64,000 bases of DNA from an uncultured delta proteobacterium (GCA_963823335.1 CAWGLD010000004.1:160001-224000), one strand, 5' to 3'; positions 1 to 64,000 are shown, counted from the stretch's first letter. Program-made: numbers and translations. Notes: a model not told the origin generated them from the letters alone.

Positions 1-243
1 GCACGATTTGGTCAAATATCCCAGATTTTTTGCGCACTTCACCTTACGATTTATGTGCTTGATTCTATGTATCAGCCAGCCCTAAGTTATGGCCGGCGCA
101 TATTGACAGCGTTTAAAAAGTTCAGGTGTAATTTGAACGCAATATAAGGTACATATATGAATTGGGGAAATGGGTCAAGAAATGGGGTGTTTTAAACGTT
201 TTGAACAGGATGTTTTGGAGCTAAACCTGCCATGTCCGGCCGG

Positions 244-410
244 TGATGTATGGAATCTTAGTTCCTGACATTACAAGAAATATTGCCGATACCATCTAGT
301 TATCACCACGGTATCATGGCAGGGCTTATGAATGCAAGATTTGGCCTGTTGTGATTATAATCGCACACCGGTGAAATTTGAGGGGCCTAATAACCTTGTT
401 TTTGTTAGAG
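244..410 (+). repeat. Repeat family R1, copy A (~165 bp structured intergenic repeat)
   Basis: TATTGCCGATACCAT...GCAAGATTTGG...TGTGATTATAATCGCACACCGG...TTTGTTAGAG aligns by eye with copies at 9.2, 10.7, 15.5, 16.4/17.0, 20.3 and 21.3 kb. Confidence 0.85.
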
Positions 411-570
411 TTACCAAAGTTATTTGCAGATCAAAATTATTACAGATATGTCAACTTAAAGGAATCTTGGACATGACTTAAGAGTTGCTCTTGTTAAGAT
501 TTATTAAATTTGGAGTTAATAATAACTCACATTAAATGCCCCTTAAACAGAACAGAGCTATCCCTTATAA

Positions 571-1167
571 TTATTTCGCTATGTTGTCTCTTAAAAGTGT
601 CAGCCCTTCTTCACGGGCTTTGAGAATAGTTTTCAGGCTAACACCTTTCATCTCCTGGCGGAGGATGACAAAATCTTTCAATACTTGGCGATATATTAGA
701 TATTCATCTTTTCCCGAGATATTCGCTGCGACCTTTGAGTTGAAAAGAAAATTATCGATCGGCCCGTTTTTTCCGTTTCGATTTCCCTCGGAAAGATCGA
801 CACAATGATCCTGATAAACCAGAAAACAGTGCACCATCGGAAGGTAGGGAAGATTATATCTGTCTAGAATTTTTCCTGTCCCACTAACAATCTCTTCTGT
901 CATCGCGTAGATACCGATGTTCTTTACAATCTTTAAATTTAGTTCGGCCGCCAGGGTTCCGATGACCGCATGTTTGGTCGTGCAGCTCCCCATTTTCTCC
1001 TTAAAAAGAATCATTACGTCGTCTCGATTTGAGTTGTAGCCGTAAGGCAGTTCATACACATAGCGGCAAGCACTCTGGAAATCTTTTATCCCCAGATCCA
1101 GAAAAGTCTGTGCAATTAAGCCCGCTTTTTCTATCGGTTTGTTTGGGAAAACAGTATGTTTTTTCAT
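571..1167 (-). CDS. Hypothetical protein, possibly transglutaminase-like cysteine protease fold
   Basis: 198-aa ORF with GSCTTKH motif and a later HCFL...VD. Confidence 0.7.
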   Translation of the reverse strand: MKKHTVFPNKPIEKAGLIAQTFLDLGIKDFQSACRYVYELPYGYNSNRDDVMILFKEKMGSCTTKHAVIGTLAAELNLKIVKNIGIYAMTEEIVSGTGKILDRYNLPYLPMVHCFLVYQDHCVDLSEGNRNGKNGPIDNFLFNSKVAANISGKDEYLIYRQVLKDFVILRQEMKGVSLKTILKAREEGLTLLRDNIAK

Positions 1168-1257
1168 TTGCTAATATTGATACTCAAATAACCTTACCGA
1201 CGTTTCTTTCAAAAATGATACTGATTCTTTAATAATTTTTTAGCTGCATCCATAAAG

Positions 1258-3033
1258 TTAAGCAGGGTGATGGATAGTAAAGGTACTTCCTTTACCGAGC
1301 TCGCTCTGCACGGAAACCCTGCCGCCGTGTGCCTTGACGATATGTTTCACGATGGCCAACCCCAGGCCAGTGCCTCCCAGGGTCCGGCTTCTGGATTTGT
1401 CGACCCGGTAAAATCTTTCAAACAGTCTGGGTTGGTGTTTTAGAGAAATTCCAGAGCCATGGTCAATTACGTGGATGCGCATCTCATGATCACGAATTTC
1501 CACAGTAATATGCACGGTTTCATTTTCAGGGCTGTAGGTTACGGCATTGTCCAGCAGGTTGATCAATGCCTGTTCGAAGATAGAAGAATCGACTTGAATT
1601 GGGGTGTCTGGTTCACAGGCAATATCAAACGATATATTTTTTTTCTCAGCTTTCAACTGGACCACATGGATGGCGTTTTCAATGAGGCGCTTCAAACCCC
1701 TTTTTTCGATCTTGATTTGTTCTATATTGTCAAATTGCTCAAGTCTGGACAGCATTAACAGGTCTTCAATAATGGCGTTCAACCGATCCACCTGGCGCAT
1801 GATGATCACAAAGAATTTTTCAGTATCAGCCGAAGGTTGGGGCATGTTTTCATGCAGGGTTTCAACAAATCCTTTGATGGCGGTCAGCGGTGTTTTTAAC
1901 TCGTGGGACACATTGGCCACAAAATCTTTACGAACGTTTTCAAGATGACGGATCTTGGTGACGTCGTTGAGAACCAGAAGGGATCCGATGCGAAGGTTTT
2001 TCGCGTCCTTCAGCGGTGCGCTGCGGATATTGATAAGTGTTGTATGGTTGCCTTCCAGAATCTCAAAGTCTTTATCTTCCATCTCTTTGCCGGCGAGCGA
2101 ATCGGATACATATTCAAGAAATTCCGGTATTCGCAGGGTTTCCTGGATGGTCCGTCCCTTGGCTATTGCGGTATCGATTTTCAGCATATCCAGCGCCGCC
2201 TGGTTGATGCTCAGCAAACGCTCGTCGCTGTCCACGGCGATAACCCCTTCTTTCATGCTCGACAAAACCGCTTCATATTCGTTGCGCTGGCTGATAACAG
2301 TTTTGATCCGTTCTTGCAGTTGGCCCGCCATCTGATTCATGGCTTCTGCCAAGCTGGCAAGTTCCGATGAAACAGGAGTGGGAAGTCTGAGGTCCAACTC
2401 GCCTTTTGCGAAACGTTCGGCGCCTTTCTTCATTTGTTCGATAGGCTGGGTAATTCTTCTGGCGATGAACAGCGTCACGATTGAAGACAAAAATGCAATA
2501 ATCAGGCCGCCGAAAATAATTTTCAGCTGAATCGATTTCAGCTTTTTGTCGATGGCGGTAACCGGGATGGATGTCCGCAGGATGCCGATGAGCCTTCCGG
2601 CAGGGTCTTTCAGTTGAATGGCTTCATACATCAGGGTTTGACCGAGCGTGCCGCTGTATCTTAGCGAAGTTCCCATACCGTCATGTATCGCCTGCATGAC
2701 CTCTGGCCGATCGATGTGGCTGTCCATTTGGCTTGGATTTTTTTCGGAATCGCCGACAACCCGTCCATCGGGAAGGATAACGGTAATGCGTGTTGAGGCC
2801 TCGATTCCGAATTCTTTGCATAAATAATCGACGCTCTCAAACTCCCTGCTTATGAGGATTTTTGTAATTTGCGGCTTCAACAGCAGGCTTTGGTTTTGAA
2901 GATCGAACTGGGTTCTTTGGAGAAAAAAAGTTCGGGAGGTACTGGATGTGTACCACGCAAGTGAAAAAATGGCAACCAGGGTGGTAATGAGAAACCAGGG
3001 ATAAAAATGCCAGATGAGTCTGCGATGGATCAT
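1258..3033 (-). CDS. phoR: Phosphate regulon sensor histidine kinase (HAMP-PAS-HisKA-HATPase)
   Basis: [14 protein letters not shown]-box, NLLDNA N-box, [11 protein letters not shown]2; overlaps phoB. Confidence 0.9.
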
Positions 3034-3725
3034 GATGTTTTCTCTTTGAATCGATAGCCGACACCACGCACCGTTTCAATATAATGGGCAAAGGTGTCAA
3101 ATTTTTTTCTAAGACCGACGATTTGAACATCTACGCTCCGGTCGGTGACCGGATAATCGTCACCCTTTACGGCATCCACGATTTGCGATCTCGTAAAGAC
3201 CCAGCCTGGCCGTCTGGCCAGAAAATAGAGAATTTGAAACTCGGAAAGAGTCAAGTCAATGGATTTGCTGCCTGCCAGAACGTGATGCCGGCGGGGATCG
3301 ATGGTCAACTGGTGAATGTGAATGATCTTTTCAGGGTTTTCTTCTTCGGCCGTTTGTCTGCGAAGCACGGACTTCACTCTTGCCATGAGGATCCGGAGGC
3401 TGAAGGGCTTGGTGACATAATCATCCGCACCCAGTTCCAGCCCGATGACAATATCCGCTTCCTCGCCCTTGGCTGTCAGCATGATGATGGGTATATGCGA
3501 GGTCTTCTGATGCTGTTTCAACCGCCTTGCCACTTCCAGGCCATCGATGCCGGGGAGCATGAGATCGAGGATCATGAGCTCTATGTTTTCGTTTTTTGCT
3601 TTTTCCAGCGCTTTCTCGCCGGAAATCGCGCAGATGACCTGGTACCCTTCCCTTGCGAGATTGTACCGGACCAGTTCTAAAATATCTTCTTCATCATCAA
3701 CGACCAGAATGGTTTCTTTTGCCAT
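3030..3725 (-). CDS. phoB: OmpR/PhoB-family response regulator
   Basis: Receiver domain (VVDDE, LDLMLP, GADDYVTKPF) plus wHTH ETVRGVGY; in pst operon. Confidence 0.9.
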   Translation of the reverse strand: MAKETILVVDDEEDILELVRYNLAREGYQVICAISGEKALEKAKNENIELMILDLMLPGIDGLEVARRLKQHQKTSHIPIIMLTAKGEEADIVIGLELGADDYVTKPFSLRILMARVKSVLRRQTAEEENPEKIIHIHQLTIDPRRHHVLAGSKSIDLTLSEFQILYFLARRPGWVFTRSQIVDAVKGDDYPVTDRSVDVQIVGLRKKFDTFAHYIETVRGVGYRFKEKTS

Positions 3726-3753
3726 GGGCTGCCTTTTTAAAAATCAGATTTTG

Positions 3754-4413
3754 TTACTCCAGGACACCGTGTCGGACAATATCACCTTCGATCAGGTATA
3801 TGACCTCTTCGGCAATGTTGGTGGAATGATCCGCCAGTCGCTCCACATGGCGGGAAATCAGCAGCAGGTTGATGTAATAACCCAAATGATTCGGATCGCT
3901 TTTCATGGCCTGCTTGATCCTGTCGTAAGCCAGATCTTTTAATTCATCCACTTCATCATCCATTGTGCAGACCTTTAACGCAAGGTCAATATCCAGGTTC
4001 ACCAGGGAATCAAGACTCATTTTGAGCATCACCTGAGCTTTTTCCGACATGACCGAATAATCAAATACAACATTTTCAATATCCTGTTTAGCGATGGTGA
4101 GGACCCGCTGGGCAATATTTACGGCCTGGTCGCCGATCCTTTCCAGATCATTGTTTATTTTAATTACGGCGATCAGAAATCGAAGATCCACCGCTACCGG
4201 TTGATGCAGTGCGAGCACTTTGAGACATTCTTCCTCCACTTCGACTTCCATTTCATCAATTTCAAAGTCGTTCTTGATAATTTTTTCCGCCAGGGCCGCA
4301 TTTTTTTCATCGACGGCCGTTCGGGCCATCTGAACCCGTTCTTCCACCAGCGCGCCAAGAGCGAGTATCCTTTGTTTTATCTTTTCCAGTTCTCTATGAA
4401 AATGTTTTGTCAT
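3754..4413 (-). CDS. phoU: Phosphate signalling protein PhoU
   Basis: QPVAVDLR, DLERIGDQAVNIA and ERLADHSTNIAE repeats. Confidence 0.95.
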   Translation of the reverse strand: MTKHFHRELEKIKQRILALGALVEERVQMARTAVDEKNAALAEKIIKNDFEIDEMEVEVEEECLKVLALHQPVAVDLRFLIAVIKINNDLERIGDQAVNIAQRVLTIAKQDIENVVFDYSVMSEKAQVMLKMSLDSLVNLDIDLALKVCTMDDEVDELKDLAYDRIKQAMKSDPNHLGYYINLLLISRHVERLADHSTNIAEEVIYLIEGDIVRHGVLE

Positions 4414-4459
4414 GGCTTTTCCTCAAAAACCGTTTATTGTTATGTCCGATTCGAACGGG

Positions 4460-5245
4460 TTAGCCGAACCGTCCCGTAATATAATCTTCCGTCTGTTTCA
4501 GCCTGGGTCTTGTGAATAGTGTGTCTGTTTTATCCACCTCAATAAGTTTCCCGATGTAAAAAAATGCGGTACTATCGGAGACCCTGGCTGCCTGCTGCAT
4601 GTTGTGGGTTACAATAATAATGGTATAACTTTTTTTGAGTTCATGAATTAGTTCTTCAATCTTCTGGGTGGCTATCGGGTCCAAGGCGGAGCAGGGTTCG
4701 TCCATCAGCACGACTTCAGGTTGTATGGCCAGCGCGCGGGCCATGCACAAGCGTTGCTGCTGGCCGCCGGAGAGCCCAAGAGCGGATTCATGAAGCCTGT
4801 CTTTGACCTCATCCCACAGGGCAGCTTGTTTCAAGCTTTCTTCCACACGTGCTTCAACAAGGGCTTTGTTTTTAACACCGTTTACCAAAAGACCGTAGGC
4901 CACATTTTCAAATGTAGTTTTCGGAAACGGATTCGGTTTTTGGAACACCATGCCCACCCGCTTTCTCAATAATACGACATCCAGACCGGCCGCGTAGATA
5001 TCTTCACTTTCCAGTCGGATATTGCCCTCCACACGGGTTGCGGGAATCAAATCATTCATCCGGTTAAGACACCGCAAAAATGTGCTCTTCCCACAGCCGG
5101 AAGGTCCGATGAGCGCAGTTACCTCGCATTCATTAAAGTATAGATCAACGTCATAGAGCGCCTGTGAAGCACCATAATAGAAATTCAGGTTTTCCACGGA
5201 CATTTTAGGTTTTTTCTTTTTCATGTTGTTGGATTCCATTTTCAT
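4460..5245 (-). CDS. pstB: Phosphate ABC transporter ATPase
   Basis: [40 protein letters not shown]. Confidence 0.97.
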
Positions 5246-6210
5246 TACTGTCTCAATCGTTTCCGAAGATATGAGCGATAGATGATTGCAATCAGGTTCA
5301 TTCCCAGAACCAGGGCGATCAAAACAAGGGCGGTGCCGTATTGAAGGTGGCGTGTTTTTTCAATTTCAGTGCCGGCCGTTGCCAGTACATAAATATGATA
5401 GGGCAGGGCCATGACTTCGTCAAAGATGGATTTCGGCAGATGGGGCGTAAAGAAAACCGCGCCGGTAAACATAATGGGCGCTGTTTCACCGGCGGCGCGG
5501 CTAAGACCCAGTATCGTACCGGTGAGAATGCCCGGCATGGCAGAAGGCAACACCACCCGCCAGATGGTCTGCCATTTGGTGGCGCCGAGGCCCAAAGAGG
5601 CTTCTCTGTATGTATCCGGAACCGACTTCAATGCTTCTTCGGTTGAGCCGATGATGACCGGCAAAGACATGACGCCCAATGTCAATCCGCCGGCGAGGAT
5701 GCTGACGCCCATGTTTAAAATTACCACAAAAAAGGCCAGCCCGAACAGACCGAAGACCACAGAGGGAACACCTGCCAGGCTGCTGATGCCCAGCCGAATA
5801 ATGCGGATATATTTTCCCCGGCCGGCGTACTCGTTTAAAAAAATGGCCGATGCAACGCCGATAGGCAGCGCAACAATGATGGCGCAGATGCTGAGAGAAA
5901 GAGTGCCGACAATACAGGGGAGGATACCTCCCTGGGTCATGGAATCCGTGGGTGGCTGCGATAAAAAAGTCCAGTTGATGGCACGCCAGCCATTGATCAC
6001 CATGAAATAGAGAATAATGAACAATGCGATGCCATTGACAAAGGAGGCTGTCCGAAAAATCGAAAATGACAGAAATTGCGTGAGATTCTTGCGCCGGTGA
6101 TAGGTTGAATCCATGATCAGATCTTTGGCCAACCCCTTCTTTGGGTTTTCTTCTGATCGCTTGTTTTGAGAATTTTTAATATGCAAGGCTTGACTGGTAT
6201 CCATCTTCAT
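5245..6210 (-). CDS. pstA: Phosphate ABC transporter permease PstA (start uncertain: 6210 or 6114)
   Basis: [34 protein letters not shown]. Confidence 0.92.
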
Positions 6211-6250
6211 TTTGGTGCACGCGCATCCTTCATGCGTATAAACGTCGAAT

Positions 6251-7147
6251 TTAAAGCGAGGCTTCACCCACCCGCCGATATTTTGTGGCAATATGGTCGG
6301 CAATAATATTGAAAATCAGTGTAAAGATAAACAATACAATGCCGGTAGCAAAGAGTGCATAATAATGATCACTGCCCACCGGTGCTTCCGCCATCTCAGA
6401 TGCAATGCTCGCAGGCATGGGTCTTACCGGATCGAAAATGGATTCCGGTATCATTGCGGCACCGCCTGCCACCATGAGCACCACCATGGTTTCACCGATG
6501 GCTCTTGAAAGGCCGAGAATGATGGCTGTACTGATGCCTGAAATGGATGCGGGCAATATGACCCGGATGATGGTCTGCAGGTGCGATGCGCCCAGGGCAA
6601 CGGAGGCCTCTTTTAAGGCAGCGGGCACGCTGTGGATGGCGTCTTCGGATATGCTGCAAATGGTCGGAATCGACATGAACGCCAGCATGATGGACGCGTT
6701 GAACAGGTTCAATCCTGTGGGAATGTCGAATACACGTTGGAGAAATGGCGCCACCAAGACCATGCCGAAAAACCCGATGACCACCGAAGGCAGCGCTGCC
6801 AAGAGTTCCACCATTGGTTTGACGATTTCGCTTACCCGGTCCGAAGCGATTTCAGCAATATAAATCGCCGTCATGACCCCCAGGGGGATGGAAATCAAGC
6901 CGGAAATAAAAGTGACCAACAGGGATGCGACAATCAGAGAGAGAATACCGAAATCAGCGGGATCGGATGTCGGGTACCAGTATTTTCCGAAAACGAACTC
7001 CTTGACAGAAACGGTCTTGAATATGGGCAGCCCTTCCTTGAAGAGAAACAGGGTGATCAACAAGAGAACGGTCAAAGACGTCAGAGCCACCATGAAAAAC
7101 AGGGTGTGCATAGATCGTTCGGTAATAATCCGCTTGTTTTGTTTCAT
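6251..7147 (-). CDS. pstC: Phosphate ABC transporter permease PstC
   Basis: ELLAALPSVVIGFFG, RAIGETMVVLMV. Confidence 0.95.
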   Translation of the reverse strand: MKQNKRIITERSMHTLFFMVALTSLTVLLLITLFLFKEGLPIFKTVSVKEFVFGKYWYPTSDPADFGILSLIVASLLVTFISGLISIPLGVMTAIYIAEIASDRVSEIVKPMVELLAALPSVVIGFFGMVLVAPFLQRVFDIPTGLNLFNASIMLAFMSIPTICSISEDAIHSVPAALKEASVALGASHLQTIIRVILPASISGISTAIILGLSRAIGETMVVLMVAGGAAMIPESIFDPVRPMPASIASEMAEAPVGSDHYYALFATGIVLFIFTLIFNIIADHIATKYRRVGEASL

Positions 7148-7250
7148 AAGGAAAGGACCGGGTGCTTTCTTAATTTCGATCTAAATCCGCTCTGCGGGCG
7201 GATGTTCAGTTGATGGGGCCCAGACCCTGATGGGCCGGGGTCCCGTTATG

Positions 7251-8069
7251 TTAATACAGCGGTACATAGCCACTGTCTGCTACGTGTTTCTGGCCTTTTT
7301 CAGGATTCAGCATGTAATTGATGAAGTTCAAGGTGTCGCCTTCGGGCCAGCCGTTGGTGAACATGAAAAGGGGCCTGCTGATGGGAAACGTACCGTTGAG
7401 AGTGGTCTCGTTGGTGCCCTGGACGCCATTGACCGTCAGCACTTTGACGCTGCTGTTCACATAGCCGATGCCGATGTAGCCGATGGCATACTTGTTGTTG
7501 GATACGGCCTGCACGATGGCGCCGTTGGAAGCCATGATCTGGGCCCTGGGAGTGACGCGCTCGCCTTTCAAGACTTTCCCTTCCCATGTTTCATACGTTC
7601 CGGAAGATGTATCGCGTGAGCATACAACAATTTTGAGATCCGGTCCACCCAGTTCTTTAAAATTGGTGATGTCGCCCTTGTAGATGGCTTTGAGCTGATC
7701 CAGGGTAATGTCGATCAGGGAATTGCTGGGATGAACCACCGGAATAATCGAGTCGTAGGCGACGGCGTAAGGTACCGGATAGACACCTTTCCCAACGGCC
7801 ATGGTGACTTCTTTATCCTTGATAAAACGGGATGCATTGGCGATGTCCGTGGAGCCGTCGATAATGGCCTTGATGCCGTTGCTGGAACCACCCCCGGACA
7901 GCGAAATGCTCACACCCGGGTTGGCTTTCATGTAGGCTTCCACTGCCTTTTGGGCAATGGGCAGCACGGTGGTCGATCCCTTTATGACCAAATTGCCTGC
8001 AAAAGCACCGTTTGCAAAGATCAATCCCAACGCGCCGATCATAATCATGACTGTTAACTGTTTCTTCAT
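7251..8069 (-). CDS. pstS: Phosphate ABC transporter substrate-binding protein
   Basis: IKGSTTVLP, GGGSSNG, RDTSSGT, FPISRPLF; GGAGGA RBS before ATG at 8069; signal peptide. Confidence 0.93.
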   Translation of the reverse strand: MKKQLTVMIMIGALGLIFANGAFAGNLVIKGSTTVLPIAQKAVEAYMKANPGVSISLSGGGSSNGIKAIIDGSTDIANASRFIKDKEVTMAVGKGVYPVPYAVAYDSIIPVVHPSNSLIDITLDQLKAIYKGDITNFKELGGPDLKIVVCSRDTSSGTYETWEGKVLKGERVTPRAQIMASNGAIVQAVSNNKYAIGYIGIGYVNSSVKVLTVNGVQGTNETTLNGTFPISRPLFMFTNGWPEGDTLNFINYMLNPEKGQKHVADSGYVPLY

Positions 8070-8174
8070 TTCTTTCCTCCATTTTGTAATGAATTTATAT
8101 TGAAAAATTGACCTAAATAAGAACAACAAGCAAACATAGTCGTTTAATAACAGTTGGAGGAAAATAGCATGGGA

Positions 8175-8218
8175 TTGTTAGAATTTTGTTAGGACTCGGT
8201 TAATTTTTGATTAATATT
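8175..8218 (-). promoter_or_regulatory. Putative Pho-box array (four direct repeats at 11-bp period) upstream of pstS
   Basis: + strand TTGTTA (8175), TTGTTA (8186), CGGTTA (8197), TGATTA (8208), i.e. TAACA-like half-sites every 11 nt on the - strand. Confidence 0.7.
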
Positions 8219-8420
8219 ATCGTTTCACATACTTTTGATTAAGGAAATAAACATTGAATTCCCTTAAACCTACAAAAATGACCAAGTCACCACCGAACCA
8301 GCACCATCAGTGACACAAGATTTACTTTATGAAGTCATGGAATGCGAATTTTTTCAGACAAAGAACTTTAAAGAGGGGGCAGATTGTGAGGATATCACAA
8401 CATCCATCAAAGTGGTGAGC

Positions 8421-8456
8421 GGAGAATATTCCCAGTTAGGCCGATCTGCAGATATC
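8421..8456 (+). repeat. Repeat family R2, copy 1 (36 bp)
   Basis: GGAGAATATTCCCAGTTAGGCCGATCTGCAGATATC; 34/36 identical to 19219-19254. Confidence 0.8.
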
Positions 8457-8556
8457 TATTAGGTGTTTTATCCATAGTTCCGCCGCAGACGTATAACCAA
8501 GTTAAAACCTTTGTTGGTATCTTATCAAGTGAAGAGTTGATTTCTATGTGTCCCCA

Positions 8557-9126
8557 TTATTCCACGTAACCGCTACCAATAGCAGAAAAGGGGAGATCCA
8601 GGTCCAGTTCCGGTACCTGTTTGGCGATCCAAGCGATAAAGGTATTGCTGTTGGGCCCTGGAAAGGCTTTGTAGGTTGTTTTCCATGGGTAAGCATAGGC
8701 TGCCTTTTCTATGGCAGAAATCAGTTCGTCGACCCCCTTTCCCCTATGCTCTTTTAGAACCCGGGGCTTCTCGCCGTACCAGTAGCGGTCGGGTACGTCC
8801 TGGGTAATCCTAATAACCGGCTGGCCACGATTGCCACGCCAACCAACCACATCGTACACAGTATAAGACGTTTCTCCGGTACGCTTGGCGGCGATCCAGG
8901 TATGAATTGCAAACCAGCCGCGCCAACCCCAAGCATCGGCACCATAGACATAAAGGATTGCCTCATTTGTGGTGGAAGGGTCAGGTGCAATCCCGGCAGA
9001 TTCGCGACTGGCGTTACGCCAATCTTTATCAGCACAACCATTCGACAAAATCAACATAATCAGAACAAATGCTGATATTAGTTTTACGTTTTCCACAATT
9101 TGATACTTCACGACATCATCGCACAA
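8557..9126 (-). CDS. DUF3750-family protein (putative lipoprotein)
   Basis: WRNASRESAGIAPDP, GWRGWFAIHTWIA, YKAFPGPNSNTF. Confidence 0.8.
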   Translation of the reverse strand: MCDDVVKYQIVENVKLISAFVLIMLILSNGCADKDWRNASRESAGIAPDPSTTNEAILYVYGADAWGWRGWFAIHTWIAAKRTGETSYTVYDVVGWRGNRGQPVIRITQDVPDRYWYGEKPRVLKEHRGKGVDELISAIEKAAYAYPWKTTYKAFPGPNSNTFIAWIAKQVPELDLDLPFSAIGSGYVE

Positions 9127-9238
9127 ATTAAAAGGACATTTCAGAAAGCAATATATTGGGAACCATCAATACCACAACTTATTCGTCCAAACAATTTTCA
9201 GATATGATATCCATTTGCCCGGTATAACCTAACTTGAG

Positions 9239-9405
9239 GTATATGGAGATAAGTCCAGTTATCAAGTTCAACGGCAATATTACCGATACCATATGGTAAT
9301 GCACACGGTAGCATGGCAGATACTATGACTGCAAGATTTGGTCGATTGTAATAATTTTCGCACACCGGTAATATTTTAGAGGGTTGATATCTACCTTTTT
9401 GTTGG
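9239..9405 (+). repeat. Repeat family R1, copy B
   Basis: TATTACCGATACCAT...GCAAGATTTGGTCGATTGT...TTTCGCACACCGGTAA...GATATCTACC...GTTGG. Confidence 0.9.
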
Positions 9406-9536
9406 TATCAAAGGAATCTTTGGCAGTTGATTTTAAGTGATAATTCGACCTTATCTCAACGTTAGCGACTGCACTACAAAAATCTAACTATATTCAAGAT
9501 GTCCCTTAGAATCTGAATAACGCCCGGCAGATACGG

Positions 9537-10565
9537 TCAAGCGTCTTCTGGCGGTTCCGGAAAACGGTTCGTGGATTGGGTTTTGATCATCCAGCCGGGA
9601 TATTCTGCGGGCAGTTCGCTGACCTTTTGCAAGCGATCCAAGTCAGCGTCGGACAACGTCACATCCGATGCGGCGAGGTTGTCCGCCAACTGTTCCGTGG
9701 TTTTGGCACCGATGATCACGCTGGTGACCACCGGCTGGTGCAGCAGCCATGCCAAGGCGATCCGGGCCACGGACACATTCTTTTCGCGAGCGATTTCTCG
9801 CATCACATCGACGGTGTTAAAGGCGCGTTCCCTATTCACCGGTGGAAAATCGAAATCAACACGACGGGTACCTGCCGGGCCCTTTCCTTCGCGATCGAAT
9901 TTTCCGGACAGCAGGCCGCCGGCCAGGGGGCTCCAGACCATCAGGCCCAGGTTCTGATCCTGCAAGACCGGCACGATATCCCTCTCGAGATCCCGGCCGG
10001 CGATGGTGTAGTAGGCTTGCAAGCTCTCAAAGCGGTAAAGGTTGTATTTGTCGGAGAGCCACAGTGATTTCATCAATTGCCAGGCGGCCAGATTGGAACA
10101 GCCGATGTAGCGGACCTTTCCCGCATGCACCAGGTCGTCCAGGGCCCGAAGGGTCTGTTCCATGGGGGTGACGGCGTCGAACCCGTGAATCTGATACAGG
10201 TCGATGTAATCGGTCCCCAACCGGGTCAGGCTGTCTTCAACCGCCTGCATGATATGACTGCGTGACAGACCGGTTTGGTTGGGTCCGGGCCCCATGCGGC
10301 CGAATACTTTCGTTGCCAGCACCACATCTTTGCGGCGATTTCCCAGGGCTTTGCCCAGCATCTTCTCGGATTCTCCTTCGGAGTACACATCGGCCGTATC
10401 GATAAAGTTGACCCCCGCTTCGAGCACACTGCCGACAAGGTTGTCCGCTGCATCCTGGGTCAGTTGACCGATCGCACTCCAGAATCCTCTGCCGCCGAAT
10501 GTCATGGTTCCAAAACACAATTCCGAGACGAGCAATCCGGTTCTTCCAAGTTGTTTGTATTTCAT
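9537..10565 (-). CDS. Aldo/keto reductase
   Basis: LGRTGLLVSELCFGTMTFG, DTADVY, ATK, IDLYQIHG, WSPLAGG. Confidence 0.95.
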   Translation of the reverse strand: MKYKQLGRTGLLVSELCFGTMTFGGRGFWSAIGQLTQDAADNLVGSVLEAGVNFIDTADVYSEGESEKMLGKALGNRRKDVVLATKVFGRMGPGPNQTGLSRSHIMQAVEDSLTRLGTDYIDLYQIHGFDAVTPMEQTLRALDDLVHAGKVRYIGCSNLAAWQLMKSLWLSDKYNLYRFESLQAYYTIAGRDLERDIVPVLQDQNLGLMVWSPLAGGLLSGKFDREGKGPAGTRRVDFDFPPVNRERAFNTVDVMREIAREKNVSVARIALAWLLHQPVVTSVIIGAKTTEQLADNLAASDVTLSDADLDRLQKVSELPAEYPGWMIKTQSTNRFPEPPEDA

Positions 10566-10708
10566 CTTTAATGTCCTTCCATGTTCCTATGTGCTGCACA
10601 AAACAGGTGCATCCGTGATCCTAATTCGGCAATGACCTATAATAATCCCTATCTAAGCTTTTTAAATAGAACCTATCGCAAAAATGCATCATACAGGATC
10701 GTCGAACG

Positions 10709-10876
10709 TGATATATGGAATCGTGCGTTTTTGAATTTATCGAAATTTTACCGATACCATATGTTCATCACCACGGTACCATGTAAGGGCTTATGAATGC
10801 AAGATTTGGTCGATTGTGATTATTTTCGCACATCGGTAAATTTTTCAGGCACCTGATATCTACCGTCTTGTTGGAG
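10709..10876 (+). repeat. Repeat family R1, copy C
   Basis: TTTTACCGATACCAT...CCACGGTACCATG...TGTGATTATTTTCGCACATCGGTAAA...TCAGGCACCTGATATCTACCG...GTTGGAG. Confidence 0.9.
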
Positions 10877-10877
10877 C

Positions 10878-10928
10878 GTTGTGGAGGCTCCGCGAGCTAC
10901 ACCCTACGGGCTCGCTCGCCTCCACAAC
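10878..10928. repeat. 51-bp hairpin/REP-like element abutting R1 copy C
   Basis: GTTGTGGAGGC...GCCTCCACAAC, 11-bp perfect inverted repeat. Confidence 0.65.
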
Positions 10929-11006
10929 ACCTACCTATAGGAAAGGTACCAGCTATCACAGGTAGGGGAAAAGCTGCTTATAGATAGGCGCTTTGGTTCT
11001 GGTTAT

Positions 11007-14000
11007 TTACTTTGTCATCCTCTCGTGCAACCGTTCCGCCTGTAGGCAGAAGGCCTCCAGCTTTGCGTGGATGAGCTGCGGAAAAGGTGACCCGTCACTT
11101 TCAAGTGCCAGAAAGGGCAATGCTTCAATGGTTTCGAGTGTTTTTTGCAAATGGGTATCTGAGGGGGTCAACTGAAGTTTGTCCTCTCGTTGCATAGCTT
11201 TGCTTAGTATTGCCTCCGACAGTCGATTGGGCATGCATCCAAAGGGTCCTATGGCGATGACGCCACAGACATGGGATGCGATTTCGAGTAGGGAACTCCC
11301 AATGGTCAATATGGCCTCGCCTGTCAAGTCGGGTGATATATAAGGGGTGGCATGCCGGATAATATCCTTCATGACCAAAGGCGTGCTTGCCAGGAGTCCG
11401 GATCCTGCGAGAATGGACCGGATGCTATGCTCGTCATGTGCCATGATTTTTTTTCGAAGCTTGAAGCGTAATTTCTCCATCATCGACATGCCACCTCCGA
11501 CAATCCCTTTTTGGATAAGGAAATCGGTGTAGTGAATCCATTCCGCCACGGGTGAACAGATGGTTGCCATCCCCATTTCAGCCAGCTGTTCCGGGATGTT
11601 TTGACGAGAAAGTGTATCCTTTCTCACAAATATTTCACCGGTCAGTAAGACTTTTGATACGCATGCCACAGGCCGTTTTAACGGAATGCCGGCGAGATCG
11701 CCCGCTCCTGCGCTTAAACGTATGAGGAGCTGATTAAAATCGACTGTCTTGAGGCTGTCCAGGAGGCCTTCCCAGATCGTTTGAAACAGGTGTAGCGCTT
11801 CAGACACATGCACGGCATTTGCCAAAAGCATGGACCGGATGTCTTCCATCATGTCAGATACAACGACTGCCCACCAGGCTGCCCGGTCGAAAGTTTTGTG
11901 CAACCCGAGATAGGCATTTTCGGATGAAAGGGAGAGCATGGCTACATCGGGTATGCCAAGCCTCTTTATCAGATCCTCCATGAAGATATAATACTGACCG
12001 AACCGGCAGGGGCCGGTACCGGTAGCCATGAAATAGACCAAAATTTCACCCGGCTTTTGGCGGGTATGGATATAGTTCAGCAGGGACCCCGTGGTCAGGA
12101 TCAATGGAAGGCATTCCTTGCAAGAGGTATGGCCTCTCCCCAGCTTTAAAATCGATTCATCCGCCGGAGGATGAGCAATGGCATTGATGCCAAGGCCATT
12201 AAAGACGGCGGTTATGGCCTCTGAAGCCAGTTTACCCATGGACGGCAGCAGGACCGTGACACGGGGATCTGTGAGTATAACCTTTTCACCGGCGGCAGTC
12301 ACGACGGTTACCCTGCCGTTGACAAGGGATGTTCCGGTCATCTTGAAAGGGTGTTCCGCCATGTCGATTTTCTGACGCTTGACGAGCTGCCTGAAGGCTG
12401 AGACAATATCGGTAAAGGCTTCGATTCTGGTGTCGATCCCGGCATCCGCCGTATGGCTGTCCAGTTCCAGGGTCAGGGATGGTTTTTTCCCCATTATTGA
12501 TCTGAAATAACCCACCAGAAACGAGTCGGGTCCGCATGAAAAATTGGTGATAAACACACCGAAAAGCTGGGGGTGCTGCTTGACGAACCGCGCAGCTTTC
12601 AGGATCATCTGACCCATTCCCCAATACATGTGGCGTTTAGGCTTCTCGTTATCGAAGGGGATAAAATCGAAGGGTATGACAAGGATTCCTCGGGATGCCA
12701 GTTTGCGTGGGATCCCCATATTGGCTTCTTCCACCAATCCATTGTAGGACCGCGAAAAAATGACGACACCGATTTTTTCAGAATCCGATTCGAGCTCGGC
12801 CAAGGCTTGTTGCCCGAGCATTTTCATTTCAGTCATGCATCGCATTTGTTGAGTATATGCCTCATCAAACGCTCTCTTGGCGGCCTTTCCGGAAAATCCC
12901 ATTTTCAACGCTGTCGTGACCATGGGGGTCCTGGCATCTTCCAGACCGTTTTTCAGATCCAGGAGCGGTTGGAGAATCCGGGTGCCTCTTTTCTGTAAAC
13001 CCCGAAGCTGTTCTCTGAAAGTCGTTTGCAGAAAAAATGTTTCACCTTGCACAAATGGACAGACTTGTGAAGACCGGTCGCCATTTTGTGCAGGAATGGA
13101 TTTGAAATGGGGTAAAAAAAGATGTTCGGGTGGCGGGTCGGCTGTAATCAGGGAGTGAAAAAAACCATGCGAAAGCTCGGCCGGATAACAGAACGGCGCA
13201 TTGCGCTGGTCGATCCCGCTATACGAGATGCCTTCCGGCAGAACCGGCCGGTAACCGAGTAAAGAAAAAAAGGTCGAATACAGCGGATAATAGGTGTTGA
13301 CCATGAAACTCCTGTTGATGCCGATGGATCCTTTTTCCGCCTGCCTGTAACGTTGCGGACCGTTGACCCCATATTTTTCAAAAACAAGCCGCTGGCGGAT
13401 TCTCACCAGATCGAGCGTGTCAACAGGATGTTTTACCTTGTGCCGGAGGTTGTCATATCGATTGCACGCACCGCCGAACGGGTAGCGCCTTCCTTCGATT
13501 TCGATCAATTCAATGGGGCATTGCCGATCACATTTTTCCTTACCTCCTTTGCAGATGAAGGGTTTCCCATAAGCAACACGTCGATGGGCAAGGGTTTTCA
13601 GCGAGAAGGCTTTCACCGCTGTCATTCCGGCTTCGATACGCTTTTTGACCACCAGCGCCACACCAAAAGCACCCATGAGTCCTGGCTCCGGGGGAACGAT
13701 AATAGGCTTTCCGGTAATCGACGCCATGGCCATGGGGACTGCCCTGTTGTAACACACGCCCCCCTGTAGAAAGATTTTATTGCCGATGGGTCTGTTTCCT
13801 TTGACACGATTGGCATAATTCATACAGATGGCGTAGACTAGCCCGGCCACGATGTCCTCGTGTCGAATGTCTTCATGGATGGCATTTTTGATGTCCGATG
13901 ATATGAATGCAGCACATTGATCATTGAAATTCGGCGGCTTTTCTCCTTTTAATGCTACGGAAGCGATATCTTCCATGCCGAGACCGAGAGATTCCATGGC

Positions 14001-15338
14001 GGATTCTTCCAGAAAGGAGCCGGTTCCGGCAGAACAGGCTTCGTTCATGGCATAATCAGAGGGAACACCATTGTTAATATAGGTATATTTGGCATCCTGG
14101 CCTCCGATTTCAAATATCGTATCGACCTGGGGATCAAAGTATACCGCAGCCGTTGCGTGAGCGATAATTTCATTGATGACACAGTCGGTTAACGCATGGA
14201 GCCCGGCTATTTGTCGACCTGAACCGCATACACCAAGCCCGATGATCGATAGGTCGGAAGGTTCCACCCGGTGTTGAACCTGTTCCAGAATCCGGGCATA
14301 ACATTTACGGCTGGCCCCTACCGGGTCTCCATTTGTTCGCAGGTATACAGATGCCAGCAGGGCCTGATCCGACTTTCTTAACAATACTGCCTTGGTTGTT
14401 GTGGAGCCTACGTCGAGTCCGAGGATACAGGTATCGCCGGGTACGATCATACCCATGGCCATTGATTTAAACGTTACCCGATCTTTGAAAGGAATCAGCG
14501 GTGGTAGTGACTGGAATGAAGCCATTCCTGTCTTAAAGATGTCGTTAGCGTCCGTTATCGGGATCGTTTCGTTTTTGAGTGCCCACAAGGCGGCTCCCAT
14601 GGCTTCAAAATAGGGACCGGTTTCAGGTACGATGAGACCGGGAATTTTCTGCCGTAGGTACGCCACCATCATATGGTTTTTAACCGAACCTCCGGTGATC
14701 ATAATGTCGCGTTTTTCAACTTTTTTAAGAAGCTCTATAATTTTGCCCGCCATCATTTTACAGAGACCGGCTGTGACCTTTGATTTGGGGGTGCCCCTGT
14801 TGGTGGCATGTGTGCAATCGGATTTACAGAAAACAGAACAACGACCCGAGACGTGGTGAGGGGTCGCTTCAACCGCCCATTGAGCTGCCTCATCCAGGCT
14901 GACGTTCATTCTTTTGATTTGCTGCAGAAAGAATTCACCTGTTCCGGAGGCGCATTTGTTGCCAGTCAGTACATTAGATATTCGGCCTGAACTGTCCAAG
15001 ACGTAGACCATAAAGGTTTCACCACCGGCCGATACAATCGCAGGGCACGAAATACCCTTTGGTTTGATGTAGCCATAGGCGTGCTCTACGGACTCAGGCT
15101 CGGAAATGGATGAAAGGTGGATAAACTTACGGAATTTTCTGCCTGTAGCGGCAATCCTATCGAAAGAAGTCAGATCCAGCGCGCCAAGTGCCGATCTAAG
15201 TGTTTTTTTTGGATTGCCGTCATGGGGGTGGCGTGAGAAATTGACGATATTTGGCCGGTCAATACCAGCCGTGGTATTCTGTTCCAACTGGACCATGGAA
15301 ACGGTTGATGCACCAAGACATATGCCGAGAGTTTTCAT
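11007..15338 (-). CDS. CoA-substrate-specific enzyme activase (two BadF/BcrAD-type ATPase domains plus DUF2229-like C-terminal part)
   Basis: NKCASGTGEFF, GLDVGSTTTK, EIGGQDAK, MNEACSAGTGSFL, NFSCGPD, PFGCMP. Confidence 0.9.
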   Translation of the reverse strand: MKTLGICLGASTVSMVQLEQNTTAGIDRPNIVNFSRHPHDGNPKKTLRSALGALDLTSFDRIAATGRKFRKFIHLSSISEPESVEHAYGYIKPKGISCPAIVSAGGETFMVYVLDSSGRISNVLTGNKCASGTGEFFLQQIKRMNVSLDEAAQWAVEATPHHVSGRCSVFCKSDCTHATNRGTPKSKVTAGLCKMMAGKIIELLKKVEKRDIMITGGSVKNHMMVAYLRQKIPGLIVPETGPYFEAMGAALWALKNETIPITDANDIFKTGMASFQSLPPLIPFKDRVTFKSMAMGMIVPGDTCILGLDVGSTTTKAVLLRKSDQALLASVYLRTNGDPVGASRKCYARILEQVQHRVEPSDLSIIGLGVCGSGRQIAGLHALTDCVINEIIAHATAAVYFDPQVDTIFEIGGQDAKYTYINNGVPSDYAMNEACSAGTGSFLEESAMESLGLGMEDIASVALKGEKPPNFNDQCAAFISSDIKNAIHEDIRHEDIVAGLVYAICMNYANRVKGNRPIGNKIFLQGGVCYNRAVPMAMASITGKPIIVPPEPGLMGAFGVALVVKKRIEAGMTAVKAFSLKTLAHRRVAYGKPFICKGGKEKCDRQCPIELIEIEGRRYPFGGACNRYDNLRHKVKHPVDTLDLVRIRQRLVFEKYGVNGPQRYRQAEKGSIGINRSFMVNTYYPLYSTFFSLLGYRPVLPEGISYSGIDQRNAPFCYPAELSHGFFHSLITADPPPEHLFLPHFKSIPAQNGDRSSQVCPFVQGETFFLQTTFREQLRGLQKRGTRILQPLLDLKNGLEDARTPMVTTALKMGFSGKAAKRAFDEAYTQQMRCMTEMKMLGQQALAELESDSEKIGVVIFSRSYNGLVEEANMGIPRKLASRGILVIPFDFIPFDNEKPKRHMYWGMGQMILKAARFVKQHPQLFGVFITNFSCGPDSFLVGYFRSIMGKKPSLTLELDSHTADAGIDTRIEAFTDIVSAFRQLVKRQKIDMAEHPFKMTGTSLVNGRVTVVTAAGEKVILTDPRVTVLLPSMGKLASEAITAVFNGLGINAIAHPPADESILKLGRGHTSCKECLPLILTTGSLLNYIHTRQKPGEILVYFMATGTGPCRFGQYYIFMEDLIKRLGIPDVAMLSLSSENAYLGLHKTFDRAAWWAVVVSDMMEDIRSMLLANAVHVSEALHLFQTIWEGLLDSLKTVDFNQLLIRLSAGAGDLAGIPLKRPVACVSKVLLTGEIFVRKDTLSRQNIPEQLAEMGMATICSPVAEWIHYTDFLIQKGIVGGGMSMMEKLRFKLRKKIMAHDEHSIRSILAGSGLLASTPLVMKDIIRHATPYISPDLTGEAILTIGSSLLEIASHVCGVIAIGPFGCMPNRLSEAILSKAMQREDKLQLTPSDTHLQKTLETIEALPFLALESDGSPFPQLIHAKLEAFCLQAERLHERMTK

Positions 15339-15506
15339 GGCCCCTCATTCTTGTGTTATTTTGGGGGTAGATGGAGTTTTCGATAATTATTTTCTAAAAA
15401 TCTATCATTCCATAAAGCTGCAAAGGTTGTGATGTTTTGAAATTCTGGGATTATAAGTACATAAAGATACTGACACCATACCTCAGTTTTTGTCGTTTTT
15501 TTACGG

Positions 15507-15676
15507 CATATGGAGAAAATCTTTATAATTTGGGAATTTGGAAATATTACCGATACCATCTGGTCATGCCCACGGTACCATGGGAGCCCCTATCAATGCA
15601 AGATTTGGTCGATTGTGATTATTTTCGCACATCGGTAAATTTTCAGGGGTATGATATCTACCGTTTTGTTGGAGAT
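15507..15676 (+). repeat. Repeat family R1, copy D
   Basis: TATTACCGATACCATCTGGTCATGCCCACGGTACCATGGG...CGCACATCGGTAAA...GATATCTACCGTTTTGTTGGAGAT; ends 17 bp from the stop codon at 15694. Confidence 0.9.
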
Positions 15677-15693
15677 AGTGCAAGTTTCATTTA

Positions 15694-16380
15694 CTAACAA
15701 TTAAAAGGGTAAAGGTAACGTTCACTAGGGCTCCATAAAAACGTCACTTCTGCAGGTTGAAATTCGACTCCATTAACACACATTGGAGGAAGCATAATGC
15801 TAAATTCTTGAGGATTACCAAACATCCCATCTGTCTCTATGTCTATATACATATGTGTGCCATATTCCCCTTTTCCTTGAAGTGTCCACCCAAATGGCGC
15901 CAATTTCAAATTATTCTCATCACGAGAAGACCTAACATATACAAGCCAGTTAGGGCATATATTTCGGTATCGAGTTTCTCTAATTTCCACTTTTTTTATT
16001 CTAAACTCGTATTCGTTTTCTGCCTGCGGATTTTTTAATACAATGATATTTGATTTAAAATCCAAAACACTTCCTGTCGGCACATATATTCCTATCTCTC
16101 CAAAAACACCCTTGCCCGTTGCACCGCTTATCAGTCCTTCGATTCCCTTTTCCCCATTCCATGCGGCCAAGAATAACTGAACTCCTTTAGGCCCCTCAAT
16201 TACAAGGACTTCCTCAGGGCCAGTACCACCACAGCAATCTCTCCTCGCAACATGGTGTTCAACTCCGTTGTAAATAGGGTGAAAGTATGGACCCATCTCA
16301 ATATAAGCACACGCTGACAACCATACGGGTGCCAGTGGTAAAAGAAGTAAAATCGAGATGAATTTTAACATAACCACCAC
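15694..16380 (-). CDS. Hypothetical lipoprotein (AT-rich)
   Basis: 228-aa ORF with hydrophobic N-terminus and LSAC lipobox. Confidence 0.65.
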   Translation of the reverse strand: MVVMLKFISILLLLPLAPVWLSACAYIEMGPYFHPIYNGVEHHVARRDCCGGTGPEEVLVIEGPKGVQLFLAAWNGEKGIEGLISGATGKGVFGEIGIYVPTGSVLDFKSNIIVLKNPQAENEYEFRIKKVEIRETRYRNICPNWLVYVRSSRDENNLKLAPFGWTLQGKGEYGTHMYIDIETDGMFGNPQEFSIMLPPMCVNGVEFQPAEVTFLWSPSERYLYPFNC

Positions 16381-16413
16381 ATCTTGGGCCTATCTTTGTT
16401 ATTGTCAAACCGT

Positions 16414-16472
16414 TGATACATGGAGAGATGTCCAGTTATCATACTCAACAAAATTATTACCGATACCATCTG
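16414..16472 (+). repeat. Repeat family R1, copy E, left half
   Basis: TGATACATGGAGAGATGTCCAGTTATC...TATTACCGATACCATCTG, then similarity stops. Confidence 0.8.
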
Positions 16473-16649
16473 AATATATGCAGTCTATCGTAATTTTGAA
16501 ACACGTGTCAAATGGTAGCGGCTAATAACGCTGCTTTGTTCCAATAAACAAAATGCTTTTAGCAGGCGCCAGTAGACAGCTTGTCTGTGATACTTTGTTG
16601 GTCTCCAATCGCATATTAAGAAAATGGATTGACTGTCTCGGTAACCTAT

Positions 16650-16975
16650 CAGGCATTTTTGGATGAAGCGAGTAAAACCGTTTCATTTCAAAGAACGATC
16701 AATATCTTGATTATGGACAATGCCTCATGGCATCGAAAAATATCGACCAAATGGCATGGATGACAACCAAAATATTTGCCACCATATTCGCCAGATTTAA
16801 ATCCTATCGAAAGAATCTGGCTTACAATGAAAGCACGCTGGTTCAATAATCATGTTTGTAAAAACGAAGAACAACTATTAGAGCGCTTGGGTCAGGCCAT
16901 ATTAGATGTCATATATACTCCCTTGCGGACTCAAAAAACCGCCGCTATCGGAACGTTATTATGACAAACGCTCTA
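16650..16975 (+). mobile_element. IS630-family transposase remnant (3' part, in-frame stop) with right terminal repeat
   Basis: ILIMDNASWH...G*QPKYLPPYSPDLNPIERIW DDE motifs; end TCGGAACGTTATTATGACAAACGCTCTA. Confidence 0.85.
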
Positions 16976-16979
16976 ATTT

Positions 16980-17040
16980 ATGATTATCTTCGCACATCGG
17001 CAGTTTTTCAGGCGCCTGATATCTACCGTTTTGTTTGAGA
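16980..17040 (+). repeat. Repeat family R1, copy E, right half
   Basis: TGATTATCTTCGCACATCGG...TCAGGCGCCTGATATCTACCGTTTTGTT, starting just after the IS630 end. Confidence 0.8.
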
Positions 17041-17188
17041 AATTACCGGTTTTGAGAGGAATCTTTTTCGAGTGACCACGATGATGTGTCGTAGGTTCAA
17101 GGCAACACGCATGAATGATACTACCATAATGGCCATGTGATAGAAATTGTAAATGGGATCATTCGGGTCATATGGCCCGGCTGATCCT

Positions 17189-18919
17189 TCACTCGGCCTC
17201 TTGAGCCTCCTCTCTTAATAATAAATCTCTGAGCTCTCGCTTTAATACCTTCCCGACACCACTGACTGGTATCGCATCTATAAAGCGGACCTCCCTGATT
17301 TTTTTATATGCTGCAATCTGGCTGTTGGTAAATTCCATCAATTGACCTGCAGTGATTTCACCACCCGCCATCAGTTGAACAAAGGCCACTGGCGATTCCC
17401 CCACTTCCAGGTCGGGCTTCCCTACTACTGCGCACTGCTCGACATCGGGATGCGAAAAGATGACTTCTTCCAGTTCTCTCGGATAGACATTGTAACCCTT
17501 GTAAATGATCATGTCTTTTTCACGATCGGTAATGTAAAAGTACCCATCATCATCCATATAACCGATGTCACCGGAATGAAGCCAACCCTCTTTCAGAACC
17601 CGACCGGTCTCTTCAGGTTTGTTCCAGTATCCCTGCATCACCTGGGGGCCTTTTATACAGATTTCACCCCTTTCACCAGGCGGCAGGTCTTGTCCCGTTC
17701 CAAGATCCACGACTTTGCACTCTGTGTCGAAGACAGGAATCCCGACCGATCCCTGCCGGATGGCGGTTCTTTCCGGCGGGTTGGCTGTAGCTCCCATGGT
17801 GCATTCAGTCATACCGTAACCCTCGCACACTACGCCGGAAAATGCAGAAAGCATTTGTTCGAGTACCGACATGGCCAGCGGTGCGGCACCCGAGGAGACC
17901 AGTTTAACACCGGAAAGATCATATTTTTTAAAATCCGGCAAGTTGATCAGAGGGATAAAAAGCTGAGGGGCACCACCCAGGGCCGTGGCGCTGTATTTTT
18001 GAATGCCGTCCAGAAATTCCTGGGGTTCAAAGCGGGGATACACCACCATTGTGGACCCGCCAAAGACGGGATTGTTCAGATAGCCGACGGTGCCCATGGC
18101 ATGAAACCATGGGACGACCACCAGGGCAGTCTCCCGGTCCTTTGCGGTGATGCGATCCGCTATTGGATCGACTCCCGGGGGAAACACAGTGATGGGTACG
18201 CCGTCCTGAATTTCTATCTGTGCCCCGGAAAACCAGTTGGCATACTGACATGTATTTGCGACCACATTATAATGCGTCAGCATGACTCCCTTTGAGAGCC
18301 CAGTGGTACCGCCTGTATAAGCCAGGTGGGCCAGATCATTGAATACGTCTATCTCAACACCGGGTACGTCGGGTTCATTGTTTTGGAGAAGGTCGGCCAT
18401 GTCCATGGTATCCGGAACGGCTATTTTTGAAAGCGGCTTCAGGGGTTGAATCACGGGATTGTAACAATCTGCAATGCTGGTAGTTATCACATGTTTGACG
18501 TTGGTTTCAGTAATAATCTCCGCTATGCTGGGATAGATCAAGTCTAAGGAGACTAGTACTCGGGCATCAGCATCGTTAAGTTGGTAAACAATCTCTTTAG
18601 GTGCCAAAAGCGGGCTCAAAGGTGTGAATACGGCCCCCACTTTGAGTATGCCATAATAGGCGATTGCGAATTGGGGGCAATTTGGCAGATGAATGGCCAC
18701 CTTGTCGCTCTTTTTCAATCCCAAGGAAACCAGTGCAGCTGCAAAGCGGTCTGCCAAGTTTCTCAACTCGCTGAAGGTCAGCTCCATGCCGCCAAAGATA
18801 ATGGCCAGGCGATTCGGAACCCGATCCGATGTGTGATCCAGAAATTTGAATACAGGCTGCTCGGGATAATTGAGGCTTTTAGGCCATTGATCGGGCCATG
18901 CATTGAAGTTTTTTGCCAT
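17189..18919 (-). CDS. Long-chain fatty acid-CoA ligase (AMP-binding)
   Basis: YTGGTTGLSKG, EGYGMTE, WLHSGDIG, DREKDMI, GKVLKR. Confidence 0.92.
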   Translation of the reverse strand: MAKNFNAWPDQWPKSLNYPEQPVFKFLDHTSDRVPNRLAIIFGGMELTFSELRNLADRFAAALVSLGLKKSDKVAIHLPNCPQFAIAYYGILKVGAVFTPLSPLLAPKEIVYQLNDADARVLVSLDLIYPSIAEIITETNVKHVITTSIADCYNPVIQPLKPLSKIAVPDTMDMADLLQNNEPDVPGVEIDVFNDLAHLAYTGGTTGLSKGVMLTHYNVVANTCQYANWFSGAQIEIQDGVPITVFPPGVDPIADRITAKDRETALVVVPWFHAMGTVGYLNNPVFGGSTMVVYPRFEPQEFLDGIQKYSATALGGAPQLFIPLINLPDFKKYDLSGVKLVSSGAAPLAMSVLEQMLSAFSGVVCEGYGMTECTMGATANPPERTAIRQGSVGIPVFDTECKVVDLGTGQDLPPGERGEICIKGPQVMQGYWNKPEETGRVLKEGWLHSGDIGYMDDDGYFYITDREKDMIIYKGYNVYPRELEEVIFSHPDVEQCAVVGKPDLEVGESPVAFVQLMAGGEITAGQLMEFTNSQIAAYKKIREVRFIDAIPVSGVGKVLKRELRDLLLREEAQEAE

Positions 18920-18964
18920 AATAACCTCCTTTCGTTCTTTGAATTGCTTGCCTGTTGTTCTATG

Positions 18965-19122
18965 CCGGTATGCTGCTCAATCTGTTCAGAAATCACCGCC
19001 CTATATGCTTTAAGCGTCTTAACCGTAAAGGCTTCATCGTCAGACATCAGGAGAGAGTAGCTCTTGACATCAGCAGACAGGATGGCCCTGAGTTTCCTTG
19101 TAACTTTATCTTCAGTGGGCAT
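18965..19122 (-). pseudogene. 5' stub of a class III adenylate/guanylate cyclase gene
   Basis: MPTEDKVTRKLRAILSADVKSYSLLMSDDEAFTVKTLKAYR resembles the RKLxAILSADVxGYSRLM cyclase N-terminus; truncated after ~50 aa. Confidence 0.75.
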
Positions 19123-19218
19123 GAAGATCACCTTCGGTATAGCAGGTTGTGGTTCAAAGAATTCAGGTGTTTCGGACAAGGCATTTCGCGAGAAATCCTA
19201 CCATGGCTTCACCGTTGA

Positions 19219-19254
19219 GGAGAATATTCCCAGTTAGGCCAACCTGCAGATATC
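19219..19254 (+). repeat. Repeat family R2, copy 2
   Basis: GGAGAATATTCCCAGTTAGGCCAACCTGCAGATATC. Confidence 0.8.
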
Positions 19255-19311
19255 ATGTACAATGAGGTTTTTTTCGGTATGGTTATGGAAACAGTCAAAG
19301 AAAGATTCGCC

Positions 19312-19659
19312 TCAAGCGATTCTGACATTTTCTGCCCCTTTAAACAACTGAATAATCTCCCTTATATAGGCGCATTCGCATTTAGCCGTACAAGGTCTCA
19401 ATTCCTCCTTGTTCAAGCAGTACTCGGGGCACTCATCAGTTCCAGTCTTTGCCTCCTTAAATATTGGACCATCATAAAGATCGACAAATCGATTGGCGGA
19501 TAAAATAATGGTATTCTTACAACTGTGGTTGAAATATAAGAATCCAGCTTCCAGTTTTTTAAAATTCGCTTGATAGCCGATGATTTCAATGTCCCGGTCG
19601 ATAATAAAATCTTGACGAGAATACCATATATATTTACAAACGTTACAATTCTTAAACAT
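19312..19659 (-). CDS. Cys-rich hypothetical protein (possible metal-binding)
   Basis: CxxC N-terminus, HxC, C-x3-C...C-x3-CxC C-terminus; GAAGG RBS. Confidence 0.7.
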   Translation of the reverse strand: MFKNCNVCKYIWYSRQDFIIDRDIEIIGYQANFKKLEAGFLYFNHSCKNTIILSANRFVDLYDGPIFKEAKTGTDECPEYCLNKEELRPCTAKCECAYIREIIQLFKGAENVRIA

Positions 19660-19778
19660 AAAAGTGCCTTCATTTTCTATTGTATCAGCTGAAAATAAAA
19701 TATGAGTCGCAATACAGATTTATGGAATCTACAGTTTGGCCTATATGCAGATAACATCAAACCATCGTCCATATGTAT

Positions 19779-20105
19779 TTACATTTTAATTTTTCGTGGA
19801 GAAGTTTCTATTTTTTCAGGTAACGAATCTGGATCATATAAAGATCGCATGATTCGCCATTGAAGAATTCTCTTTTTTCTTAGTTTGATAGGATCTTTCC
19901 ATACATTAAATTCTGAATTGTAACCATTTCTAAGTCTCGCTCTTAAAACTTTTTCCCTCTCCCAAACAATTATTTCATAGTGTATTTTATCAATGACAAG
20001 ACCATCAGAGTCAAAATGAACCGTGTCTCCAAATACAAATGGAACTTGGTAAATTAACGCAATACAAATGATTGTTAAAATCATAAATATTAAATTTTTT
20101 TTCAA
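19779..20105 (-). CDS. Hypothetical exported/membrane protein (AT-rich)
   Basis: 108-aa ORF with N-terminal hydrophobic helix; GAGGG RBS before TTG. Confidence 0.55.
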   Translation of the reverse strand: MKKNLIFMILTIICIALIYQVPFVFGDTVHFDSDGLVIDKIHYEIIVWEREKVLRARLRNGYNSEFNVWKDPIKLRKKRILQWRIMRSLYDPDSLPEKIETSPRKIKM

Positions 20106-20280
20106 ATTAATCCCTCAGTATCTATCTTACAACCTTCACAATGTTAACATTGATCGATCCATGTATGATTTGGAAGCAAGGTTAAATAGATACATGATTT
20201 TGTAGGATGGGTCAAGAAAACGAAAGGTCAGACATTTCGTATGGCCTTTTTGGGAGTTAATCCTTATAGGCTCGAGCCTT

Positions 20281-20374
20281 TGATATATGGAGAGATGTTT
20301 AGTTATCAAGCCCAACCAAATTATTGCCGATACCATCTGGTCATGTCCACGGTACCACGGAGGGGGATATGAAT
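20281..20374 (+). repeat. Repeat family R1, copy F (3'-truncated)
   Basis: TGATATATGGAGAGATG...TATTGCCGATACCATCTGGTCATGTCCACGGTACCACGG...ATGAAT. Confidence 0.8.
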
Positions 20375-20410
20375 ATTGGGAGTATATTCCATTTGTATGT
20401 ATCTCGCAAA

Positions 20411-21037
20411 TTAAGAAGATCGTTGCATAGCAGCAGTAAATATACCAGCTCCAATTAACGCACTCCCACCAAACCGGTTGAACCATCTACGGACTTTATC
20501 CTTTTTCATCTGATCACCCAATTTACCTGCAAATATCGCATATAGGGATGCATTGATAGTCGCTAATATCAAAAATGTTCCGCCAAGCAACATTAATTGA
20601 GAAAAAGCTGGCTTGAAAGGATCGATAAACTGTGGGAGGAAGGCTACAAAAAAAGCAATGCCTTTGGGGTTAAGGGCCGTCACGATGAAAGAACTCCTGA
20701 GGAATGATCGTGCTGAATTATTTTTTGTATTATATTGGATAGAACTATTTTCAGGGTTTAACTTCCATAATTTTATCCCAAGATAGACCAGATAAATTGC
20801 GCCAATCCATTTGAAAATAGTGAACATGGCTGCCGAAGTAGACATTAGCGCCCCAAGCCCTAAAAGCGAAAGCATCATTGCCGTTAAATCTCCCAAGAGA
20901 ACCCCTATTACAAGCGGAACCACTGACCTACGCCCATGGGTTACAGCCTGGCTTATTACTAAAAGAATTGTGGGGCCTGGTATAATGAGTATTAAAGTTG
21001 CCGCAAAGACAAAAGGAATCCAAAGTTCCATATTCAT
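20411..21037 (-). CDS. LysE/RhtB-family amino acid exporter
   Basis: IPGPTILL, KWIGAIYLVYLG, LNPKGIAFF. Confidence 0.92.
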   Translation of the reverse strand: MNMELWIPFVFAATLILIIPGPTILLVISQAVTHGRRSVVPLVIGVLLGDLTAMMLSLLGLGALMSTSAAMFTIFKWIGAIYLVYLGIKLWKLNPENSSIQYNTKNNSARSFLRSSFIVTALNPKGIAFFVAFLPQFIDPFKPAFSQLMLLGGTFLILATINASLYAIFAGKLGDQMKKDKVRRWFNRFGGSALIGAGIFTAAMQRSS

Positions 21038-21115
21038 TATTCCCTCCTAAAGGAATCCAATATCTCAGATATCTTTGTCATATTACCCAGCTAAAAGGAA
21101 TTCTGCCTAATTTAG

Positions 21116-21195
21116 ATTCGCTCGCTAACCCCGCAGCATGCGAAGCACTGCCGGACGGCAGAACCTACGGGTAATGCACTCGCTGTTTCGGTTCA
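21116..21195 (+). repeat. REP-like palindromic family R3
   Basis: TTCGCTCGCTAACCCCGCAGCA[TGCGAAGCACTGCCGGACGGCAGAAC]CTACGGG...GGTTCA; related to copies at 36.2, 42.8 and 58.4 kb. Confidence 0.8.
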
Positions 21196-21249
21196 AGGCT
21201 TAAGGGTATTCAGTATAAAATCAATAAGACAAAACATCGTTAACATACC

Positions 21250-21420
21250 GATATATTTAGATAAACTTAGTTATCGAGTTTGAGGTAAACTTTACCGATG
21301 TCATCGGGTCATGCCCAGCGTACCACGGAGGTCCCCATCAACGCAAGATTTGGTCTGTTGCGATTATTTTCGCACATCGGAAAAATTCAGGGGTCTGATA
21401 TCTACCGTTTTGTTGGAGAT
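21250..21420 (+). repeat. Repeat family R1, copy G
   Basis: CTTTACCGATG...GCAAGATTTGGTC...TGCGATTATTTTCGCACATCGG...TCAGGGGTCTGATATCTACCGTTTTGTTGGAGAT. Confidence 0.9.
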
Positions 21421-21655
21421 GTCACCGGTTTCACACCTACTCCCTACACCCCAATATATTGCATTTCTTTTTATTATGAAACGCGCTGGATTTTATCACT
21501 GATTCACGATTTCTCATTAATAGGTCTTATTGGTAATGAAAGTAGCGCAAGGAATATAATATAGTTAGGCAAGCAGTAGTTACACGACTTGCAAAACATC
21601 CAAAAAGATGCATAATTGGGAGCTCGGATTTCAAGAGATACAAGACTCAAGGGAA

Positions 21656-23503
21656 ATGAGCATGGAACATCACATCGCAATTATCGGAGTGGGGCCAAGG
21701 GGCGCCTATTGCTTTCGAAGACTGGGCATCTATCTGAAAAAACATCCGCTCAAATACCCGGTTAACATCCACCTCATCGAAAAATCGGGCAAATTTGGCG
21801 GCGGCGGTATCCATTCTGTCACACAGCCGGACTATTTATTGCTGAATACCATCGGCAGCCAGATAACTGCTTTTGGCGATGATGACCAAGAAGCACGTTC
21901 TTCGGCAGCCAGAAGGACTCTTTACGGGTACCTATCGGACAAAGGTTTTACCATCAGCCCCAATGACTATCCCTCTCGAGCGCAGCATGGCCGATATCTT
22001 GCCGACATGGTGAACTGGACCGAAATAAATCTACCGCCGGGTGTCACTGTTCATCGGCACACGGCCACGGCTATAGACATCGAACCCGGACCGATCACTA
22101 AACAGCAAGTTGTTCTCGAAAACTTTGGTTCCATTCCCGCTGACGAAGTTTTGCTGCTGACCGGGCACGCCAAAAACCGGATCCCACCCGGTTCGGGCCC
22201 AGAAGCCTGGACGACTTTTACCAAAGCCCAGCAGAAGAAGGGCAAGCGCACAAGTTACGTCCATCTGGTTTATCCAATAGATGAAAAGACGCGACACATC
22301 GAACCCAGGGATTCTGTCTATGTCATCGGTATGGGGTTGACCGCCGTTGACGTTGTCAAAACGTTTACCATCGGCAGGGGTGGCAGGTTTGAAAACAGCA
22401 GATATATACCGAGCGGTGACGAGCCTTTTATCGTCCTCGGTTCCCGTTTAGGTCTTCCTTACTCCGCTAGGTCTCACAATCAAAAAACCATACAGTACAA
22501 GGGTAAGATACTTTTGCCGGAGTTGATCCAAGAACTGAAAAAGCAAAAACCCAAAATCGATTTTGTAACGGATTTGATGCCGTGTATCATCAGAGAAATG
22601 GAATATGTCTATTACACGACCCTCAAGGGAGAGAGATTCGGAAACCAATTACTGGCGACTTCTTCGAAAGAAGTTCGAAAACAATTGATCCGTGACAACG
22701 TCGTACCGAAAGACCGGTTTTCATGGGAGGATCTCGAGAACCCGTTCAGGACAATCGAGTCCCGAACATTGTCCGGTCAACCTTGGTTTTCTTCGATGGC
22801 CGAATACTCCGGTTTTGTAGCGGATTACATTCGGCGGGACATCACGGAAGCGGAGAAAGGCAACCTTACTAGTCCGGTAAAAACTGCTGTTGACTCGGTG
22901 TTACGGGATTTGCGGGACACATTGCGTTTGGCCGTGGACCGCGGCGGACTGACGGCCGCTTCTCATCGCTATCTTGATAAAGTGTTTAACCGAACCAATA
23001 ACCGAATTGCCGTAGGGCCACCGGTGTCAAGCACGCGAGAATTGTTGATACTGGCGAAGATTGGAATTATATCCTTTTCTGGGCCCATGCCAAATCTGAC
23101 CGTGAGAGAGAACACCGGTGATTTTTTCATTGAGAGCAAACAGGTGGCAGGGTCTGGACGGTCCGTACAACATGTACTTAATGGTAGGATTCACAGCGTT
23201 GACTACAAGAACGACAGTTCACAATTGATTCAAAATCTTTATAAACGCGGTTTGGTACGAAATTTTGTCAATGCGGATGATACGGGGTTCTATGAACTCG
23301 GCGGTTTGGATGTCACCAATGATTTCAACATTATTAACGAAGAAGGGCAACCACATCCTCACGTGTGCGCCATCGGCATTCCAGTTGAAGGTAAATTCTG
23401 GTTCAATGCGGTAGATGCCCGACCCGATGTAGACTCCAACGCAATTGCCCAGTTGAGCAGATGGGTCGAAAAAGCGATTTGCCGAATAAGGTCCTGTGAA
23501 TAA
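21656..23503 (+). CDS. FAD/NAD(P)-binding flavoprotein, CreE/FzmM-like N-monooxygenase family (start could be 21608)
   Basis: IIGVGPRG, LLLNTIGSQIT, DYPSRAQHGRYL, GMGLTAVD...GRGGRF...PSGDEP...GSRLGLPYSAR, LRDLRD. Confidence 0.8.
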   Translation: MSMEHHIAIIGVGPRGAYCFRRLGIYLKKHPLKYPVNIHLIEKSGKFGGGGIHSVTQPDYLLLNTIGSQITAFGDDDQEARSSAARRTLYGYLSDKGFTISPNDYPSRAQHGRYLADMVNWTEINLPPGVTVHRHTATAIDIEPGPITKQQVVLENFGSIPADEVLLLTGHAKNRIPPGSGPEAWTTFTKAQQKKGKRTSYVHLVYPIDEKTRHIEPRDSVYVIGMGLTAVDVVKTFTIGRGGRFENSRYIPSGDEPFIVLGSRLGLPYSARSHNQKTIQYKGKILLPELIQELKKQKPKIDFVTDLMPCIIREMEYVYYTTLKGERFGNQLLATSSKEVRKQLIRDNVVPKDRFSWEDLENPFRTIESRTLSGQPWFSSMAEYSGFVADYIRRDITEAEKGNLTSPVKTAVDSVLRDLRDTLRLAVDRGGLTAASHRYLDKVFNRTNNRIAVGPPVSSTRELLILAKIGIISFSGPMPNLTVRENTGDFFIESKQVAGSGRSVQHVLNGRIHSVDYKNDSSQLIQNLYKRGLVRNFVNADDTGFYELGGLDVTNDFNIINEEGQPHPHVCAIGIPVEGKFWFNAVDARPDVDSNAIAQLSRWVEKAICRIRSCE

Positions 23504-23568
23504 TTAAATCCATAACCGGCTATTTGCCTATTGTGGGACCTAATTCACAGGGTCCCCAGAGTGTATCT

Positions 23569-23647
23569 ACTTGCGTTTCTCCCTTAACATCGAAGCGACA
23601 GGTTCCCAGGTTCCATGCAAAAGGCTAACTCAGATTCATGCCACCTA
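23569..23647 (-). mobile_element. Group II intron RNA fragment (no RT ORF)
   Basis: - strand GGTGGCATGAATCTGA...GGAACCTGGGAACCTGTCGCTTCGATGTTAAGGGAGAA resembles the conserved ribozyme segment upstream of the ORF in bacterial group II introns (recognised from memory). Confidence 0.55.
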
Positions 23648-23840
23648 CGGAGATCGTTGCCGACGATTCTGCCATTGGCGTGATGTGCAACGATGTCTTT
23701 GGCGAAGGCTGGGGCAGTTTCCAGAGCATGAAAAAACCTGCGATACCCTAAATCTTCACAATATTTTTGGCCACGGCAACAGATACACATATCAATCCAT
23801 TCTGGACATTCAAACGAAGGACTATCGGTAACTATTCTTT

Positions 23841-24938
23841 TCATAATCCTATTTTATCTTTTTCAATACGTCCGAGAACTGGTGCTACAAGGCTTCCAAT
23901 ATAAAGATAATCGTTTGTTTCTGTTACGCTGGTGTTGATAGGGTAGCCTCCATCGGAATCCTGCAGATCTTCAATCACCAACCCTGTTTCATCAATCGCG
24001 ATGATATGGCCGTAAGCTATGGCTTTAGGGCGTAAAAAGGCCGGCATGCGCTGTATGACTTTTCGCATAAAAGGCTTTGCAGAAAGGTTGTCCATCAATT
24101 TATTTCTGGGGGAGACAAAAGCTACCCAATAACGTCCATTCATGCCCGTCGATATATTATCTGGAAACGATGGCAACGAGTGGATAAAGACCTCTGATTG
24201 TCCCATTCTAAGGCCTGAAATCCAATATCGAATTACTTGATACCCGCCAGTTTCGTTCACCAAGACATATTTTTGATCATGGCTAATAGCAACACCATTG
24301 GCAAACATGAGCCCATCCAGCAGTGTCCTGGTATCCTTCGTAGTTGGGTCATATACCAGCAATCTGCCATGACCACCATGTTCCATTAAAGCAAGCAGGC
24401 TCCCTTCGTACGTCCCTCCTGATTCTTTCGCACCGAATTTAGTTGATGCATCCGAGAAATAAATCTTACCATCAGCAGCAATATCTACATCATCTGCATA
24501 GCGGATCGGAATACCATCAGCGATTGTAGATAATTCTGAAATCATTCCGTCTGGGCGTATCGACAACAACCCCCGAAAGGCGTCAGCTACAATTAAATTC
24601 CCATTGCTGTCAAAGTCTATCCCAAGGGGACGGCCATTGGTATTGACCCAGTTTTCTGCGTTTGATCCATCAGGATTTAAACGTACAATATTTCCTTCAT
24701 GAGTGGCTGCATAAATACGGCCCTGTTGGTCAAGAGCTATATCTTCCGGTCCATGATTGCCCGCTATTGGAAAGGTTTCAATGCTCTTTAATCGGTCATT
24801 GACTGCAAAAGGACCTGTATAGCCAGGGTTAGGAGGGGCTTCCCATGCAACAGGAGCAATGGGAACTGGCCAAGCGATAAAATATAGAATGAGGACGCCG
24901 ATGATTACCATAGCTGTTAACAGAATCTTTTTGAGCAT
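23841..24938 (-). CDS. Strictosidine synthase / SMP-30-gluconolactonase family protein
   Basis: GPEDIA, GRPLGI, IYFSDAS, FANGVA, FPDNI; N-terminal anchor. Confidence 0.9.
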   Translation of the reverse strand: MLKKILLTAMVIIGVLILYFIAWPVPIAPVAWEAPPNPGYTGPFAVNDRLKSIETFPIAGNHGPEDIALDQQGRIYAATHEGNIVRLNPDGSNAENWVNTNGRPLGIDFDSNGNLIVADAFRGLLSIRPDGMISELSTIADGIPIRYADDVDIAADGKIYFSDASTKFGAKESGGTYEGSLLALMEHGGHGRLLVYDPTTKDTRTLLDGLMFANGVAISHDQKYVLVNETGGYQVIRYWISGLRMGQSEVFIHSLPSFPDNISTGMNGRYWVAFVSPRNKLMDNLSAKPFMRKVIQRMPAFLRPKAIAYGHIIAIDETGLVIEDLQDSDGGYPINTSVTETNDYLYIGSLVAPVLGRIEKDKIGL

Positions 24939-25027
24939 GGTTTTCTCCTTTGTTACAGGTGTTCAGCATTCAAAAGTGTTTATTTGTGGTGTTACGCCTT
25001 CGGTAGATTGGTATAAATAGTAAAATA

Positions 25028-25157
25028 GTCAACTACCACCCGTGAAACGGGTGGCTTGGATTTCCCCCAAAATGGGGGAAAAACAAAGGAGACGGCACGT
25101 CTCCGTAAGTTCAGGTTCGGAACCGCGTGCCAAGCACGCGGTTTGTAGAACAATCAA
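25028..25157 (+). mobile_element. 130-bp multi-hairpin MITE with IS200/IS605-type ends (family M1, copy 1)
   Basis: GTCAACTACCACCCGTGAAACGGGTGGCTTG...AACCGCGTGCCAAGCACGCGGTT...CAATCAA; copies at 44322-44450 (-) and 53673-53802 (+). Confidence 0.8.
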
Positions 25158-25270
25158 ATATTTATAAAGATCAGAATCGGCAAGGCCAACTATCGATCTA
25201 AAGATAACGCATGGAGATGATCGACAGAGTCGGAATGCACTTTTTATGGATGTTTAGCAAATCTTTATTA

Positions 25271-26026
25271 TCACCATACGCCTCCAAGGGCTACGGTAAT
25301 GGCTTCTCCATTGACGCCACTGGATTCTTCAGATACCAGGAAGGCGATCACCTCCGCCACTTCTTGGGGTGTCACCACTCGGCCCGCCGGATAAAGCGCA
25401 GCTCTTTCTGCCCACACCTCGTCCGGGGTAACACCACGCTGTTCGGCTTCGGCTCTGGCCGAAGTCTCAGCCATTGTTGTTCGTACCCAGCCGGGCAGCA
25501 CCGCGTTGGAAGTTACGCCATGCGGTCCGGCATCCTGGGCAACCGAGCGCATCAGGCCCAGAAGACCGTGTTTTGAGCTGTTGTAAGCACTGCTAGCGTA
25601 TTCCGCCACCTGTCCGGCTGTCGAACTTGTGAACACAAGCCGGCCGTAATTCTGTTCAATCATATCTTTGACAACTATCTGTGAAAGAAAATAAGGCCCG
25701 TCCAGATTGATGCGCATCGTTTCGCGCCAGAGCGCCGGCTCGTGCTCCCAGATAACCCGCTCATGAGCCGAACCAATACCATGATTGCACACCAGGATTG
25801 AAACAAGCCCCAGGCGATCATGTGTTTCCTCCACCGCTAGTGAACAACCGTCAGGCGTACCCAGATCAGCGACAACGTAGTCCAGGCCCAGCGTCAGCAA
25901 TTCATTTTCGCTGCGCGCAACAGCCATCACCCGTGCACCGCGTGAGGCCAGCAGATTGGCCGCTATCCGCCCAATTCCACGTCCCGCACCCGTTACCAGC
26001 GCCACCCGTCCTTCTACTCCCGGCAT
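25271..26026 (-). CDS. SDR-family oxidoreductase
   Basis: TGAGRGIG, YNSSKHG (YxxxK), PGWVRT. Confidence 0.92.
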   Translation of the reverse strand: MPGVEGRVALVTGAGRGIGRIAANLLASRGARVMAVARSENELLTLGLDYVVADLGTPDGCSLAVEETHDRLGLVSILVCNHGIGSAHERVIWEHEPALWRETMRINLDGPYFLSQIVVKDMIEQNYGRLVFTSSTAGQVAEYASSAYNSSKHGLLGLMRSVAQDAGPHGVTSNAVLPGWVRTTMAETSARAEAEQRGVTPDEVWAERAALYPAGRVVTPQEVAEVIAFLVSEESSGVNGEAITVALGGVW

Positions 26027-26298
26027 AACGCACTTCCATTTCGATAGCTAATCCGCGTTCCCAATGCTCTATCCTCCTATAGTTGATATCATTTTAAAAA
26101 ACCGATAGCTGCAGTTTTGTTATCGGAAATTGTCCGTTGAAGACTTATGCCAGTCATCTTCAATTTTTCTTGATATTTCCTGCCATATTTTAAGTGCCCA
26201 ACAATGCTAAGAAACCACTTTGGATCAGATTGGCCCTGCCATCTGGTTAAGGCAGGTAATACTCTATGAGAGATGAATAAATATTTTTAACCTTTTCA

Positions 26299-27981
26299 CT
26301 ATTCCTGCCACACGACTGGCCTATTCTCCTCATACCAAGCGTTGGAGTAAGGGCCATAGACTTCTTCTAGCTTGGAACGCTTGAGTTTCATGGTGGGTGT
26401 CAGAAAGCCATTTTCCGGGAGCCATTCATCCTTGGCCACAGCCACAAATGCCAGTCGCTCGTGATGAGGGAGCTCGCGATTAATACTATTTAGATGCTCT
26501 GCAAGATCCCCTTCGATTGCTGTTTTTTTTCCCTGATCGATGGCTTCCCGGGCACCTTCCGATAACATCACTAACGCATGCGGTTGAGGATATCCCGAGC
26601 CAGTTACACAACACGCCTCGACATGCTGGTTTAAGGCGAGCTGATTTTCGATGGGTGCGGGCGCAACGTACTTTCCTTTAGATGTTTTAAACTGTTCTTT
26701 TGCACGGCCGGTGATCTTGAGGCGCCCCTTCTCATCAATCTCTCCAAGATCCCCTGTTTTAAAAAATCCGTCCTCAGTAAACTCCTCTTTGGTCTTTTCC
26801 GGCATCTTGTAGTAACCCATCATGTTTCCGGGGCTCTTGACCAGGATTTCGCCTGCCTCGCTAATTCTCTGTTGCACATCCGGATATGGAGGGCCTACGT
26901 AGCCGGGACGCACCTCTCCGGGTTTGGTGCAGTGTGAGTAAGCGAAGTTTTCGGTCATGGCATACCCTTCAAGCAGTTCAAGCCCCAGGTTACGATACCA
27001 CTCGATGATTTCTTTGGGGATCGGAGCAGAGCCAGAACCAGCAAACCTTACATGGTCCAGTCCCAGTTGGGCAAGGATCTTCTTTTTTACAAGACCTTTA
27101 ATAATTGGAATCTTAAAAAGGAGATCAAGTTTTTTCGGAGGTATTTTCTGAAAGATACCGAGCTGGAACTTGAGCCACAGCCGCGGTACCGAAATGAACA
27201 GTGTCGGGCGCGCGCGTTGCAAATCCGCAATGAAGGTTTCAAGACTCTCGGCAAAATACAGCGGAAAGCCGACATATAGAGAATGCGACTCAACGACCCA
27301 GCGCTCAAATGCATGTGATAAGGGCAGATATGACAGAAATCGGTCACGTTCATGGGTCTTGAGATACTCTGAAATACCTTTGGCGCTATGGTGCATGGTA
27401 CCGAAGCTAATCATGGCACCCTTAGGTTTGCCGGTACTTCCCGATGTGTAAATGATCGTGGCTAACTCATCAGGTAATCGTTCGGCCGGCTCTGTCAGAG
27501 GTTCGTGATCGGCGACAATACCATCCCACTGATCCAAATTACTTTCAGGAGCGAGGGGAAAAGCGATCTGGGGCATGTCAGCGGGCACACCTTTTTTCAT
27601 TTCGTCCCAGACCGGGTCGAGTTTGCCGACAAAGAGAAGCTTGGAGTCCGAATGCTCGAGGGTATATTGGACAATATCAGCCGTTAGAATCGGGAAAATC
27701 GGGATGCTGACGTGTCCTGCCATCCAGATGGCCAAATCCGCTAAAACCCAATGGGCGCAGTTTTTGGAGCATATGGCGATGTGGCTCGGCTCAGGTAAAT
27801 TGAGGCTTTTGAGGTAGGTGGCCATGCGCCGGGCCTCGCCAACCGCTTCTTTCCAGGTCCAGGTCTTGAGGTTGGCATCACCGCCACCGAGGGGTTGGGT
27901 GAGGTACATCTGATCCGGAGTAACACGTTCCCAGTAATAAGCACATTCCAGCAGGTTTTTACTATCTGTCATGGGTATCAT
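26299..27981 (-). CDS. AMP-binding long-chain acyl-CoA synthetase
   Basis: YTSGSTGKPKG, EGYAMTE, FKTGDLG, KGKYVAP, LTPTMKLKR. Confidence 0.92.
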   Translation of the reverse strand: MIPMTDSKNLLECAYYWERVTPDQMYLTQPLGGGDANLKTWTWKEAVGEARRMATYLKSLNLPEPSHIAICSKNCAHWVLADLAIWMAGHVSIPIFPILTADIVQYTLEHSDSKLLFVGKLDPVWDEMKKGVPADMPQIAFPLAPESNLDQWDGIVADHEPLTEPAERLPDELATIIYTSGSTGKPKGAMISFGTMHHSAKGISEYLKTHERDRFLSYLPLSHAFERWVVESHSLYVGFPLYFAESLETFIADLQRARPTLFISVPRLWLKFQLGIFQKIPPKKLDLLFKIPIIKGLVKKKILAQLGLDHVRFAGSGSAPIPKEIIEWYRNLGLELLEGYAMTENFAYSHCTKPGEVRPGYVGPPYPDVQQRISEAGEILVKSPGNMMGYYKMPEKTKEEFTEDGFFKTGDLGEIDEKGRLKITGRAKEQFKTSKGKYVAPAPIENQLALNQHVEACCVTGSGYPQPHALVMLSEGAREAIDQGKKTAIEGDLAEHLNSINRELPHHERLAFVAVAKDEWLPENGFLTPTMKLKRSKLEEVYGPYSNAWYEENRPVVWQE

Positions 27982-28039
27982 GGTTTTCCTCCTTGTACTT
28001 TTTAGCAGATGTTACCGATTTTACGCTCCGGTCTTTGGC

Positions 28040-28093
28040 ATAATAAGAAAGAATGGCTCTACGTTTGCGAGTGACTTTTTGTTCGTTTGGCAT
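28040..28093 (-). pseudogene. Second, shorter adenylate-cyclase 5' stub
   Basis: MPNEQKVTRKRRAILS, homologous to MPTEDKVTRKLRAILS at 19122; same GAAGGTGATC upstream. Confidence 0.6.
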
Positions 28094-28230
28094 CGGATCA
28101 CCTTCAACAGTTGGAGTGAATAGAAGATGATATTTCTTGGAGAGGATCTTACAAATTGAAAAGGAGGTCAGGACAGGCACCAGTTCTTTTTTCAGTATCA
28201 CGTCAGCAGTGATTTAAGCGTGCTTTAAAA

Positions 28231-28259
28231 TTTATATATGACATGCTAGAACAGGTCAA
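28231..28259 (-). promoter_or_regulatory. Putative sigma-70 promoter
   Basis: - strand TTGACC-N17-TATAAA upstream of the cyclase stub and acyl-CoA synthetase. Confidence 0.5.
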
Positions 28260-28335
28260 GAGATTTACTGTTTCCACGATGGTTGATATGGATATCTTGT
28301 CTGAAAATCAATTATCGGTCAGGGTACAGACTGCC

Positions 28336-28800
28336 TTATTGCGTTGATGCTGATTTTGCTATGCTGGCCAGCGCTTTTTCTATTTTTGATATGACTTCTT
28401 CGCAACCGGCAATATTATGCCTTTTTTCTAAATATCTTGGATCGTTATACGATATCCACACATTAGCCCTATCATCTTCCCAAATTAATGCTTTTTGGGG
28501 TAAATCAATAGCAACACTTTGCCGACATTTCATAAGAGGGCTTCCCACCTTTGGATTCCCGAATATAATTAGTTCTGTATCTCGCAGTTCGATACCGACA
28601 TTGTCAGCACCTTCGGAATGCTTTATTCGATTGAATACAGTCATTCCATTCTCTTTCAAGATGCTCTCCATTCGATCCGCAGTTTCTTTTACATTAAAGG
28701 TGCTTTGGACATGAACCACTCCATCTGCTGCCACTACAGGAAGTGCAATGGATAATATCAACAGTGCAGCGAAAATTGATCTTTTCATTTTTTTCTCCAT
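28336..28800 (-). CDS. DUF302-family protein
   Basis: LIIFGNPKVGSPLM, AIDLPQKALIWED; signal peptide. Confidence 0.88.
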   Translation of the reverse strand: MEKKMKRSIFAALLILSIALPVVAADGVVHVQSTFNVKETADRMESILKENGMTVFNRIKHSEGADNVGIELRDTELIIFGNPKVGSPLMKCRQSVAIDLPQKALIWEDDRANVWISYNDPRYLEKRHNIAGCEEVISKIEKALASIAKSASTQ

Positions 28801-29039
28801 TCGTCAGTCTGAAGTTTGAGCTGTGCGGCGAGGGAACCGAGCCCGCTGAAGAAAAAGGTCATGTTGCCATTACTGATTATTCTGTGAATCCTTGTTCCCT
28901 CATATATTCACTTTTTTTAAAATGCGCCATTCCAGCAGACTTCAAAGTTTCCGAAACTTTCTTCCAGTCTACTCCGACACAATCTTGTTTAACGTCAATT
29001 TCCATTAAAGGCCTCGTTAGCGATTTCTATCTTCTGAGA

Positions 29040-29315
29040 CTATTGTTGGCCTTGTTCTTTTTTAAGGCTTTTGCTCAGTTTCTCCAGCGTATCGACGGTT
29101 TCACTGCGCATCCTGTCTATCTTTTTTGAGGTTTCTTGCTTCATAACCTCAATTGTGGTCTGCAGGTCCTTGATCCTATCTTTTAGATCCTCTTCCTTCC
29201 CGGTTGAATTATAAGCCATAAATGAAAGAATAAGTGCAATTACCGAAATGATAAGAGCAAGCGTTGCCCTGAAGCCTCCCTTTACTACTTTGGTCTCCTG
29301 CGTCATGGTTTGCAT
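29040..29315 (-). CDS. Small membrane-anchored coiled-coil hypothetical protein
   Basis: AGGAGG RBS, TM helix, then coiled coil. Confidence 0.7.
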   Translation of the reverse strand: MQTMTQETKVVKGGFRATLALIISVIALILSFMAYNSTGKEEDLKDRIKDLQTTIEVMKQETSKKIDRMRSETVDTLEKLSKSLKKEQGQQ

Positions 29316-29532
29316 ACCTCCTGGTATTTGTATTTTCTCGTCATATAAAATGGTTCAAATAGCTCGGGTCTTCATTGTTAATATCTCGAATTTTCTCTTT
29401 TTCTGAAATGCAACGATAACGACAGCAGATTTCAAATTCTAAATTGGTCCCCGGGGGTATCCCCGTGGTCCCATTAAAATACCCGTCTTCGCTTTTGGCT
29501 ACGCAGTGGTTATCACGTCCTGGCAGCAGCGT

Positions 29533-30042
29533 CTATATCGCTTCCATATCGATCTCGGCAAAATCGAACCAAAAACCACTCTGGGCAGCAAAGTCCAGTT
29601 CTGCTTGAACCAGTTGCAGATGGTCGTTTTCGATCTCAAGAAAACGGGCAAACATTCGTTGGCCATCATTTGAGAGTTCTGCCACAAGAGTCTCGTAAAA
29701 TTTGCTCGTTTCGATCTCCGCTTTGAGAGCCCGTTCCAGGATCTGCCGCTCCTTTTCCAGGGAAGTGCCGGAAAAGGTACCCCTGATCTTGTTCGCGTTG
29801 GCACATATGAGGTTGGCCGGGGGCAGTCGCGAAGGAAGCCCATCGAATCGAAGCACACCGTTATCCTGCCACGTTCTCAATTTGTCCTGGAGATAAGCCA
29901 CATGTCCCTGCTCTTCGTCGGCCAGCATGAGCAAGACTTTTTTTCCCCTTGCATCTTCCACTTCGTCGGCCGCCTGGGTGTAGACGGCAAGTATTTTATT
30001 TTCATATTCTATGGCCGTATTGATGGCTTCTTCGATTTTCAT
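29533..30042 (-). CDS. Ferritin-like / rubrerythrin-family protein
   Basis: E..EEQGH and E..ENDH diiron motifs; GGAGG RBS. Confidence 0.85.
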   Translation of the reverse strand: MKIEEAINTAIEYENKILAVYTQAADEVEDARGKKVLLMLADEEQGHVAYLQDKLRTWQDNGVLRFDGLPSRLPPANLICANANKIRGTFSGTSLEKERQILERALKAEIETSKFYETLVAELSNDGQRMFARFLEIENDHLQLVQAELDFAAQSGFWFDFAEIDMEAI

Positions 30043-30208
30043 TCTGCCTCCTTTGGGTTGTCTTCACCCTGGTGTTATAGAAGATTACCATTATTAACAG
30101 CTTGTTTTCATTCTTGGCAATACGAAAATAATATTAGGTCGTGATTTCGGTATGTTGTGTTGTCAGCTGGATATAAAGTTTAATCCTGGCAGGTTCGGAG
30201 AATGGAAT

Positions 30209-30781
30209 TCAAGCCTCGCTTTTCTTGTTTTTTCGATCTTGCAACCTGGCAATGAGTTTCTTTATTTTTCTTCTTATGAGCATGGCAAGTGTGAACAACA
30301 GGACAAAAAAGACAATATTGAAGATCGGGATATGTGTATAATCTCTATCAACCTGCTTTAAATCCAGCACATTGGGAAACGTTGAAAAAACAGTAAGCCG
30401 CCAACCATAGTACTTGACAAGTACCCACGGTTCGTCTTGATTTGTGGCAAATGCCTGCGCTTTGGCTGTAATATCGGCGCTGCGAAACTTAAAGTAAGGG
30501 GGCCATCCCCATCCGGTGTCCTGGTTTCTGAATACCATGGGTTTACCCTTGCGGGACACCGAGTTGATAAATCTGACATCCGTTGTTAGATGGGCTTCTT
30601 TCACCTCTTCTTGCGGCCCGGCCTCTTTATCCTTGACCTTTACAGTCTTGTCAATTCGTTTGGTATCCGTTCCGGATATTTGTACCACTGCCGTTCTGGG
30701 CAGATGATAGTGAAAAAATAACCCCAAAATGACAACCAGAATAATTCCGATGCTGATTTTAATTTTTTTACTTGTCTTCAT
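30209..30781 (-). CDS. DUF1523-family membrane protein
   Basis: HYHLP, FRNQDTGWGWPPYFKF, YGWR. Confidence 0.85.
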   Translation of the reverse strand: MKTSKKIKISIGIILVVILGLFFHYHLPRTAVVQISGTDTKRIDKTVKVKDKEAGPQEEVKEAHLTTDVRFINSVSRKGKPMVFRNQDTGWGWPPYFKFRSADITAKAQAFATNQDEPWVLVKYYGWRLTVFSTFPNVLDLKQVDRDYTHIPIFNIVFFVLLFTLAMLIRRKIKKLIARLQDRKNKKSEA

Positions 30782-30792
30782 GCTTGCTCTCT

Positions 30793-30897
30793 TTAATCTC
30801 TGCACGAAATGGGAATGACAATTTCATGCTTTTTTTGAAAATGAGCGTTCACCCTTTTTCCAATTGTACCTTTGCCGCCTATGATCAATAGCTTCAT
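30793..30897 (-). pseudogene. N-terminal stub of a short-chain dehydrogenase
   Basis: MKLLIIGGKGTIGKRV Rossmann start, stops after ~34 aa. Confidence 0.55.
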
Positions 30898-31135
30898 TTT
30901 GTCTTCTTTCCTATATTGGAAAGAGCTGTTCTCTCTTGTCCTGCACTGTAAAGCCATATCGTATGCAGGATATTCATACCTATCAAAAAAAAACAGAAAA
31001 TACAAATAGATCAGAGCTCTTGTAATGACCTGATCTTTCAGGGAACCGATTGTCTCGGGACAAGCCTGCGACAAACAGATTATGGTTGCTCGCAAAAAGA
31101 AAATGGGCAGCAGAATACCAAAAATAAAATATATG

Positions 31136-31618
31136 TTAGTAAAGGATATCCATTTCTTCTCTGTGTCCGAATCCTGATGAATTATCGAGATAATATATCC
31201 TTAGCGGCTGAATTTTATAAAATTTCACATTCGATACCTTTTGCGCGATCCCTCTGCCCAGTTTATGCGGAGATGTCAGGAAATCGGCAACATTCGGAAA
31301 TTTCTTAACATACGCTTTAACGATTCGTGCATGTTTTAAAATGCCGCCGATACATTCAACCCGTCCTTCAAGTTGAATCCCCTTTATTTGAAGCCAATTT
31401 GAATAATCTTCATTGATGGTTCCAGAAACCATAGGGTTTTGGATCATATTTCCACCATGCCGGCTGGTTGGATTGCTTAAAAAATAAAGGTTGAATCCTA
31501 TGTTGACATAGAATACCGATGCAGCGTGCGGGATACCTCCCACCGCCGTTGCCAGCGATATCGTGTTGCACGATTCCAGATAGGAAGTAATTTTTTGTGC
31601 CAGTTGCTGGTCTTTCAT
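31136..31618 (-). CDS. Pyridoxamine 5'-phosphate oxidase-like FMN-binding protein
   Basis: SLATAVGGIPHAASVFY, SRHG, IKGIQLEG, DNSSGFG. Confidence 0.8.
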   Translation of the reverse strand: MKDQQLAQKITSYLESCNTISLATAVGGIPHAASVFYVNIGFNLYFLSNPTSRHGGNMIQNPMVSGTINEDYSNWLQIKGIQLEGRVECIGGILKHARIVKAYVKKFPNVADFLTSPHKLGRGIAQKVSNVKFYKIQPLRIYYLDNSSGFGHREEMDILY

Positions 31619-31784
31619 AACCATATTGTAACAAAATAGACCCAAAAAGTATTCTTTTTTTTCATGATTGGCATGCAGTCCCGAGGCGCCAATAGAAAAG
31701 ATGACAAAGCAAAAACGAGATGATATGCTGCGATGGGTGAAGAGTGATCGACCCGGGAACATTTCTTGAAACGGAACCGTTGCA

Positions 31785-33629
31785 ATGGAGGGAAAAAGAA
31801 AGAATATGAGGGAGACAAGCAAATTGTTATTGATCATCCCTATGCTACTGTTGTGCACTATGGGGCTGTGGATTGCAGCCGAAACCGGACTGGCGGCTGC
31901 ACCCGGAGAACAAACACCTTTCCCGCGCAGTCTGGAAAGCTATGGTGATCGGGACATGACCGGTATCGTTGAGATTCTGTGGAACCGTGCCCGGAAAGAA
32001 CCTTTCAACCTGGCAGCCCTGCTGATATTCTTTTGTGCCATTATACACACGTTCCTGGCCAGTAAGTTCATGACTCTGTCACACAAATGGGAACACGAGC
32101 ATCAGGACAAACTGAAGCAAGGGATCGCCGACATGGACTCGGTTCATTACGGGGCTGAGTTGTTTCACTTTCTGGGAGAAGTGGAAGTCATCTTCGGTAT
32201 CTGGGCCCTGGCCCAGCTGGCAGCCATTATAGGCTTTTTCGACTGGAAAACGGCGGTCAATTACATCGCCTACGACGTCAATTTTGTTGAGGCCATGTTC
32301 GTGGTAACGATCATGACCCTGGCTGCCACCCGCCCTATATTGAAGCTGTCCGAAACAATTATGCAGAAGATCGCGGGTCTTCTGGGGGGCAGCCTGACGG
32401 CCTGGTGGTTTACCATCCTCAGTCTGGGTCCGATCCTGGGGTCGCTTATCACCGAACCGGCGGCCATGACCATCTCTGCACTGCTGCTGGGTCGCAAATT
32501 TTTTCACCTGCAGCCCAGCACCGGATTCAAATACGCCACACTGGGTCTGCTTTTTGTCAACATTTCGGTGGGAGGCACCCTGACACACTTTGCCGCACCG
32601 CCGGTGATGATGGTGGCTGCCCCCTGGCAGTGGGACACCCTGCATATGCTTACCCAATTCGGTTGGAAAGCAGTTCTCGGCATACTGCTGGCCAATGGGC
32701 TGTACTTTCTCTTTTTTCGCAAGGAATTGACAGCAATGCAGCATGATTTTTCCGTCGAGGAACTCAAGCACCGCATCCAGACCGAGCTGATCAAACGCAA
32801 AGATCTGAAGGCTCAGTTCGAAAAGATAGGACTGGAATCGTCGAAAATCCTCGCTTTCGAAGAAACGCTTCACCACAAAACAGAGGAAGTCCTGCAGCAC
32901 ATTAAAGTACGCCTGGAAAAAGAGTGCATGCCGCACCTGTTGGGAAAAGGCATCGATGCAGACCTGGTCAAGGAGGCCTTCGACAAACGATTCAAGGAAA
33001 TCGAGCTCCAGAAATTGCGACAGCTTTTTCCTGGTGTACTTCCCGAAGATCAACGACCTTTGTTTGTCGACCCGGAATGGGACAACCGCGACGATCCGGT
33101 GCCCGCCTGGCTGATCGCTGCGCATGTGCTGTTCATGGCCTGGACCATCTTCAACGCCCATTACCCGGGACTGTTTATTCCGGGTCTGCTTTTTTTCCTG
33201 GGTTTTGCCCAGGTCACGGCACCGTTTCAGAATCGCATCGATCTCAAGCCGCCATTGCTGGTGGGTTTTTTCCTGGGCGGGCTGGTGGTACATGGAGGGG
33301 TGCAGGGCTGGTGGATCGAGCCGGTATTAAGCAGGCTAGGCGAAATTCCACTCATGCTGGGGGCCACGATCCTGACCGCCTTCAACGACAACGCTGCCAT
33401 TACGTTTCTCAGCACTTTGGTGCCAACCTTTACGGACAGTCTCAAATACGTAGTGGTTGCCGGTGCCGTAGCCGGCGGCGGGCTCACGGTCATTGCCAAT
33501 GCGCCAAACCCGGCCGGGCAATCACTGCTGAAGAAATATTTTGACGACGCCATCTCCCCGGTGGGGCTGCTCAAGGGCGCCCTTCTGCCGACAGTGGTTG
33601 CTTGGCTGTGTTTTGCGGTTTTTCGTTAA
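31785..33629 (+). CDS. Putative Na+/H+ antiporter (DUF1504-type membrane protein)
   Basis: LGEVEVIFGIW, ITEPAAMT, NISVGGTLT, GGGLTVIANAPNPAG; soluble insert in the middle. Confidence 0.85.
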   Translation: MEGKRKNMRETSKLLLIIPMLLLCTMGLWIAAETGLAAAPGEQTPFPRSLESYGDRDMTGIVEILWNRARKEPFNLAALLIFFCAIIHTFLASKFMTLSHKWEHEHQDKLKQGIADMDSVHYGAELFHFLGEVEVIFGIWALAQLAAIIGFFDWKTAVNYIAYDVNFVEAMFVVTIMTLAATRPILKLSETIMQKIAGLLGGSLTAWWFTILSLGPILGSLITEPAAMTISALLLGRKFFHLQPSTGFKYATLGLLFVNISVGGTLTHFAAPPVMMVAAPWQWDTLHMLTQFGWKAVLGILLANGLYFLFFRKELTAMQHDFSVEELKHRIQTELIKRKDLKAQFEKIGLESSKILAFEETLHHKTEEVLQHIKVRLEKECMPHLLGKGIDADLVKEAFDKRFKEIELQKLRQLFPGVLPEDQRPLFVDPEWDNRDDPVPAWLIAAHVLFMAWTIFNAHYPGLFIPGLLFFLGFAQVTAPFQNRIDLKPPLLVGFFLGGLVVHGGVQGWWIEPVLSRLGEIPLMLGATILTAFNDNAAITFLSTLVPTFTDSLKYVVVAGAVAGGGLTVIANAPNPAGQSLLKKYFDDAISPVGLLKGALLPTVVAWLCFAVFR

Positions 33630-34046
33630 TCAGGGCCACCCACAAATGGTCTTTTCAGGCCCTGCCTGTGTTGGACGGCATGATTTAACCCTATAGTTGC
33701 ATAAACAACATGGCAAAAAATAGATAATTAGTTGTTGTTATCGGAACTCTCAGTTCCGATATAGCGTCGTAGAACACTTTTATCGAACGCGACATTGTCG
33801 CTCCATAATGAAAAACAAAAAATCCTATCCTCACAGCAAGTAGCAGGAAACACACTCGCTGTTGCGGTTCAAATTTTAAGATGTTCTCGAGACAATCACC
33901 TGTAACTGGTTTATCCTGAAGACCGGTGTGGAAGAGCATTCCTTGGCATGCATTATGCAGATCCAAACTGCCGGAGATGTCGTCCATATGTCCTGAATAT
34001 GAAATAAAACCTTCTAAACGGGTTTTGCCGAATCTGTCTGGATACC

Positions 34047-34778
34047 ATGAGAAAACATGAGAAACTGACCATGACTGCAACAAACCAGATCCGGCCACAC
34101 AACAGCCCATGCTCACTGAGACCTTTAGCGGGGCCTATCCTGATTTTGATCATGGTGCTCATTGTTGTACCTGGCGGACATGCATCCGACGATCGGTTTT
34201 CCATGCAGATACAGGACAAAACGCTCGCTGAGGTATTTCAAGACCTGACACGGATATCCGGGCGATCAATTTCATTCGACAAGGAATGGACAGATCAGCC
34301 GATTAACGTCCGCTTTGTCAATCTCACCCTGGAAATGGCGATAACCAAAATACTAACAAACCTCAACCATGTAGTCATTTTTGAACAGGACAACATCCAG
34401 GTCAAGATTTACGGTGTCGCTAGCCCTGAAAAGGATATTAACCGGGCTTCGGCAGTAAATCCGATTCCAAACAGAACCACGACGAATCGCAATGCCAGGC
34501 CCTTGGCAAGGCCCTTTCCGTTAAATACCGGGCAAAAAGATGAGATTGAGGAGGAAACAGAGTTCCAAGAAATCTCGGACCCGGATACCTCTGAAACTGA
34601 AGATGGGGAAGATACGGAAAACATGAACGAAGAAAAGCCGCCCGAGGAGCAGGAAGCAGAAGATACGGAAAACACGAACGAAGAAAAGATACCCGAAGAG
34701 CAGGAAGGAGCAGACGAAAACGAAACAACATCTCCGGAAAGTGACAAAGACACCGAAAGCAGTACTGCAAATGATTGA
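34047..34778 (+). CDS. Exported hypothetical protein, secretin/TonB short N-terminal-like domain plus acidic tail
   Basis: Signal peptide, LAEVFQDLTRISG...LEMAITKIL; Glu/Asp-rich C-terminus. Confidence 0.65.
   Translation: MRKHEKLTMTATNQIRPHNSPCSLRPLAGPILILIMVLIVVPGGHASDDRFSMQIQDKTLAEVFQDLTRISGRSISFDKEWTDQPINVRFVNLTLEMAITKILTNLNHVVIFEQDNIQVKIYGVASPEKDINRASAVNPIPNRTTTNRNARPLARPFPLNTGQKDEIEEETEFQEISDPDTSETEDGEDTENMNEEKPPEEQEAEDTENTNEEKIPEEQEGADENETTSPESDKDTESSTAND
34608..34709 (+). repeat. Intragenic 51-bp tandem duplication (17 aa x2)
   Basis: EDTENMNEEKPPEEQEA / EDTENTNEEKIPEEQEG. Confidence 0.85.
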
Positions 34779-34821
34779 GCATGTGCGCGTTAAAAAACTT
34801 TCGAACGTGCCGGTGTCATCC

Positions 34822-35181
34822 CTATCCGGTGAGCTTTTCCCTGTTCTCCAGAGCAATTTTGCACTTGATACAGTGGCGGGCCACCGGGCGTGCCTCTAAT
34901 CGTTTGATCGAGATCCCGTTCCCGCATATTTCACAAATCCCGTACTCACCGTTTTCAATATTCCACAGTGACTGTCTAATCTTACGAATGAGGGTACTTT
35001 CACGACTCCGGATCCGAAGACGATATTCCCGCTGATACTCGGCATTGGCCTGATCGAGAAGATCTGCAGGAACTTCCTCATTTTTCCGCAATTCGACCAC
35101 AGTATCATCTGCCTGATGGAGCAGATCCTCGAGCCAGGATTCTAAAATATTTTGAAAATATAAACGTTTTTTTTCATCCAT
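34822..35181 (-). CDS. dksA: DksA/TraR C4 zinc-finger protein
   Basis: DLLDQA coiled-coil tip, YGICEICG...RLEARPVARHCIKC. Confidence 0.85.
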   Translation of the reverse strand: MDEKKRLYFQNILESWLEDLLHQADDTVVELRKNEEVPADLLDQANAEYQREYRLRIRSRESTLIRKIRQSLWNIENGEYGICEICGNGISIKRLEARPVARHCIKCKIALENREKLTG

Positions 35182-35185
35182 CCCA

Positions 35186-35353
35186 TCACCTGTCTGCATT
35201 GTCATCAAAAAAACTCTCTCCCGGGTCCAAAGCATCCTCATTAGCAAGCAATTCCAGAGATACCGAATCTTCCCAGTCCTCATGCAGCACCAGATCATCA
35301 AATTCGGGATCAATTAAAAATTTTGATAGATATTCCATATCGCTATAACGCAT
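35186..35353 (-). CDS. Small acidic protein (55 aa), not in the ORF track
   Basis: MRYSDMEYLSKFLIDPEFDDLVLHEDWEDSVSLELLANEDALDPGESFFDDNADR; AAGGGGG RBS; fills the gap between zinc-ribbon gene and dksA. Confidence 0.6.
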   Translation of the reverse strand: MRYSDMEYLSKFLIDPEFDDLVLHEDWEDSVSLELLANEDALDPGESFFDDNADR

Positions 35354-35362
35354 AATACCCCC

Positions 35363-35578
35363 TTACCATTCTTCATTCCTATGTTTTGACAATGAATCTC
35401 GCTTTCTATTGGCATAATGACGGTCTTCTGACGAATCCATATTCCTGCTCTTATGTTTTCTGCATGACGGACAACGCTTGGGTATGTCATATCCCCGGTC
35501 CTCATATTTTTTCTGTTCCAATACACTAAATTCAAATTCCTCTTCACACTGGATACATACCATCAGTAAATCTTCCAT
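35363..35578 (-). CDS. Zinc-ribbon domain protein
   Basis: CIQCEEEFEFSVLEQKKYEDRGYDIPKRCPSCR. Confidence 0.8.
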   Translation of the reverse strand: MEDLLMVCIQCEEEFEFSVLEQKKYEDRGYDIPKRCPSCRKHKSRNMDSSEDRHYANRKRDSLSKHRNEEW

Positions 35579-35806
35579 CTGATTTCTTTCACCTTGATTC
35601 CATGTTTCGGAATAATCTGGCTTCATATTCATAGGCTGGATCCTTTTTGGGGGTTGTACGCTTACGCATTCCTTGACAATTTGATCAAAATAACAATGCC
35701 TTTAATGGCGGAAAACGTTTTCCGGAACCGTCAATTCCGCTTTTCACACGTCATTTACTTCGAATCGGAACCATCAATTCCGATTCAAGGCAAATGAGTA
35801 CACTTT

Positions 35807-36055
35807 TCAATGTGCCTGCTTGATAACATCCTGAACATGGATATATGTGACCGTTCCCCATTGCTCAAGCACTCCGGTAACCATAATTTCCTTTCTCAAA
35901 TATGTGGCTATCATATCACTAACATCTTGATTTGATATAATATATTCCTTTTCATTCGCTGATGCGATCTTCAGCGAGGTAATGTTGCCCATTTCATCCC
36001 AATTGGATGGGATCAAAATGCCTTTCAATGAAATTTTTGGTTGTTCTGTGGTCAA
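35807..36055 (-). CDS. Small hypothetical protein (OB-fold-like)
   Basis: 82-aa ORF (GILIPSNWDEMGNI) directly downstream of the sigma-54 promoter. Confidence 0.6.
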   Translation of the reverse strand: MTTEQPKISLKGILIPSNWDEMGNITSLKIASANEKEYIISNQDVSDMIATYLRKEIMVTGVLEQWGTVTYIHVQDVIKQAH

Positions 36056-36102
36056 TGTTCATGGCCTGTACTGGGTTTCGTTCAAACCTCATCAGCGGAT
36101 AT

Positions 36103-36118
36103 AGCAACTCTTATGCCA
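36103..36118 (-). promoter_or_regulatory. Sigma-54 (-24/-12) promoter
   Basis: - strand TGGCATAAGAGTTGCT fits TGGCAC-N5-TTGCW; adjacent to a bEBP gene. Confidence 0.75.
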
Positions 36119-36153
36119 GAAATTCGATATAGGTCGTGCCACTGCAAGATGGG

Positions 36154-36228
36154 TTGAAGAACCTCGCAGCATGCGAAGCACTGCCGGACGGCAGAACCTA
36201 CGAGGAATGCGCTCGCTGTTGCGGTTCA
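36154..36228 (+). repeat. REP-like family R3
   Basis: TTGAAGAACCTCGCAGCATGCGAAGCACTGCCGGACGGCAGAACCTACGAGGAATGCGCTCGC...GCGGTTCA. Confidence 0.8.
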
Positions 36229-36258
36229 ATTGTGTTCCGTCGACAAAGACACCTAACT

Positions 36259-37656
36259 TTATTTGAATTCTTCTTTAGATATGTTGTAACGATTCATGAG
36301 TTTGTTCAATTGTCGCGGGCTGATACCGGCCATTTGAGCCGAAGCACTTATTTTACCCTGGTTTCGCATTAGAAGTTTGCGGAGGTAGCTTCGCTCGATA
36401 GTCTCGATCCCTCGCCGGCGTGTTTCCGCCAAGGGCTGAAATGTGGTATTAACCGGTGTATTGATTCCGGAATCATTCTCGAAAAGCTCACTGGGAAAAC
36501 TGTCTACCGTCAAAATCGATGACGTTTCTATAATGTAAGCTCTTTCAATTAAATTTTCCATTTCACGGATATTACCGGGCCAGGTGTATTGCTCAAAAGC
36601 CTCGATTACCCGCTGATCGATATCATGGATCTCCTTGGATTCAAATTTATTGAGCCGGCTCAGAATCGAATTGCAAATTTGAGGCAAATCCTCCAGCCGT
36701 TCCCTGAGAGGTGGTATCTGAATGGGAAACACATTGAGACGATAATACAGATCCTTTCTGAATTCTCCCGTATCACACATCTTCAACAGGTCGGAATTGG
36801 TAGCTGCTATCACACGCACATTGGCTGTTAGGATTTCTTCTCCGCCGACCCGCTGGAAGGTACCGTCTTGAAGAATCTGCAGAAGCTTGACCTGCGCCGG
36901 TGCCAAAATCGTTCCAATTTCATCCAGAAAGATCGTTCCGCCAGCGGCAATTTCAAATCGACCCAGTTTCTTTCTGACGGAACCGGTAAAAGCACCTTTC
37001 TCATGGCCGTATAACTCGCTTTCCAGAAGTGTTTCCGGTATTGCCCCGCAATGCACGCTGATAAAGGGATCATCCCTGCGGTTGCTGTGCTGGTGAATCA
37101 GTCTCGCCATCAGGGTTTTGCCGGTACCGGTTTCGCCCATCAATAACACCGTGCTTTTGGTGGGAGCCACCGAACGAATCTGATCGAATACCTTCTGCAT
37201 GTGCGAATTGTTTGTCCGCACAACATCCAGAGAATCAACACGCCAGAATTTGTCCCGAAGATAGTCAAGCTCCGATGCAATGATAATGGAGTCCCGTATA
37301 TTTTCCGATACAAGCTTGACTTCCGCTTCGTCCACCGGATAGGTCAAATAGTTTCGAGCGCCTGCCTTAACGACCATGACGGTTTGTCGCATATCCGTAG
37401 GGGACGTCAGTACAATGATTTCAATGGCAGGGCTCAACTCCCAGATGGGCAGCAAAGCGGTTTTTAAATGAGGGCCGCATAAATTCCCCAGCAGGATATC
37501 CTGGTCGATAAAAAGATATTCGTAACGCGCTGTTTTAAGAAAACGAAGCGCATTTTCCTTTGAGGAAGCACTGTCAACCCGGTAGTCTTTTGCAAAACAA
37601 CGGCCAATGCTTTGGATGGCATCCTGCTCCGTGGAGACAACCAGAACGGCTTTCAT
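36259..37656 (-). CDS. NtrC-family sigma-54-dependent response regulator
   Basis: GETGTGKT, ESELYGHEKGAFTGS, FLDEIG, FRKDLYYRLNV, WPGNIRE, C-terminal HTH. Confidence 0.93.
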   Translation of the reverse strand: MKAVLVVSTEQDAIQSIGRCFAKDYRVDSASSKENALRFLKTARYEYLFIDQDILLGNLCGPHLKTALLPIWELSPAIEIIVLTSPTDMRQTVMVVKAGARNYLTYPVDEAEVKLVSENIRDSIIIASELDYLRDKFWRVDSLDVVRTNNSHMQKVFDQIRSVAPTKSTVLLMGETGTGKTLMARLIHQHSNRRDDPFISVHCGAIPETLLESELYGHEKGAFTGSVRKKLGRFEIAAGGTIFLDEIGTILAPAQVKLLQILQDGTFQRVGGEEILTANVRVIAATNSDLLKMCDTGEFRKDLYYRLNVFPIQIPPLRERLEDLPQICNSILSRLNKFESKEIHDIDQRVIEAFEQYTWPGNIREMENLIERAYIIETSSILTVDSFPSELFENDSGINTPVNTTFQPLAETRRRGIETIERSYLRKLLMRNQGKISASAQMAGISPRQLNKLMNRYNISKEEFK

Positions 37657-37736
37657 GCGCGCACCCTTTGGGTTTGTCTACGACGATTCGTCACAAGCAA
37701 TGTCACGCCATCGCCTTTTAGTGTCCTGCATTAAGT

Positions 37737-38999
37737 TTACAGGTACATTCTATTGAAAACATTCCAAAATTCGGGAAATGACTTCTCCACACAAGATTCG
37801 TCTCTGATGTAAATACCCGGAATTTTAAGTCCTGCGATTGCAAAACTCATGGCAATCCTGTGGTCTTTGTAGGTATCGATCTCGCCGCCATGGGACCAGC
37901 CCCCCTTTACGAGCAGATCCGTATCCGTCCATACCGCTTCTACACCCAGCTTGGACAACTCACTGATAACCGCATCAATACGATCACACTCTTTGGCCTT
38001 GAGATGCGCCACATTCTTTATAACCGTAGTCCCTTCGGCAAATGCGGCCACAACTGCGAGTGTCGGAACCATATCCGGCATATCCTGCATATCGACATCG
38101 ATTGCTGAAAGCGTCCCTCCGGTGACAGCGATACCGTCATCCTGCTTGTGAAGAACACAGCCCATTCTGCCAAGTGTATCGGCAAAACGAACATCCCCTT
38201 GCCGGGAGCTATCTCTGACCCCCATTACCTTGACAGTCGAACCGGTAACCGCGGCCGCGGCCCAGAAATAACCGGCCTGGGAACTGTCCGGCTCCACCGA
38301 ATACCGCCCGGATTTATAAATCTGACCACCTTCGACCATAAACCTGTCATAACCGTCGGATTCCGCCCTGACATTGAATTTGCCCATGACATCGATCGTC
38401 ATGTCTATGTATGGCTTTGAAACAGGTCCCTCGGTAATTTGTATTTCAAGCGTTTTTTCAGAGAAAGGCGCCACTAAAAGCAGCGCTGAAAGATACTGGC
38501 TGCTCATTTTACAGTTCAATTGAATGGTTCCGCCTTTTATACGAGACCCTTTAATTTCGATTGGAGGACACCCGTTGCCTTTAACGGAATAGGCCGGGAT
38601 TCCCATCTGATTCATACTATCCAGCAAGTCCTGGATTGGCCGTTGATGCATTCTTTCTGAACCAACAAGGGTATAGGCACCCTTCCCCAAGGAGACTATC
38701 GGCGTAAGCAAGCGCATGGAGGTACCGGAATTTCCCAGAAAAATCGGTTCTGTCAATGCCTGAAAAGTTCCTTTTGATCCATGTACTTCGATAACGTCTC
38801 CTGAATCGTCAATTTGTATTCCCAGCTTCATCAGCGTTTTCTGGGTCAACAGGGTGTCTTCACTTCTCAAGCAGTTATTCAGTACGCAGACCCCGTCAGA
38901 CAAAGCCGCGGCAATAAGCATCCTATGGGTATAGCTTTTTGACCCGGGAACGTTTATCTCAATATTATTTTTGATCTCTGCAGGTTTAACTTCAATCAT
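37737..38999 (-). CDS. aroA: 3-phosphoshikimate 1-carboxyvinyltransferase
   Basis: PGSKSYTHR, GNSGTSMR, SSQYLSAL, KECDRI, DHRIAM, KSFPEF. Confidence 0.96.
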   Translation of the reverse strand: MIEVKPAEIKNNIEINVPGSKSYTHRMLIAAALSDGVCVLNNCLRSEDTLLTQKTLMKLGIQIDDSGDVIEVHGSKGTFQALTEPIFLGNSGTSMRLLTPIVSLGKGAYTLVGSERMHQRPIQDLLDSMNQMGIPAYSVKGNGCPPIEIKGSRIKGGTIQLNCKMSSQYLSALLLVAPFSEKTLEIQITEGPVSKPYIDMTIDVMGKFNVRAESDGYDRFMVEGGQIYKSGRYSVEPDSSQAGYFWAAAAVTGSTVKVMGVRDSSRQGDVRFADTLGRMGCVLHKQDDGIAVTGGTLSAIDVDMQDMPDMVPTLAVVAAFAEGTTVIKNVAHLKAKECDRIDAVISELSKLGVEAVWTDTDLLVKGGWSHGGEIDTYKDHRIAMSFAIAGLKIPGIYIRDESCVEKSFPEFWNVFNRMYL

Positions 39000-39707
39000 T
39001 TCTTTTGTCTTTCTCCAACCCGTAGCTGACGCCCTTCAACACCGTTTAAAAGTGCTTATGCCGAAATTTTGGTTCCAAGTCCAGATATTTATCTTTGATG
39101 GTCATTATTTTTTCGGCATTTTCAATATCGGCCCCAGAAAAATGAACCGTAACAGCGAGTGGATGCACAGGGATGTATGTGTCCCTGCCAGGACACGGAT
39201 CTGTTTCTACGCACCATAAAGTCGATGTCGTCAAAGAATTCGTGCCCGGGTGGAAAGTCCGTCTTTTCAAATTTCAATGCTCGGATTGGGCAGGAACGAC
39301 TTGTGTGCGGTTGTCTGACATGAGGTCTTTCGTCCAAATAAAGTCAGATCTGTCGTTTTACCGGTTATAGCCAGATCAGCTCTTAATTTTTGCCGTAATT
39401 ACCTATAAAGGATCACTGAGCTTGTCAATAACATAAAGACCTCAACTTATGCAGGTGTTTTAAGATAGACCCGTCATGACAGGTGTTGATTGCATGCCTT
39501 CCCCTGACAAGCAGCTCAGACAAAAAGAATAATATTTTCTTGGAGCCTCACAAACCTGCATCTGGTAAGCATCTACGAATAGACATGCCTTTACATGGTC
39601 TAAAACTATGCACTATTTCGCGGCCTCCTCTTGACTTTGTTGAATACTTTTATTACACAAAGAGTACTTTCTATCCTTCAGCTCTGAACTCTTTATAAAT
39701 TTAAATC

Positions 39708-40574
39708 ATGCATAAATATTCATGGAAACCTTGGGTGTTGCTGGCACCAGCGATCAGTTCAGTATTTTTTTTACTGGTCATCCCTGTGTGTTTCATCGTT
39801 GTCTACAGTTTCTGGCTTCGATCTCCCACCGGAGCAGATATTGCAGCATTTCAGTTTGGCAATTACAGTAAGTTTTTTGCGGATTTGTTCTACCCAGCCA
39901 TTATGCTTCGAACCATACGCGTTTCCCTGGAAACCGTTGTGCTGTGCCTTGTCATGGGATATATTCCGGCATATTTCTTCTACAGAAGCACCACCCGATT
40001 CAAATCACTCCTTTTGCTGCTGATCATGCTGCCTTTCTGGATCAGCTTTATTATCCGGACAATGAGCTGGATCAATATCCTTGGTGACACCGGTCTTATC
40101 AATCACTACCTGATCAAATTCGGCGTATTGTCCGAACCTATCAGTATGCTTTACAATGAAGGATCGGTTTTGATGGGGCTGATTCAGTATCTCTTGCCAT
40201 TTATGATTTTGAATATTTATGTCAGTCTTGAAGGAATTGACAAGAGTCTTCTGGAAGCTGCTAGAAGCATGGGTTGTACCGAGTGGCAAGCTTTCAAGGA
40301 AGTAACCCTGCCCCTGAGTCTTCCCGGCGTCAGTGCGGGCTGTCTTTTGGTCTTCGTTCTGACCGCCGGCACGTATTTACCGCCTATGATTCTGGGCGGC
40401 CCAAGAAATGAAATGATTTCCAACCTGATTTTCAAGCGGGTGATCGGTACCCTAGACTGGCCCTTTGGATCCGCCATCAGCGTCATATTACTCGGGTTGT
40501 TATTGGTTATCGTTTGGACCTATAACCGGTATCTGGGAATCAACCAGGTATTCAAGAGTTTACAGGGAGAATAA
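39708..40574 (+). CDS. Polyamine/opine-type ABC transporter permease (PotB-like)
   Basis: LPFWISFIIR, EAARSMG EAA loop, DWPFGSA. Confidence 0.88.
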   Translation: MHKYSWKPWVLLAPAISSVFFLLVIPVCFIVVYSFWLRSPTGADIAAFQFGNYSKFFADLFYPAIMLRTIRVSLETVVLCLVMGYIPAYFFYRSTTRFKSLLLLLIMLPFWISFIIRTMSWINILGDTGLINHYLIKFGVLSEPISMLYNEGSVLMGLIQYLLPFMILNIYVSLEGIDKSLLEAARSMGCTEWQAFKEVTLPLSLPGVSAGCLLVFVLTAGTYLPPMILGGPRNEMISNLIFKRVIGTLDWPFGSAISVILLGLLLVIVWTYNRYLGINQVFKSLQGE

Positions 40575-40578
40575 CGGC

Positions 40579-41370
40579 ATGCGAAAAATTTCCGGCTGGT
40601 CACTCATTCGCCTGTATACAATTTTGGTTTATGTATTTATGTTTGCTCCCATTGTGGTGGTGGTGGTGCTTTCTTTCAATCCTGAACAGTTCGGTTCCTT
40701 CCCCATGAAAGGCTTCAGTCTCAGGTGGTTCGTCAAACTGGCCCACAACCAGACCATATTGATTGCCTTTAAAAATTCCTTGATACTGGGTTCTTTTACG
40801 GCGGTGGTTTCAACGACATTCGGCATCTTGGCATCTCTGGCATTCGTACGGTATAATTTTCCGGGCAAAAACACCATCAACACCTTGCTGTTGGCGCCCA
40901 TCATGATACCCGAAGTCATCCTGGGCGTGGCGCTGCTGCTTTTTATACGATGGCTCCAGCAACCCAAGAGTTTCGCACTTCTGGTCATCGGCCATGTGGT
41001 ACTCACCCTGCCCTATGTGCTCCTGATTGTCCAAGCCAGATTAGGTGGTATCAAGAAAGAATACGAGGAAGCCGCGCAATCATTGGGAGCCAATCCGATT
41101 CAAGCATTCAAGGAGGTCACCCTTCCCTTGTTGATGCCGGCCATCTTAGCAGGGATGCTGTTTTCTTTCACCATCTCCTTTGACGACATTACCGCCACAC
41201 TATTCTGGGCTACCGCCCAGAACCAGACCGTTCCGGTCAAGATATTCGGCATGTTGCGCAATTCCATCAGCCCGGAAATCAATGCCCTGGGAACGGTCAT
41301 GATTGTATTAACCATTGCGACACCGCTGCTGGCAGGCTATCTGTCCAGAAAGCTTTCAAAAGGTTCTTAA
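40579..41370 (+). CDS. Polyamine/opine-type ABC transporter permease (PotC-like)
   Basis: GFSLRWF, EEAAQSLGA, FTISFDD, ISPEINAL. Confidence 0.88.
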   Translation: MRKISGWSLIRLYTILVYVFMFAPIVVVVVLSFNPEQFGSFPMKGFSLRWFVKLAHNQTILIAFKNSLILGSFTAVVSTTFGILASLAFVRYNFPGKNTINTLLLAPIMIPEVILGVALLLFIRWLQQPKSFALLVIGHVVLTLPYVLLIVQARLGGIKKEYEEAAQSLGANPIQAFKEVTLPLLMPAILAGMLFSFTISFDDITATLFWATAQNQTVPVKIFGMLRNSISPEINALGTVMIVLTIATPLLAGYLSRKLSKGS

Positions 41371-41458
41371 TCTAATTTGACTTTTCCCGGCCTGCCCTGA
41401 CAAACCCGTTTTTCAACCGGCAGCGGGAAATGATCAAATTTCAAATGAAAGGAGACAC

Positions 41459-42622
41459 ATGATGAAAAATGACCAGGAAAAAAAATTAGACAATCTCTAC
41501 AAACGTTACCTGAACGGAGACATTCATCGAAGAGATTTTATCAGATATTTAGGCATGGCTGGTGTTGCGGCAGGTCTGGTAGGGGGACCGTTTACGCCTT
41601 TTATCCGGGATGCCTTCGCGGCCAATTCGATTCGTTTCGATGGCTGGGGCGGTGTTGTGTCCGAATCCTTCCGTGAACACGCCTTTAATCCTTTTGAAAA
41701 AGCCACAGGTGCCAAGGTAATCGATGGGGAATTCGGTGATATGGATACCTATCTGACACGGGTCAAGGCATCCTTTCCGCCGGGAGGAGAGTTTAACCTG
41801 GCGCATCTGAGTGGTGTTTTCGATTATGCCAGATATGTGGGTCTCGGATATGATCTGGTACTGGATGAGAGCAAAATCCCCAACCTGAAAAACGTCATGA
41901 CCGCCATGATGGAACCTTATCGGGCCGTTACCAACGGGAAATTATCCGCAGTTCCTTATGATTACGGCCAGACGGGTATTGCCTATAACACCAAACACAT
42001 TTCCAAGGACAAGGCTGAAAAACTGGGTGCTTCCCTGCTTTGGGACAAGGATCTCGACAAGAAACTGGGAAGCTGGGGTGATTGGCGCACCAATATCTGG
42101 TATGGCGCATTGCACACCGGTCAGAATCCGAACAAAATTACCGATCTGAATGCTGTGTGGGATGCATTGCAAAAACAGGTTCCCATGATCAAGAAATACT
42201 GGGGTTCAGGTGCGGAACTAATGAGTCTGCTGGCCAATGAGGAGATTTACGCCACCGTGGCATGGTCTGGCCGCGTGGCTGCGCTACAGGCCCAGGGGCA
42301 TCCCATTGGATTCCTTTCTCCCCACAACTGTTATTCATGGCAGGAATGTATTTTCGTCATCAAGGGCACAGATCTGGATCTGGCCCACAAACTCTTGAAC
42401 TACATGCTGGATCCCAAGGCGGCCATCGCCGTGGCTGTTGGTCAAAAATATCCTTCTAGCCTTGATCCAACCAAGGTTCCCATGCCGGATGAGGTCAAGA
42501 AACTGCCCGCCTTCGATCCTACCGGAAAACTAGACGGCTATCTCTTTGCCGATCCTGCCTACTGGAACGGTCACCAAGTGGAATTTGCCGAGAAATGGGA
42601 CCGCATCAAGGCCGGTGGTTAA
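41459..42622 (+). CDS. ABC substrate-binding protein (PotD-like), Tat signal
   Basis: RRDFI twin-arginine motif, GIAYNT, AWSGR. Confidence 0.85.
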   Translation: MMKNDQEKKLDNLYKRYLNGDIHRRDFIRYLGMAGVAAGLVGGPFTPFIRDAFAANSIRFDGWGGVVSESFREHAFNPFEKATGAKVIDGEFGDMDTYLTRVKASFPPGGEFNLAHLSGVFDYARYVGLGYDLVLDESKIPNLKNVMTAMMEPYRAVTNGKLSAVPYDYGQTGIAYNTKHISKDKAEKLGASLLWDKDLDKKLGSWGDWRTNIWYGALHTGQNPNKITDLNAVWDALQKQVPMIKKYWGSGAELMSLLANEEIYATVAWSGRVAALQAQGHPIGFLSPHNCYSWQECIFVIKGTDLDLAHKLLNYMLDPKAAIAVAVGQKYPSSLDPTKVPMPDEVKKLPAFDPTGKLDGYLFADPAYWNGHQVEFAEKWDRIKAGG

Positions 42623-42832
42623 GACCTGAATCTTTTGGTGAGTATAGCTGAGTCTGCTATGCTTTTGATCGGCCCCTGCAAAACATGAAAAAGGGGTTTT
42701 GCGGCAAATTGCAGGAATGCTGAAATAATGGAATGATGGGTATTGGATATGCGGGAGACCTCCTACAATATCAATATCCCATCATTCCAGGGTTCTCTTA
42801 TTCCAGCACGATATTTTGTTGGATAAGGACAG

Positions 42833-42907
42833 TTGAAGAACCTCGCAGCATGCGAAGCACTGCCGAAGGGCAGAACCTACGGGGAATGCGCTCGCTTTTG
42901 CGGTTCA
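42833..42907 (+). repeat. REP-like family R3
   Basis: TTGAAGAACCTCGCAGCA...CTACGGGGAATGCGCTCGC...GCGGTTCA. Confidence 0.8.
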
Positions 42908-42947
42908 TTGCTCAATCCCCTGTTCGTATATGATGAGAGGAAATACC

Positions 42948-44060
42948 GTGGAGAAACAAGAAACTGTCCCTGCCGTTCATCTAAAAGGGGTCTATAAACG
43001 GTTCGGCAAAGTCGTAGCGGTTCAAAAGATGGATCTTGAATTTGAGGAAGGTACCCTGGTGACCCTCCTCGGACCTTCGGGCTGCGGGAAAACCACTATT
43101 TTGCGAATGATTGCCGGATTGGAATCGCCCACGGAAGGAGACATCTATATCAAGGGAAAGCGGGTCAACGACATCCCGATCCATAAACGCAACCTGGGTA
43201 TGATTTTTCAGAATTATGCCCTTTTCCCTCACAAGACGATTTTTGACAATGTCGCCTTCGGTTTAAAATATCGGGATGTTCCTAAAAATGAAGTGCCGGG
43301 AAAAGTCAAAAAAGCATTGGAAATGGTACGGCTCCCCGGTGTTGAAAACCGCATGCCATCGCAATTGTCCGGCGGTCAGCAGCAACGCATTGCCATGGCA
43401 CGCGCCATCGTGATCGAACCCGATGTCCTCTTAATGGACGAACCACTGTCGGCACTGGATGAAAATCTTCGCGAAGAAATGCGCCGGGAAATCGACAACC
43501 TTCAGCAGTTGCTGGGTGTAACGACTGTTTTTGTAACCCATGACCAGCGCGAAGCGTTGTCCATGTCCGATAAAATTCTGGTCATGAACAATGGGCTCAA
43601 ACAGCAGGAAGGGAGCCCTGAAGAGGTTTACAATTTTCCTGCAAACCATTTTGTGGCGGATTTTCTGGGGCACTCCAATTTTTTTAAGGGAGTTGTGTCA
43701 GACAATATCGGCGACAGGGTCCGTCTTCAGTTGCAGGACGGCAACACATTTGAGGTCATCCATCCGGGGTCCTGGAATAAAAATGACCCCGTCGAGCTGG
43801 TGGTAAGAGCGCAAAACTTCAAAGTTACCCAAAAAGATACGCCACCACCTGAAGCAAATATGAATTCTTTCAATGGCACCATCAAGGATCGCAGCTATAT
43901 GGGTGGCGAAGTCAGCTATTTCGTAGAGCTGGAAAACGGCACCCAGGTGCATGCCATCGGTATCGCAAAATTGAACCCCATTAGAAAGGGTGCCGCCATT
44001 TGTGTTCATGTGGCGCCCAGGCACTGTGGTTTGCTCAAGATCGATATCCCTACCCCATGA
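42948..44060 (+). CDS. ABC transporter ATPase (PotA-like, TOBE domain); start could be 42930
   Basis: [34 protein letters not shown]. Confidence 0.92.
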   Translation: MEKQETVPAVHLKGVYKRFGKVVAVQKMDLEFEEGTLVTLLGPSGCGKTTILRMIAGLESPTEGDIYIKGKRVNDIPIHKRNLGMIFQNYALFPHKTIFDNVAFGLKYRDVPKNEVPGKVKKALEMVRLPGVENRMPSQLSGGQQQRIAMARAIVIEPDVLLMDEPLSALDENLREEMRREIDNLQQLLGVTTVFVTHDQREALSMSDKILVMNNGLKQQEGSPEEVYNFPANHFVADFLGHSNFFKGVVSDNIGDRVRLQLQDGNTFEVIHPGSWNKNDPVELVVRAQNFKVTQKDTPPPEANMNSFNGTIKDRSYMGGEVSYFVELENGTQVHAIGIAKLNPIRKGAAICVHVAPRHCGLLKIDIPTP

Positions 44061-44216
44061 TTTACCTGCTTCCGGGCCTCGATAAACCCTATTGTTGCAC
44101 AAACAACATGACAAAGTAAATATCCCGTTTTTTCCGAATTGGAACTCCCCGCCACAAGCAGCGGGGATTGTTCTGTCGTGCGGCAGTGCTTCGCAGCGAC
44201 CGTAAAGAATTCTGTC

Positions 44217-44318
44217 TATAGGGGTTGTCAGAAAAACGTTCCGATTGAGGACTTTTTTCTGCTACAACCCCTTATGCCGCCATCCTATTTTCGGAACATA
44301 ATTATGACAAGCGGTATA
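44217..44318 (+). mobile_element. IS630-derived MITE (family M2, copy 1)
   Basis: Imperfect TIRs TATAGGGGTTGTCAGAAAAACGTTCCGA / TCGGAACATAATTATGACAAGCGGTATA; second copy at 55975-56077. Confidence 0.75.
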
Positions 44319-44321
44319 ATT

Positions 44322-44450
44322 TTGATTGTTCTACAAACCGCGTGCTTGGCACGCGGTTCCGAACCTGAACTTACGGAGACGTGCCGTCTCCTTTGTTTTC
44401 CCCCATTTTGGGGGAAATCCAAGCCACCCGTTTCACGGGTGGTAGTTGAC
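44322..44450 (-). mobile_element. MITE family M1, copy 2
   Basis: Near-exact reverse complement of 25028-25157. Confidence 0.8.
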
Positions 44451-44561
44451 TCGCTCACTATTGCGGTTCATTTTCTCTGCCCTCCGCACACTTCACGCAG
44501 AGGACCCGTTTTAAATTTTAATAATTTGTGATATGTTTCGCGCTACCAAGGAGGCCTTTAC

Positions 44562-45599
44562 GTGGACCACAAAAAACTTACACAAGTGCTAAGAAACACC
44601 TATCCCTCCCATATAACGACCATTGATTCTCATACCGCCGGGGAACCAACGCGTTTGATCGTCGGCGGTACAGGCCCTGTGTCGGGTCACACCATGAAGG
44701 AAAAACGCTTGTATTTCATGGAAAACTACGACCATATCCGTCTACAGCTCACCCGGGAAACACGGGGGCATCGGGATATGTTTGCAGCATTTCTGACTGA
44801 ACCCGTAACCCAAGGGGCTCATTTCGGTCTGATCTATATGGACCCCCGACGATATCCATTCCTTTGCGGTCATGCAACCATGGGGGCGGTTATGACATTG
44901 ATCACGGCCGGTGCCATACCCCACACAGCCGATGTCATACCTGTTATTGTGGACACCCCGTCAGGTCCCATGGAGACCACGGCCTACCTGCGGGATGGCC
45001 ATGTTGAATCGGTTGGCATCAAGATGGTGCCCTCTTTTGTTTACAAGGATAACGAACAGCTCGAACTCGCTGAATACGGTATGGTCTCAGCCGCGACGGT
45101 CTGCGTGGGCGGATTTTTTGTCATGGTATCTGCAGATGAAATCGGGCTCGATTGGACCCCCGCCAACAGACCCCGTTTTATCGATCTGGGTATGAAGCTC
45201 ATCGAAGCAGCCAATCAACAATTGCTTGTCCGTCATCCCACGCGACCGGAAGTCAATACCGTCGATGTGACCGAGTTCTACTATCCTGCCGGGGATGCAC
45301 GAGGACATGGAAAAAGCATCGTGGTTTACGGTGAAGAACATATGGATCGTTCCCCTTGCGGTACCGGAACCGCCGCCAAAATGACCTTGATGCATCACCG
45401 CGGTCAATTAGGGCTCCACAAGCCATTCATCAACACCAGTCCCCTGGGAACAACCTTCGAGGGCCGACTTGTGGAAGCCGTCGCTGTGGGAAACATGCCC
45501 GCCGTGATTGCAGAAATCAAGGGTAGTGCCTTTGTCACCGGAATTCATGAATTCATCGTGGACCCAAAAGACCCCTTGCAGGAAGGATACCTATTATGA
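44562..45599 (+). CDS. Proline racemase / hydroxyproline epimerase family
   Basis: IDSHTAGEPTR, LCGH and DRSPCGTG catalytic Cys pair. Confidence 0.9.
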   Translation: MDHKKLTQVLRNTYPSHITTIDSHTAGEPTRLIVGGTGPVSGHTMKEKRLYFMENYDHIRLQLTRETRGHRDMFAAFLTEPVTQGAHFGLIYMDPRRYPFLCGHATMGAVMTLITAGAIPHTADVIPVIVDTPSGPMETTAYLRDGHVESVGIKMVPSFVYKDNEQLELAEYGMVSAATVCVGGFFVMVSADEIGLDWTPANRPRFIDLGMKLIEAANQQLLVRHPTRPEVNTVDVTEFYYPAGDARGHGKSIVVYGEEHMDRSPCGTGTAAKMTLMHHRGQLGLHKPFINTSPLGTTFEGRLVEAVAVGNMPAVIAEIKGSAFVTGIHEFIVDPKDPLQEGYLL

Positions 45600-47242
45600 A
45601 GCCTCAAACGATTTGTCCGGACATGGTGTTACTGAACGGAACAATCCATACCATGGACACCCAAACCCCCCAGGCCCGGGCCGTCGCTGTCAGGGCCGGG
45701 CAAATAATGGCGGTCGGCGGAAACAAAGAGATATCCGCCCTGGCAGATTCATCCACAAAGAGAATCGATCTCAAAGGAAGACTTGTTTTGCCGGGCATGA
45801 TGGATTCTCATTTCCATTTTTATGACTGGGCCATGGGGAGAAAACAGCTCGAGCTGTCCGGTGAGACTTCCCTGGAGCAATTGCTTGTTAAGGTTGCCGG
45901 ATCCGCCCGGGAGATTTCCGACGGAAGCTGGATTCTGGGCCAGGGCTGGAACGAATCAGACTGGTCTGAGCACAGCATGCCCGACAGGGCCCGTCTGGAT
46001 GCCGTCGCACCAAACCACCCCGTGGCGCTCTGGCGCTGCGATCTTCATCTTGTAGCCGTAAATTCCATGGCATTGAACCTGGCGGGCATCGGCAAAGACA
46101 CCCCAAATCCAGAGGATGGCATCATCGAAAAAGATGCATCAGGCGAACCCACGGGCATTCTGCGGGAACTGGCGCCCAATCTGATCAAGGCCGTCATCCC
46201 CGATCCTGGGAGCAGAGCAATCGTAGCAGCCATGCAGGACGGCATTTCTCACCTGCATTCACTGGGGTTGACAGGTATTCATGATGTCCGACTCATGGGA
46301 GGACTTGAAGGCGCGTCTGCCTTAAAGGCCTGGCAGCTGTTGAACGAGAGCCGTGATCTCACACTGCGGTGCTGGGTCAGTCTGCCCGGTGAACGACTGC
46401 AAGAAGCTGTCGCCTTGGGGTTGAGAACCGGCATGGGTGATGACCGTCTTCGCATCGGGCACCTCAAATACTTTGCAGACGGCGGCATGGGTGCACGAAC
46501 CGCCTGGATGATCGAACCCTACCTGGATGCCGGATATGGTATGCCCCTGTCATCCATAGACGAGCTCAAACGTGCGGTACAGACCGCAGAAAAGGCAGGA
46601 CTGGCCGTCATCATACACGCCATCGGTGACCGTACAAACCGTGAAATCATTACCCTGTTCGAAGAATTGGCAGCAACACGCAAAGACAATGATGCGGAAT
46701 CCTACGCCCCTCCGCTGCTGCCGCACCGGATCGAACATACCCAGATGATCCGCTCCGAGGACATCAGACGCCTGGCCAATCTCGGTGTAGCCGCATGCGT
46801 TCAACCTCACAACATGATTCTGGATATCAACATGATCCATGCGTCGGTAGGGTCTCTCGGACGGCACACCTACGCCTACAGGGAGATGATCGACGCCGGC
46901 GTTCCCATAATGTTCAGCTCCGATGCACCGGTATGCGATCCAAGCCCCCTGGTGGGGATTCATGCTGCCGTCACGCGTCAGCGCCGGGATGGCACCCCTC
47001 AAGGCGGGTGGTATCCGGATCAGCGAATCAGCGTGGAGCAGTCGGTCCGGGGCTACACAACAGTCCCAGCTAACTTTTACGGCCGCTCCCATGAATTGGG
47101 GTCGCTTACACCAGGAAAGAAGGCGGACATCATCGTCTTGAACCGGAATATTTTTGAAATCGATCCCATGGAAATTATCGAAACACAGGTGGACGTAACC
47201 CTTTTCGACGGCCGGGTCGTTTATGCGCGGGGAGCCCTATAA
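45596..47242 (+). CDS. Amidohydrolase 3 family (YtcJ-like)
   Basis: PGMMDSHFH, HAIGD, RIEH, SSDAP, GKKAD. Confidence 0.9.
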   Translation: MKPQTICPDMVLLNGTIHTMDTQTPQARAVAVRAGQIMAVGGNKEISALADSSTKRIDLKGRLVLPGMMDSHFHFYDWAMGRKQLELSGETSLEQLLVKVAGSAREISDGSWILGQGWNESDWSEHSMPDRARLDAVAPNHPVALWRCDLHLVAVNSMALNLAGIGKDTPNPEDGIIEKDASGEPTGILRELAPNLIKAVIPDPGSRAIVAAMQDGISHLHSLGLTGIHDVRLMGGLEGASALKAWQLLNESRDLTLRCWVSLPGERLQEAVALGLRTGMGDDRLRIGHLKYFADGGMGARTAWMIEPYLDAGYGMPLSSIDELKRAVQTAEKAGLAVIIHAIGDRTNREIITLFEELAATRKDNDAESYAPPLLPHRIEHTQMIRSEDIRRLANLGVAACVQPHNMILDINMIHASVGSLGRHTYAYREMIDAGVPIMFSSDAPVCDPSPLVGIHAAVTRQRRDGTPQGGWYPDQRISVEQSVRGYTTVPANFYGRSHELGSLTPGKKADIIVLNRNIFEIDPMEIIETQVDVTLFDGRVVYARGAL

Positions 47243-47260
47243 AAGAGACGATCAATACGG

Positions 47261-47779
47261 CTACGGTGTGCCGGGATGGTAATATCCGCCGGGAGGTGTG
47301 GTAACCCTATTTCTCGGATACGGACCGATTGCCCTTTGGGGAATGACATATACTTCACGATAGCGCTGCTTCTCCGATGCAGTCGCCTGTGCTTCCTGGG
47401 CCGCCTTCATGGCTTCTTGCGCTTTTTTTTGGGCGTCCCTCGACTGGCGCTCGGCTTTTTCGAGACGTATTTTCAATGCCTCGGTTTCCGCTGTTTCTTT
47501 TTTCTTCCGTTGCTGGGCGGTAAGCTCTTGCATCATTTGTCGATGCGCCTCGTCATGCTTTTTGTCAGCAATTTTGTCGTGGGGGATTTCACTTGCCACC
47601 TGGACGTCTGCAAAATGCTGCGGGGGACTGTCGCTGAAATGTCTGACACCCTGTTCGTCGGTCCAGGAATAGATCTCCGCCCTGGCTGATAAAACAAACA
47701 AAACAATCAACAAAGGTGTCAAGCTTAACAAGATCCGTGCCCCGGCCTGCGATCGGCTTTTTTTTTGTGGTTTGGACAT
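47261..47779 (-). CDS. DUF4124 domain protein
   Basis: Signal peptide then AEIYSWTDEQGVRHFSDSPP. Confidence 0.8.
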   Translation of the reverse strand: MSKPQKKSRSQAGARILLSLTPLLIVLFVLSARAEIYSWTDEQGVRHFSDSPPQHFADVQVASEIPHDKIADKKHDEAHRQMMQELTAQQRKKKETAETEALKIRLEKAERQSRDAQKKAQEAMKAAQEAQATASEKQRYREVYVIPQRAIGPYPRNRVTTPPGGYYHPGTP

Positions 47780-47826
47780 CTGCAGATATCTTTTTTATAA
47801 AACCTATGTTGAGCGGTTCAAATGAA

Positions 47827-50310
47827 TCAGGTCATAAGAAATTCGGTGGTGTTGATCAGTCCTGAGACCGGAACAACGGGGTGGCCGTCATCATCGATTG
47901 TGACATGTCCCGGAAACTCAAATTCGGGATCCATGCTTTTATAATAATCTAGGGTGTAGGGCAGTAAGGCCAATCGCAGCTGTCCGTTGTCAGTCGAAAT
48001 TTTCGAGGTCAAACCAAAATCCACATCCCCCAGTTCCGTCAATATCACATAGCGTGGTATTTCCCTGCCGCTGCCGTCCCTCCGGATTCGGGTAGCAATG
48101 TCGATTACATCCTGCAGATCCACAGGATGTTTGGTGCTCCACGCTTTCTGGAGGGGCCATCCTGCTACATAGATATGGTGAAATTCGATGCCGATATGTC
48201 TCAAACCAAAGGCCAGGCTGTGAATTTTGTCCGCGGTATCATTGACGGTCGCCAGCAACGGTGTGTTGCTGTAGACTGTGATACCCTTATTTTTCAAGAC
48301 TCTCACCAGTTTTTCGTGGATCGGTTTGATTTCGTTTGAATGCAGGAACTGGGTCTCGATTTCCAACCGCATTGGGTCTGCCACCGTCAACCGATTGAGG
48401 GAACCCAGAATATCGATCACACCCCGGGTGTATATTTCCGGGTGGTAGTTCAATTTGAGACTGCGCAACCTCACGGCGTTCACGTGATGAATTTCGCCAA
48501 TCCGGCCGACAAGGCCTTCGATTTGATACAGGTTTTCCATGGCATCCTGCCTGGAGGAAAAGACCACATCCGTGATCTTGTCGTCTTTGCGGATATAGTC
48601 GAGCTCCTGATCACCCGCTGTTGCATCCATCTCCACACGGGTTTCGTGTACTCTCAAAAGCTTTTTCGACGGTGTAGAAACTATGGCACAGCCAATTCTC
48701 TGATCTTTCAGGGCTATGGTCTGCAGCTCTTTCAAAGCGTCGTGGTCGGTGGCTGCGGTTTTGACGGGGCCCGCTTTCCGGGAACCTATAAACAACCTTT
48801 CATCGCCGATCTGAGCCATAAACCGGGCATCCAGGGTACCCTCGCTGTTTACGCGAACATTGTCAAACTTGTCCATTCGCTCAGCAAACGCCTTGAAGTA
48901 TTCCGGCGTGTAAGGTGTTCTGATCCAGATGAAGTGATCATCTGCCGCATCCTTTTCCACGGCCCACCCGCTGGAATGCCAGTCGATTTTCCCGATGGGT
49001 GTGGCCGTACAGATTCTGGGGATGACGCGATCCGAGAGATGAGCCCGGAGATATCTTGACACCTCCAATCCCTTTGAAATGGGGCTCCAGTAAACACTGT
49101 TGCCGTGAATCGGGCTGCAGGGAATATATATGTAGTGGAGTTCCGCGCCGGCCCCTCTTAACAGGCTGAAGAGTCTTGTGAGTTCCGGTCCTTTATCATT
49201 ACAGCCTTCCAGGAAAGGTGTCTGTATGTAAACCGCGATACCGCTTTTTACCAATTCGGAAATGAGATCCAGGCTGTCCAGGGAGATTTCGTCCGGATGG
49301 ATAAAATGGGTTGCAACCTCCAGCCGTTTCCCGGTCAGCTGCAATTCCAGATTTATCATCTTGAGATAGTTGAGCCAGAAAGCATCGTTGTCATAAAAAA
49401 GGTGCGGGTAATAGGATATAGAACGTGTAGCAAGGCGCAGGGTCTGAACATGCGGAACGTCCTTTAATCCATCGATGGCACTCATCATGTTTTCCTTGTT
49501 CAGAAACGGGTCACCACCGGTTATGACGATTTCCTTGACAGCGGATGATTGACCAATATGTTCGACCGCCTTTTTGACATCTGCCTGGGTCGGGTTCATC
49601 TGGTTTCGCGATTCTTTGTGTTTTCGAAAACAAAAACGGCAGTAGACCGGACAACTCATGTTCAGCAAAAAGATTACCCGGTTCTGATACATCTGTTCGA
49701 GCAATCCCTGATGGAACTGACCGATCCAGGTGTTGGTCTGCCCCACCGGGTCCAGTTCTTCCACAAAGGGGGCGTATTGATACGTGACGTTTTTGGATAT
49801 CCTCATCTGGCGCAGGGTATGCATCGAGAGGCGAACCGGATACGTGTCCATTACTTTCTGCAGCGCATCACGCTGGTTGCCAGGTACGGATTCATTGGCC
49901 AGCTTTTCATACCGGCTGACATCCCGGATGGAAATAAACCGGTTGCCCGGAAGGATCTTTTCGAGCATGGCCAGTACCAGAAGATTGGGCAGCATCACCT
50001 TGTTGACGAGCATGGGAACAGGGTCACTGCTGGTGGATCGGGTCAGTTTTTCGGTAATCTCGGCAAAAAAACCCTTTGGGTCATTCTGGTACCCGGCGAC
50101 CTGCAACAGTCTTTTGAATTTTGTTTCACCGTCGCCGTCACCCACGATATCGTGGAAGGTCTTTCCCAAAAGATACAGCCCGCTGAAATGGGCCAGGAAA
50201 TCCGTCACGCCGGTTACAAGCTCTGAAAGTGAGACTCGGCATATTTCCTGAGAGTTGACAAATTCCATGCGATAGATGGTTTCTTCCGTACCCATATTCT
50301 TCTCCTTCAA
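47827..50310 (-). CDS. KamA-family radical SAM protein (lysine 2,3-aminomutase-like) with a degenerate second KamA domain
   Basis: CPVYCRFCFRK, TGGDP, THFIHPDEI, TPIGK; C-terminal repeat TQFLHSNEI...TPLL lacks CxxxCxxC. Confidence 0.85.
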   Translation of the reverse strand: MKEKNMGTEETIYRMEFVNSQEICRVSLSELVTGVTDFLAHFSGLYLLGKTFHDIVGDGDGETKFKRLLQVAGYQNDPKGFFAEITEKLTRSTSSDPVPMLVNKVMLPNLLVLAMLEKILPGNRFISIRDVSRYEKLANESVPGNQRDALQKVMDTYPVRLSMHTLRQMRISKNVTYQYAPFVEELDPVGQTNTWIGQFHQGLLEQMYQNRVIFLLNMSCPVYCRFCFRKHKESRNQMNPTQADVKKAVEHIGQSSAVKEIVITGGDPFLNKENMMSAIDGLKDVPHVQTLRLATRSISYYPHLFYDNDAFWLNYLKMINLELQLTGKRLEVATHFIHPDEISLDSLDLISELVKSGIAVYIQTPFLEGCNDKGPELTRLFSLLRGAGAELHYIYIPCSPIHGNSVYWSPISKGLEVSRYLRAHLSDRVIPRICTATPIGKIDWHSSGWAVEKDAADDHFIWIRTPYTPEYFKAFAERMDKFDNVRVNSEGTLDARFMAQIGDERLFIGSRKAGPVKTAATDHDALKELQTIALKDQRIGCAIVSTPSKKLLRVHETRVEMDATAGDQELDYIRKDDKITDVVFSSRQDAMENLYQIEGLVGRIGEIHHVNAVRLRSLKLNYHPEIYTRGVIDILGSLNRLTVADPMRLEIETQFLHSNEIKPIHEKLVRVLKNKGITVYSNTPLLATVNDTADKIHSLAFGLRHIGIEFHHIYVAGWPLQKAWSTKHPVDLQDVIDIATRIRRDGSGREIPRYVILTELGDVDFGLTSKISTDNGQLRLALLPYTLDYYKSMDPEFEFPGHVTIDDDGHPVVPVSGLINTTEFLMT

Positions 50311-50387
50311 ACAAATATTTTCAGGAATTATAACACAGTCAGCAACTGTGTCAATTTTTAGCCTGAAAAGCGCATTTAAGATAGCTT

Positions 50388-51269
50388 CTAATTGGGAGAG
50401 GCTCTTAATGGTTTATGCCAGACATTCATGCTTTCAATACGGCCTGAGATATTGGTATTGTTTAGGAGTGTCCCGCCAAAAGTATACCCCTTCCTCGCAA
50501 AAAGCATATTCATACCTGGAGAAAGCGCCCTGGCGATGCTAAAAGCGGTTCTGATGCCCTGTTCCGCCATATCCTGTTCCATGTTTTCCAGAAGACACCC
50601 TGCAAAACCCTGCCTACGGTATTCAGGCAGGGTTGCAAAATCCGTCATCTCCACCCCCTTGTGATCGGGATCGATTTCAGACGCGGCAATGGCATTGATC
50701 TGCCGGCGGTTCTCTATGCAAAAATATCTGGCCTGCTTTTTTTTCATAACGGTGGTCAGATAACCTTCATCGAATATAGGGAAAGGGTATGTCTTGAAGA
50801 CCGATTTAAATACCCGGCTCATTTTGACACCGTCTTCCGGTCTGCAGATACGGGTGTCCAGAAATTGCGTGCCCTTTTTTTTGGATGGGCGTTGTTGCTT
50901 TTTTTTGGCCAGAGATAGGATATCCTTGATCTGCTGCTGATGTGCTGTCTGTCTGCGACGTGAAGAGAAATATTTACACATAAAAACAGCATGTTCCCGG
51001 GTATTGAAGTATTGCGGTATAACAGCCTCCTGAACATAACCTTGTTTTTCATACGCCGGTTTGCTCCCCCATGGAACCTTGGCCAGGATTTTTTCATAGT
51101 GGTTGTCGTGGGCCAGTCGATCTAAGGCAGGCAGGATACGAAATGCATCCCGGTCATGATGTTTCATGAGGTAGACACGCCGGTTGTGGTGGCCGTGCTG
51201 GACAATCGATCGGCCGATTTTTTCGATAGTATCTGTCATGTGCAGCAATCTCCTGTTCATTAGAGACAT
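50388..51269 (-). CDS. ablB: Putative beta-lysine N-acetyltransferase
   Basis: RVYLMK, EMTDFATLPEYR, IARALSPGMN, GTLLNNTNISGRIESMNVW. Confidence 0.85.
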   Translation of the reverse strand: MSLMNRRLLHMTDTIEKIGRSIVQHGHHNRRVYLMKHHDRDAFRILPALDRLAHDNHYEKILAKVPWGSKPAYEKQGYVQEAVIPQYFNTREHAVFMCKYFSSRRRQTAHQQQIKDILSLAKKKQQRPSKKKGTQFLDTRICRPEDGVKMSRVFKSVFKTYPFPIFDEGYLTTVMKKKQARYFCIENRRQINAIAASEIDPDHKGVEMTDFATLPEYRRQGFAGCLLENMEQDMAEQGIRTAFSIARALSPGMNMLFARKGYTFGGTLLNNTNISGRIESMNVWHKPLRASPN

Positions 51270-51325
51270 TACGAACCCAAGGTCCAGGCACCTGTTACTA
51301 TGGGTTCAATAAACGTTGAATGGCC

Positions 51326-51814
51326 CTACTTTTCCAGGGCCGTAAAACCGGATCGGGCCACCTCTAAAACCCTTCTATCACCGACATCCAGCAAAAATGC
51401 ATCTATCATTTGCCATGTCCCGGCAATCTGGGCAACGCACACGTCGTTATCTTGCCGGTCGAGAATGTCAAAGACGTGTGTGTCTTTGAGATGTTCGAGG
51501 AAAGTGTCATCGGCCAGTAATTTCACGATTGCCACCTCTCTCCAGAAGCTCCGATCGATGTCCAATTCCCGGGCTGAAATCACTTCGGTCATCTTTTCAA
51601 TCTGCTTGACCACCTGGCGCATATTGTGATCACTGTCCTCCCGCAGGGTCAGTGTCATGCGGCTGATGCCCGTCTGAGGGGTGGTACAGGCCGTGATGGT
51701 TTCAACATTATACATTTTTCGGCGGATGAGCATGGATATCTTGTTCAGAGCCCCCGAGCGGTTCAGCATAAAAATCAGGATGGCACGCCGTTTGGCCGGT
51801 ACTTCGGTTGTCAT
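51326..51814 (-). CDS. ilvN: Acetolactate synthase small subunit
   Basis: ACT domain NRSGALNKI, SRMT, EVARSG; follows ilvB. Confidence 0.85.
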   Translation of the reverse strand: MTTEVPAKRRAILIFMLNRSGALNKISMLIRRKMYNVETITACTTPQTGISRMTLTLREDSDHNMRQVVKQIEKMTEVISARELDIDRSFWREVAIVKLLADDTFLEHLKDTHVFDILDRQDNDVCVAQIAGTWQMIDAFLLDVGDRRVLEVARSGFTALEK

Positions 51815-51828
51815 TGAAATCCTCCCAT

Positions 51829-53547
51829 CTAAGAAACGATCATGTCCTGAATCCCGCCACCTGCCGGTACCATGGGCAGAACAATTTCACTGGGATCGCA
51901 CAAAAATTCCACCATGTAGGCGCCTTTGTAATCGGCGGCTGTCTCGAGTGCTTCGAATATCTTATCCGGTTCCGATACCCTCTGATAGGGTATGCCATAA
52001 GCCTTGGCAATGCCCCCGAAATCAGGGTTTTTCATGGGTGTCCCGGCATAACGGCCATCGTAAAACATGGTTTGCCACTGCCGTACCATGCCCAGGTAAC
52101 CGTTGTTCATCAGCAGGATCTTGACATCGATGCCATGCTCCATAACAGCGCCCAGCTCCTGAATGTTCATCTGGAATCCACCGTCACCGCTGACAGACCA
52201 CACCCGCTCATCCGGGCGGGCCAACTTGACACCCAGGGCCATGGGTAATGCGCATCCCATGGTGCCGGCTCCACCGGATGTAAACCAGCTGTTCGGGGTC
52301 TGGAAATTGTAAAACCGCGCCAATATCATCTGGTGCTGACCGACATCCGAAACAATGATATCTTTACCCAGGGTCACCTGGGACAGTTTCGAAACGATGC
52401 TCTTCATTAACAACTGGCCTTCTTTACCGATAGCAGCGTCGATCTCTTTCTGCATGTCCGCTGCAATTTCAGATCGATAGCCATCGATCTGCTCGAACCA
52501 GGGCCGCCGAGGCATTGTCACAATTGCGTGTTCTCTGGCCAGCAGCTTCAGCGTCTCACCAATATCGGCATTGATCGACAGCGTTGTCTTCACATTTTTG
52601 TCGATTTCAGAGGGATCTATTTCGACGTGGATTACGCGGGCATCTACGGCAAACAGATCGAGGTTGCCGGTAACCCTGTCGTCAAAACGCATGCCGAAAG
52701 AGATAATGAGATCGGCGTTCAGCAACGCACGGTTAGCCTCTACCGTGCCGTGCATGCCGACCATACCCAGACTCAGGGAATGGTCCACCGGGATCGCCGA
52801 AAGTCCGTGCAGGGTAAATGCCACCGGGATACAGGCTTTTTCAGCAAACTGTCTAAGCCACGCCCCCGCATTGGTGGTGACAACACCGTGCCCGCAAAGG
52901 ATAATCGGTCTTTCGCTTTGATTGACCATGTTTACTGCCGTTTGGATCTTGGCTTTTTCGGGCGTCGGCGAATAAATAAAACCCGGAAGCTTCGGCTCAT
53001 AGGTCCGGGGATCAAAATGATACGCTGCATCTGTTTCCCGGGCCTGGATATCCTTGGGAATGTCCACAACCACTGGTCCGCCACGACCGGTCTGGGCCAC
53101 ATACATTGCCTCGTGGATGGTTTCTTCGATTTCATTCACGGACAAGGGCATGTAAGTCTGCTTGGTCAGCGGCATCATCACACCCACCACGTCACTTTCC
53201 TGGAAAGCGTCGGAAGCGATCACCCCGGTGGCAACCTGGCCTGTAATCGCCAGCAGGGGCACGGAATCCATGCCGGCGTCGGCAATCCCGGTCACAAGAT
53301 TCATGGCCCCGGGACCCGATGTTGCCATGCACACGCCGGTACGGGGGTGGGAGGTGCCTATGGATGCACGTGAAATACCCTGGGCCATGAAAGCCGCGCC
53401 CTGTTCATGACGCGACATGATGAACGTGAAACATTTCTGCTTCTCCATTTCGTCAAATATGGGCATGATGGCACCACCGGTATAACCGAAAATATATTTG
53501 ACACCCTTGTCTCTCAGGGCCTTGAGCACCAGTTCCGAACCTTTCAT
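51829..53547 (-). CDS. ilvB: Acetolactate synthase large subunit
   Basis: RHEQGA, TSGPGA, DAFQE, GMRFDDRVTG, GDGGFQM, YLGMVRQWQ. Confidence 0.95.
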   Translation of the reverse strand: MKGSELVLKALRDKGVKYIFGYTGGAIMPIFDEMEKQKCFTFIMSRHEQGAAFMAQGISRASIGTSHPRTGVCMATSGPGAMNLVTGIADAGMDSVPLLAITGQVATGVIASDAFQESDVVGVMMPLTKQTYMPLSVNEIEETIHEAMYVAQTGRGGPVVVDIPKDIQARETDAAYHFDPRTYEPKLPGFIYSPTPEKAKIQTAVNMVNQSERPIILCGHGVVTTNAGAWLRQFAEKACIPVAFTLHGLSAIPVDHSLSLGMVGMHGTVEANRALLNADLIISFGMRFDDRVTGNLDLFAVDARVIHVEIDPSEIDKNVKTTLSINADIGETLKLLAREHAIVTMPRRPWFEQIDGYRSEIAADMQKEIDAAIGKEGQLLMKSIVSKLSQVTLGKDIIVSDVGQHQMILARFYNFQTPNSWFTSGGAGTMGCALPMALGVKLARPDERVWSVSGDGGFQMNIQELGAVMEHGIDVKILLMNNGYLGMVRQWQTMFYDGRYAGTPMKNPDFGGIAKAYGIPYQRVSEPDKIFEALETAADYKGAYMVEFLCDPSEIVLPMVPAGGGIQDMIVS

Positions 53548-53672
53548 GATCTGTCGTATCCTCCCTTAAAAGGTACCCGACCCTGTTGGCAGGGGCCAGG
53601 TCTGATAATTCGATCCATCAGGGTTGACTTACTCCTTTTTGGTTACCATTTTATGCATGTTCAAACAACACA

Positions 53673-53802
53673 GTCAACTACCACCCGTGAAACGGGTGGC
53701 TTGCCTTTCCCCCAAAATGGGGGAAAGACAAAGGAAACGGCATGTATCAGTAAGTTCAGGTTCGGAACCGCGTGACGAGCACGCGGTTTGTAGAACAATC
53801 AA
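53673..53802 (+). mobile_element. MITE family M1, copy 3
   Basis: GTCAACTACCACCCGTGAAACGGGTGGCTTG...CAATCAA, ending 23 bp before the leuC start. Confidence 0.8.
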
Positions 53803-53825
53803 CCTTAATACCGAAAAGAGTCAGC

Positions 53826-55238
53826 ATGGGAAAAACACTGTTCGAAAAAATCTGGAACAAACACAGGGTAAAGGAACTGCCGGATGGGTCGACCTTGATG
53901 TATATCGACCGTCATCTCGTCCACGAGGTTACCAGCCCCCAGGCCTTTGAGGGCATGCGACTTACAGGCCGCAGTGCCCGCTCGCCGCATCTGGCCTTTG
54001 CCACCATGGATCACAACGTTGCCACAACCGAGGATCGTTTCAACATTGAAGACCCGGTGTCCAGAAACCAGGTAGAGGCGCTCAGAAAAAACTGCGCTGA
54101 TTTTGGAATCAAACTTTTTGATATCGGTGATGACCACCAAGGCATCGTACATGTTATCGGACCTGAGATGGGAATCACACTTCCGGGATTCACCATCGTC
54201 TGCGGCGACTCCCACACATCAACTCACGGTGCCTTCGGCGCACTGGCCTTTGGTATCGGAACCTCTGAAGTTGAGCATGTCCTGGTAACACAGACACTGG
54301 TGCAACGCAAGCCCGGTACATTTAAAGTCGAGTTCAGCGGCCGTCTTGCACCGCATGTGTTTTCAAAAGACATGGTGCTGAAAATGATCGGCACCATTGG
54401 TACCGCCGGCGGATCCGGCTCTGTGATGGAATTCTGCGGTGAGGCGGTAAGCGCACTTTCCATGGAAGCACGCATGACCATGTGCAACATGAGCATCGAG
54501 GCCGGTGCCCGCGCCGGCATGATTGCCCCGGATGATACCACCTTCGCCTATATCACCAGCGGGGAACGCCCCTATGCACCCCGGGGAGAGAAGCTTGATC
54601 GCGCCCTGGCTTACTGGCGCACCCTCCCCAGTGATGCAGATGCAGTCTTCGACCGATCCCTTACCATCGATGTCGCCCGTATTGTACCTCAGGTTACCTG
54701 GGGAACCAACCCGGGAATGGTCATCGACATCGATCAACCCGTGCCTGAACCGGGTTATGCAGAGGGTTACAGCCGATCGGATGTAGAAAATGCTTTGGAC
54801 TATATGGGTCTGAAACCAGGCCTCAAAATGACCGAAGTTCCTGTGGACGTTGTCTTTATCGGCAGTTGCACCAACTCGCGTATTGAAGACCTGAGACAGG
54901 CTGCAAGCATACTGAATGGCCGGAAAAAAGCCGAGCATGTCGAACTGCTGGTGGTGCCCGGCTCACACCAGGTCCGCCTCCAGGCGGAGGCCGAAGGGCT
55001 GGACAAGATTTTTAAATCCGCCGGTGCCCAGTGGCGCCATGCAGGGTGCAGCATGTGCCTGGCCATGAACCCTGATCAACTAAAACCCCGACAGCGTGCA
55101 GCCTCCACATCAAACCGGAATTTCGAGGGTCGCCAGGGAAAAGACGGCCGTACACATCTGGTCAGCCCGGAAATGGCCGCCGCTGCAGCCGTAGCCGGCA
55201 GATTTGTTGATATCCGCCAATGGAAGGAATCATCATGA
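53826..55238 (+). CDS. leuC: 3-isopropylmalate dehydratase large subunit
   Basis: [42 protein letters not shown]. Confidence 0.97.
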
Positions 55239-55870
55239 AACCATTCACTACCCACACCGGCATTGTGGCCACACTCAACCGGGCCAATGTCGATACCGAT
55301 GCCATCATCCCCAAACAATTTCTAAAGTCCATCAAACGCACGGGTTATGGACCAAATGCTTTTTTCGACTGGCGCTATACCTCCGCCGGTGAATCCAACC
55401 CGGAATTTGAACTCAACCAGGAGCGTTTCAAAGGACGTTCCATCCTGGTGACCCGCAACAACTTTGGATGTGGCTCCAGCCGTGAGCATGCAGTCTGGGC
55501 GCTGGTCCAAGACGGCTATCGGGCGATCATCGCCCCGGTGAAAAAAATTGGAGAAAAAACGATACCGGCCTTTGCCGACATCTTTCGAATCAACGCCGCC
55601 AAGAACGGATTGCTGGTCATCGAATTGTCGGAGGATCAGGTGGATGAAATTTTTGGGCTTGTCGAGACGCACAGCGGCTTGAAAGCCACGCTAGATCTGA
55701 TGCAACAGCAATTTGTATTGCAGGCGGATCCAGCGCAAAAATTCAAATTTAAAATCGAACCCGGCACCAAAGAGCAGTTACTCAAAGGCATGGATGATAT
55801 TGCGCAGACACTGCAGTATGAAACCGACATCGCCCGATTTGAAGAAAGTCACGATCCCCTGGGGCCGTAA
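55235..55870 (+). CDS. leuD: 3-isopropylmalate dehydratase small subunit
   Basis: [24 protein letters not shown]. Confidence 0.96.
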
Positions 55871-55974
55871 AACGAATGAACGTCGAACATCCAACGTCCA
55901 ACATCGAATGATGAATATGAACTTAGCCTCCACCCGCAGAGCGGGTGGCTCAAGATACCCCTCGAAGGAGGCTA

Positions 55975-56077
55975 TATAGAGGTTGTCAGAAAAACGTTCC
56001 GATTGAGGACCTTTTTTCTGCTACAACCCCTTATGCAGCTATCCTATTTTCAGAACATTATTATGACAAGCGGTATA
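55975..56077 (+). mobile_element. IS630-derived MITE (family M2, copy 2)
   Basis: Near-identical to 44217-44318; TA-ended TIRs. Confidence 0.75.
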
Positions 56078-56117
56078 ATATCCAATGTCGAATATCGATT
56101 ACATGAATTTCGAAGTA

Positions 56118-56228
56118 ATAGTTCCCAGCTTACAGAACAAAGGAAGATAGAGCGCAGCGATACAATACTTCATTATTCTACATTCCTTGTTCGACATTCG
56201 ATATTTTCCTTTTTTAATTTTCATCGGA
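56118..56228 (+). repeat. ~110-bp direct repeat left of ilvD
   Basis: ATAGTTCCCAGCTT...GAAGATAGAGCGCAGCGATACAA...CATTCCTTGTTCGA; matches 58047-58153. Confidence 0.75.
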
Positions 56229-56345
56229 GTTGATCCTTTTATGCTGTGGCGCCAGGATCCCAGAAAGCCTGGATGCTACTGTCCGCTGATTCCTGTCAGC
56301 CACCCTCCAACCCTTGTATCACCCTTGCACCCTTGAACCCTCAAT

Positions 56346-58025
56346 TTACTCGTCGGTAACACATCCATCCGAAGCGGATTTCACATTCTTGATATATTTG
56401 TACAGCGTGCCCCGGTTCACCTTGTAGGGCGGTGCAGTCCATGCCTTGCGTCGGGTCGTGAGCTCTTTCTCGCTCAGATCAACGCTGATACTGTTACGGG
56501 CCGCATCGATTCTGATTTTGTCCCCATTGCACACCAACGCGACAGGGCCGCCCACCTGGGCTTCGGGTGTAATGTGACCAACGATAAATCCGTGTGATCC
56601 GCCGGAGAAGCGGCCGTCGGTCAGCAGGGCCACATGGTTTCCAAGACCGGCCCCCATGATGGCCGACGTGGGGGTCAGCATTTCCGGCATGCCCGGTCCG
56701 CCCTTAGGTCCTTCGTAGCGAATGATGATCACATCACCTTTTTTTATCTGGTTTTTCTGCAACGCCGCCAGCATCTGTTCTTCTGAATCAAAAACATTGG
56801 CCGGCCCGGTGAATGTGACACCTTCCTTACCGGTGATCTTGCCTACGGCGCCTTCCGGTGCCAGATTCCCCCTTAAAATCTGAATGTGCCCTCTTTTGTG
56901 AATCGGCCGCTCCAAGGTGCTGATGACCTTCTGCTCTTTGACCAGCCCCGCAGCGTCCTCCAGGTTTTCGGCCAGGGTTTTGCAAGTAACCGTCAGGCAG
57001 TCCCCGTGCAACATTCCTTTCCCAAGCAGATATTTCATCAGGGCGGGAATACCGCCCACATCGTCCAGATCTTCCTGCATATAACTGCCACTGGGTTTCA
57101 TATCAGCCAGCAACGGCACACGGTCACTGACGCGCTGGAAGTCGTCAATGCCCAAGTCAACCGACACGGCTCGCGCCATGGCAATCAAATGCAGTACAGC
57201 ATTGGTCGATCCCCCCAGGGCGGAGATGACGACCATGGCGTTTTCAAAAGCTTGACGGGTCATTATATCCCTGGGTTTGATATCTTTTTCCAGCAATCGC
57301 CGGATGGCCGTCCCAGCCTGGGCACACTCATCGATTTTATGCCGTGATTCAGCTGGACGACTGGCGCTGTAGGGCAGCGACATCCCCATGGCCTCAATCG
57401 CGGATGCCATGGTGTTGGCGGTGTACATACCCCCGCAGGCACCGGCACCCGGGCAGCTGTTCTTTACGATTGATTGGCGCTGTTGCTCGTCGATGGCGCC
57501 GCTGATAAACTGGCCATAACTTTGAAAAGCGGAAACGATGTCCACTTTTTGGTTTTCAAACAGTCCGGTCCTGATGGTGCCGCCATAGACCATCAACGCC
57601 GGTCTGTTCACCCGGCCCATGGCGATCAGACAACCCGGCATGTTCTTGTCACAACCCGGAAGGGCAATGTTGGCATCATACCACTGGGCATGCATGACCG
57701 TTTCAATGGAGTCGGCAATCAGGTCCCGCGACTGTAATGAGTAACTCATGCCCTCGGTCCCCATGGATATGCCGTCACTGACCCCGATGGTATTGAACCG
57801 CAGCCCCACTAGATCGGCCGCTTCTACACTTTCCTTGACTTTTGCGGACAGCTCATTGAGATGCATATTGCAAGGATTGCCTTCGTACCATACACTGCTG
57901 ATCCCAACCTGTGCTTTGGTCATGTCGGCATCGGTCAATCCAACGCCGTACAGCATGGCCTGAGACGCACCCTGTGACTTGGGTTCCGTAATACGTGAAC
58001 TGTATTTGTTCAATTTGTTAACCAT
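56346..58025 (-). CDS. ilvD: Dihydroxy-acid dehydratase
   Basis: [34 protein letters not shown]. Confidence 0.97.
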
Positions 58026-58046
58026 TTGATACTATCCTTTATTTTG

Positions 58047-58153
58047 ATAGTTCTCAGCTTATGGAACAAAAGAAGATAGAGCGCAGCGATACAACACGTC
58101 AATATTCTACATTCCTTGTTCGATATTCATTATTCTCTTTTATTTTCACCGGA
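58047..58153 (+). repeat. ~110-bp direct repeat right of ilvD
   Basis: ATAGTTCTCAGCTT...GAAGATAGAGCGCAGCGATACAA...CATTCCTTGTTCGA. Confidence 0.75.
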
Positions 58154-58300
58154 TCGGTAAATCAGAATAAGCTGGGTTTCCCTCAAACCCTGGACTCCTT
58201 GAATCCTTGAACCCTTTATTTTTTTGGTTCTTCTCCAATTTAGTTGGAGGAAAGGGCTCCAAAATTCGGGTCAAGAGAAATACAGCTCGGGCTATATCTT

Positions 58301-58336
58301 ATCGAAATCGCTATCGGGATCGGGATCGGGATCGAA
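58301..58336 (+). repeat. (ATCGGG)n hexamer array, left arm
   Basis: ATCGAAATCGCTATCGGGATCGGGATCGGGATCGAA; inverted relative to 58836-58870. Confidence 0.8.
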
Positions 58337-58337
58337 T

Positions 58338-58452
58338 TGAAGAGTACCCTGCAGCAAGCTGCAGGGAATCTTCGCGGTAAGGATTTTATCTATTTGATTC
58401 GCTCGCTAACCCCGCAGCAAGCTACGGGGAATGCGCTCGCTATTGCCGTTCA
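58338..58452 (+). repeat. REP-like family R3, long form, in the tail of the four-helix gene
   Basis: TGAAGAGTACCCTGCAGCAAGCTGCAGGG...TTCGCTCGCTAACCCCGCAGCAAGCTACGGGGAATGCGCTCGCTATTGCCGTTCA. Confidence 0.75.
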
Positions 58453-58835
58453 GTATAGCCGTATTCCCCGAACCCTTCCTTTACGCTATAACCCCTGCCG
58501 CCCAATCGACTAAGCATTGCAGCAATGCGGTCCAATTCACCTTTGCGCTGCCGGCTTTCTACTTTATCCAAACCTTTTCCGACTACCAAGACATCTTGGA
58601 TTGCGGCACACTCCAATGCCGACCCACGCGCTATTTCGAAATATCGCCGCCGATCAGCCTTCGCTGTCTTACCGTTGCCTTCTGCAATATTAAGCGCAAT
58701 CGACTGGCTGGCTCGAAGCCACTGGTCTCTTGCTGAACGATGGACGCCTCTCAGCCTGGCACACTTTTCATAAACCCATGCGACATAGCCGATTGAAAGG
58801 CGGTAAACGTCTAATTTTTCATGACCTAATACCAT
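58440..58835 (-). CDS. Four-helix bundle protein (23S rRNA IVS protein / S23-like family)
   Basis: GHEKLDVY, DQWLRASQSIALNIAEG, IARGSALEC. Confidence 0.88.
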   Translation of the reverse strand: MVLGHEKLDVYRLSIGYVAWVYEKCARLRGVHRSARDQWLRASQSIALNIAEGNGKTAKADRRRYFEIARGSALECAAIQDVLVVGKGLDKVESRQRKGELDRIAAMLSRLGGRGYSVKEGFGEYGYTERQ

Positions 58836-58870
58836 CTCGATCCCGATCCCGATAGCGATCCCGATTTCGA
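58836..58870 (-). repeat. (ATCGGG)n hexamer array, right arm, abutting the start codon
   Basis: - strand TCGAAATCGGGATCGCTATCGGGATCGGGATCGAG-ATG. Confidence 0.8.
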
Positions 58871-58931
58871 CAAGGCTTCCACCAACAGCATTTCTACAAC
58901 AAATCGGGAGAAAAGCCATTTTTTTCAACTC

Positions 58932-59970
58932 TTATTGTTTTTCAAAGTCCTCAAAACGTTCCTCCGTCAGGGGGTGTGTGGACAAATAATTGATCCATTT
59001 TTCAGATGCCCTATCTGAAGCACCTGGCTTCCGGTTTTCGATCCTGCGCATTAACGAAGCAAAGCGAACCGGTAATATTCCATTGCTGCGCATGGCAGTC
59101 AAGGCATATGTGTCCGCCTCACTTTCGAATTTCCTGGAATATGCCAGTTCCGTCAACAGAACCGGCAAACCAAGAAACAGTTCCGATGACCCGGACACAT
59201 CCCCTGTCATGGCCAATAGAACAAATCCCAGAAGTGAGTCCTGGATCAATGTTCGCATACCATGCCGGTGGACAATATGCCCTGTTTCATGGAGCAGGAC
59301 GGCCGAGAGTTCATCGTCATGTTCGGCGATCTGAATCATTTCATCTGTAAACACGATGACGCCGCTGGGCAGGGCAAATGCATTGGGACCAGATTTCCCC
59401 ACCTTTTCTGAACACGATCTCCAACCCATGACCTGAGTGTGCCTCCAGCAGTGGCTGAAAGTGTTCCACCAGTCTCTTGCGGCTTATTTGATCCAGTTCC
59501 GTCGATTGAAAAATAGATCGATCCAGGATATCAAGTGTCTGATTGCTGGCAAAACGCAGCATGGAAGAAGGGAGTCTGTAGGCAATCGTTTTGGCAACCC
59601 AGGGAATCCCGTGGGACATACCAGCCCAGAGGATAAAAAGCAGCATAGCCAGGGCAAGCAGTACATAGCGCCAGTGACTCTCCAGTTTGTATAGAACCTC
59701 ACGCCACGTCGCTTTTGCAAATCGGGTCTCTATCCGGTCGACAGTCTCATTGTCGGCGGTCTCGAACTTTTCACCCCGGGGAAAAAGAAGATAACGCTGT
59801 GTATTGGCCAGTCTTGGAGATATCTCAATGTCAAAAAGCGGCCGGGTCAAAATCAGAACACCATCGCCTACCCGTTCGATGCGAAGGGCGCCGTTATCGT
59901 AAACGATGCACACAACATCTTCTGCGGCCGATGTTTTCCCATTATACCATTTGCCCTCGATAGAAATCAT
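58932..59970 (-). pseudogene. M48-family metallopeptidase split by a +1 frameshift near 59390-59400
   Basis: N-terminal ORF ends ...IVFRKGG; other frame continues GPNAFALPSG...HETGH...YSRKFESEAD...LSTHP. Confidence 0.8.
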
Positions 59971-61331
59971 AGACCAAAATCCATATCAAAAAAATCACCC
60001 ACCTCTTCACCAATGGCACTCACCTGCCGTTCCTCGTCGTCAATAAAACCCGCGAGGTCTCCGGAAGCCAGCAAGGCCATATGCTGAAATTTGTATTGAA
60101 CGGTTCTGACCTTTGCAAAGGGAAAGAACAGTCCCAGCGTAACCGCGACACCCAGGGAGTTGGTCAACACGAGCCTCATGTATTCGCCTGTTTTCAACCC
60201 GGCCTCAAACCGGTGATGGGACAGGCTGCTGGTGTTGAATAATAGATTGGTGGTTTTCACTGAAAAGTAAGCCAACAGGTAAAGGTAAAAAACCAGAAAT
60301 ACCAGGGCGGAAACAGGCGGCAGGAAAAAGGCGCCTAGTGTTATGAGGACAATGCCCATAAGAATCGGAACGAGGGCACCAAAATAGATTCGATAATATT
60401 CCCGTGCCGTTGCAGTATAGACAAAAGCGGTTCTACCATAAACGGTGTTTTCGACAATAAATTTCTTCTGACGAAAATAGACATAAGGAAAAAGAGCACC
60501 CAGGGTCAGGGTTGCTGCCAGCGGCCACAGAATGTATGCCTTTGCGGCGCCCATGATACTTCCCTTGAAACCGAATCGAACATTTCGAAAGGCACTGTTG
60601 CGCGAATTAAACACAAGCGACCGGACGATCAACCAGGGAAGAATCAGAATAAAAGCCAGACTCATGATACCGGAAACAAGCGGAAGCAAAGCAGACAACA
60701 CCGAGTAAAGAATAAAAAAGCCGACAACGATAAGGCGGCCTTTGAGAATCTTTACAGGATCGGCAAGATATTCAAAGCTGCTCCCAGAAAGCGTCGTATT
60801 CCCATAAAAATACCGTTTGCGTCTCACCTTGGCCCAGGCCGAGTAGATGCCGAGGGTGATGACCGACAATATAATGTTCACAAGCCAGATTTTAAAGTAT
60901 TCCGACCCCTTACCGCTGAATTCAAAGGGCACTCTGGAAAGCGCATCGCCACCCTGTTCAGATACCTGGTGGGCATCCCCCTCTTCCCCTGGAAGTGTCT
61001 GGTCTTTCATGGTCACATTTTCAGGGGGTTCAACGTCTTTCTCTGCACTTCCCCCAGCAGGAGGTATGGGCGGCACTTCTGTGGAACCGGGTTCTTTTTT
61101 GCTTCTGGTCAAGGTGACTTCCATCCCTATCTGTCTCAGGGCAGTTTCAAACTTTTTAGCGGAAATATCATCCGTGTTCTTTTTCAACGCTATTCCGCTG
61201 CTCTTGAGTATTTTCACGGCCTTTTCTTCACTGATTGAAAAAACCGCCATCAGTTTCGATTTTACGTCATCGATATTAAAACCCGGCCTAATTTTTCCAC
61301 GATAAACAACATCATAGCGTGCAGGTGTCAT
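59967..61331 (-). CDS. YjgN/DUF898 membrane protein with N-terminal soluble domain
   Basis: FEFSGKGSEYFKIWLVN, TLGIYSAWAKVR; coupled to the M48 peptidase as is typical. Confidence 0.88.
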   Translation of the reverse strand: MTPARYDVVYRGKIRPGFNIDDVKSKLMAVFSISEEKAVKILKSSGIALKKNTDDISAKKFETALRQIGMEVTLTRSKKEPGSTEVPPIPPAGGSAEKDVEPPENVTMKDQTLPGEEGDAHQVSEQGGDALSRVPFEFSGKGSEYFKIWLVNIILSVITLGIYSAWAKVRRKRYFYGNTTLSGSSFEYLADPVKILKGRLIVVGFFILYSVLSALLPLVSGIMSLAFILILPWLIVRSLVFNSRNSAFRNVRFGFKGSIMGAAKAYILWPLAATLTLGALFPYVYFRQKKFIVENTVYGRTAFVYTATAREYYRIYFGALVPILMGIVLITLGAFFLPPVSALVFLVFYLYLLAYFSVKTTNLLFNTSSLSHHRFEAGLKTGEYMRLVLTNSLGVAVTLGLFFPFAKVRTVQYKFQHMALLASGDLAGFIDDEERQVSAIGEEVGDFFDMDFGL

Positions 61332-61717
61332 GCCCCCTCCTCTCAGTATTCTGAACAAGATTGAACGGGTGAGATATCCTATGGATTGATCTATACCCCT
61401 TAACAGGGTCTCAGAACATAATCCAACATAATAAGCGCGTCGAAACTAAAAATATCACCCAAATATACATGACAGGAAAAACATGAACATCTCATCAAAG
61501 ACAGCCAACACGTGGTAGATAGCTAAAGCCATAAGCTGTAAACTCTAAGCTGCTTACCGGCTATAGCTGATTGCCGACTCTTGCTGATTGCCGACAATTA
61601 ACTGATAGCTTTAACCCAGTATAAAACCCCGATTCTGCTCTTATTGATATATGTTGGCCGATGCATATATTGTTTCTAAGCAAAAGATAATCATAACCAA
61701 CAAAAGGAGATACGGCC

Positions 61718-61855
61718 ATGACGAATACAACTGATTATGTCGAAAATGAAAAAGAAAGAGAAGAAGGACATGTCGACACCCGCAGCAAAAACTTTGAATG
61801 CGAAGACAAAGACCCCAACTTAGGGTGTGACCCGGGAATCGATGTTGCAGGATAA
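61718..61855 (+). CDS. Small acidic protein (45 aa), not in the ORF track
   Basis: AAGGAGA RBS; MTNTTDYVENEKEREEGHVDTRSKNFECEDKDPNLGCDPGIDVAG; followed by a hairpin. Confidence 0.6.
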   Translation: MTNTTDYVENEKEREEGHVDTRSKNFECEDKDPNLGCDPGIDVAG

Positions 61856-61900
61856 CCCAATCAACCCCATTGCCAAACCACCATTAATTCTGATTTAAGA

Positions 61901-61930
61901 CAAGGCAGGCCGCCATCCGGTCCTGCCTTG
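61901..61930 (+). terminator. Hairpin, possible terminator
   Basis: CAAGGCAGG...CCTGCCTTG followed by a T-rich tract. Confidence 0.55.
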
Positions 61931-62001
61931 CTAATTTCAATTTTTGATCAGCTTTTACTATTCAGGGCTCACCACGTTGAAAACCTAAACAGGAGGTCCT
62001 A

Positions 62002-62673
62002 ATGAAAAAAGTTAGTTTTTTTAAATGGAAAAGATCATCCGTGGTGGCAGTACTCAGTGCAATCTGCATCTTTTTTTTTACAACGGGCTGTTCTTTTTTC
62101 GGTATCCGAAACACCGAAGAAGCCGGCTATGCGGTTATCGATAAACGTGACCAGATCGAGATCCGGGAGTACGATGCGCTTGTGGCCGTTGAGACATTTG
62201 TGAACACCGGCTATGGGGAAGCCGGCACTATCGCTTTTAAGAAACTCTTTGCCTACATATCCGGTGAGAATATTTCAAAGACAAAGATTGCCATGACGGC
62301 ACCGGTTATCTCAAAAGAAGGGGATGCGCCGACAGGAGATAAAATTCCCATGACGAGCCCCGTTCTTGGGCAACGGCAAGCCAAGGGCTGGAGATATAGC
62401 TTCTTGCTCCCGGCAGGCTACACACTTGAGAATGCACCGTTTCCGTCTAATCCTGAAGTCAAACTCGCGGTGATACCGAGAAAAAAAGTCGCGGTGATAC
62501 GCTACTCGGGATCCTGGAAAGAGCAAACAATGCGCGAGAAATCCGAAAAACTCGTCGAATGGATCCAGGCCAATGGCCTCGAGCGCCTTTCAAGCCCTCG
62601 TTCCGCGCGATATGATCCCCCTTGGACGCTTCCGTTTTTACGTCGTAACGAGATCATGATCGACGTCAATTAG
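62002..62673 (+). CDS. SOUL heme-binding family protein (lipoprotein)
   Basis: EIREY, AFKKLFAYISGEN, IAMTAPV, YDPPWTLPFLRRNEI. Confidence 0.9.
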   Translation: MKKVSFFKWKRSSVVAVLSAICIFFFTTGCSFFGIRNTEEAGYAVIDKRDQIEIREYDALVAVETFVNTGYGEAGTIAFKKLFAYISGENISKTKIAMTAPVISKEGDAPTGDKIPMTSPVLGQRQAKGWRYSFLLPAGYTLENAPFPSNPEVKLAVIPRKKVAVIRYSGSWKEQTMREKSEKLVEWIQANGLERLSSPRSARYDPPWTLPFLRRNEIMIDVN

Positions 62674-62812
62674 CTGCTTGACCAAGAGGTCATTAAATAC
62701 CAATACCATGGCTGCCAAAGCGAACTGCAATGGTTAGCATATTCCCAGGGGCGGGTCGACTATCCCAGTTAACCGGGCTGAGCGGGTTCTTCGGTACACA
62801 TTATCCAACGGG

Positions 62813-63943
62813 GTGATTATGGGCAAGCCAGTAAAAGGGTTTATGATCGCAACGTTTCTCATTGTTGCACTGGTCTTTATTGAATCACAGTCATTGGCAG
62901 CAGAATTGTCGGTGCGCTTGGAGAACCCCCCACCCGGAGGGAACGTTCAGTTTGTATTGTTCGATTCGGCCAATACCTTCGGTGACCTTCGGGATCCGGT
63001 GAAGGTTGTGAAACTACCACTTGACGGACGTGAACGCTACCGTGTCACAGATGTCCCCCCCGGTGAGTACGCTCTCTTGGTTTACTTCGATGAAAACAAC
63101 AATGATCGACTGGACAGGAACTTCATCGGTATCCCGAAAGAACCACTGGGCTTTGCAAACCGTTACCAACCCAAAGGCCCGCCGAGCTATCAGCGTGCGG
63201 CCTTTATTTTACGTAAAGGGGAGTCACGTACCATCGACGTAGAGCTCCGCCGCCCCCTGGGAAAGCGTGGCCGCCTGGGTGTTGGCTTGGGTGTTATCGC
63301 TCAAACGAGTCCCTATCGCGATGTCACCGGCGGCGTTTATCGTGCTATCCCGGCGGTTGTCTACACGGGTGAGCGCTTGCAAATTTATGGGCCCAGAATC
63401 CAGATCGGTCTTGCCGGCAATGAAAATCTGCGTCTTGCCGCAACGGGCCGCTATCGATTTGGAACCTACGAGGAAAATGAGAGTGATTTTCTCAGGGGTA
63501 TGGGCGACAGAAAAGACACGTTCATGGCTGGTCTGGCCCTTAATGTCGAACTTCCTGGTGGAGTGAATCTTTCAACCGGGTACGCGCATGACACCCTGGG
63601 CAAGATTGGCGGGGGAGAAGGCAATATCAAAATTGACAAGTCATTCCAAATGGGTGTTTTCAGGTTCTCACCACAAATCGGGCTAAACTGGCTCAGTTCG
63701 AAGGTTGCCAACAACGATTTCGGTGTGCCAACCCGCAAGGCCACCCCAGACCGCCCTGCCTATGAACTCGATTCAATAGTCAATGTGGAGAGTGGCGTCG
63801 GGATGTTCATCGAGGTTACCCGTGACTGGCTGGTCATCTTGAACACAAGTATAGAATTTTTCGACAAAGATGTCATCGACAGCCCTATTGTCAGCGAAGA
63901 ATATATTGTCAAGGGATTGGCTGTCATTAATTATGTGTTTTGA
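62813..63943 (+). CDS. DUF2141 plus MipA/OmpV outer-membrane protein fusion
   Basis: GEYALLVYFDENNNDRLDRNFIGIPKEPLGFAN, then a beta-barrel ending in YVF. Confidence 0.8.
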   Translation: MIMGKPVKGFMIATFLIVALVFIESQSLAAELSVRLENPPPGGNVQFVLFDSANTFGDLRDPVKVVKLPLDGRERYRVTDVPPGEYALLVYFDENNNDRLDRNFIGIPKEPLGFANRYQPKGPPSYQRAAFILRKGESRTIDVELRRPLGKRGRLGVGLGVIAQTSPYRDVTGGVYRAIPAVVYTGERLQIYGPRIQIGLAGNENLRLAATGRYRFGTYEENESDFLRGMGDRKDTFMAGLALNVELPGGVNLSTGYAHDTLGKIGGGEGNIKIDKSFQMGVFRFSPQIGLNWLSSKVANNDFGVPTRKATPDRPAYELDSIVNVESGVGMFIEVTRDWLVILNTSIEFFDKDVIDSPIVSEEYIVKGLAVINYVF

Positions 63944-64000
63944 TAAAAAGATAACCACTCCTTTTCTTTCTCGATATCAGTATTATAGTCTGAATGTATT

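Follow-up and report, generated by a model that had tools for sequence, protein, structure and literature searches.

What is the repeat that recurs seven times across positions 243 to 21434 of this 64-kb window (the whole stretch of DNA analyzed) from an uncultured Desulfobacterales MAG, and how did unrelated genes come to lie between its copies? A preliminary description of the DNA had proposed either the attachment site or scar of a gene-capture system acting in trans or a locally amplified structured RNA. A repeat search of the window recovered the repeat (families D1, D2, D3, and D6) at the places described, and an nhmmer profile built from five window copies (contig coordinates minus 160000 give window positions) placed all seven on the plus strand, one split and one truncated. 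The 5′ half of the split copy came from the repeat search, and the profile gave no match in the window past 21434, in agreement with the earlier statement that none lies after 21.5 kb. The copies, with their left end (LE), right end (RE), and short GGAGA cores, are as follows.

243 to 427, plus strand: miniature element copy A, full length (nhmmer model 14 to 204, E 2.5e-50); cores GGAA at 252 and TTAGA at 405, both degenerate
9227 to 9425, plus strand: copy B of the miniature element; cores GGAG at 9245 (LE) and GGTAT at 9404 (RE, degenerate)
10696 to 10895, plus strand: copy C of the miniature element; cores GGAA at 10717 (LE, degenerate) and GGAG at 10873 (RE)
10877 to 10950, plus strand: a distinct hairpin element, GC-rich and ~75 nt long, lying as an insertion within the RE core of copy C
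15492 to 15689, plus strand: copy D of the miniature element; cores at 15512 (LE) and 15671 (RE), a spacing of 159 nt
16414 to 17055, plus strand: copy E, split; left end 16414 to 16472 with core at 16422, 507-bp insert, right end 16979 to 17055 with degenerate core TGAGA at 17036
20275 to 20374, plus strand: copy F, a truncated copy that stops near model position 110; LE core at 20289
21235 to 21434, plus strand: copy G, with which the array ends; cores TTAGA at 21257 (LE, degenerate) and at 21415 (RE)
21608 to 23503, plus strand: gene after copy G

Sequences similar to the GC-rich hairpin element also adjoin an RE on contig C9 and in genome G007. The gene units between the copies, assigned from Pfam where a family is given, are listed below.

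571 to 8420, minus strand: large unit of a 198-aa ORF, phoR, phoB, phoU, pstB, pstA, pstC, and pstS (Pfam)
8421 to 8425, plus strand: lone GGAGA core at which two gene units meet directly, no miniature element intervening
8421 to 9210, minus strand: DUF3750 unit, gene at 8557 to 9126 (PF12570)
9537 to 10565, minus strand: aldo/keto reductase unit (PF00248)
11007 to 15338, minus strand: CoA-enzyme activase unit, 1443 aa (PF01869, PF09989)
15694 to 16380, minus strand: 228-aa ORF of no known family, GC 0.41
17189 to 20105, minus strand: units with an AMP-binding enzyme (17189 to 18919) and small ORFs (19312 to 19659 and 19779 to 20105)
20411 to 21037, minus strand: LysE-type exporter unit, GC 0.41 (PF01810)

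Much of the preliminary account of this layout held. Four intervals contain exactly one minus-strand gene (the aldo/keto reductase, the CoA-enzyme activase, the 228-aa ORF, and LysE), and the stop codon at 15694 to 15696 lies 17 nt from the end first given for copy D (15676). The cargo genes differ in base composition (GC 0.29 to 0.57 vs. 0.488 for the genome), and no recombinase was found in the window among the two classes searched, tyrosine recombinases and IS110.

Across the source genome (G000), nhmmer located 82 copies or fragments of the repeat. Although genome-wide, they are not scattered at random but form co-oriented clusters, ~10 arrays in all: 59 of 75 neighbor gaps were shorter than 5 kb, where 2000 random placements gave 7.3 on average and 17 at most, and 60 of the 63 neighbor pairs closer than 10 kb shared one orientation. 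Exactly one ORF of at least 90 aa occupied 36/61 intervals between copies, both flanking ORFs were antisense to the repeat in 60/82 copies, and the RE side followed the preceding stop codon by a median of 61 nt.

The repeat is non-coding, and its conservation is block-wise and extends across genera. Rfam gave no match at or above the gathering threshold on either strand of the 64-kb window, RNAalifold gave no consensus fold (0.0 and −1.2 kcal/mol for the two strands), averaged pair probabilities revealed short local hairpins only, and z-scores fell below −2 in 6/30 and 3/30 copies (means −1.13 and −0.66), so the adjective structured, as first applied to the repeat, is not borne out. Copies were no more alike within an array than between arrays (similarity 0.712 vs. 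0.706); this, with the Rfam, folding, and z-score results, leaves local amplification of a structured RNA unsupported. A small RNA or cis-acting transcript element, be it a 3′-UTR stabilizer, terminator/insulator, leader, or outward promoter through which each copy regulates its neighbor, would fit the fixed orientation relative to genes, the short distance from stop codon to RE, the conserved blocks, and a weak sigma-70-like match (9/12) inside copies C, D, and E on the gene-sense strand. However, the absence of an Rfam family, of a consensus fold, and of strong z-scores, the purely local hairpins, and the lack of any terminator-like site listed inside a copy make this improbable, and such an element would leave unexplained both the nested recombinase and the core breakpoints described below.

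Arrays in one orientation, made up mainly of single, unrelated genes that are poor in promoters and each followed by a site, are also what a divergent integron or CALIN would present, the repeats then being unusually long attC sites of an integron integrase, and the RE ends in GTTGGAG, identical to the GTTRRRY box consensus at 6/7 positions. In contrast, none of the 10 whole-genome matches to the integron integrase model TIGR02249 exceeded its 265-bit cutoff (best 88.5 bits); a tyrosine recombinase on contig C7, 5 kb away from the array end, scored 62.5 bits, and the recombinase nested in the repeat 28.3 bits. Nor does the repeat have the form of attC: long-range pairing was absent on either strand, the ends were not complementary in the consensus, leaving it without end-to-end dyad symmetry, and at ~185 nt it is longer than attC sites, which range from 57 to 141 nt. 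An integron is, on this evidence, scarcely credible.

The parent of the repeat lies outside the window. In a PF00589 search of the genome, a tyrosine recombinase match at C1:164277-164684 was flanked on the same strand by a 5′ repeat half (163780 to 163843, model 18 to 81) and a 3′ half (164784 to 164860, model 127 to 203). From left to right, this full element of ~1.1 kb (C1:163780-164860) comprises ~70 nt of LE, the gene of a ~278-aa tyrosine recombinase of the simple, Xer-like type, and ~78 nt of RE, while the miniature form has LE and RE joined by ~40 nt. LE-recombinase-RE elements occurred in three genomes (G000, G001, and G015, the last from another family), a truncated one was found on contig C9, and the layout recurs in other Desulfobacterales families; within the window, the split copy E has the same LE-insert-RE arrangement. 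Five "type-2" copies (LE, ~115 nt, and RE) represent deletion intermediates, their middle resembling the recombinase leader plus the hairpin after the recombinase stop codon. Judged from these sequence comparisons, the repeat is a gene-less miniature of the ~1.1-kb element, its left and right ends fused by internal deletion.

The nested recombinase scored 65.7 bits against PF00589 (cutoff 27.1), its closest solved structure was XerA (4a8e, E 3.3e-11), and the Arg, Lys, His-x-x-Arg, His, and Tyr positions all aligned with those of XerA 4a8e and XerD 1a0p; by its predicted residues, the enzyme looks intact. Its frame changes at an A9 run in the source genome, and a frame change at an A9 or A8 run was found in 8/12 loci, down to 57% identity, the other 4/12 being in a single frame. 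Read through the A run, the product is ~278 aa, and single-frame homologs of 278 aa match both frames of the G000 gene and carry PF13495 or PF14659 together with PF00589. The protein comprises core-binding and catalytic domains only, the composition by which PMC8138268 defines simple tyrosine recombinases, which lack an arm-binding domain. It fell below the equivalog cutoffs of XerA (87.7 vs. 220 bits), XerC (36.6 vs. 335 bits), and XerD (35.6 vs. 330 bits), and the top PF00589 scores in the genome belonged to two other genes, C3:153957 and C5:425746, which may be the host Xer pair.

G000 holds a single intact copy of the recombinase gene, out of frame as DNA and on a contig other than that of the window. 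No close intact homolog was found in the repeat-rich genomes G004, G005, and G012-G014; since ~1.1-kb elements often assemble as separate short contigs, which binning would drop, these missing homologs may be an assembly effect. In sediment metagenomes, members of the recombinase family are very numerous.

Two GGAGA cores in direct orientation delimit each miniature copy; the distance between them is 159 nt in 31/39 copies. The LE and RE junctions share this core only, and the RE has a 7-nt inverted repeat around the core region. Direct GGAGA at both ends could be a target duplication or the overlap of site-specific recombination. The former would suit an ordinary non-autonomous, MITE-like insertion element whose copies enter a short GGAGA-containing target independently and accumulate in flexible islands, with the gene mosaic produced by unrelated horizontal transfer and homologous recombination between repeats rather than by mobilization of genes as cassettes. 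Internal deletion from an autonomous element, 82 genome-wide copies of which some are isolated (e.g., C1:768060 and C1:1737054), and arrays that, in the manner of flexible islands, also include an IS110, a DDE transposase, and a group II intron are all in keeping with such an element. However, terminal inverted repeats were lacking (LE and reverse-complemented RE have only GATA in common), the parent enzyme is a tyrosine recombinase rather than a DDE transposase, and the co-orientation of close neighbors and the frequency of single-ORF intervals count against an ordinary insertion element. Same-copy complementarity (4.38 vs. 4.44 for shuffled pairs) did not bear out a predicted palindromic empty site.

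Units within the array were 90 to 100% identical to those of other species but on other contigs or in other contexts, whereas the adjacent 20 kb of non-array DNA was collinear with relatives at 68 to 86%. The pst-pho unit was 95 to 98% identical to G001 and G005 and 90 to 92% to G010, compared with 68 to 86% for the syntenic core; the DUF3750 unit matched G004 at 98% identity, G007 at 95%, and G001 at 90%, with different flanks in each. The aldo/keto reductase unit was 93% identical in G007:C20 over 9493 to 10876 in another context, and the CoA-enzyme activase unit 96.5% identical in G004:C25, a contig without the repeat. Gene order between copies is thus not fixed among relatives; content differs between congeners, and homology breaks at the GGAGA cores, the variation that a capture system had been expected to leave.

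Several breaks were resolved to the core itself. A match in G010:C135 starts at 9404, the RE core of copy B; homology to G007 stops at 10876, by the RE core of copy C; and 19768 to 20294, 90% identical in G007:C20, ends just past the LE core of copy F. A unit of 965 bp, shared with G007 at 98% identity, runs from +2 of an RE core to +4 of the LE core that follows. Of 24 HSP ends within 300 nt of a core, eight fell at 0 to +10, with ~0.4 expected if evenly spread; five of these delimit gene units outside the miniature element, the remaining three belonging to HSPs that contain the repeat and so end at a core by construction. At the lone core, homology breaks at 8420/8421-8428 in the loci of four relatives (L033, L034, L041, and L032), and in G005 the left flank instead continues directly into a miniature element. 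Two gene units thus meet at a core with no repeat between them, a junction that homologous recombination between repeats cannot yield and that counts, as do units that end at cores on both sides, against the MITE-like alternative. In its favor, several unit boundaries (527, 1178, 9210, 9493, 10997, and 15422) have no recognizable core. We consider it unlikely overall, yet the most serious of the competing accounts.

In metagenome contigs (run X2), other partners were joined at 10875, 10878, and 10952, with left partners at 10875 and 10878. Public metagenome runs, which consist of short contigs whose joints are mostly repeat-to-repeat, yielded no recombination product, neither a circle nor, in any one population, both an empty and a filled site.

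Taken together, the nesting of the recombinase, the deletion series, the arrays, the core breakpoints, and unit identities above that of the core genome are best read as the work of this recombinase, which would act in trans at the cores, move miniature copies and gene units, and so build the arrays; from sequence evidence, we put the probability of this at roughly 0.6. The enzyme would be made at a low level through slippage at the A9 run or an A8/A9 on-off switch, and GGAGA would be the overlap common to the LE (attL-like) and RE (attR-like) junctions. Recombination could then take place between any pair of direct cores and release a circle of miniature element or gene unit, the circle could re-enter at another core, and repeated rounds would assemble and reshuffle co-oriented arrays and pass units between species. 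Of the original proposal, the attachment site or scar fits the element ends and the breaks at cores, while the recombination itself is deduced. Against this model count the single, out-of-frame recombinase gene of G000, the repeat-rich genomes with no close intact homolog, the unit boundaries at which no core was recognizable, and the negative results for recombination products and for the palindromic empty site; moreover, the 8-kb pst-pho operon is an odd cassette, and the strict antisense orientation of the genes is not accounted for. More tentatively, at slightly less than even odds, we propose a second, integron-independent gene-capture system, in which an Xer-like recombinase nested in its own site and checked by the A-run frame change would use miniature site-only copies as docking points, single genes and operons being excised, captured, and traded between species.

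We found no description of such a system in the literature, and to our knowledge integrons are the only well-described system that assembles single-gene cassette arrays by site-specific recombination. If correct, a different member of the enzyme class, a double-stranded lox/dif-type core, and miniature mobile sites would mean that cassette arrays arose more than once. The system would account for the hypervariable islands of sulfate reducers that abound in sediments, may be an important channel of gene exchange among these bacteria that has been overlooked, and would escape standard integron searches altogether. The A-run frame change, which is conserved, would be a further example of a recombinase controlled by recoding or phase switching.

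Like integrons, in particular sedentary chromosomal integrons and CALINs, the arrays are co-oriented, hold mostly single, functionally unrelated genes with a conserved site after each, involve a tyrosine recombinase, are hypervariable in content between close species, and have sites far from the recombinase gene. Unlike integrons, the recombinase is short, simple, and Xer-like without the IntI insertion; its gene lies inside the site, not beside attI; the ~185-nt site has neither hairpin symmetry nor R/L boxes; the site-only copy itself arose by deletion from a mobile element; breakpoints are found at either end of the site; and there are ~10 arrays in this genome. With MITEs and mobile insertion cassettes, the miniature copies share a short, non-coding, multicopy form that arose by internal deletion, with intermediates and one or few full copies acting in trans, but they differ in lacking terminal inverted repeats, in their tyrosine-recombinase parent, and in forming co-oriented arrays that alternate with gene units ending at cores. 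Many short intergenic copies and one enzyme gene flanked by the same sequence recall REP/REPIN and RAYT; RAYTs are HUH enzymes and REPs short palindromes, and we know of no cassette-like arrays described for them. Core-binding and catalytic domains only, XerA as the closest structure, and the RE inverted repeat around the core region are likenesses to XerA/XerCD-dif, Cre-loxP, and FLP-FRT. The Xer-dependent pdif modules of Acinetobacter plasmids likewise carry genes between recombinase sites and travel from one replicon to another, much as proposed here, but the present system is set apart from these and other simple tyrosine-recombinase systems by a dedicated recombinase nested in its own site, direct rather than alternating site orientation, a much longer conserved site, and LE and RE junctions with only the GGAGA core in common.

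The repeats of the preliminary description were recovered by a repeat search of the window as four families (D1, D2, D3 and D6), and a profile built from five window copies was then used in an nhmmer-type search of all contigs of the source genome. As had been described, all profile matches in the window lay on the plus strand and the rest of the window past 21434 gave zero matches.

Copies of the repeat in the window
243-427, plus strand, copy A (profile match)
9227-9425, plus strand, copy B (profile match)
10696-10895, plus strand, copy C (profile match)
15492-15689, plus strand, copy D (profile match)
16414-16472, 5' half of copy E (family D6 of the repeat search)
16979-17055, plus strand, 3' half of copy E (profile match)
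20275-20374, plus strand, copy F (profile match)
21235-21434, plus strand, copy G (profile match)

Across the source genome, the profile found 82 copies or fragments, 56 of which covered more than 150 model positions. The copies clustered, with gaps between neighbors below 5 kb in 59 of 75 cases (random placement: mean 7.3, maximum 17, 2000 trials), and 60 of 63 neighbor pairs less than 10 kb apart were co-oriented. On a crude map of 3706 ORFs, picked greedily with a 90-aa minimum, the ORFs flanking a copy were both antisense to the plus orientation of the repeat at 60 of 82 copies, mixed at 11 and 9, and both co-sense at 2. Among 47 full copies with antisense neighbors, the median distance was 61 nt from the right end (RE) to the stop codon and 162 nt from the left end (LE) to the next start. 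Of the 61 intervals separating consecutive co-oriented copies, 36 held a single ORF. By BLAST, the repeat occurred in 14 of 41 genomes including the source, namely 12 of 14 other members of the family and the one genome of a second family; single genomes representing 25 other families of the order gave no match. The same pattern was found on 12 stretches with contig titles naming Deltaproteobacteria, Thermodesulfobacteriota, and Desulfobacterales MAGs, with one 2.6-kb contig labeled Zixiibacteriota.

The window also contains at least four additional families of short repeats, unrelated to the element, in direct and inverted orientation; some of them have G/C-run hairpins.

Further repeat families in the window (repeat search)
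21120-21195, 36153-36228 and 42832-42907, one family
25016-25158, 44317-44462 and 53667-53807, one family
44217-44329 and 55975-56088, one family
56118-56215 and 58047-58144, one family

One of these families has a weak inverted match at 16933-16975, within the 507-bp insert of copy E. Family D7 (123-182, 20160-20219, and 28204-28263) is a 60-nt segment that ends in GGGTCAAGAAA; at two of its three places a miniature element (copy A or F) follows ~60 to 120 nt to the right. Family D10 (34608-34709) is a tandem pair of 51-nt units with 88% identity.

A coding function of the repeat was rejected: each of the six frames contains stops, 3-nt periodicity is absent, and indels measure 1, 4, 7, and 11 nt. 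The earlier view of the repeat as structured, possibly a structured RNA, was not supported. RNAalifold gave no consensus fold (energies of 0.0 and -1.2 kcal/mol), averaged pair probabilities yielded short local hairpins only, mean folding z-scores were weak (-1.13 on the plus strand and -0.66 on the minus strand, with 6 and 3 of 30 copies, respectively, below -2), and an Rfam scan of the 64-kb window returned no match on either strand. Local tandem amplification is rejected as well because pairwise identity within arrays (0.712, 256 pairs) equals that between arrays (0.706, 1284 pairs). No sigma-54 promoter (-24/-12) was seen in the repeat on inspection by eye, and a promoter scan showed no strong sigma-70 site, its one recurring sigma-70-like match being weak (9 of 12) and lying on the gene-sense strand of copies C, D, and E; we base no claim on it. 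A palindromic empty target site, reconstructed from the left and right flanks of each copy, was likewise rejected (complementarity 4.38 versus 4.44 when shuffled, not copy-specific).

The repeat corresponds to the two ends of a mobile recombinase element. Fragmentary copies break at recurrent places, their 5' parts stopping near model positions 81 to 93 and their 3' parts starting at 126 to 127. A Pfam search found 11 tyrosine recombinase matches in the source genome, and one of them, at C1:164277-164684, outside the window, is flanked by a 5' part of the repeat at 163780-163843 and by a 3' part at 164784-164860, all on the same strand. This layout of LE, recombinase, and RE recurs in relatives G001 and G015, the latter from another family, and on contig C9 a truncated copy adjoins an RE. 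When the three full elements were compared, similarity began just before the GGAGA of LE and stopped at GTTGGAG of RE plus ~20 nt weakly conserved beyond, while the flanks differed. Five type-2 copies consist of LE, ~115 nt resembling the recombinase leader and post-stop hairpin, and RE. A reduction series therefore runs from the full element of ~1.1 kb through type 2 to the common ~185-nt form. Copy E (LE, 507 bp, RE) has the architecture of type-2 and full elements. We consider it very probable that the miniature copies derive from the recombinase element. In two genomes of other families, one end of the recombinase locus lies at three further places (G037) and end pieces lie at five (G031), one of the latter being an adjoining LE piece and RE piece (C101:23729-23824); no large arrays were seen in either.

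The recombinase ORF encodes 225 aa from its first ATG in a frame open over 277 aa. Upstream, a second frame with a Shine-Dalgarno-like GGAGG and an ATG runs for 20 residues into a run of nine adenines (A9) and then stops, while the main frame goes on from the run. Single-frame homologs of 278 aa (80% identical), which carry eight adenines there, match the upstream frame before the run and the main frame beyond it. Among 12 loci, a frame change accompanied A9 in seven and A8 in one, and four had a single frame; since eight of the 12 carry it, down to 57% protein identity, the frame change is conserved. It could reflect transcriptional slippage, +1 frameshifting, or an A8/A9 on-off switch. The nested protein is a simple Xer-like recombinase. 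Among solved structures it is closest to XerA (4a8e, E = 3.3e-11), with all catalytic positions aligned, and its scores fall far under the cut-offs of the XerA, XerC, XerD, and IntI models. A protein search returned 5827 homologs at E <= 1e-10; the best 120 had identities of 71% or more and carried no names other than "integrase" or "XerD", and many of these came from contigs of 1.0 to 1.4 kb, which would be expected were assemblies broken by the flanking repeats. On contig C16 of relative G007, two loci separated by 12 kb (L052 and L063) hold a second, 57 to 60% identical recombinase subfamily, also with A9 and the frame change, followed by a convergent small gene whose product appears HU/IHF-like by eye; they have 1.3 kb in common at 80% identity.

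Other candidate enzymes were rejected. The C7 array contains one IS110 gene, taken as a passenger because no IS110 gene is flanked by repeat halves. A generic 375-aa integrase (C7:240497-241624), 5 kb past the end of that array, scored below all equivalog cut-offs and was not linked to the repeats; tblastn with the nested recombinase gave zero similarity there. None of 10 matches to an integron integrase in the source genome exceeded the model cut-off.

Sequence logos of 61 LE and 51 RE junctions revealed an invariant GGAG(A) core at both ends, preceded by GAT..AT at LE and by a T-rich stretch at RE, with a core-to-core distance of 159 nt in 31 of 39 copies. To locate homology breakpoints, 15 loci from relatives were compared with the source genome, which gave 47 HSPs no shorter than 350 bp and no less than 85% identical. 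HSP ends fell within 300 nt of a core in 24 cases and at 0 to +10 in eight, of which three belonged to HSPs that include the repeat and are thus uninformative and five to gene units outside it. The clearest case was a 965-bp DnaJ-domain unit on contig C7, with one limit at +2 of an RE core and the other at +4 of the LE core that follows. In the window, homology to G007 stops at 20294, immediately past the LE core of copy F, and at 10876, past the RE core of copy C. At 8420/8421, the pst and DUF3750 units meet at a lone GGAGA, no repeat lying between them, and homology with four loci from relatives breaks there; in G005 the corresponding pst flank runs into a miniature element. Boundaries without a core were found at 527, 1178, 9210, 9493, 10997, and 15422.

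Parts of the window were contained in 22 of 24 listed metagenome runs (nine studies), all as short Logan contigs. Contigs of run X2 had other partners at 10875, 10878, and 10952; the listed joints (e.g., 9268 to 15542) are repeat-to-repeat and uninformative on excision. Summed depth at 9339-11339 was above that of its neighbors in three runs (X1, X3, and X4), a summed-contig measure that cannot rank genes. A GC-rich hairpin element of ~75 nt (10877-10950) interrupts the RE core of copy C precisely between GG and AG, with like copies at the equivalent place in locus L062 (contig C9, by RE) and at ~8930-9004 of L037 (G007); it appears that a second small element uses this core as its target.

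A 20-kb non-array part of the window shows collinearity with genomes of the same genus, at 68 to 86% identity. Array units are far more similar and lie on other contigs and in other neighborhoods.

Identity of array gene units to relatives
CoA activase unit, 96.5%, G004
DUF3750 unit, 98%, G004
Ni-SOD unit, 95%, G004
pst-pho unit, 98%, G005
pst-pho unit, 95%, G001
pst-pho unit, 90-92%, G010 (another genus)
aldo/keto reductase unit, 93%, G007
DnaJ unit, 98% (100% over 242 bp in one comparison), G007

The array genes are functionally unrelated, with GC content from 0.29 to 0.57 across the window array. The C7 and C1 arrays were mostly without a close match in four congeners. The pst-phoU-phoBR operon (1258-8129), located between two copies, is 95 to 98% identical to that of other species, for which core-genome identity is 68 to 86%, reflecting either recent exchange of an ordinary housekeeping operon or exceptional conservation. 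Two Lcl_C-domain genes of the C7 array (213900-214376 and 227309-227785; L014:4900-5376 and 18309-18785) have identical Pfam scores and look like a duplicated cassette within one array, which also holds an IS110-family transposase, a DDE transposase, and a group II intron reverse transcriptase (217467-218663, 231300-232805, and 233110-234432).

These data show that homology breaks at the cores of the element and that units are exchanged between species. In our proposed mechanism, the GGAGA cores would serve as a shared overlap on which the recombinase acts in trans, with LE representing an attL-like and RE an attR-like junction. Recombination could then take place between any two direct cores, and the circle so released, carrying either a miniature element or a gene unit, would re-enter at another core. 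We assign this full mechanism a probability of about 0.6; it leaves the arm architecture, the antisense gene orientation, and the boundaries without cores unexplained. The gene-capture reading of the preliminary description fits the miniature copies of a recombinase element, the breaks at cores, and the interspecies exchange of units; the recombination itself is what we infer.

The feature is real and probably represents a new form of recombinase-driven cassette array; full-text literature searches and passages of a tyrosine-recombinase classification paper (PMC8138268) yielded no account of such a system. It resembles integrons in its way of working but fails each integron-specific test, including that for attC, as the repeat lacks end-to-end symmetry; the absence of attC ends had been noted earlier. 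It resembles MITEs in its mode of derivation; however, the repeat has no inverted ends and its parent is a tyrosine recombinase.
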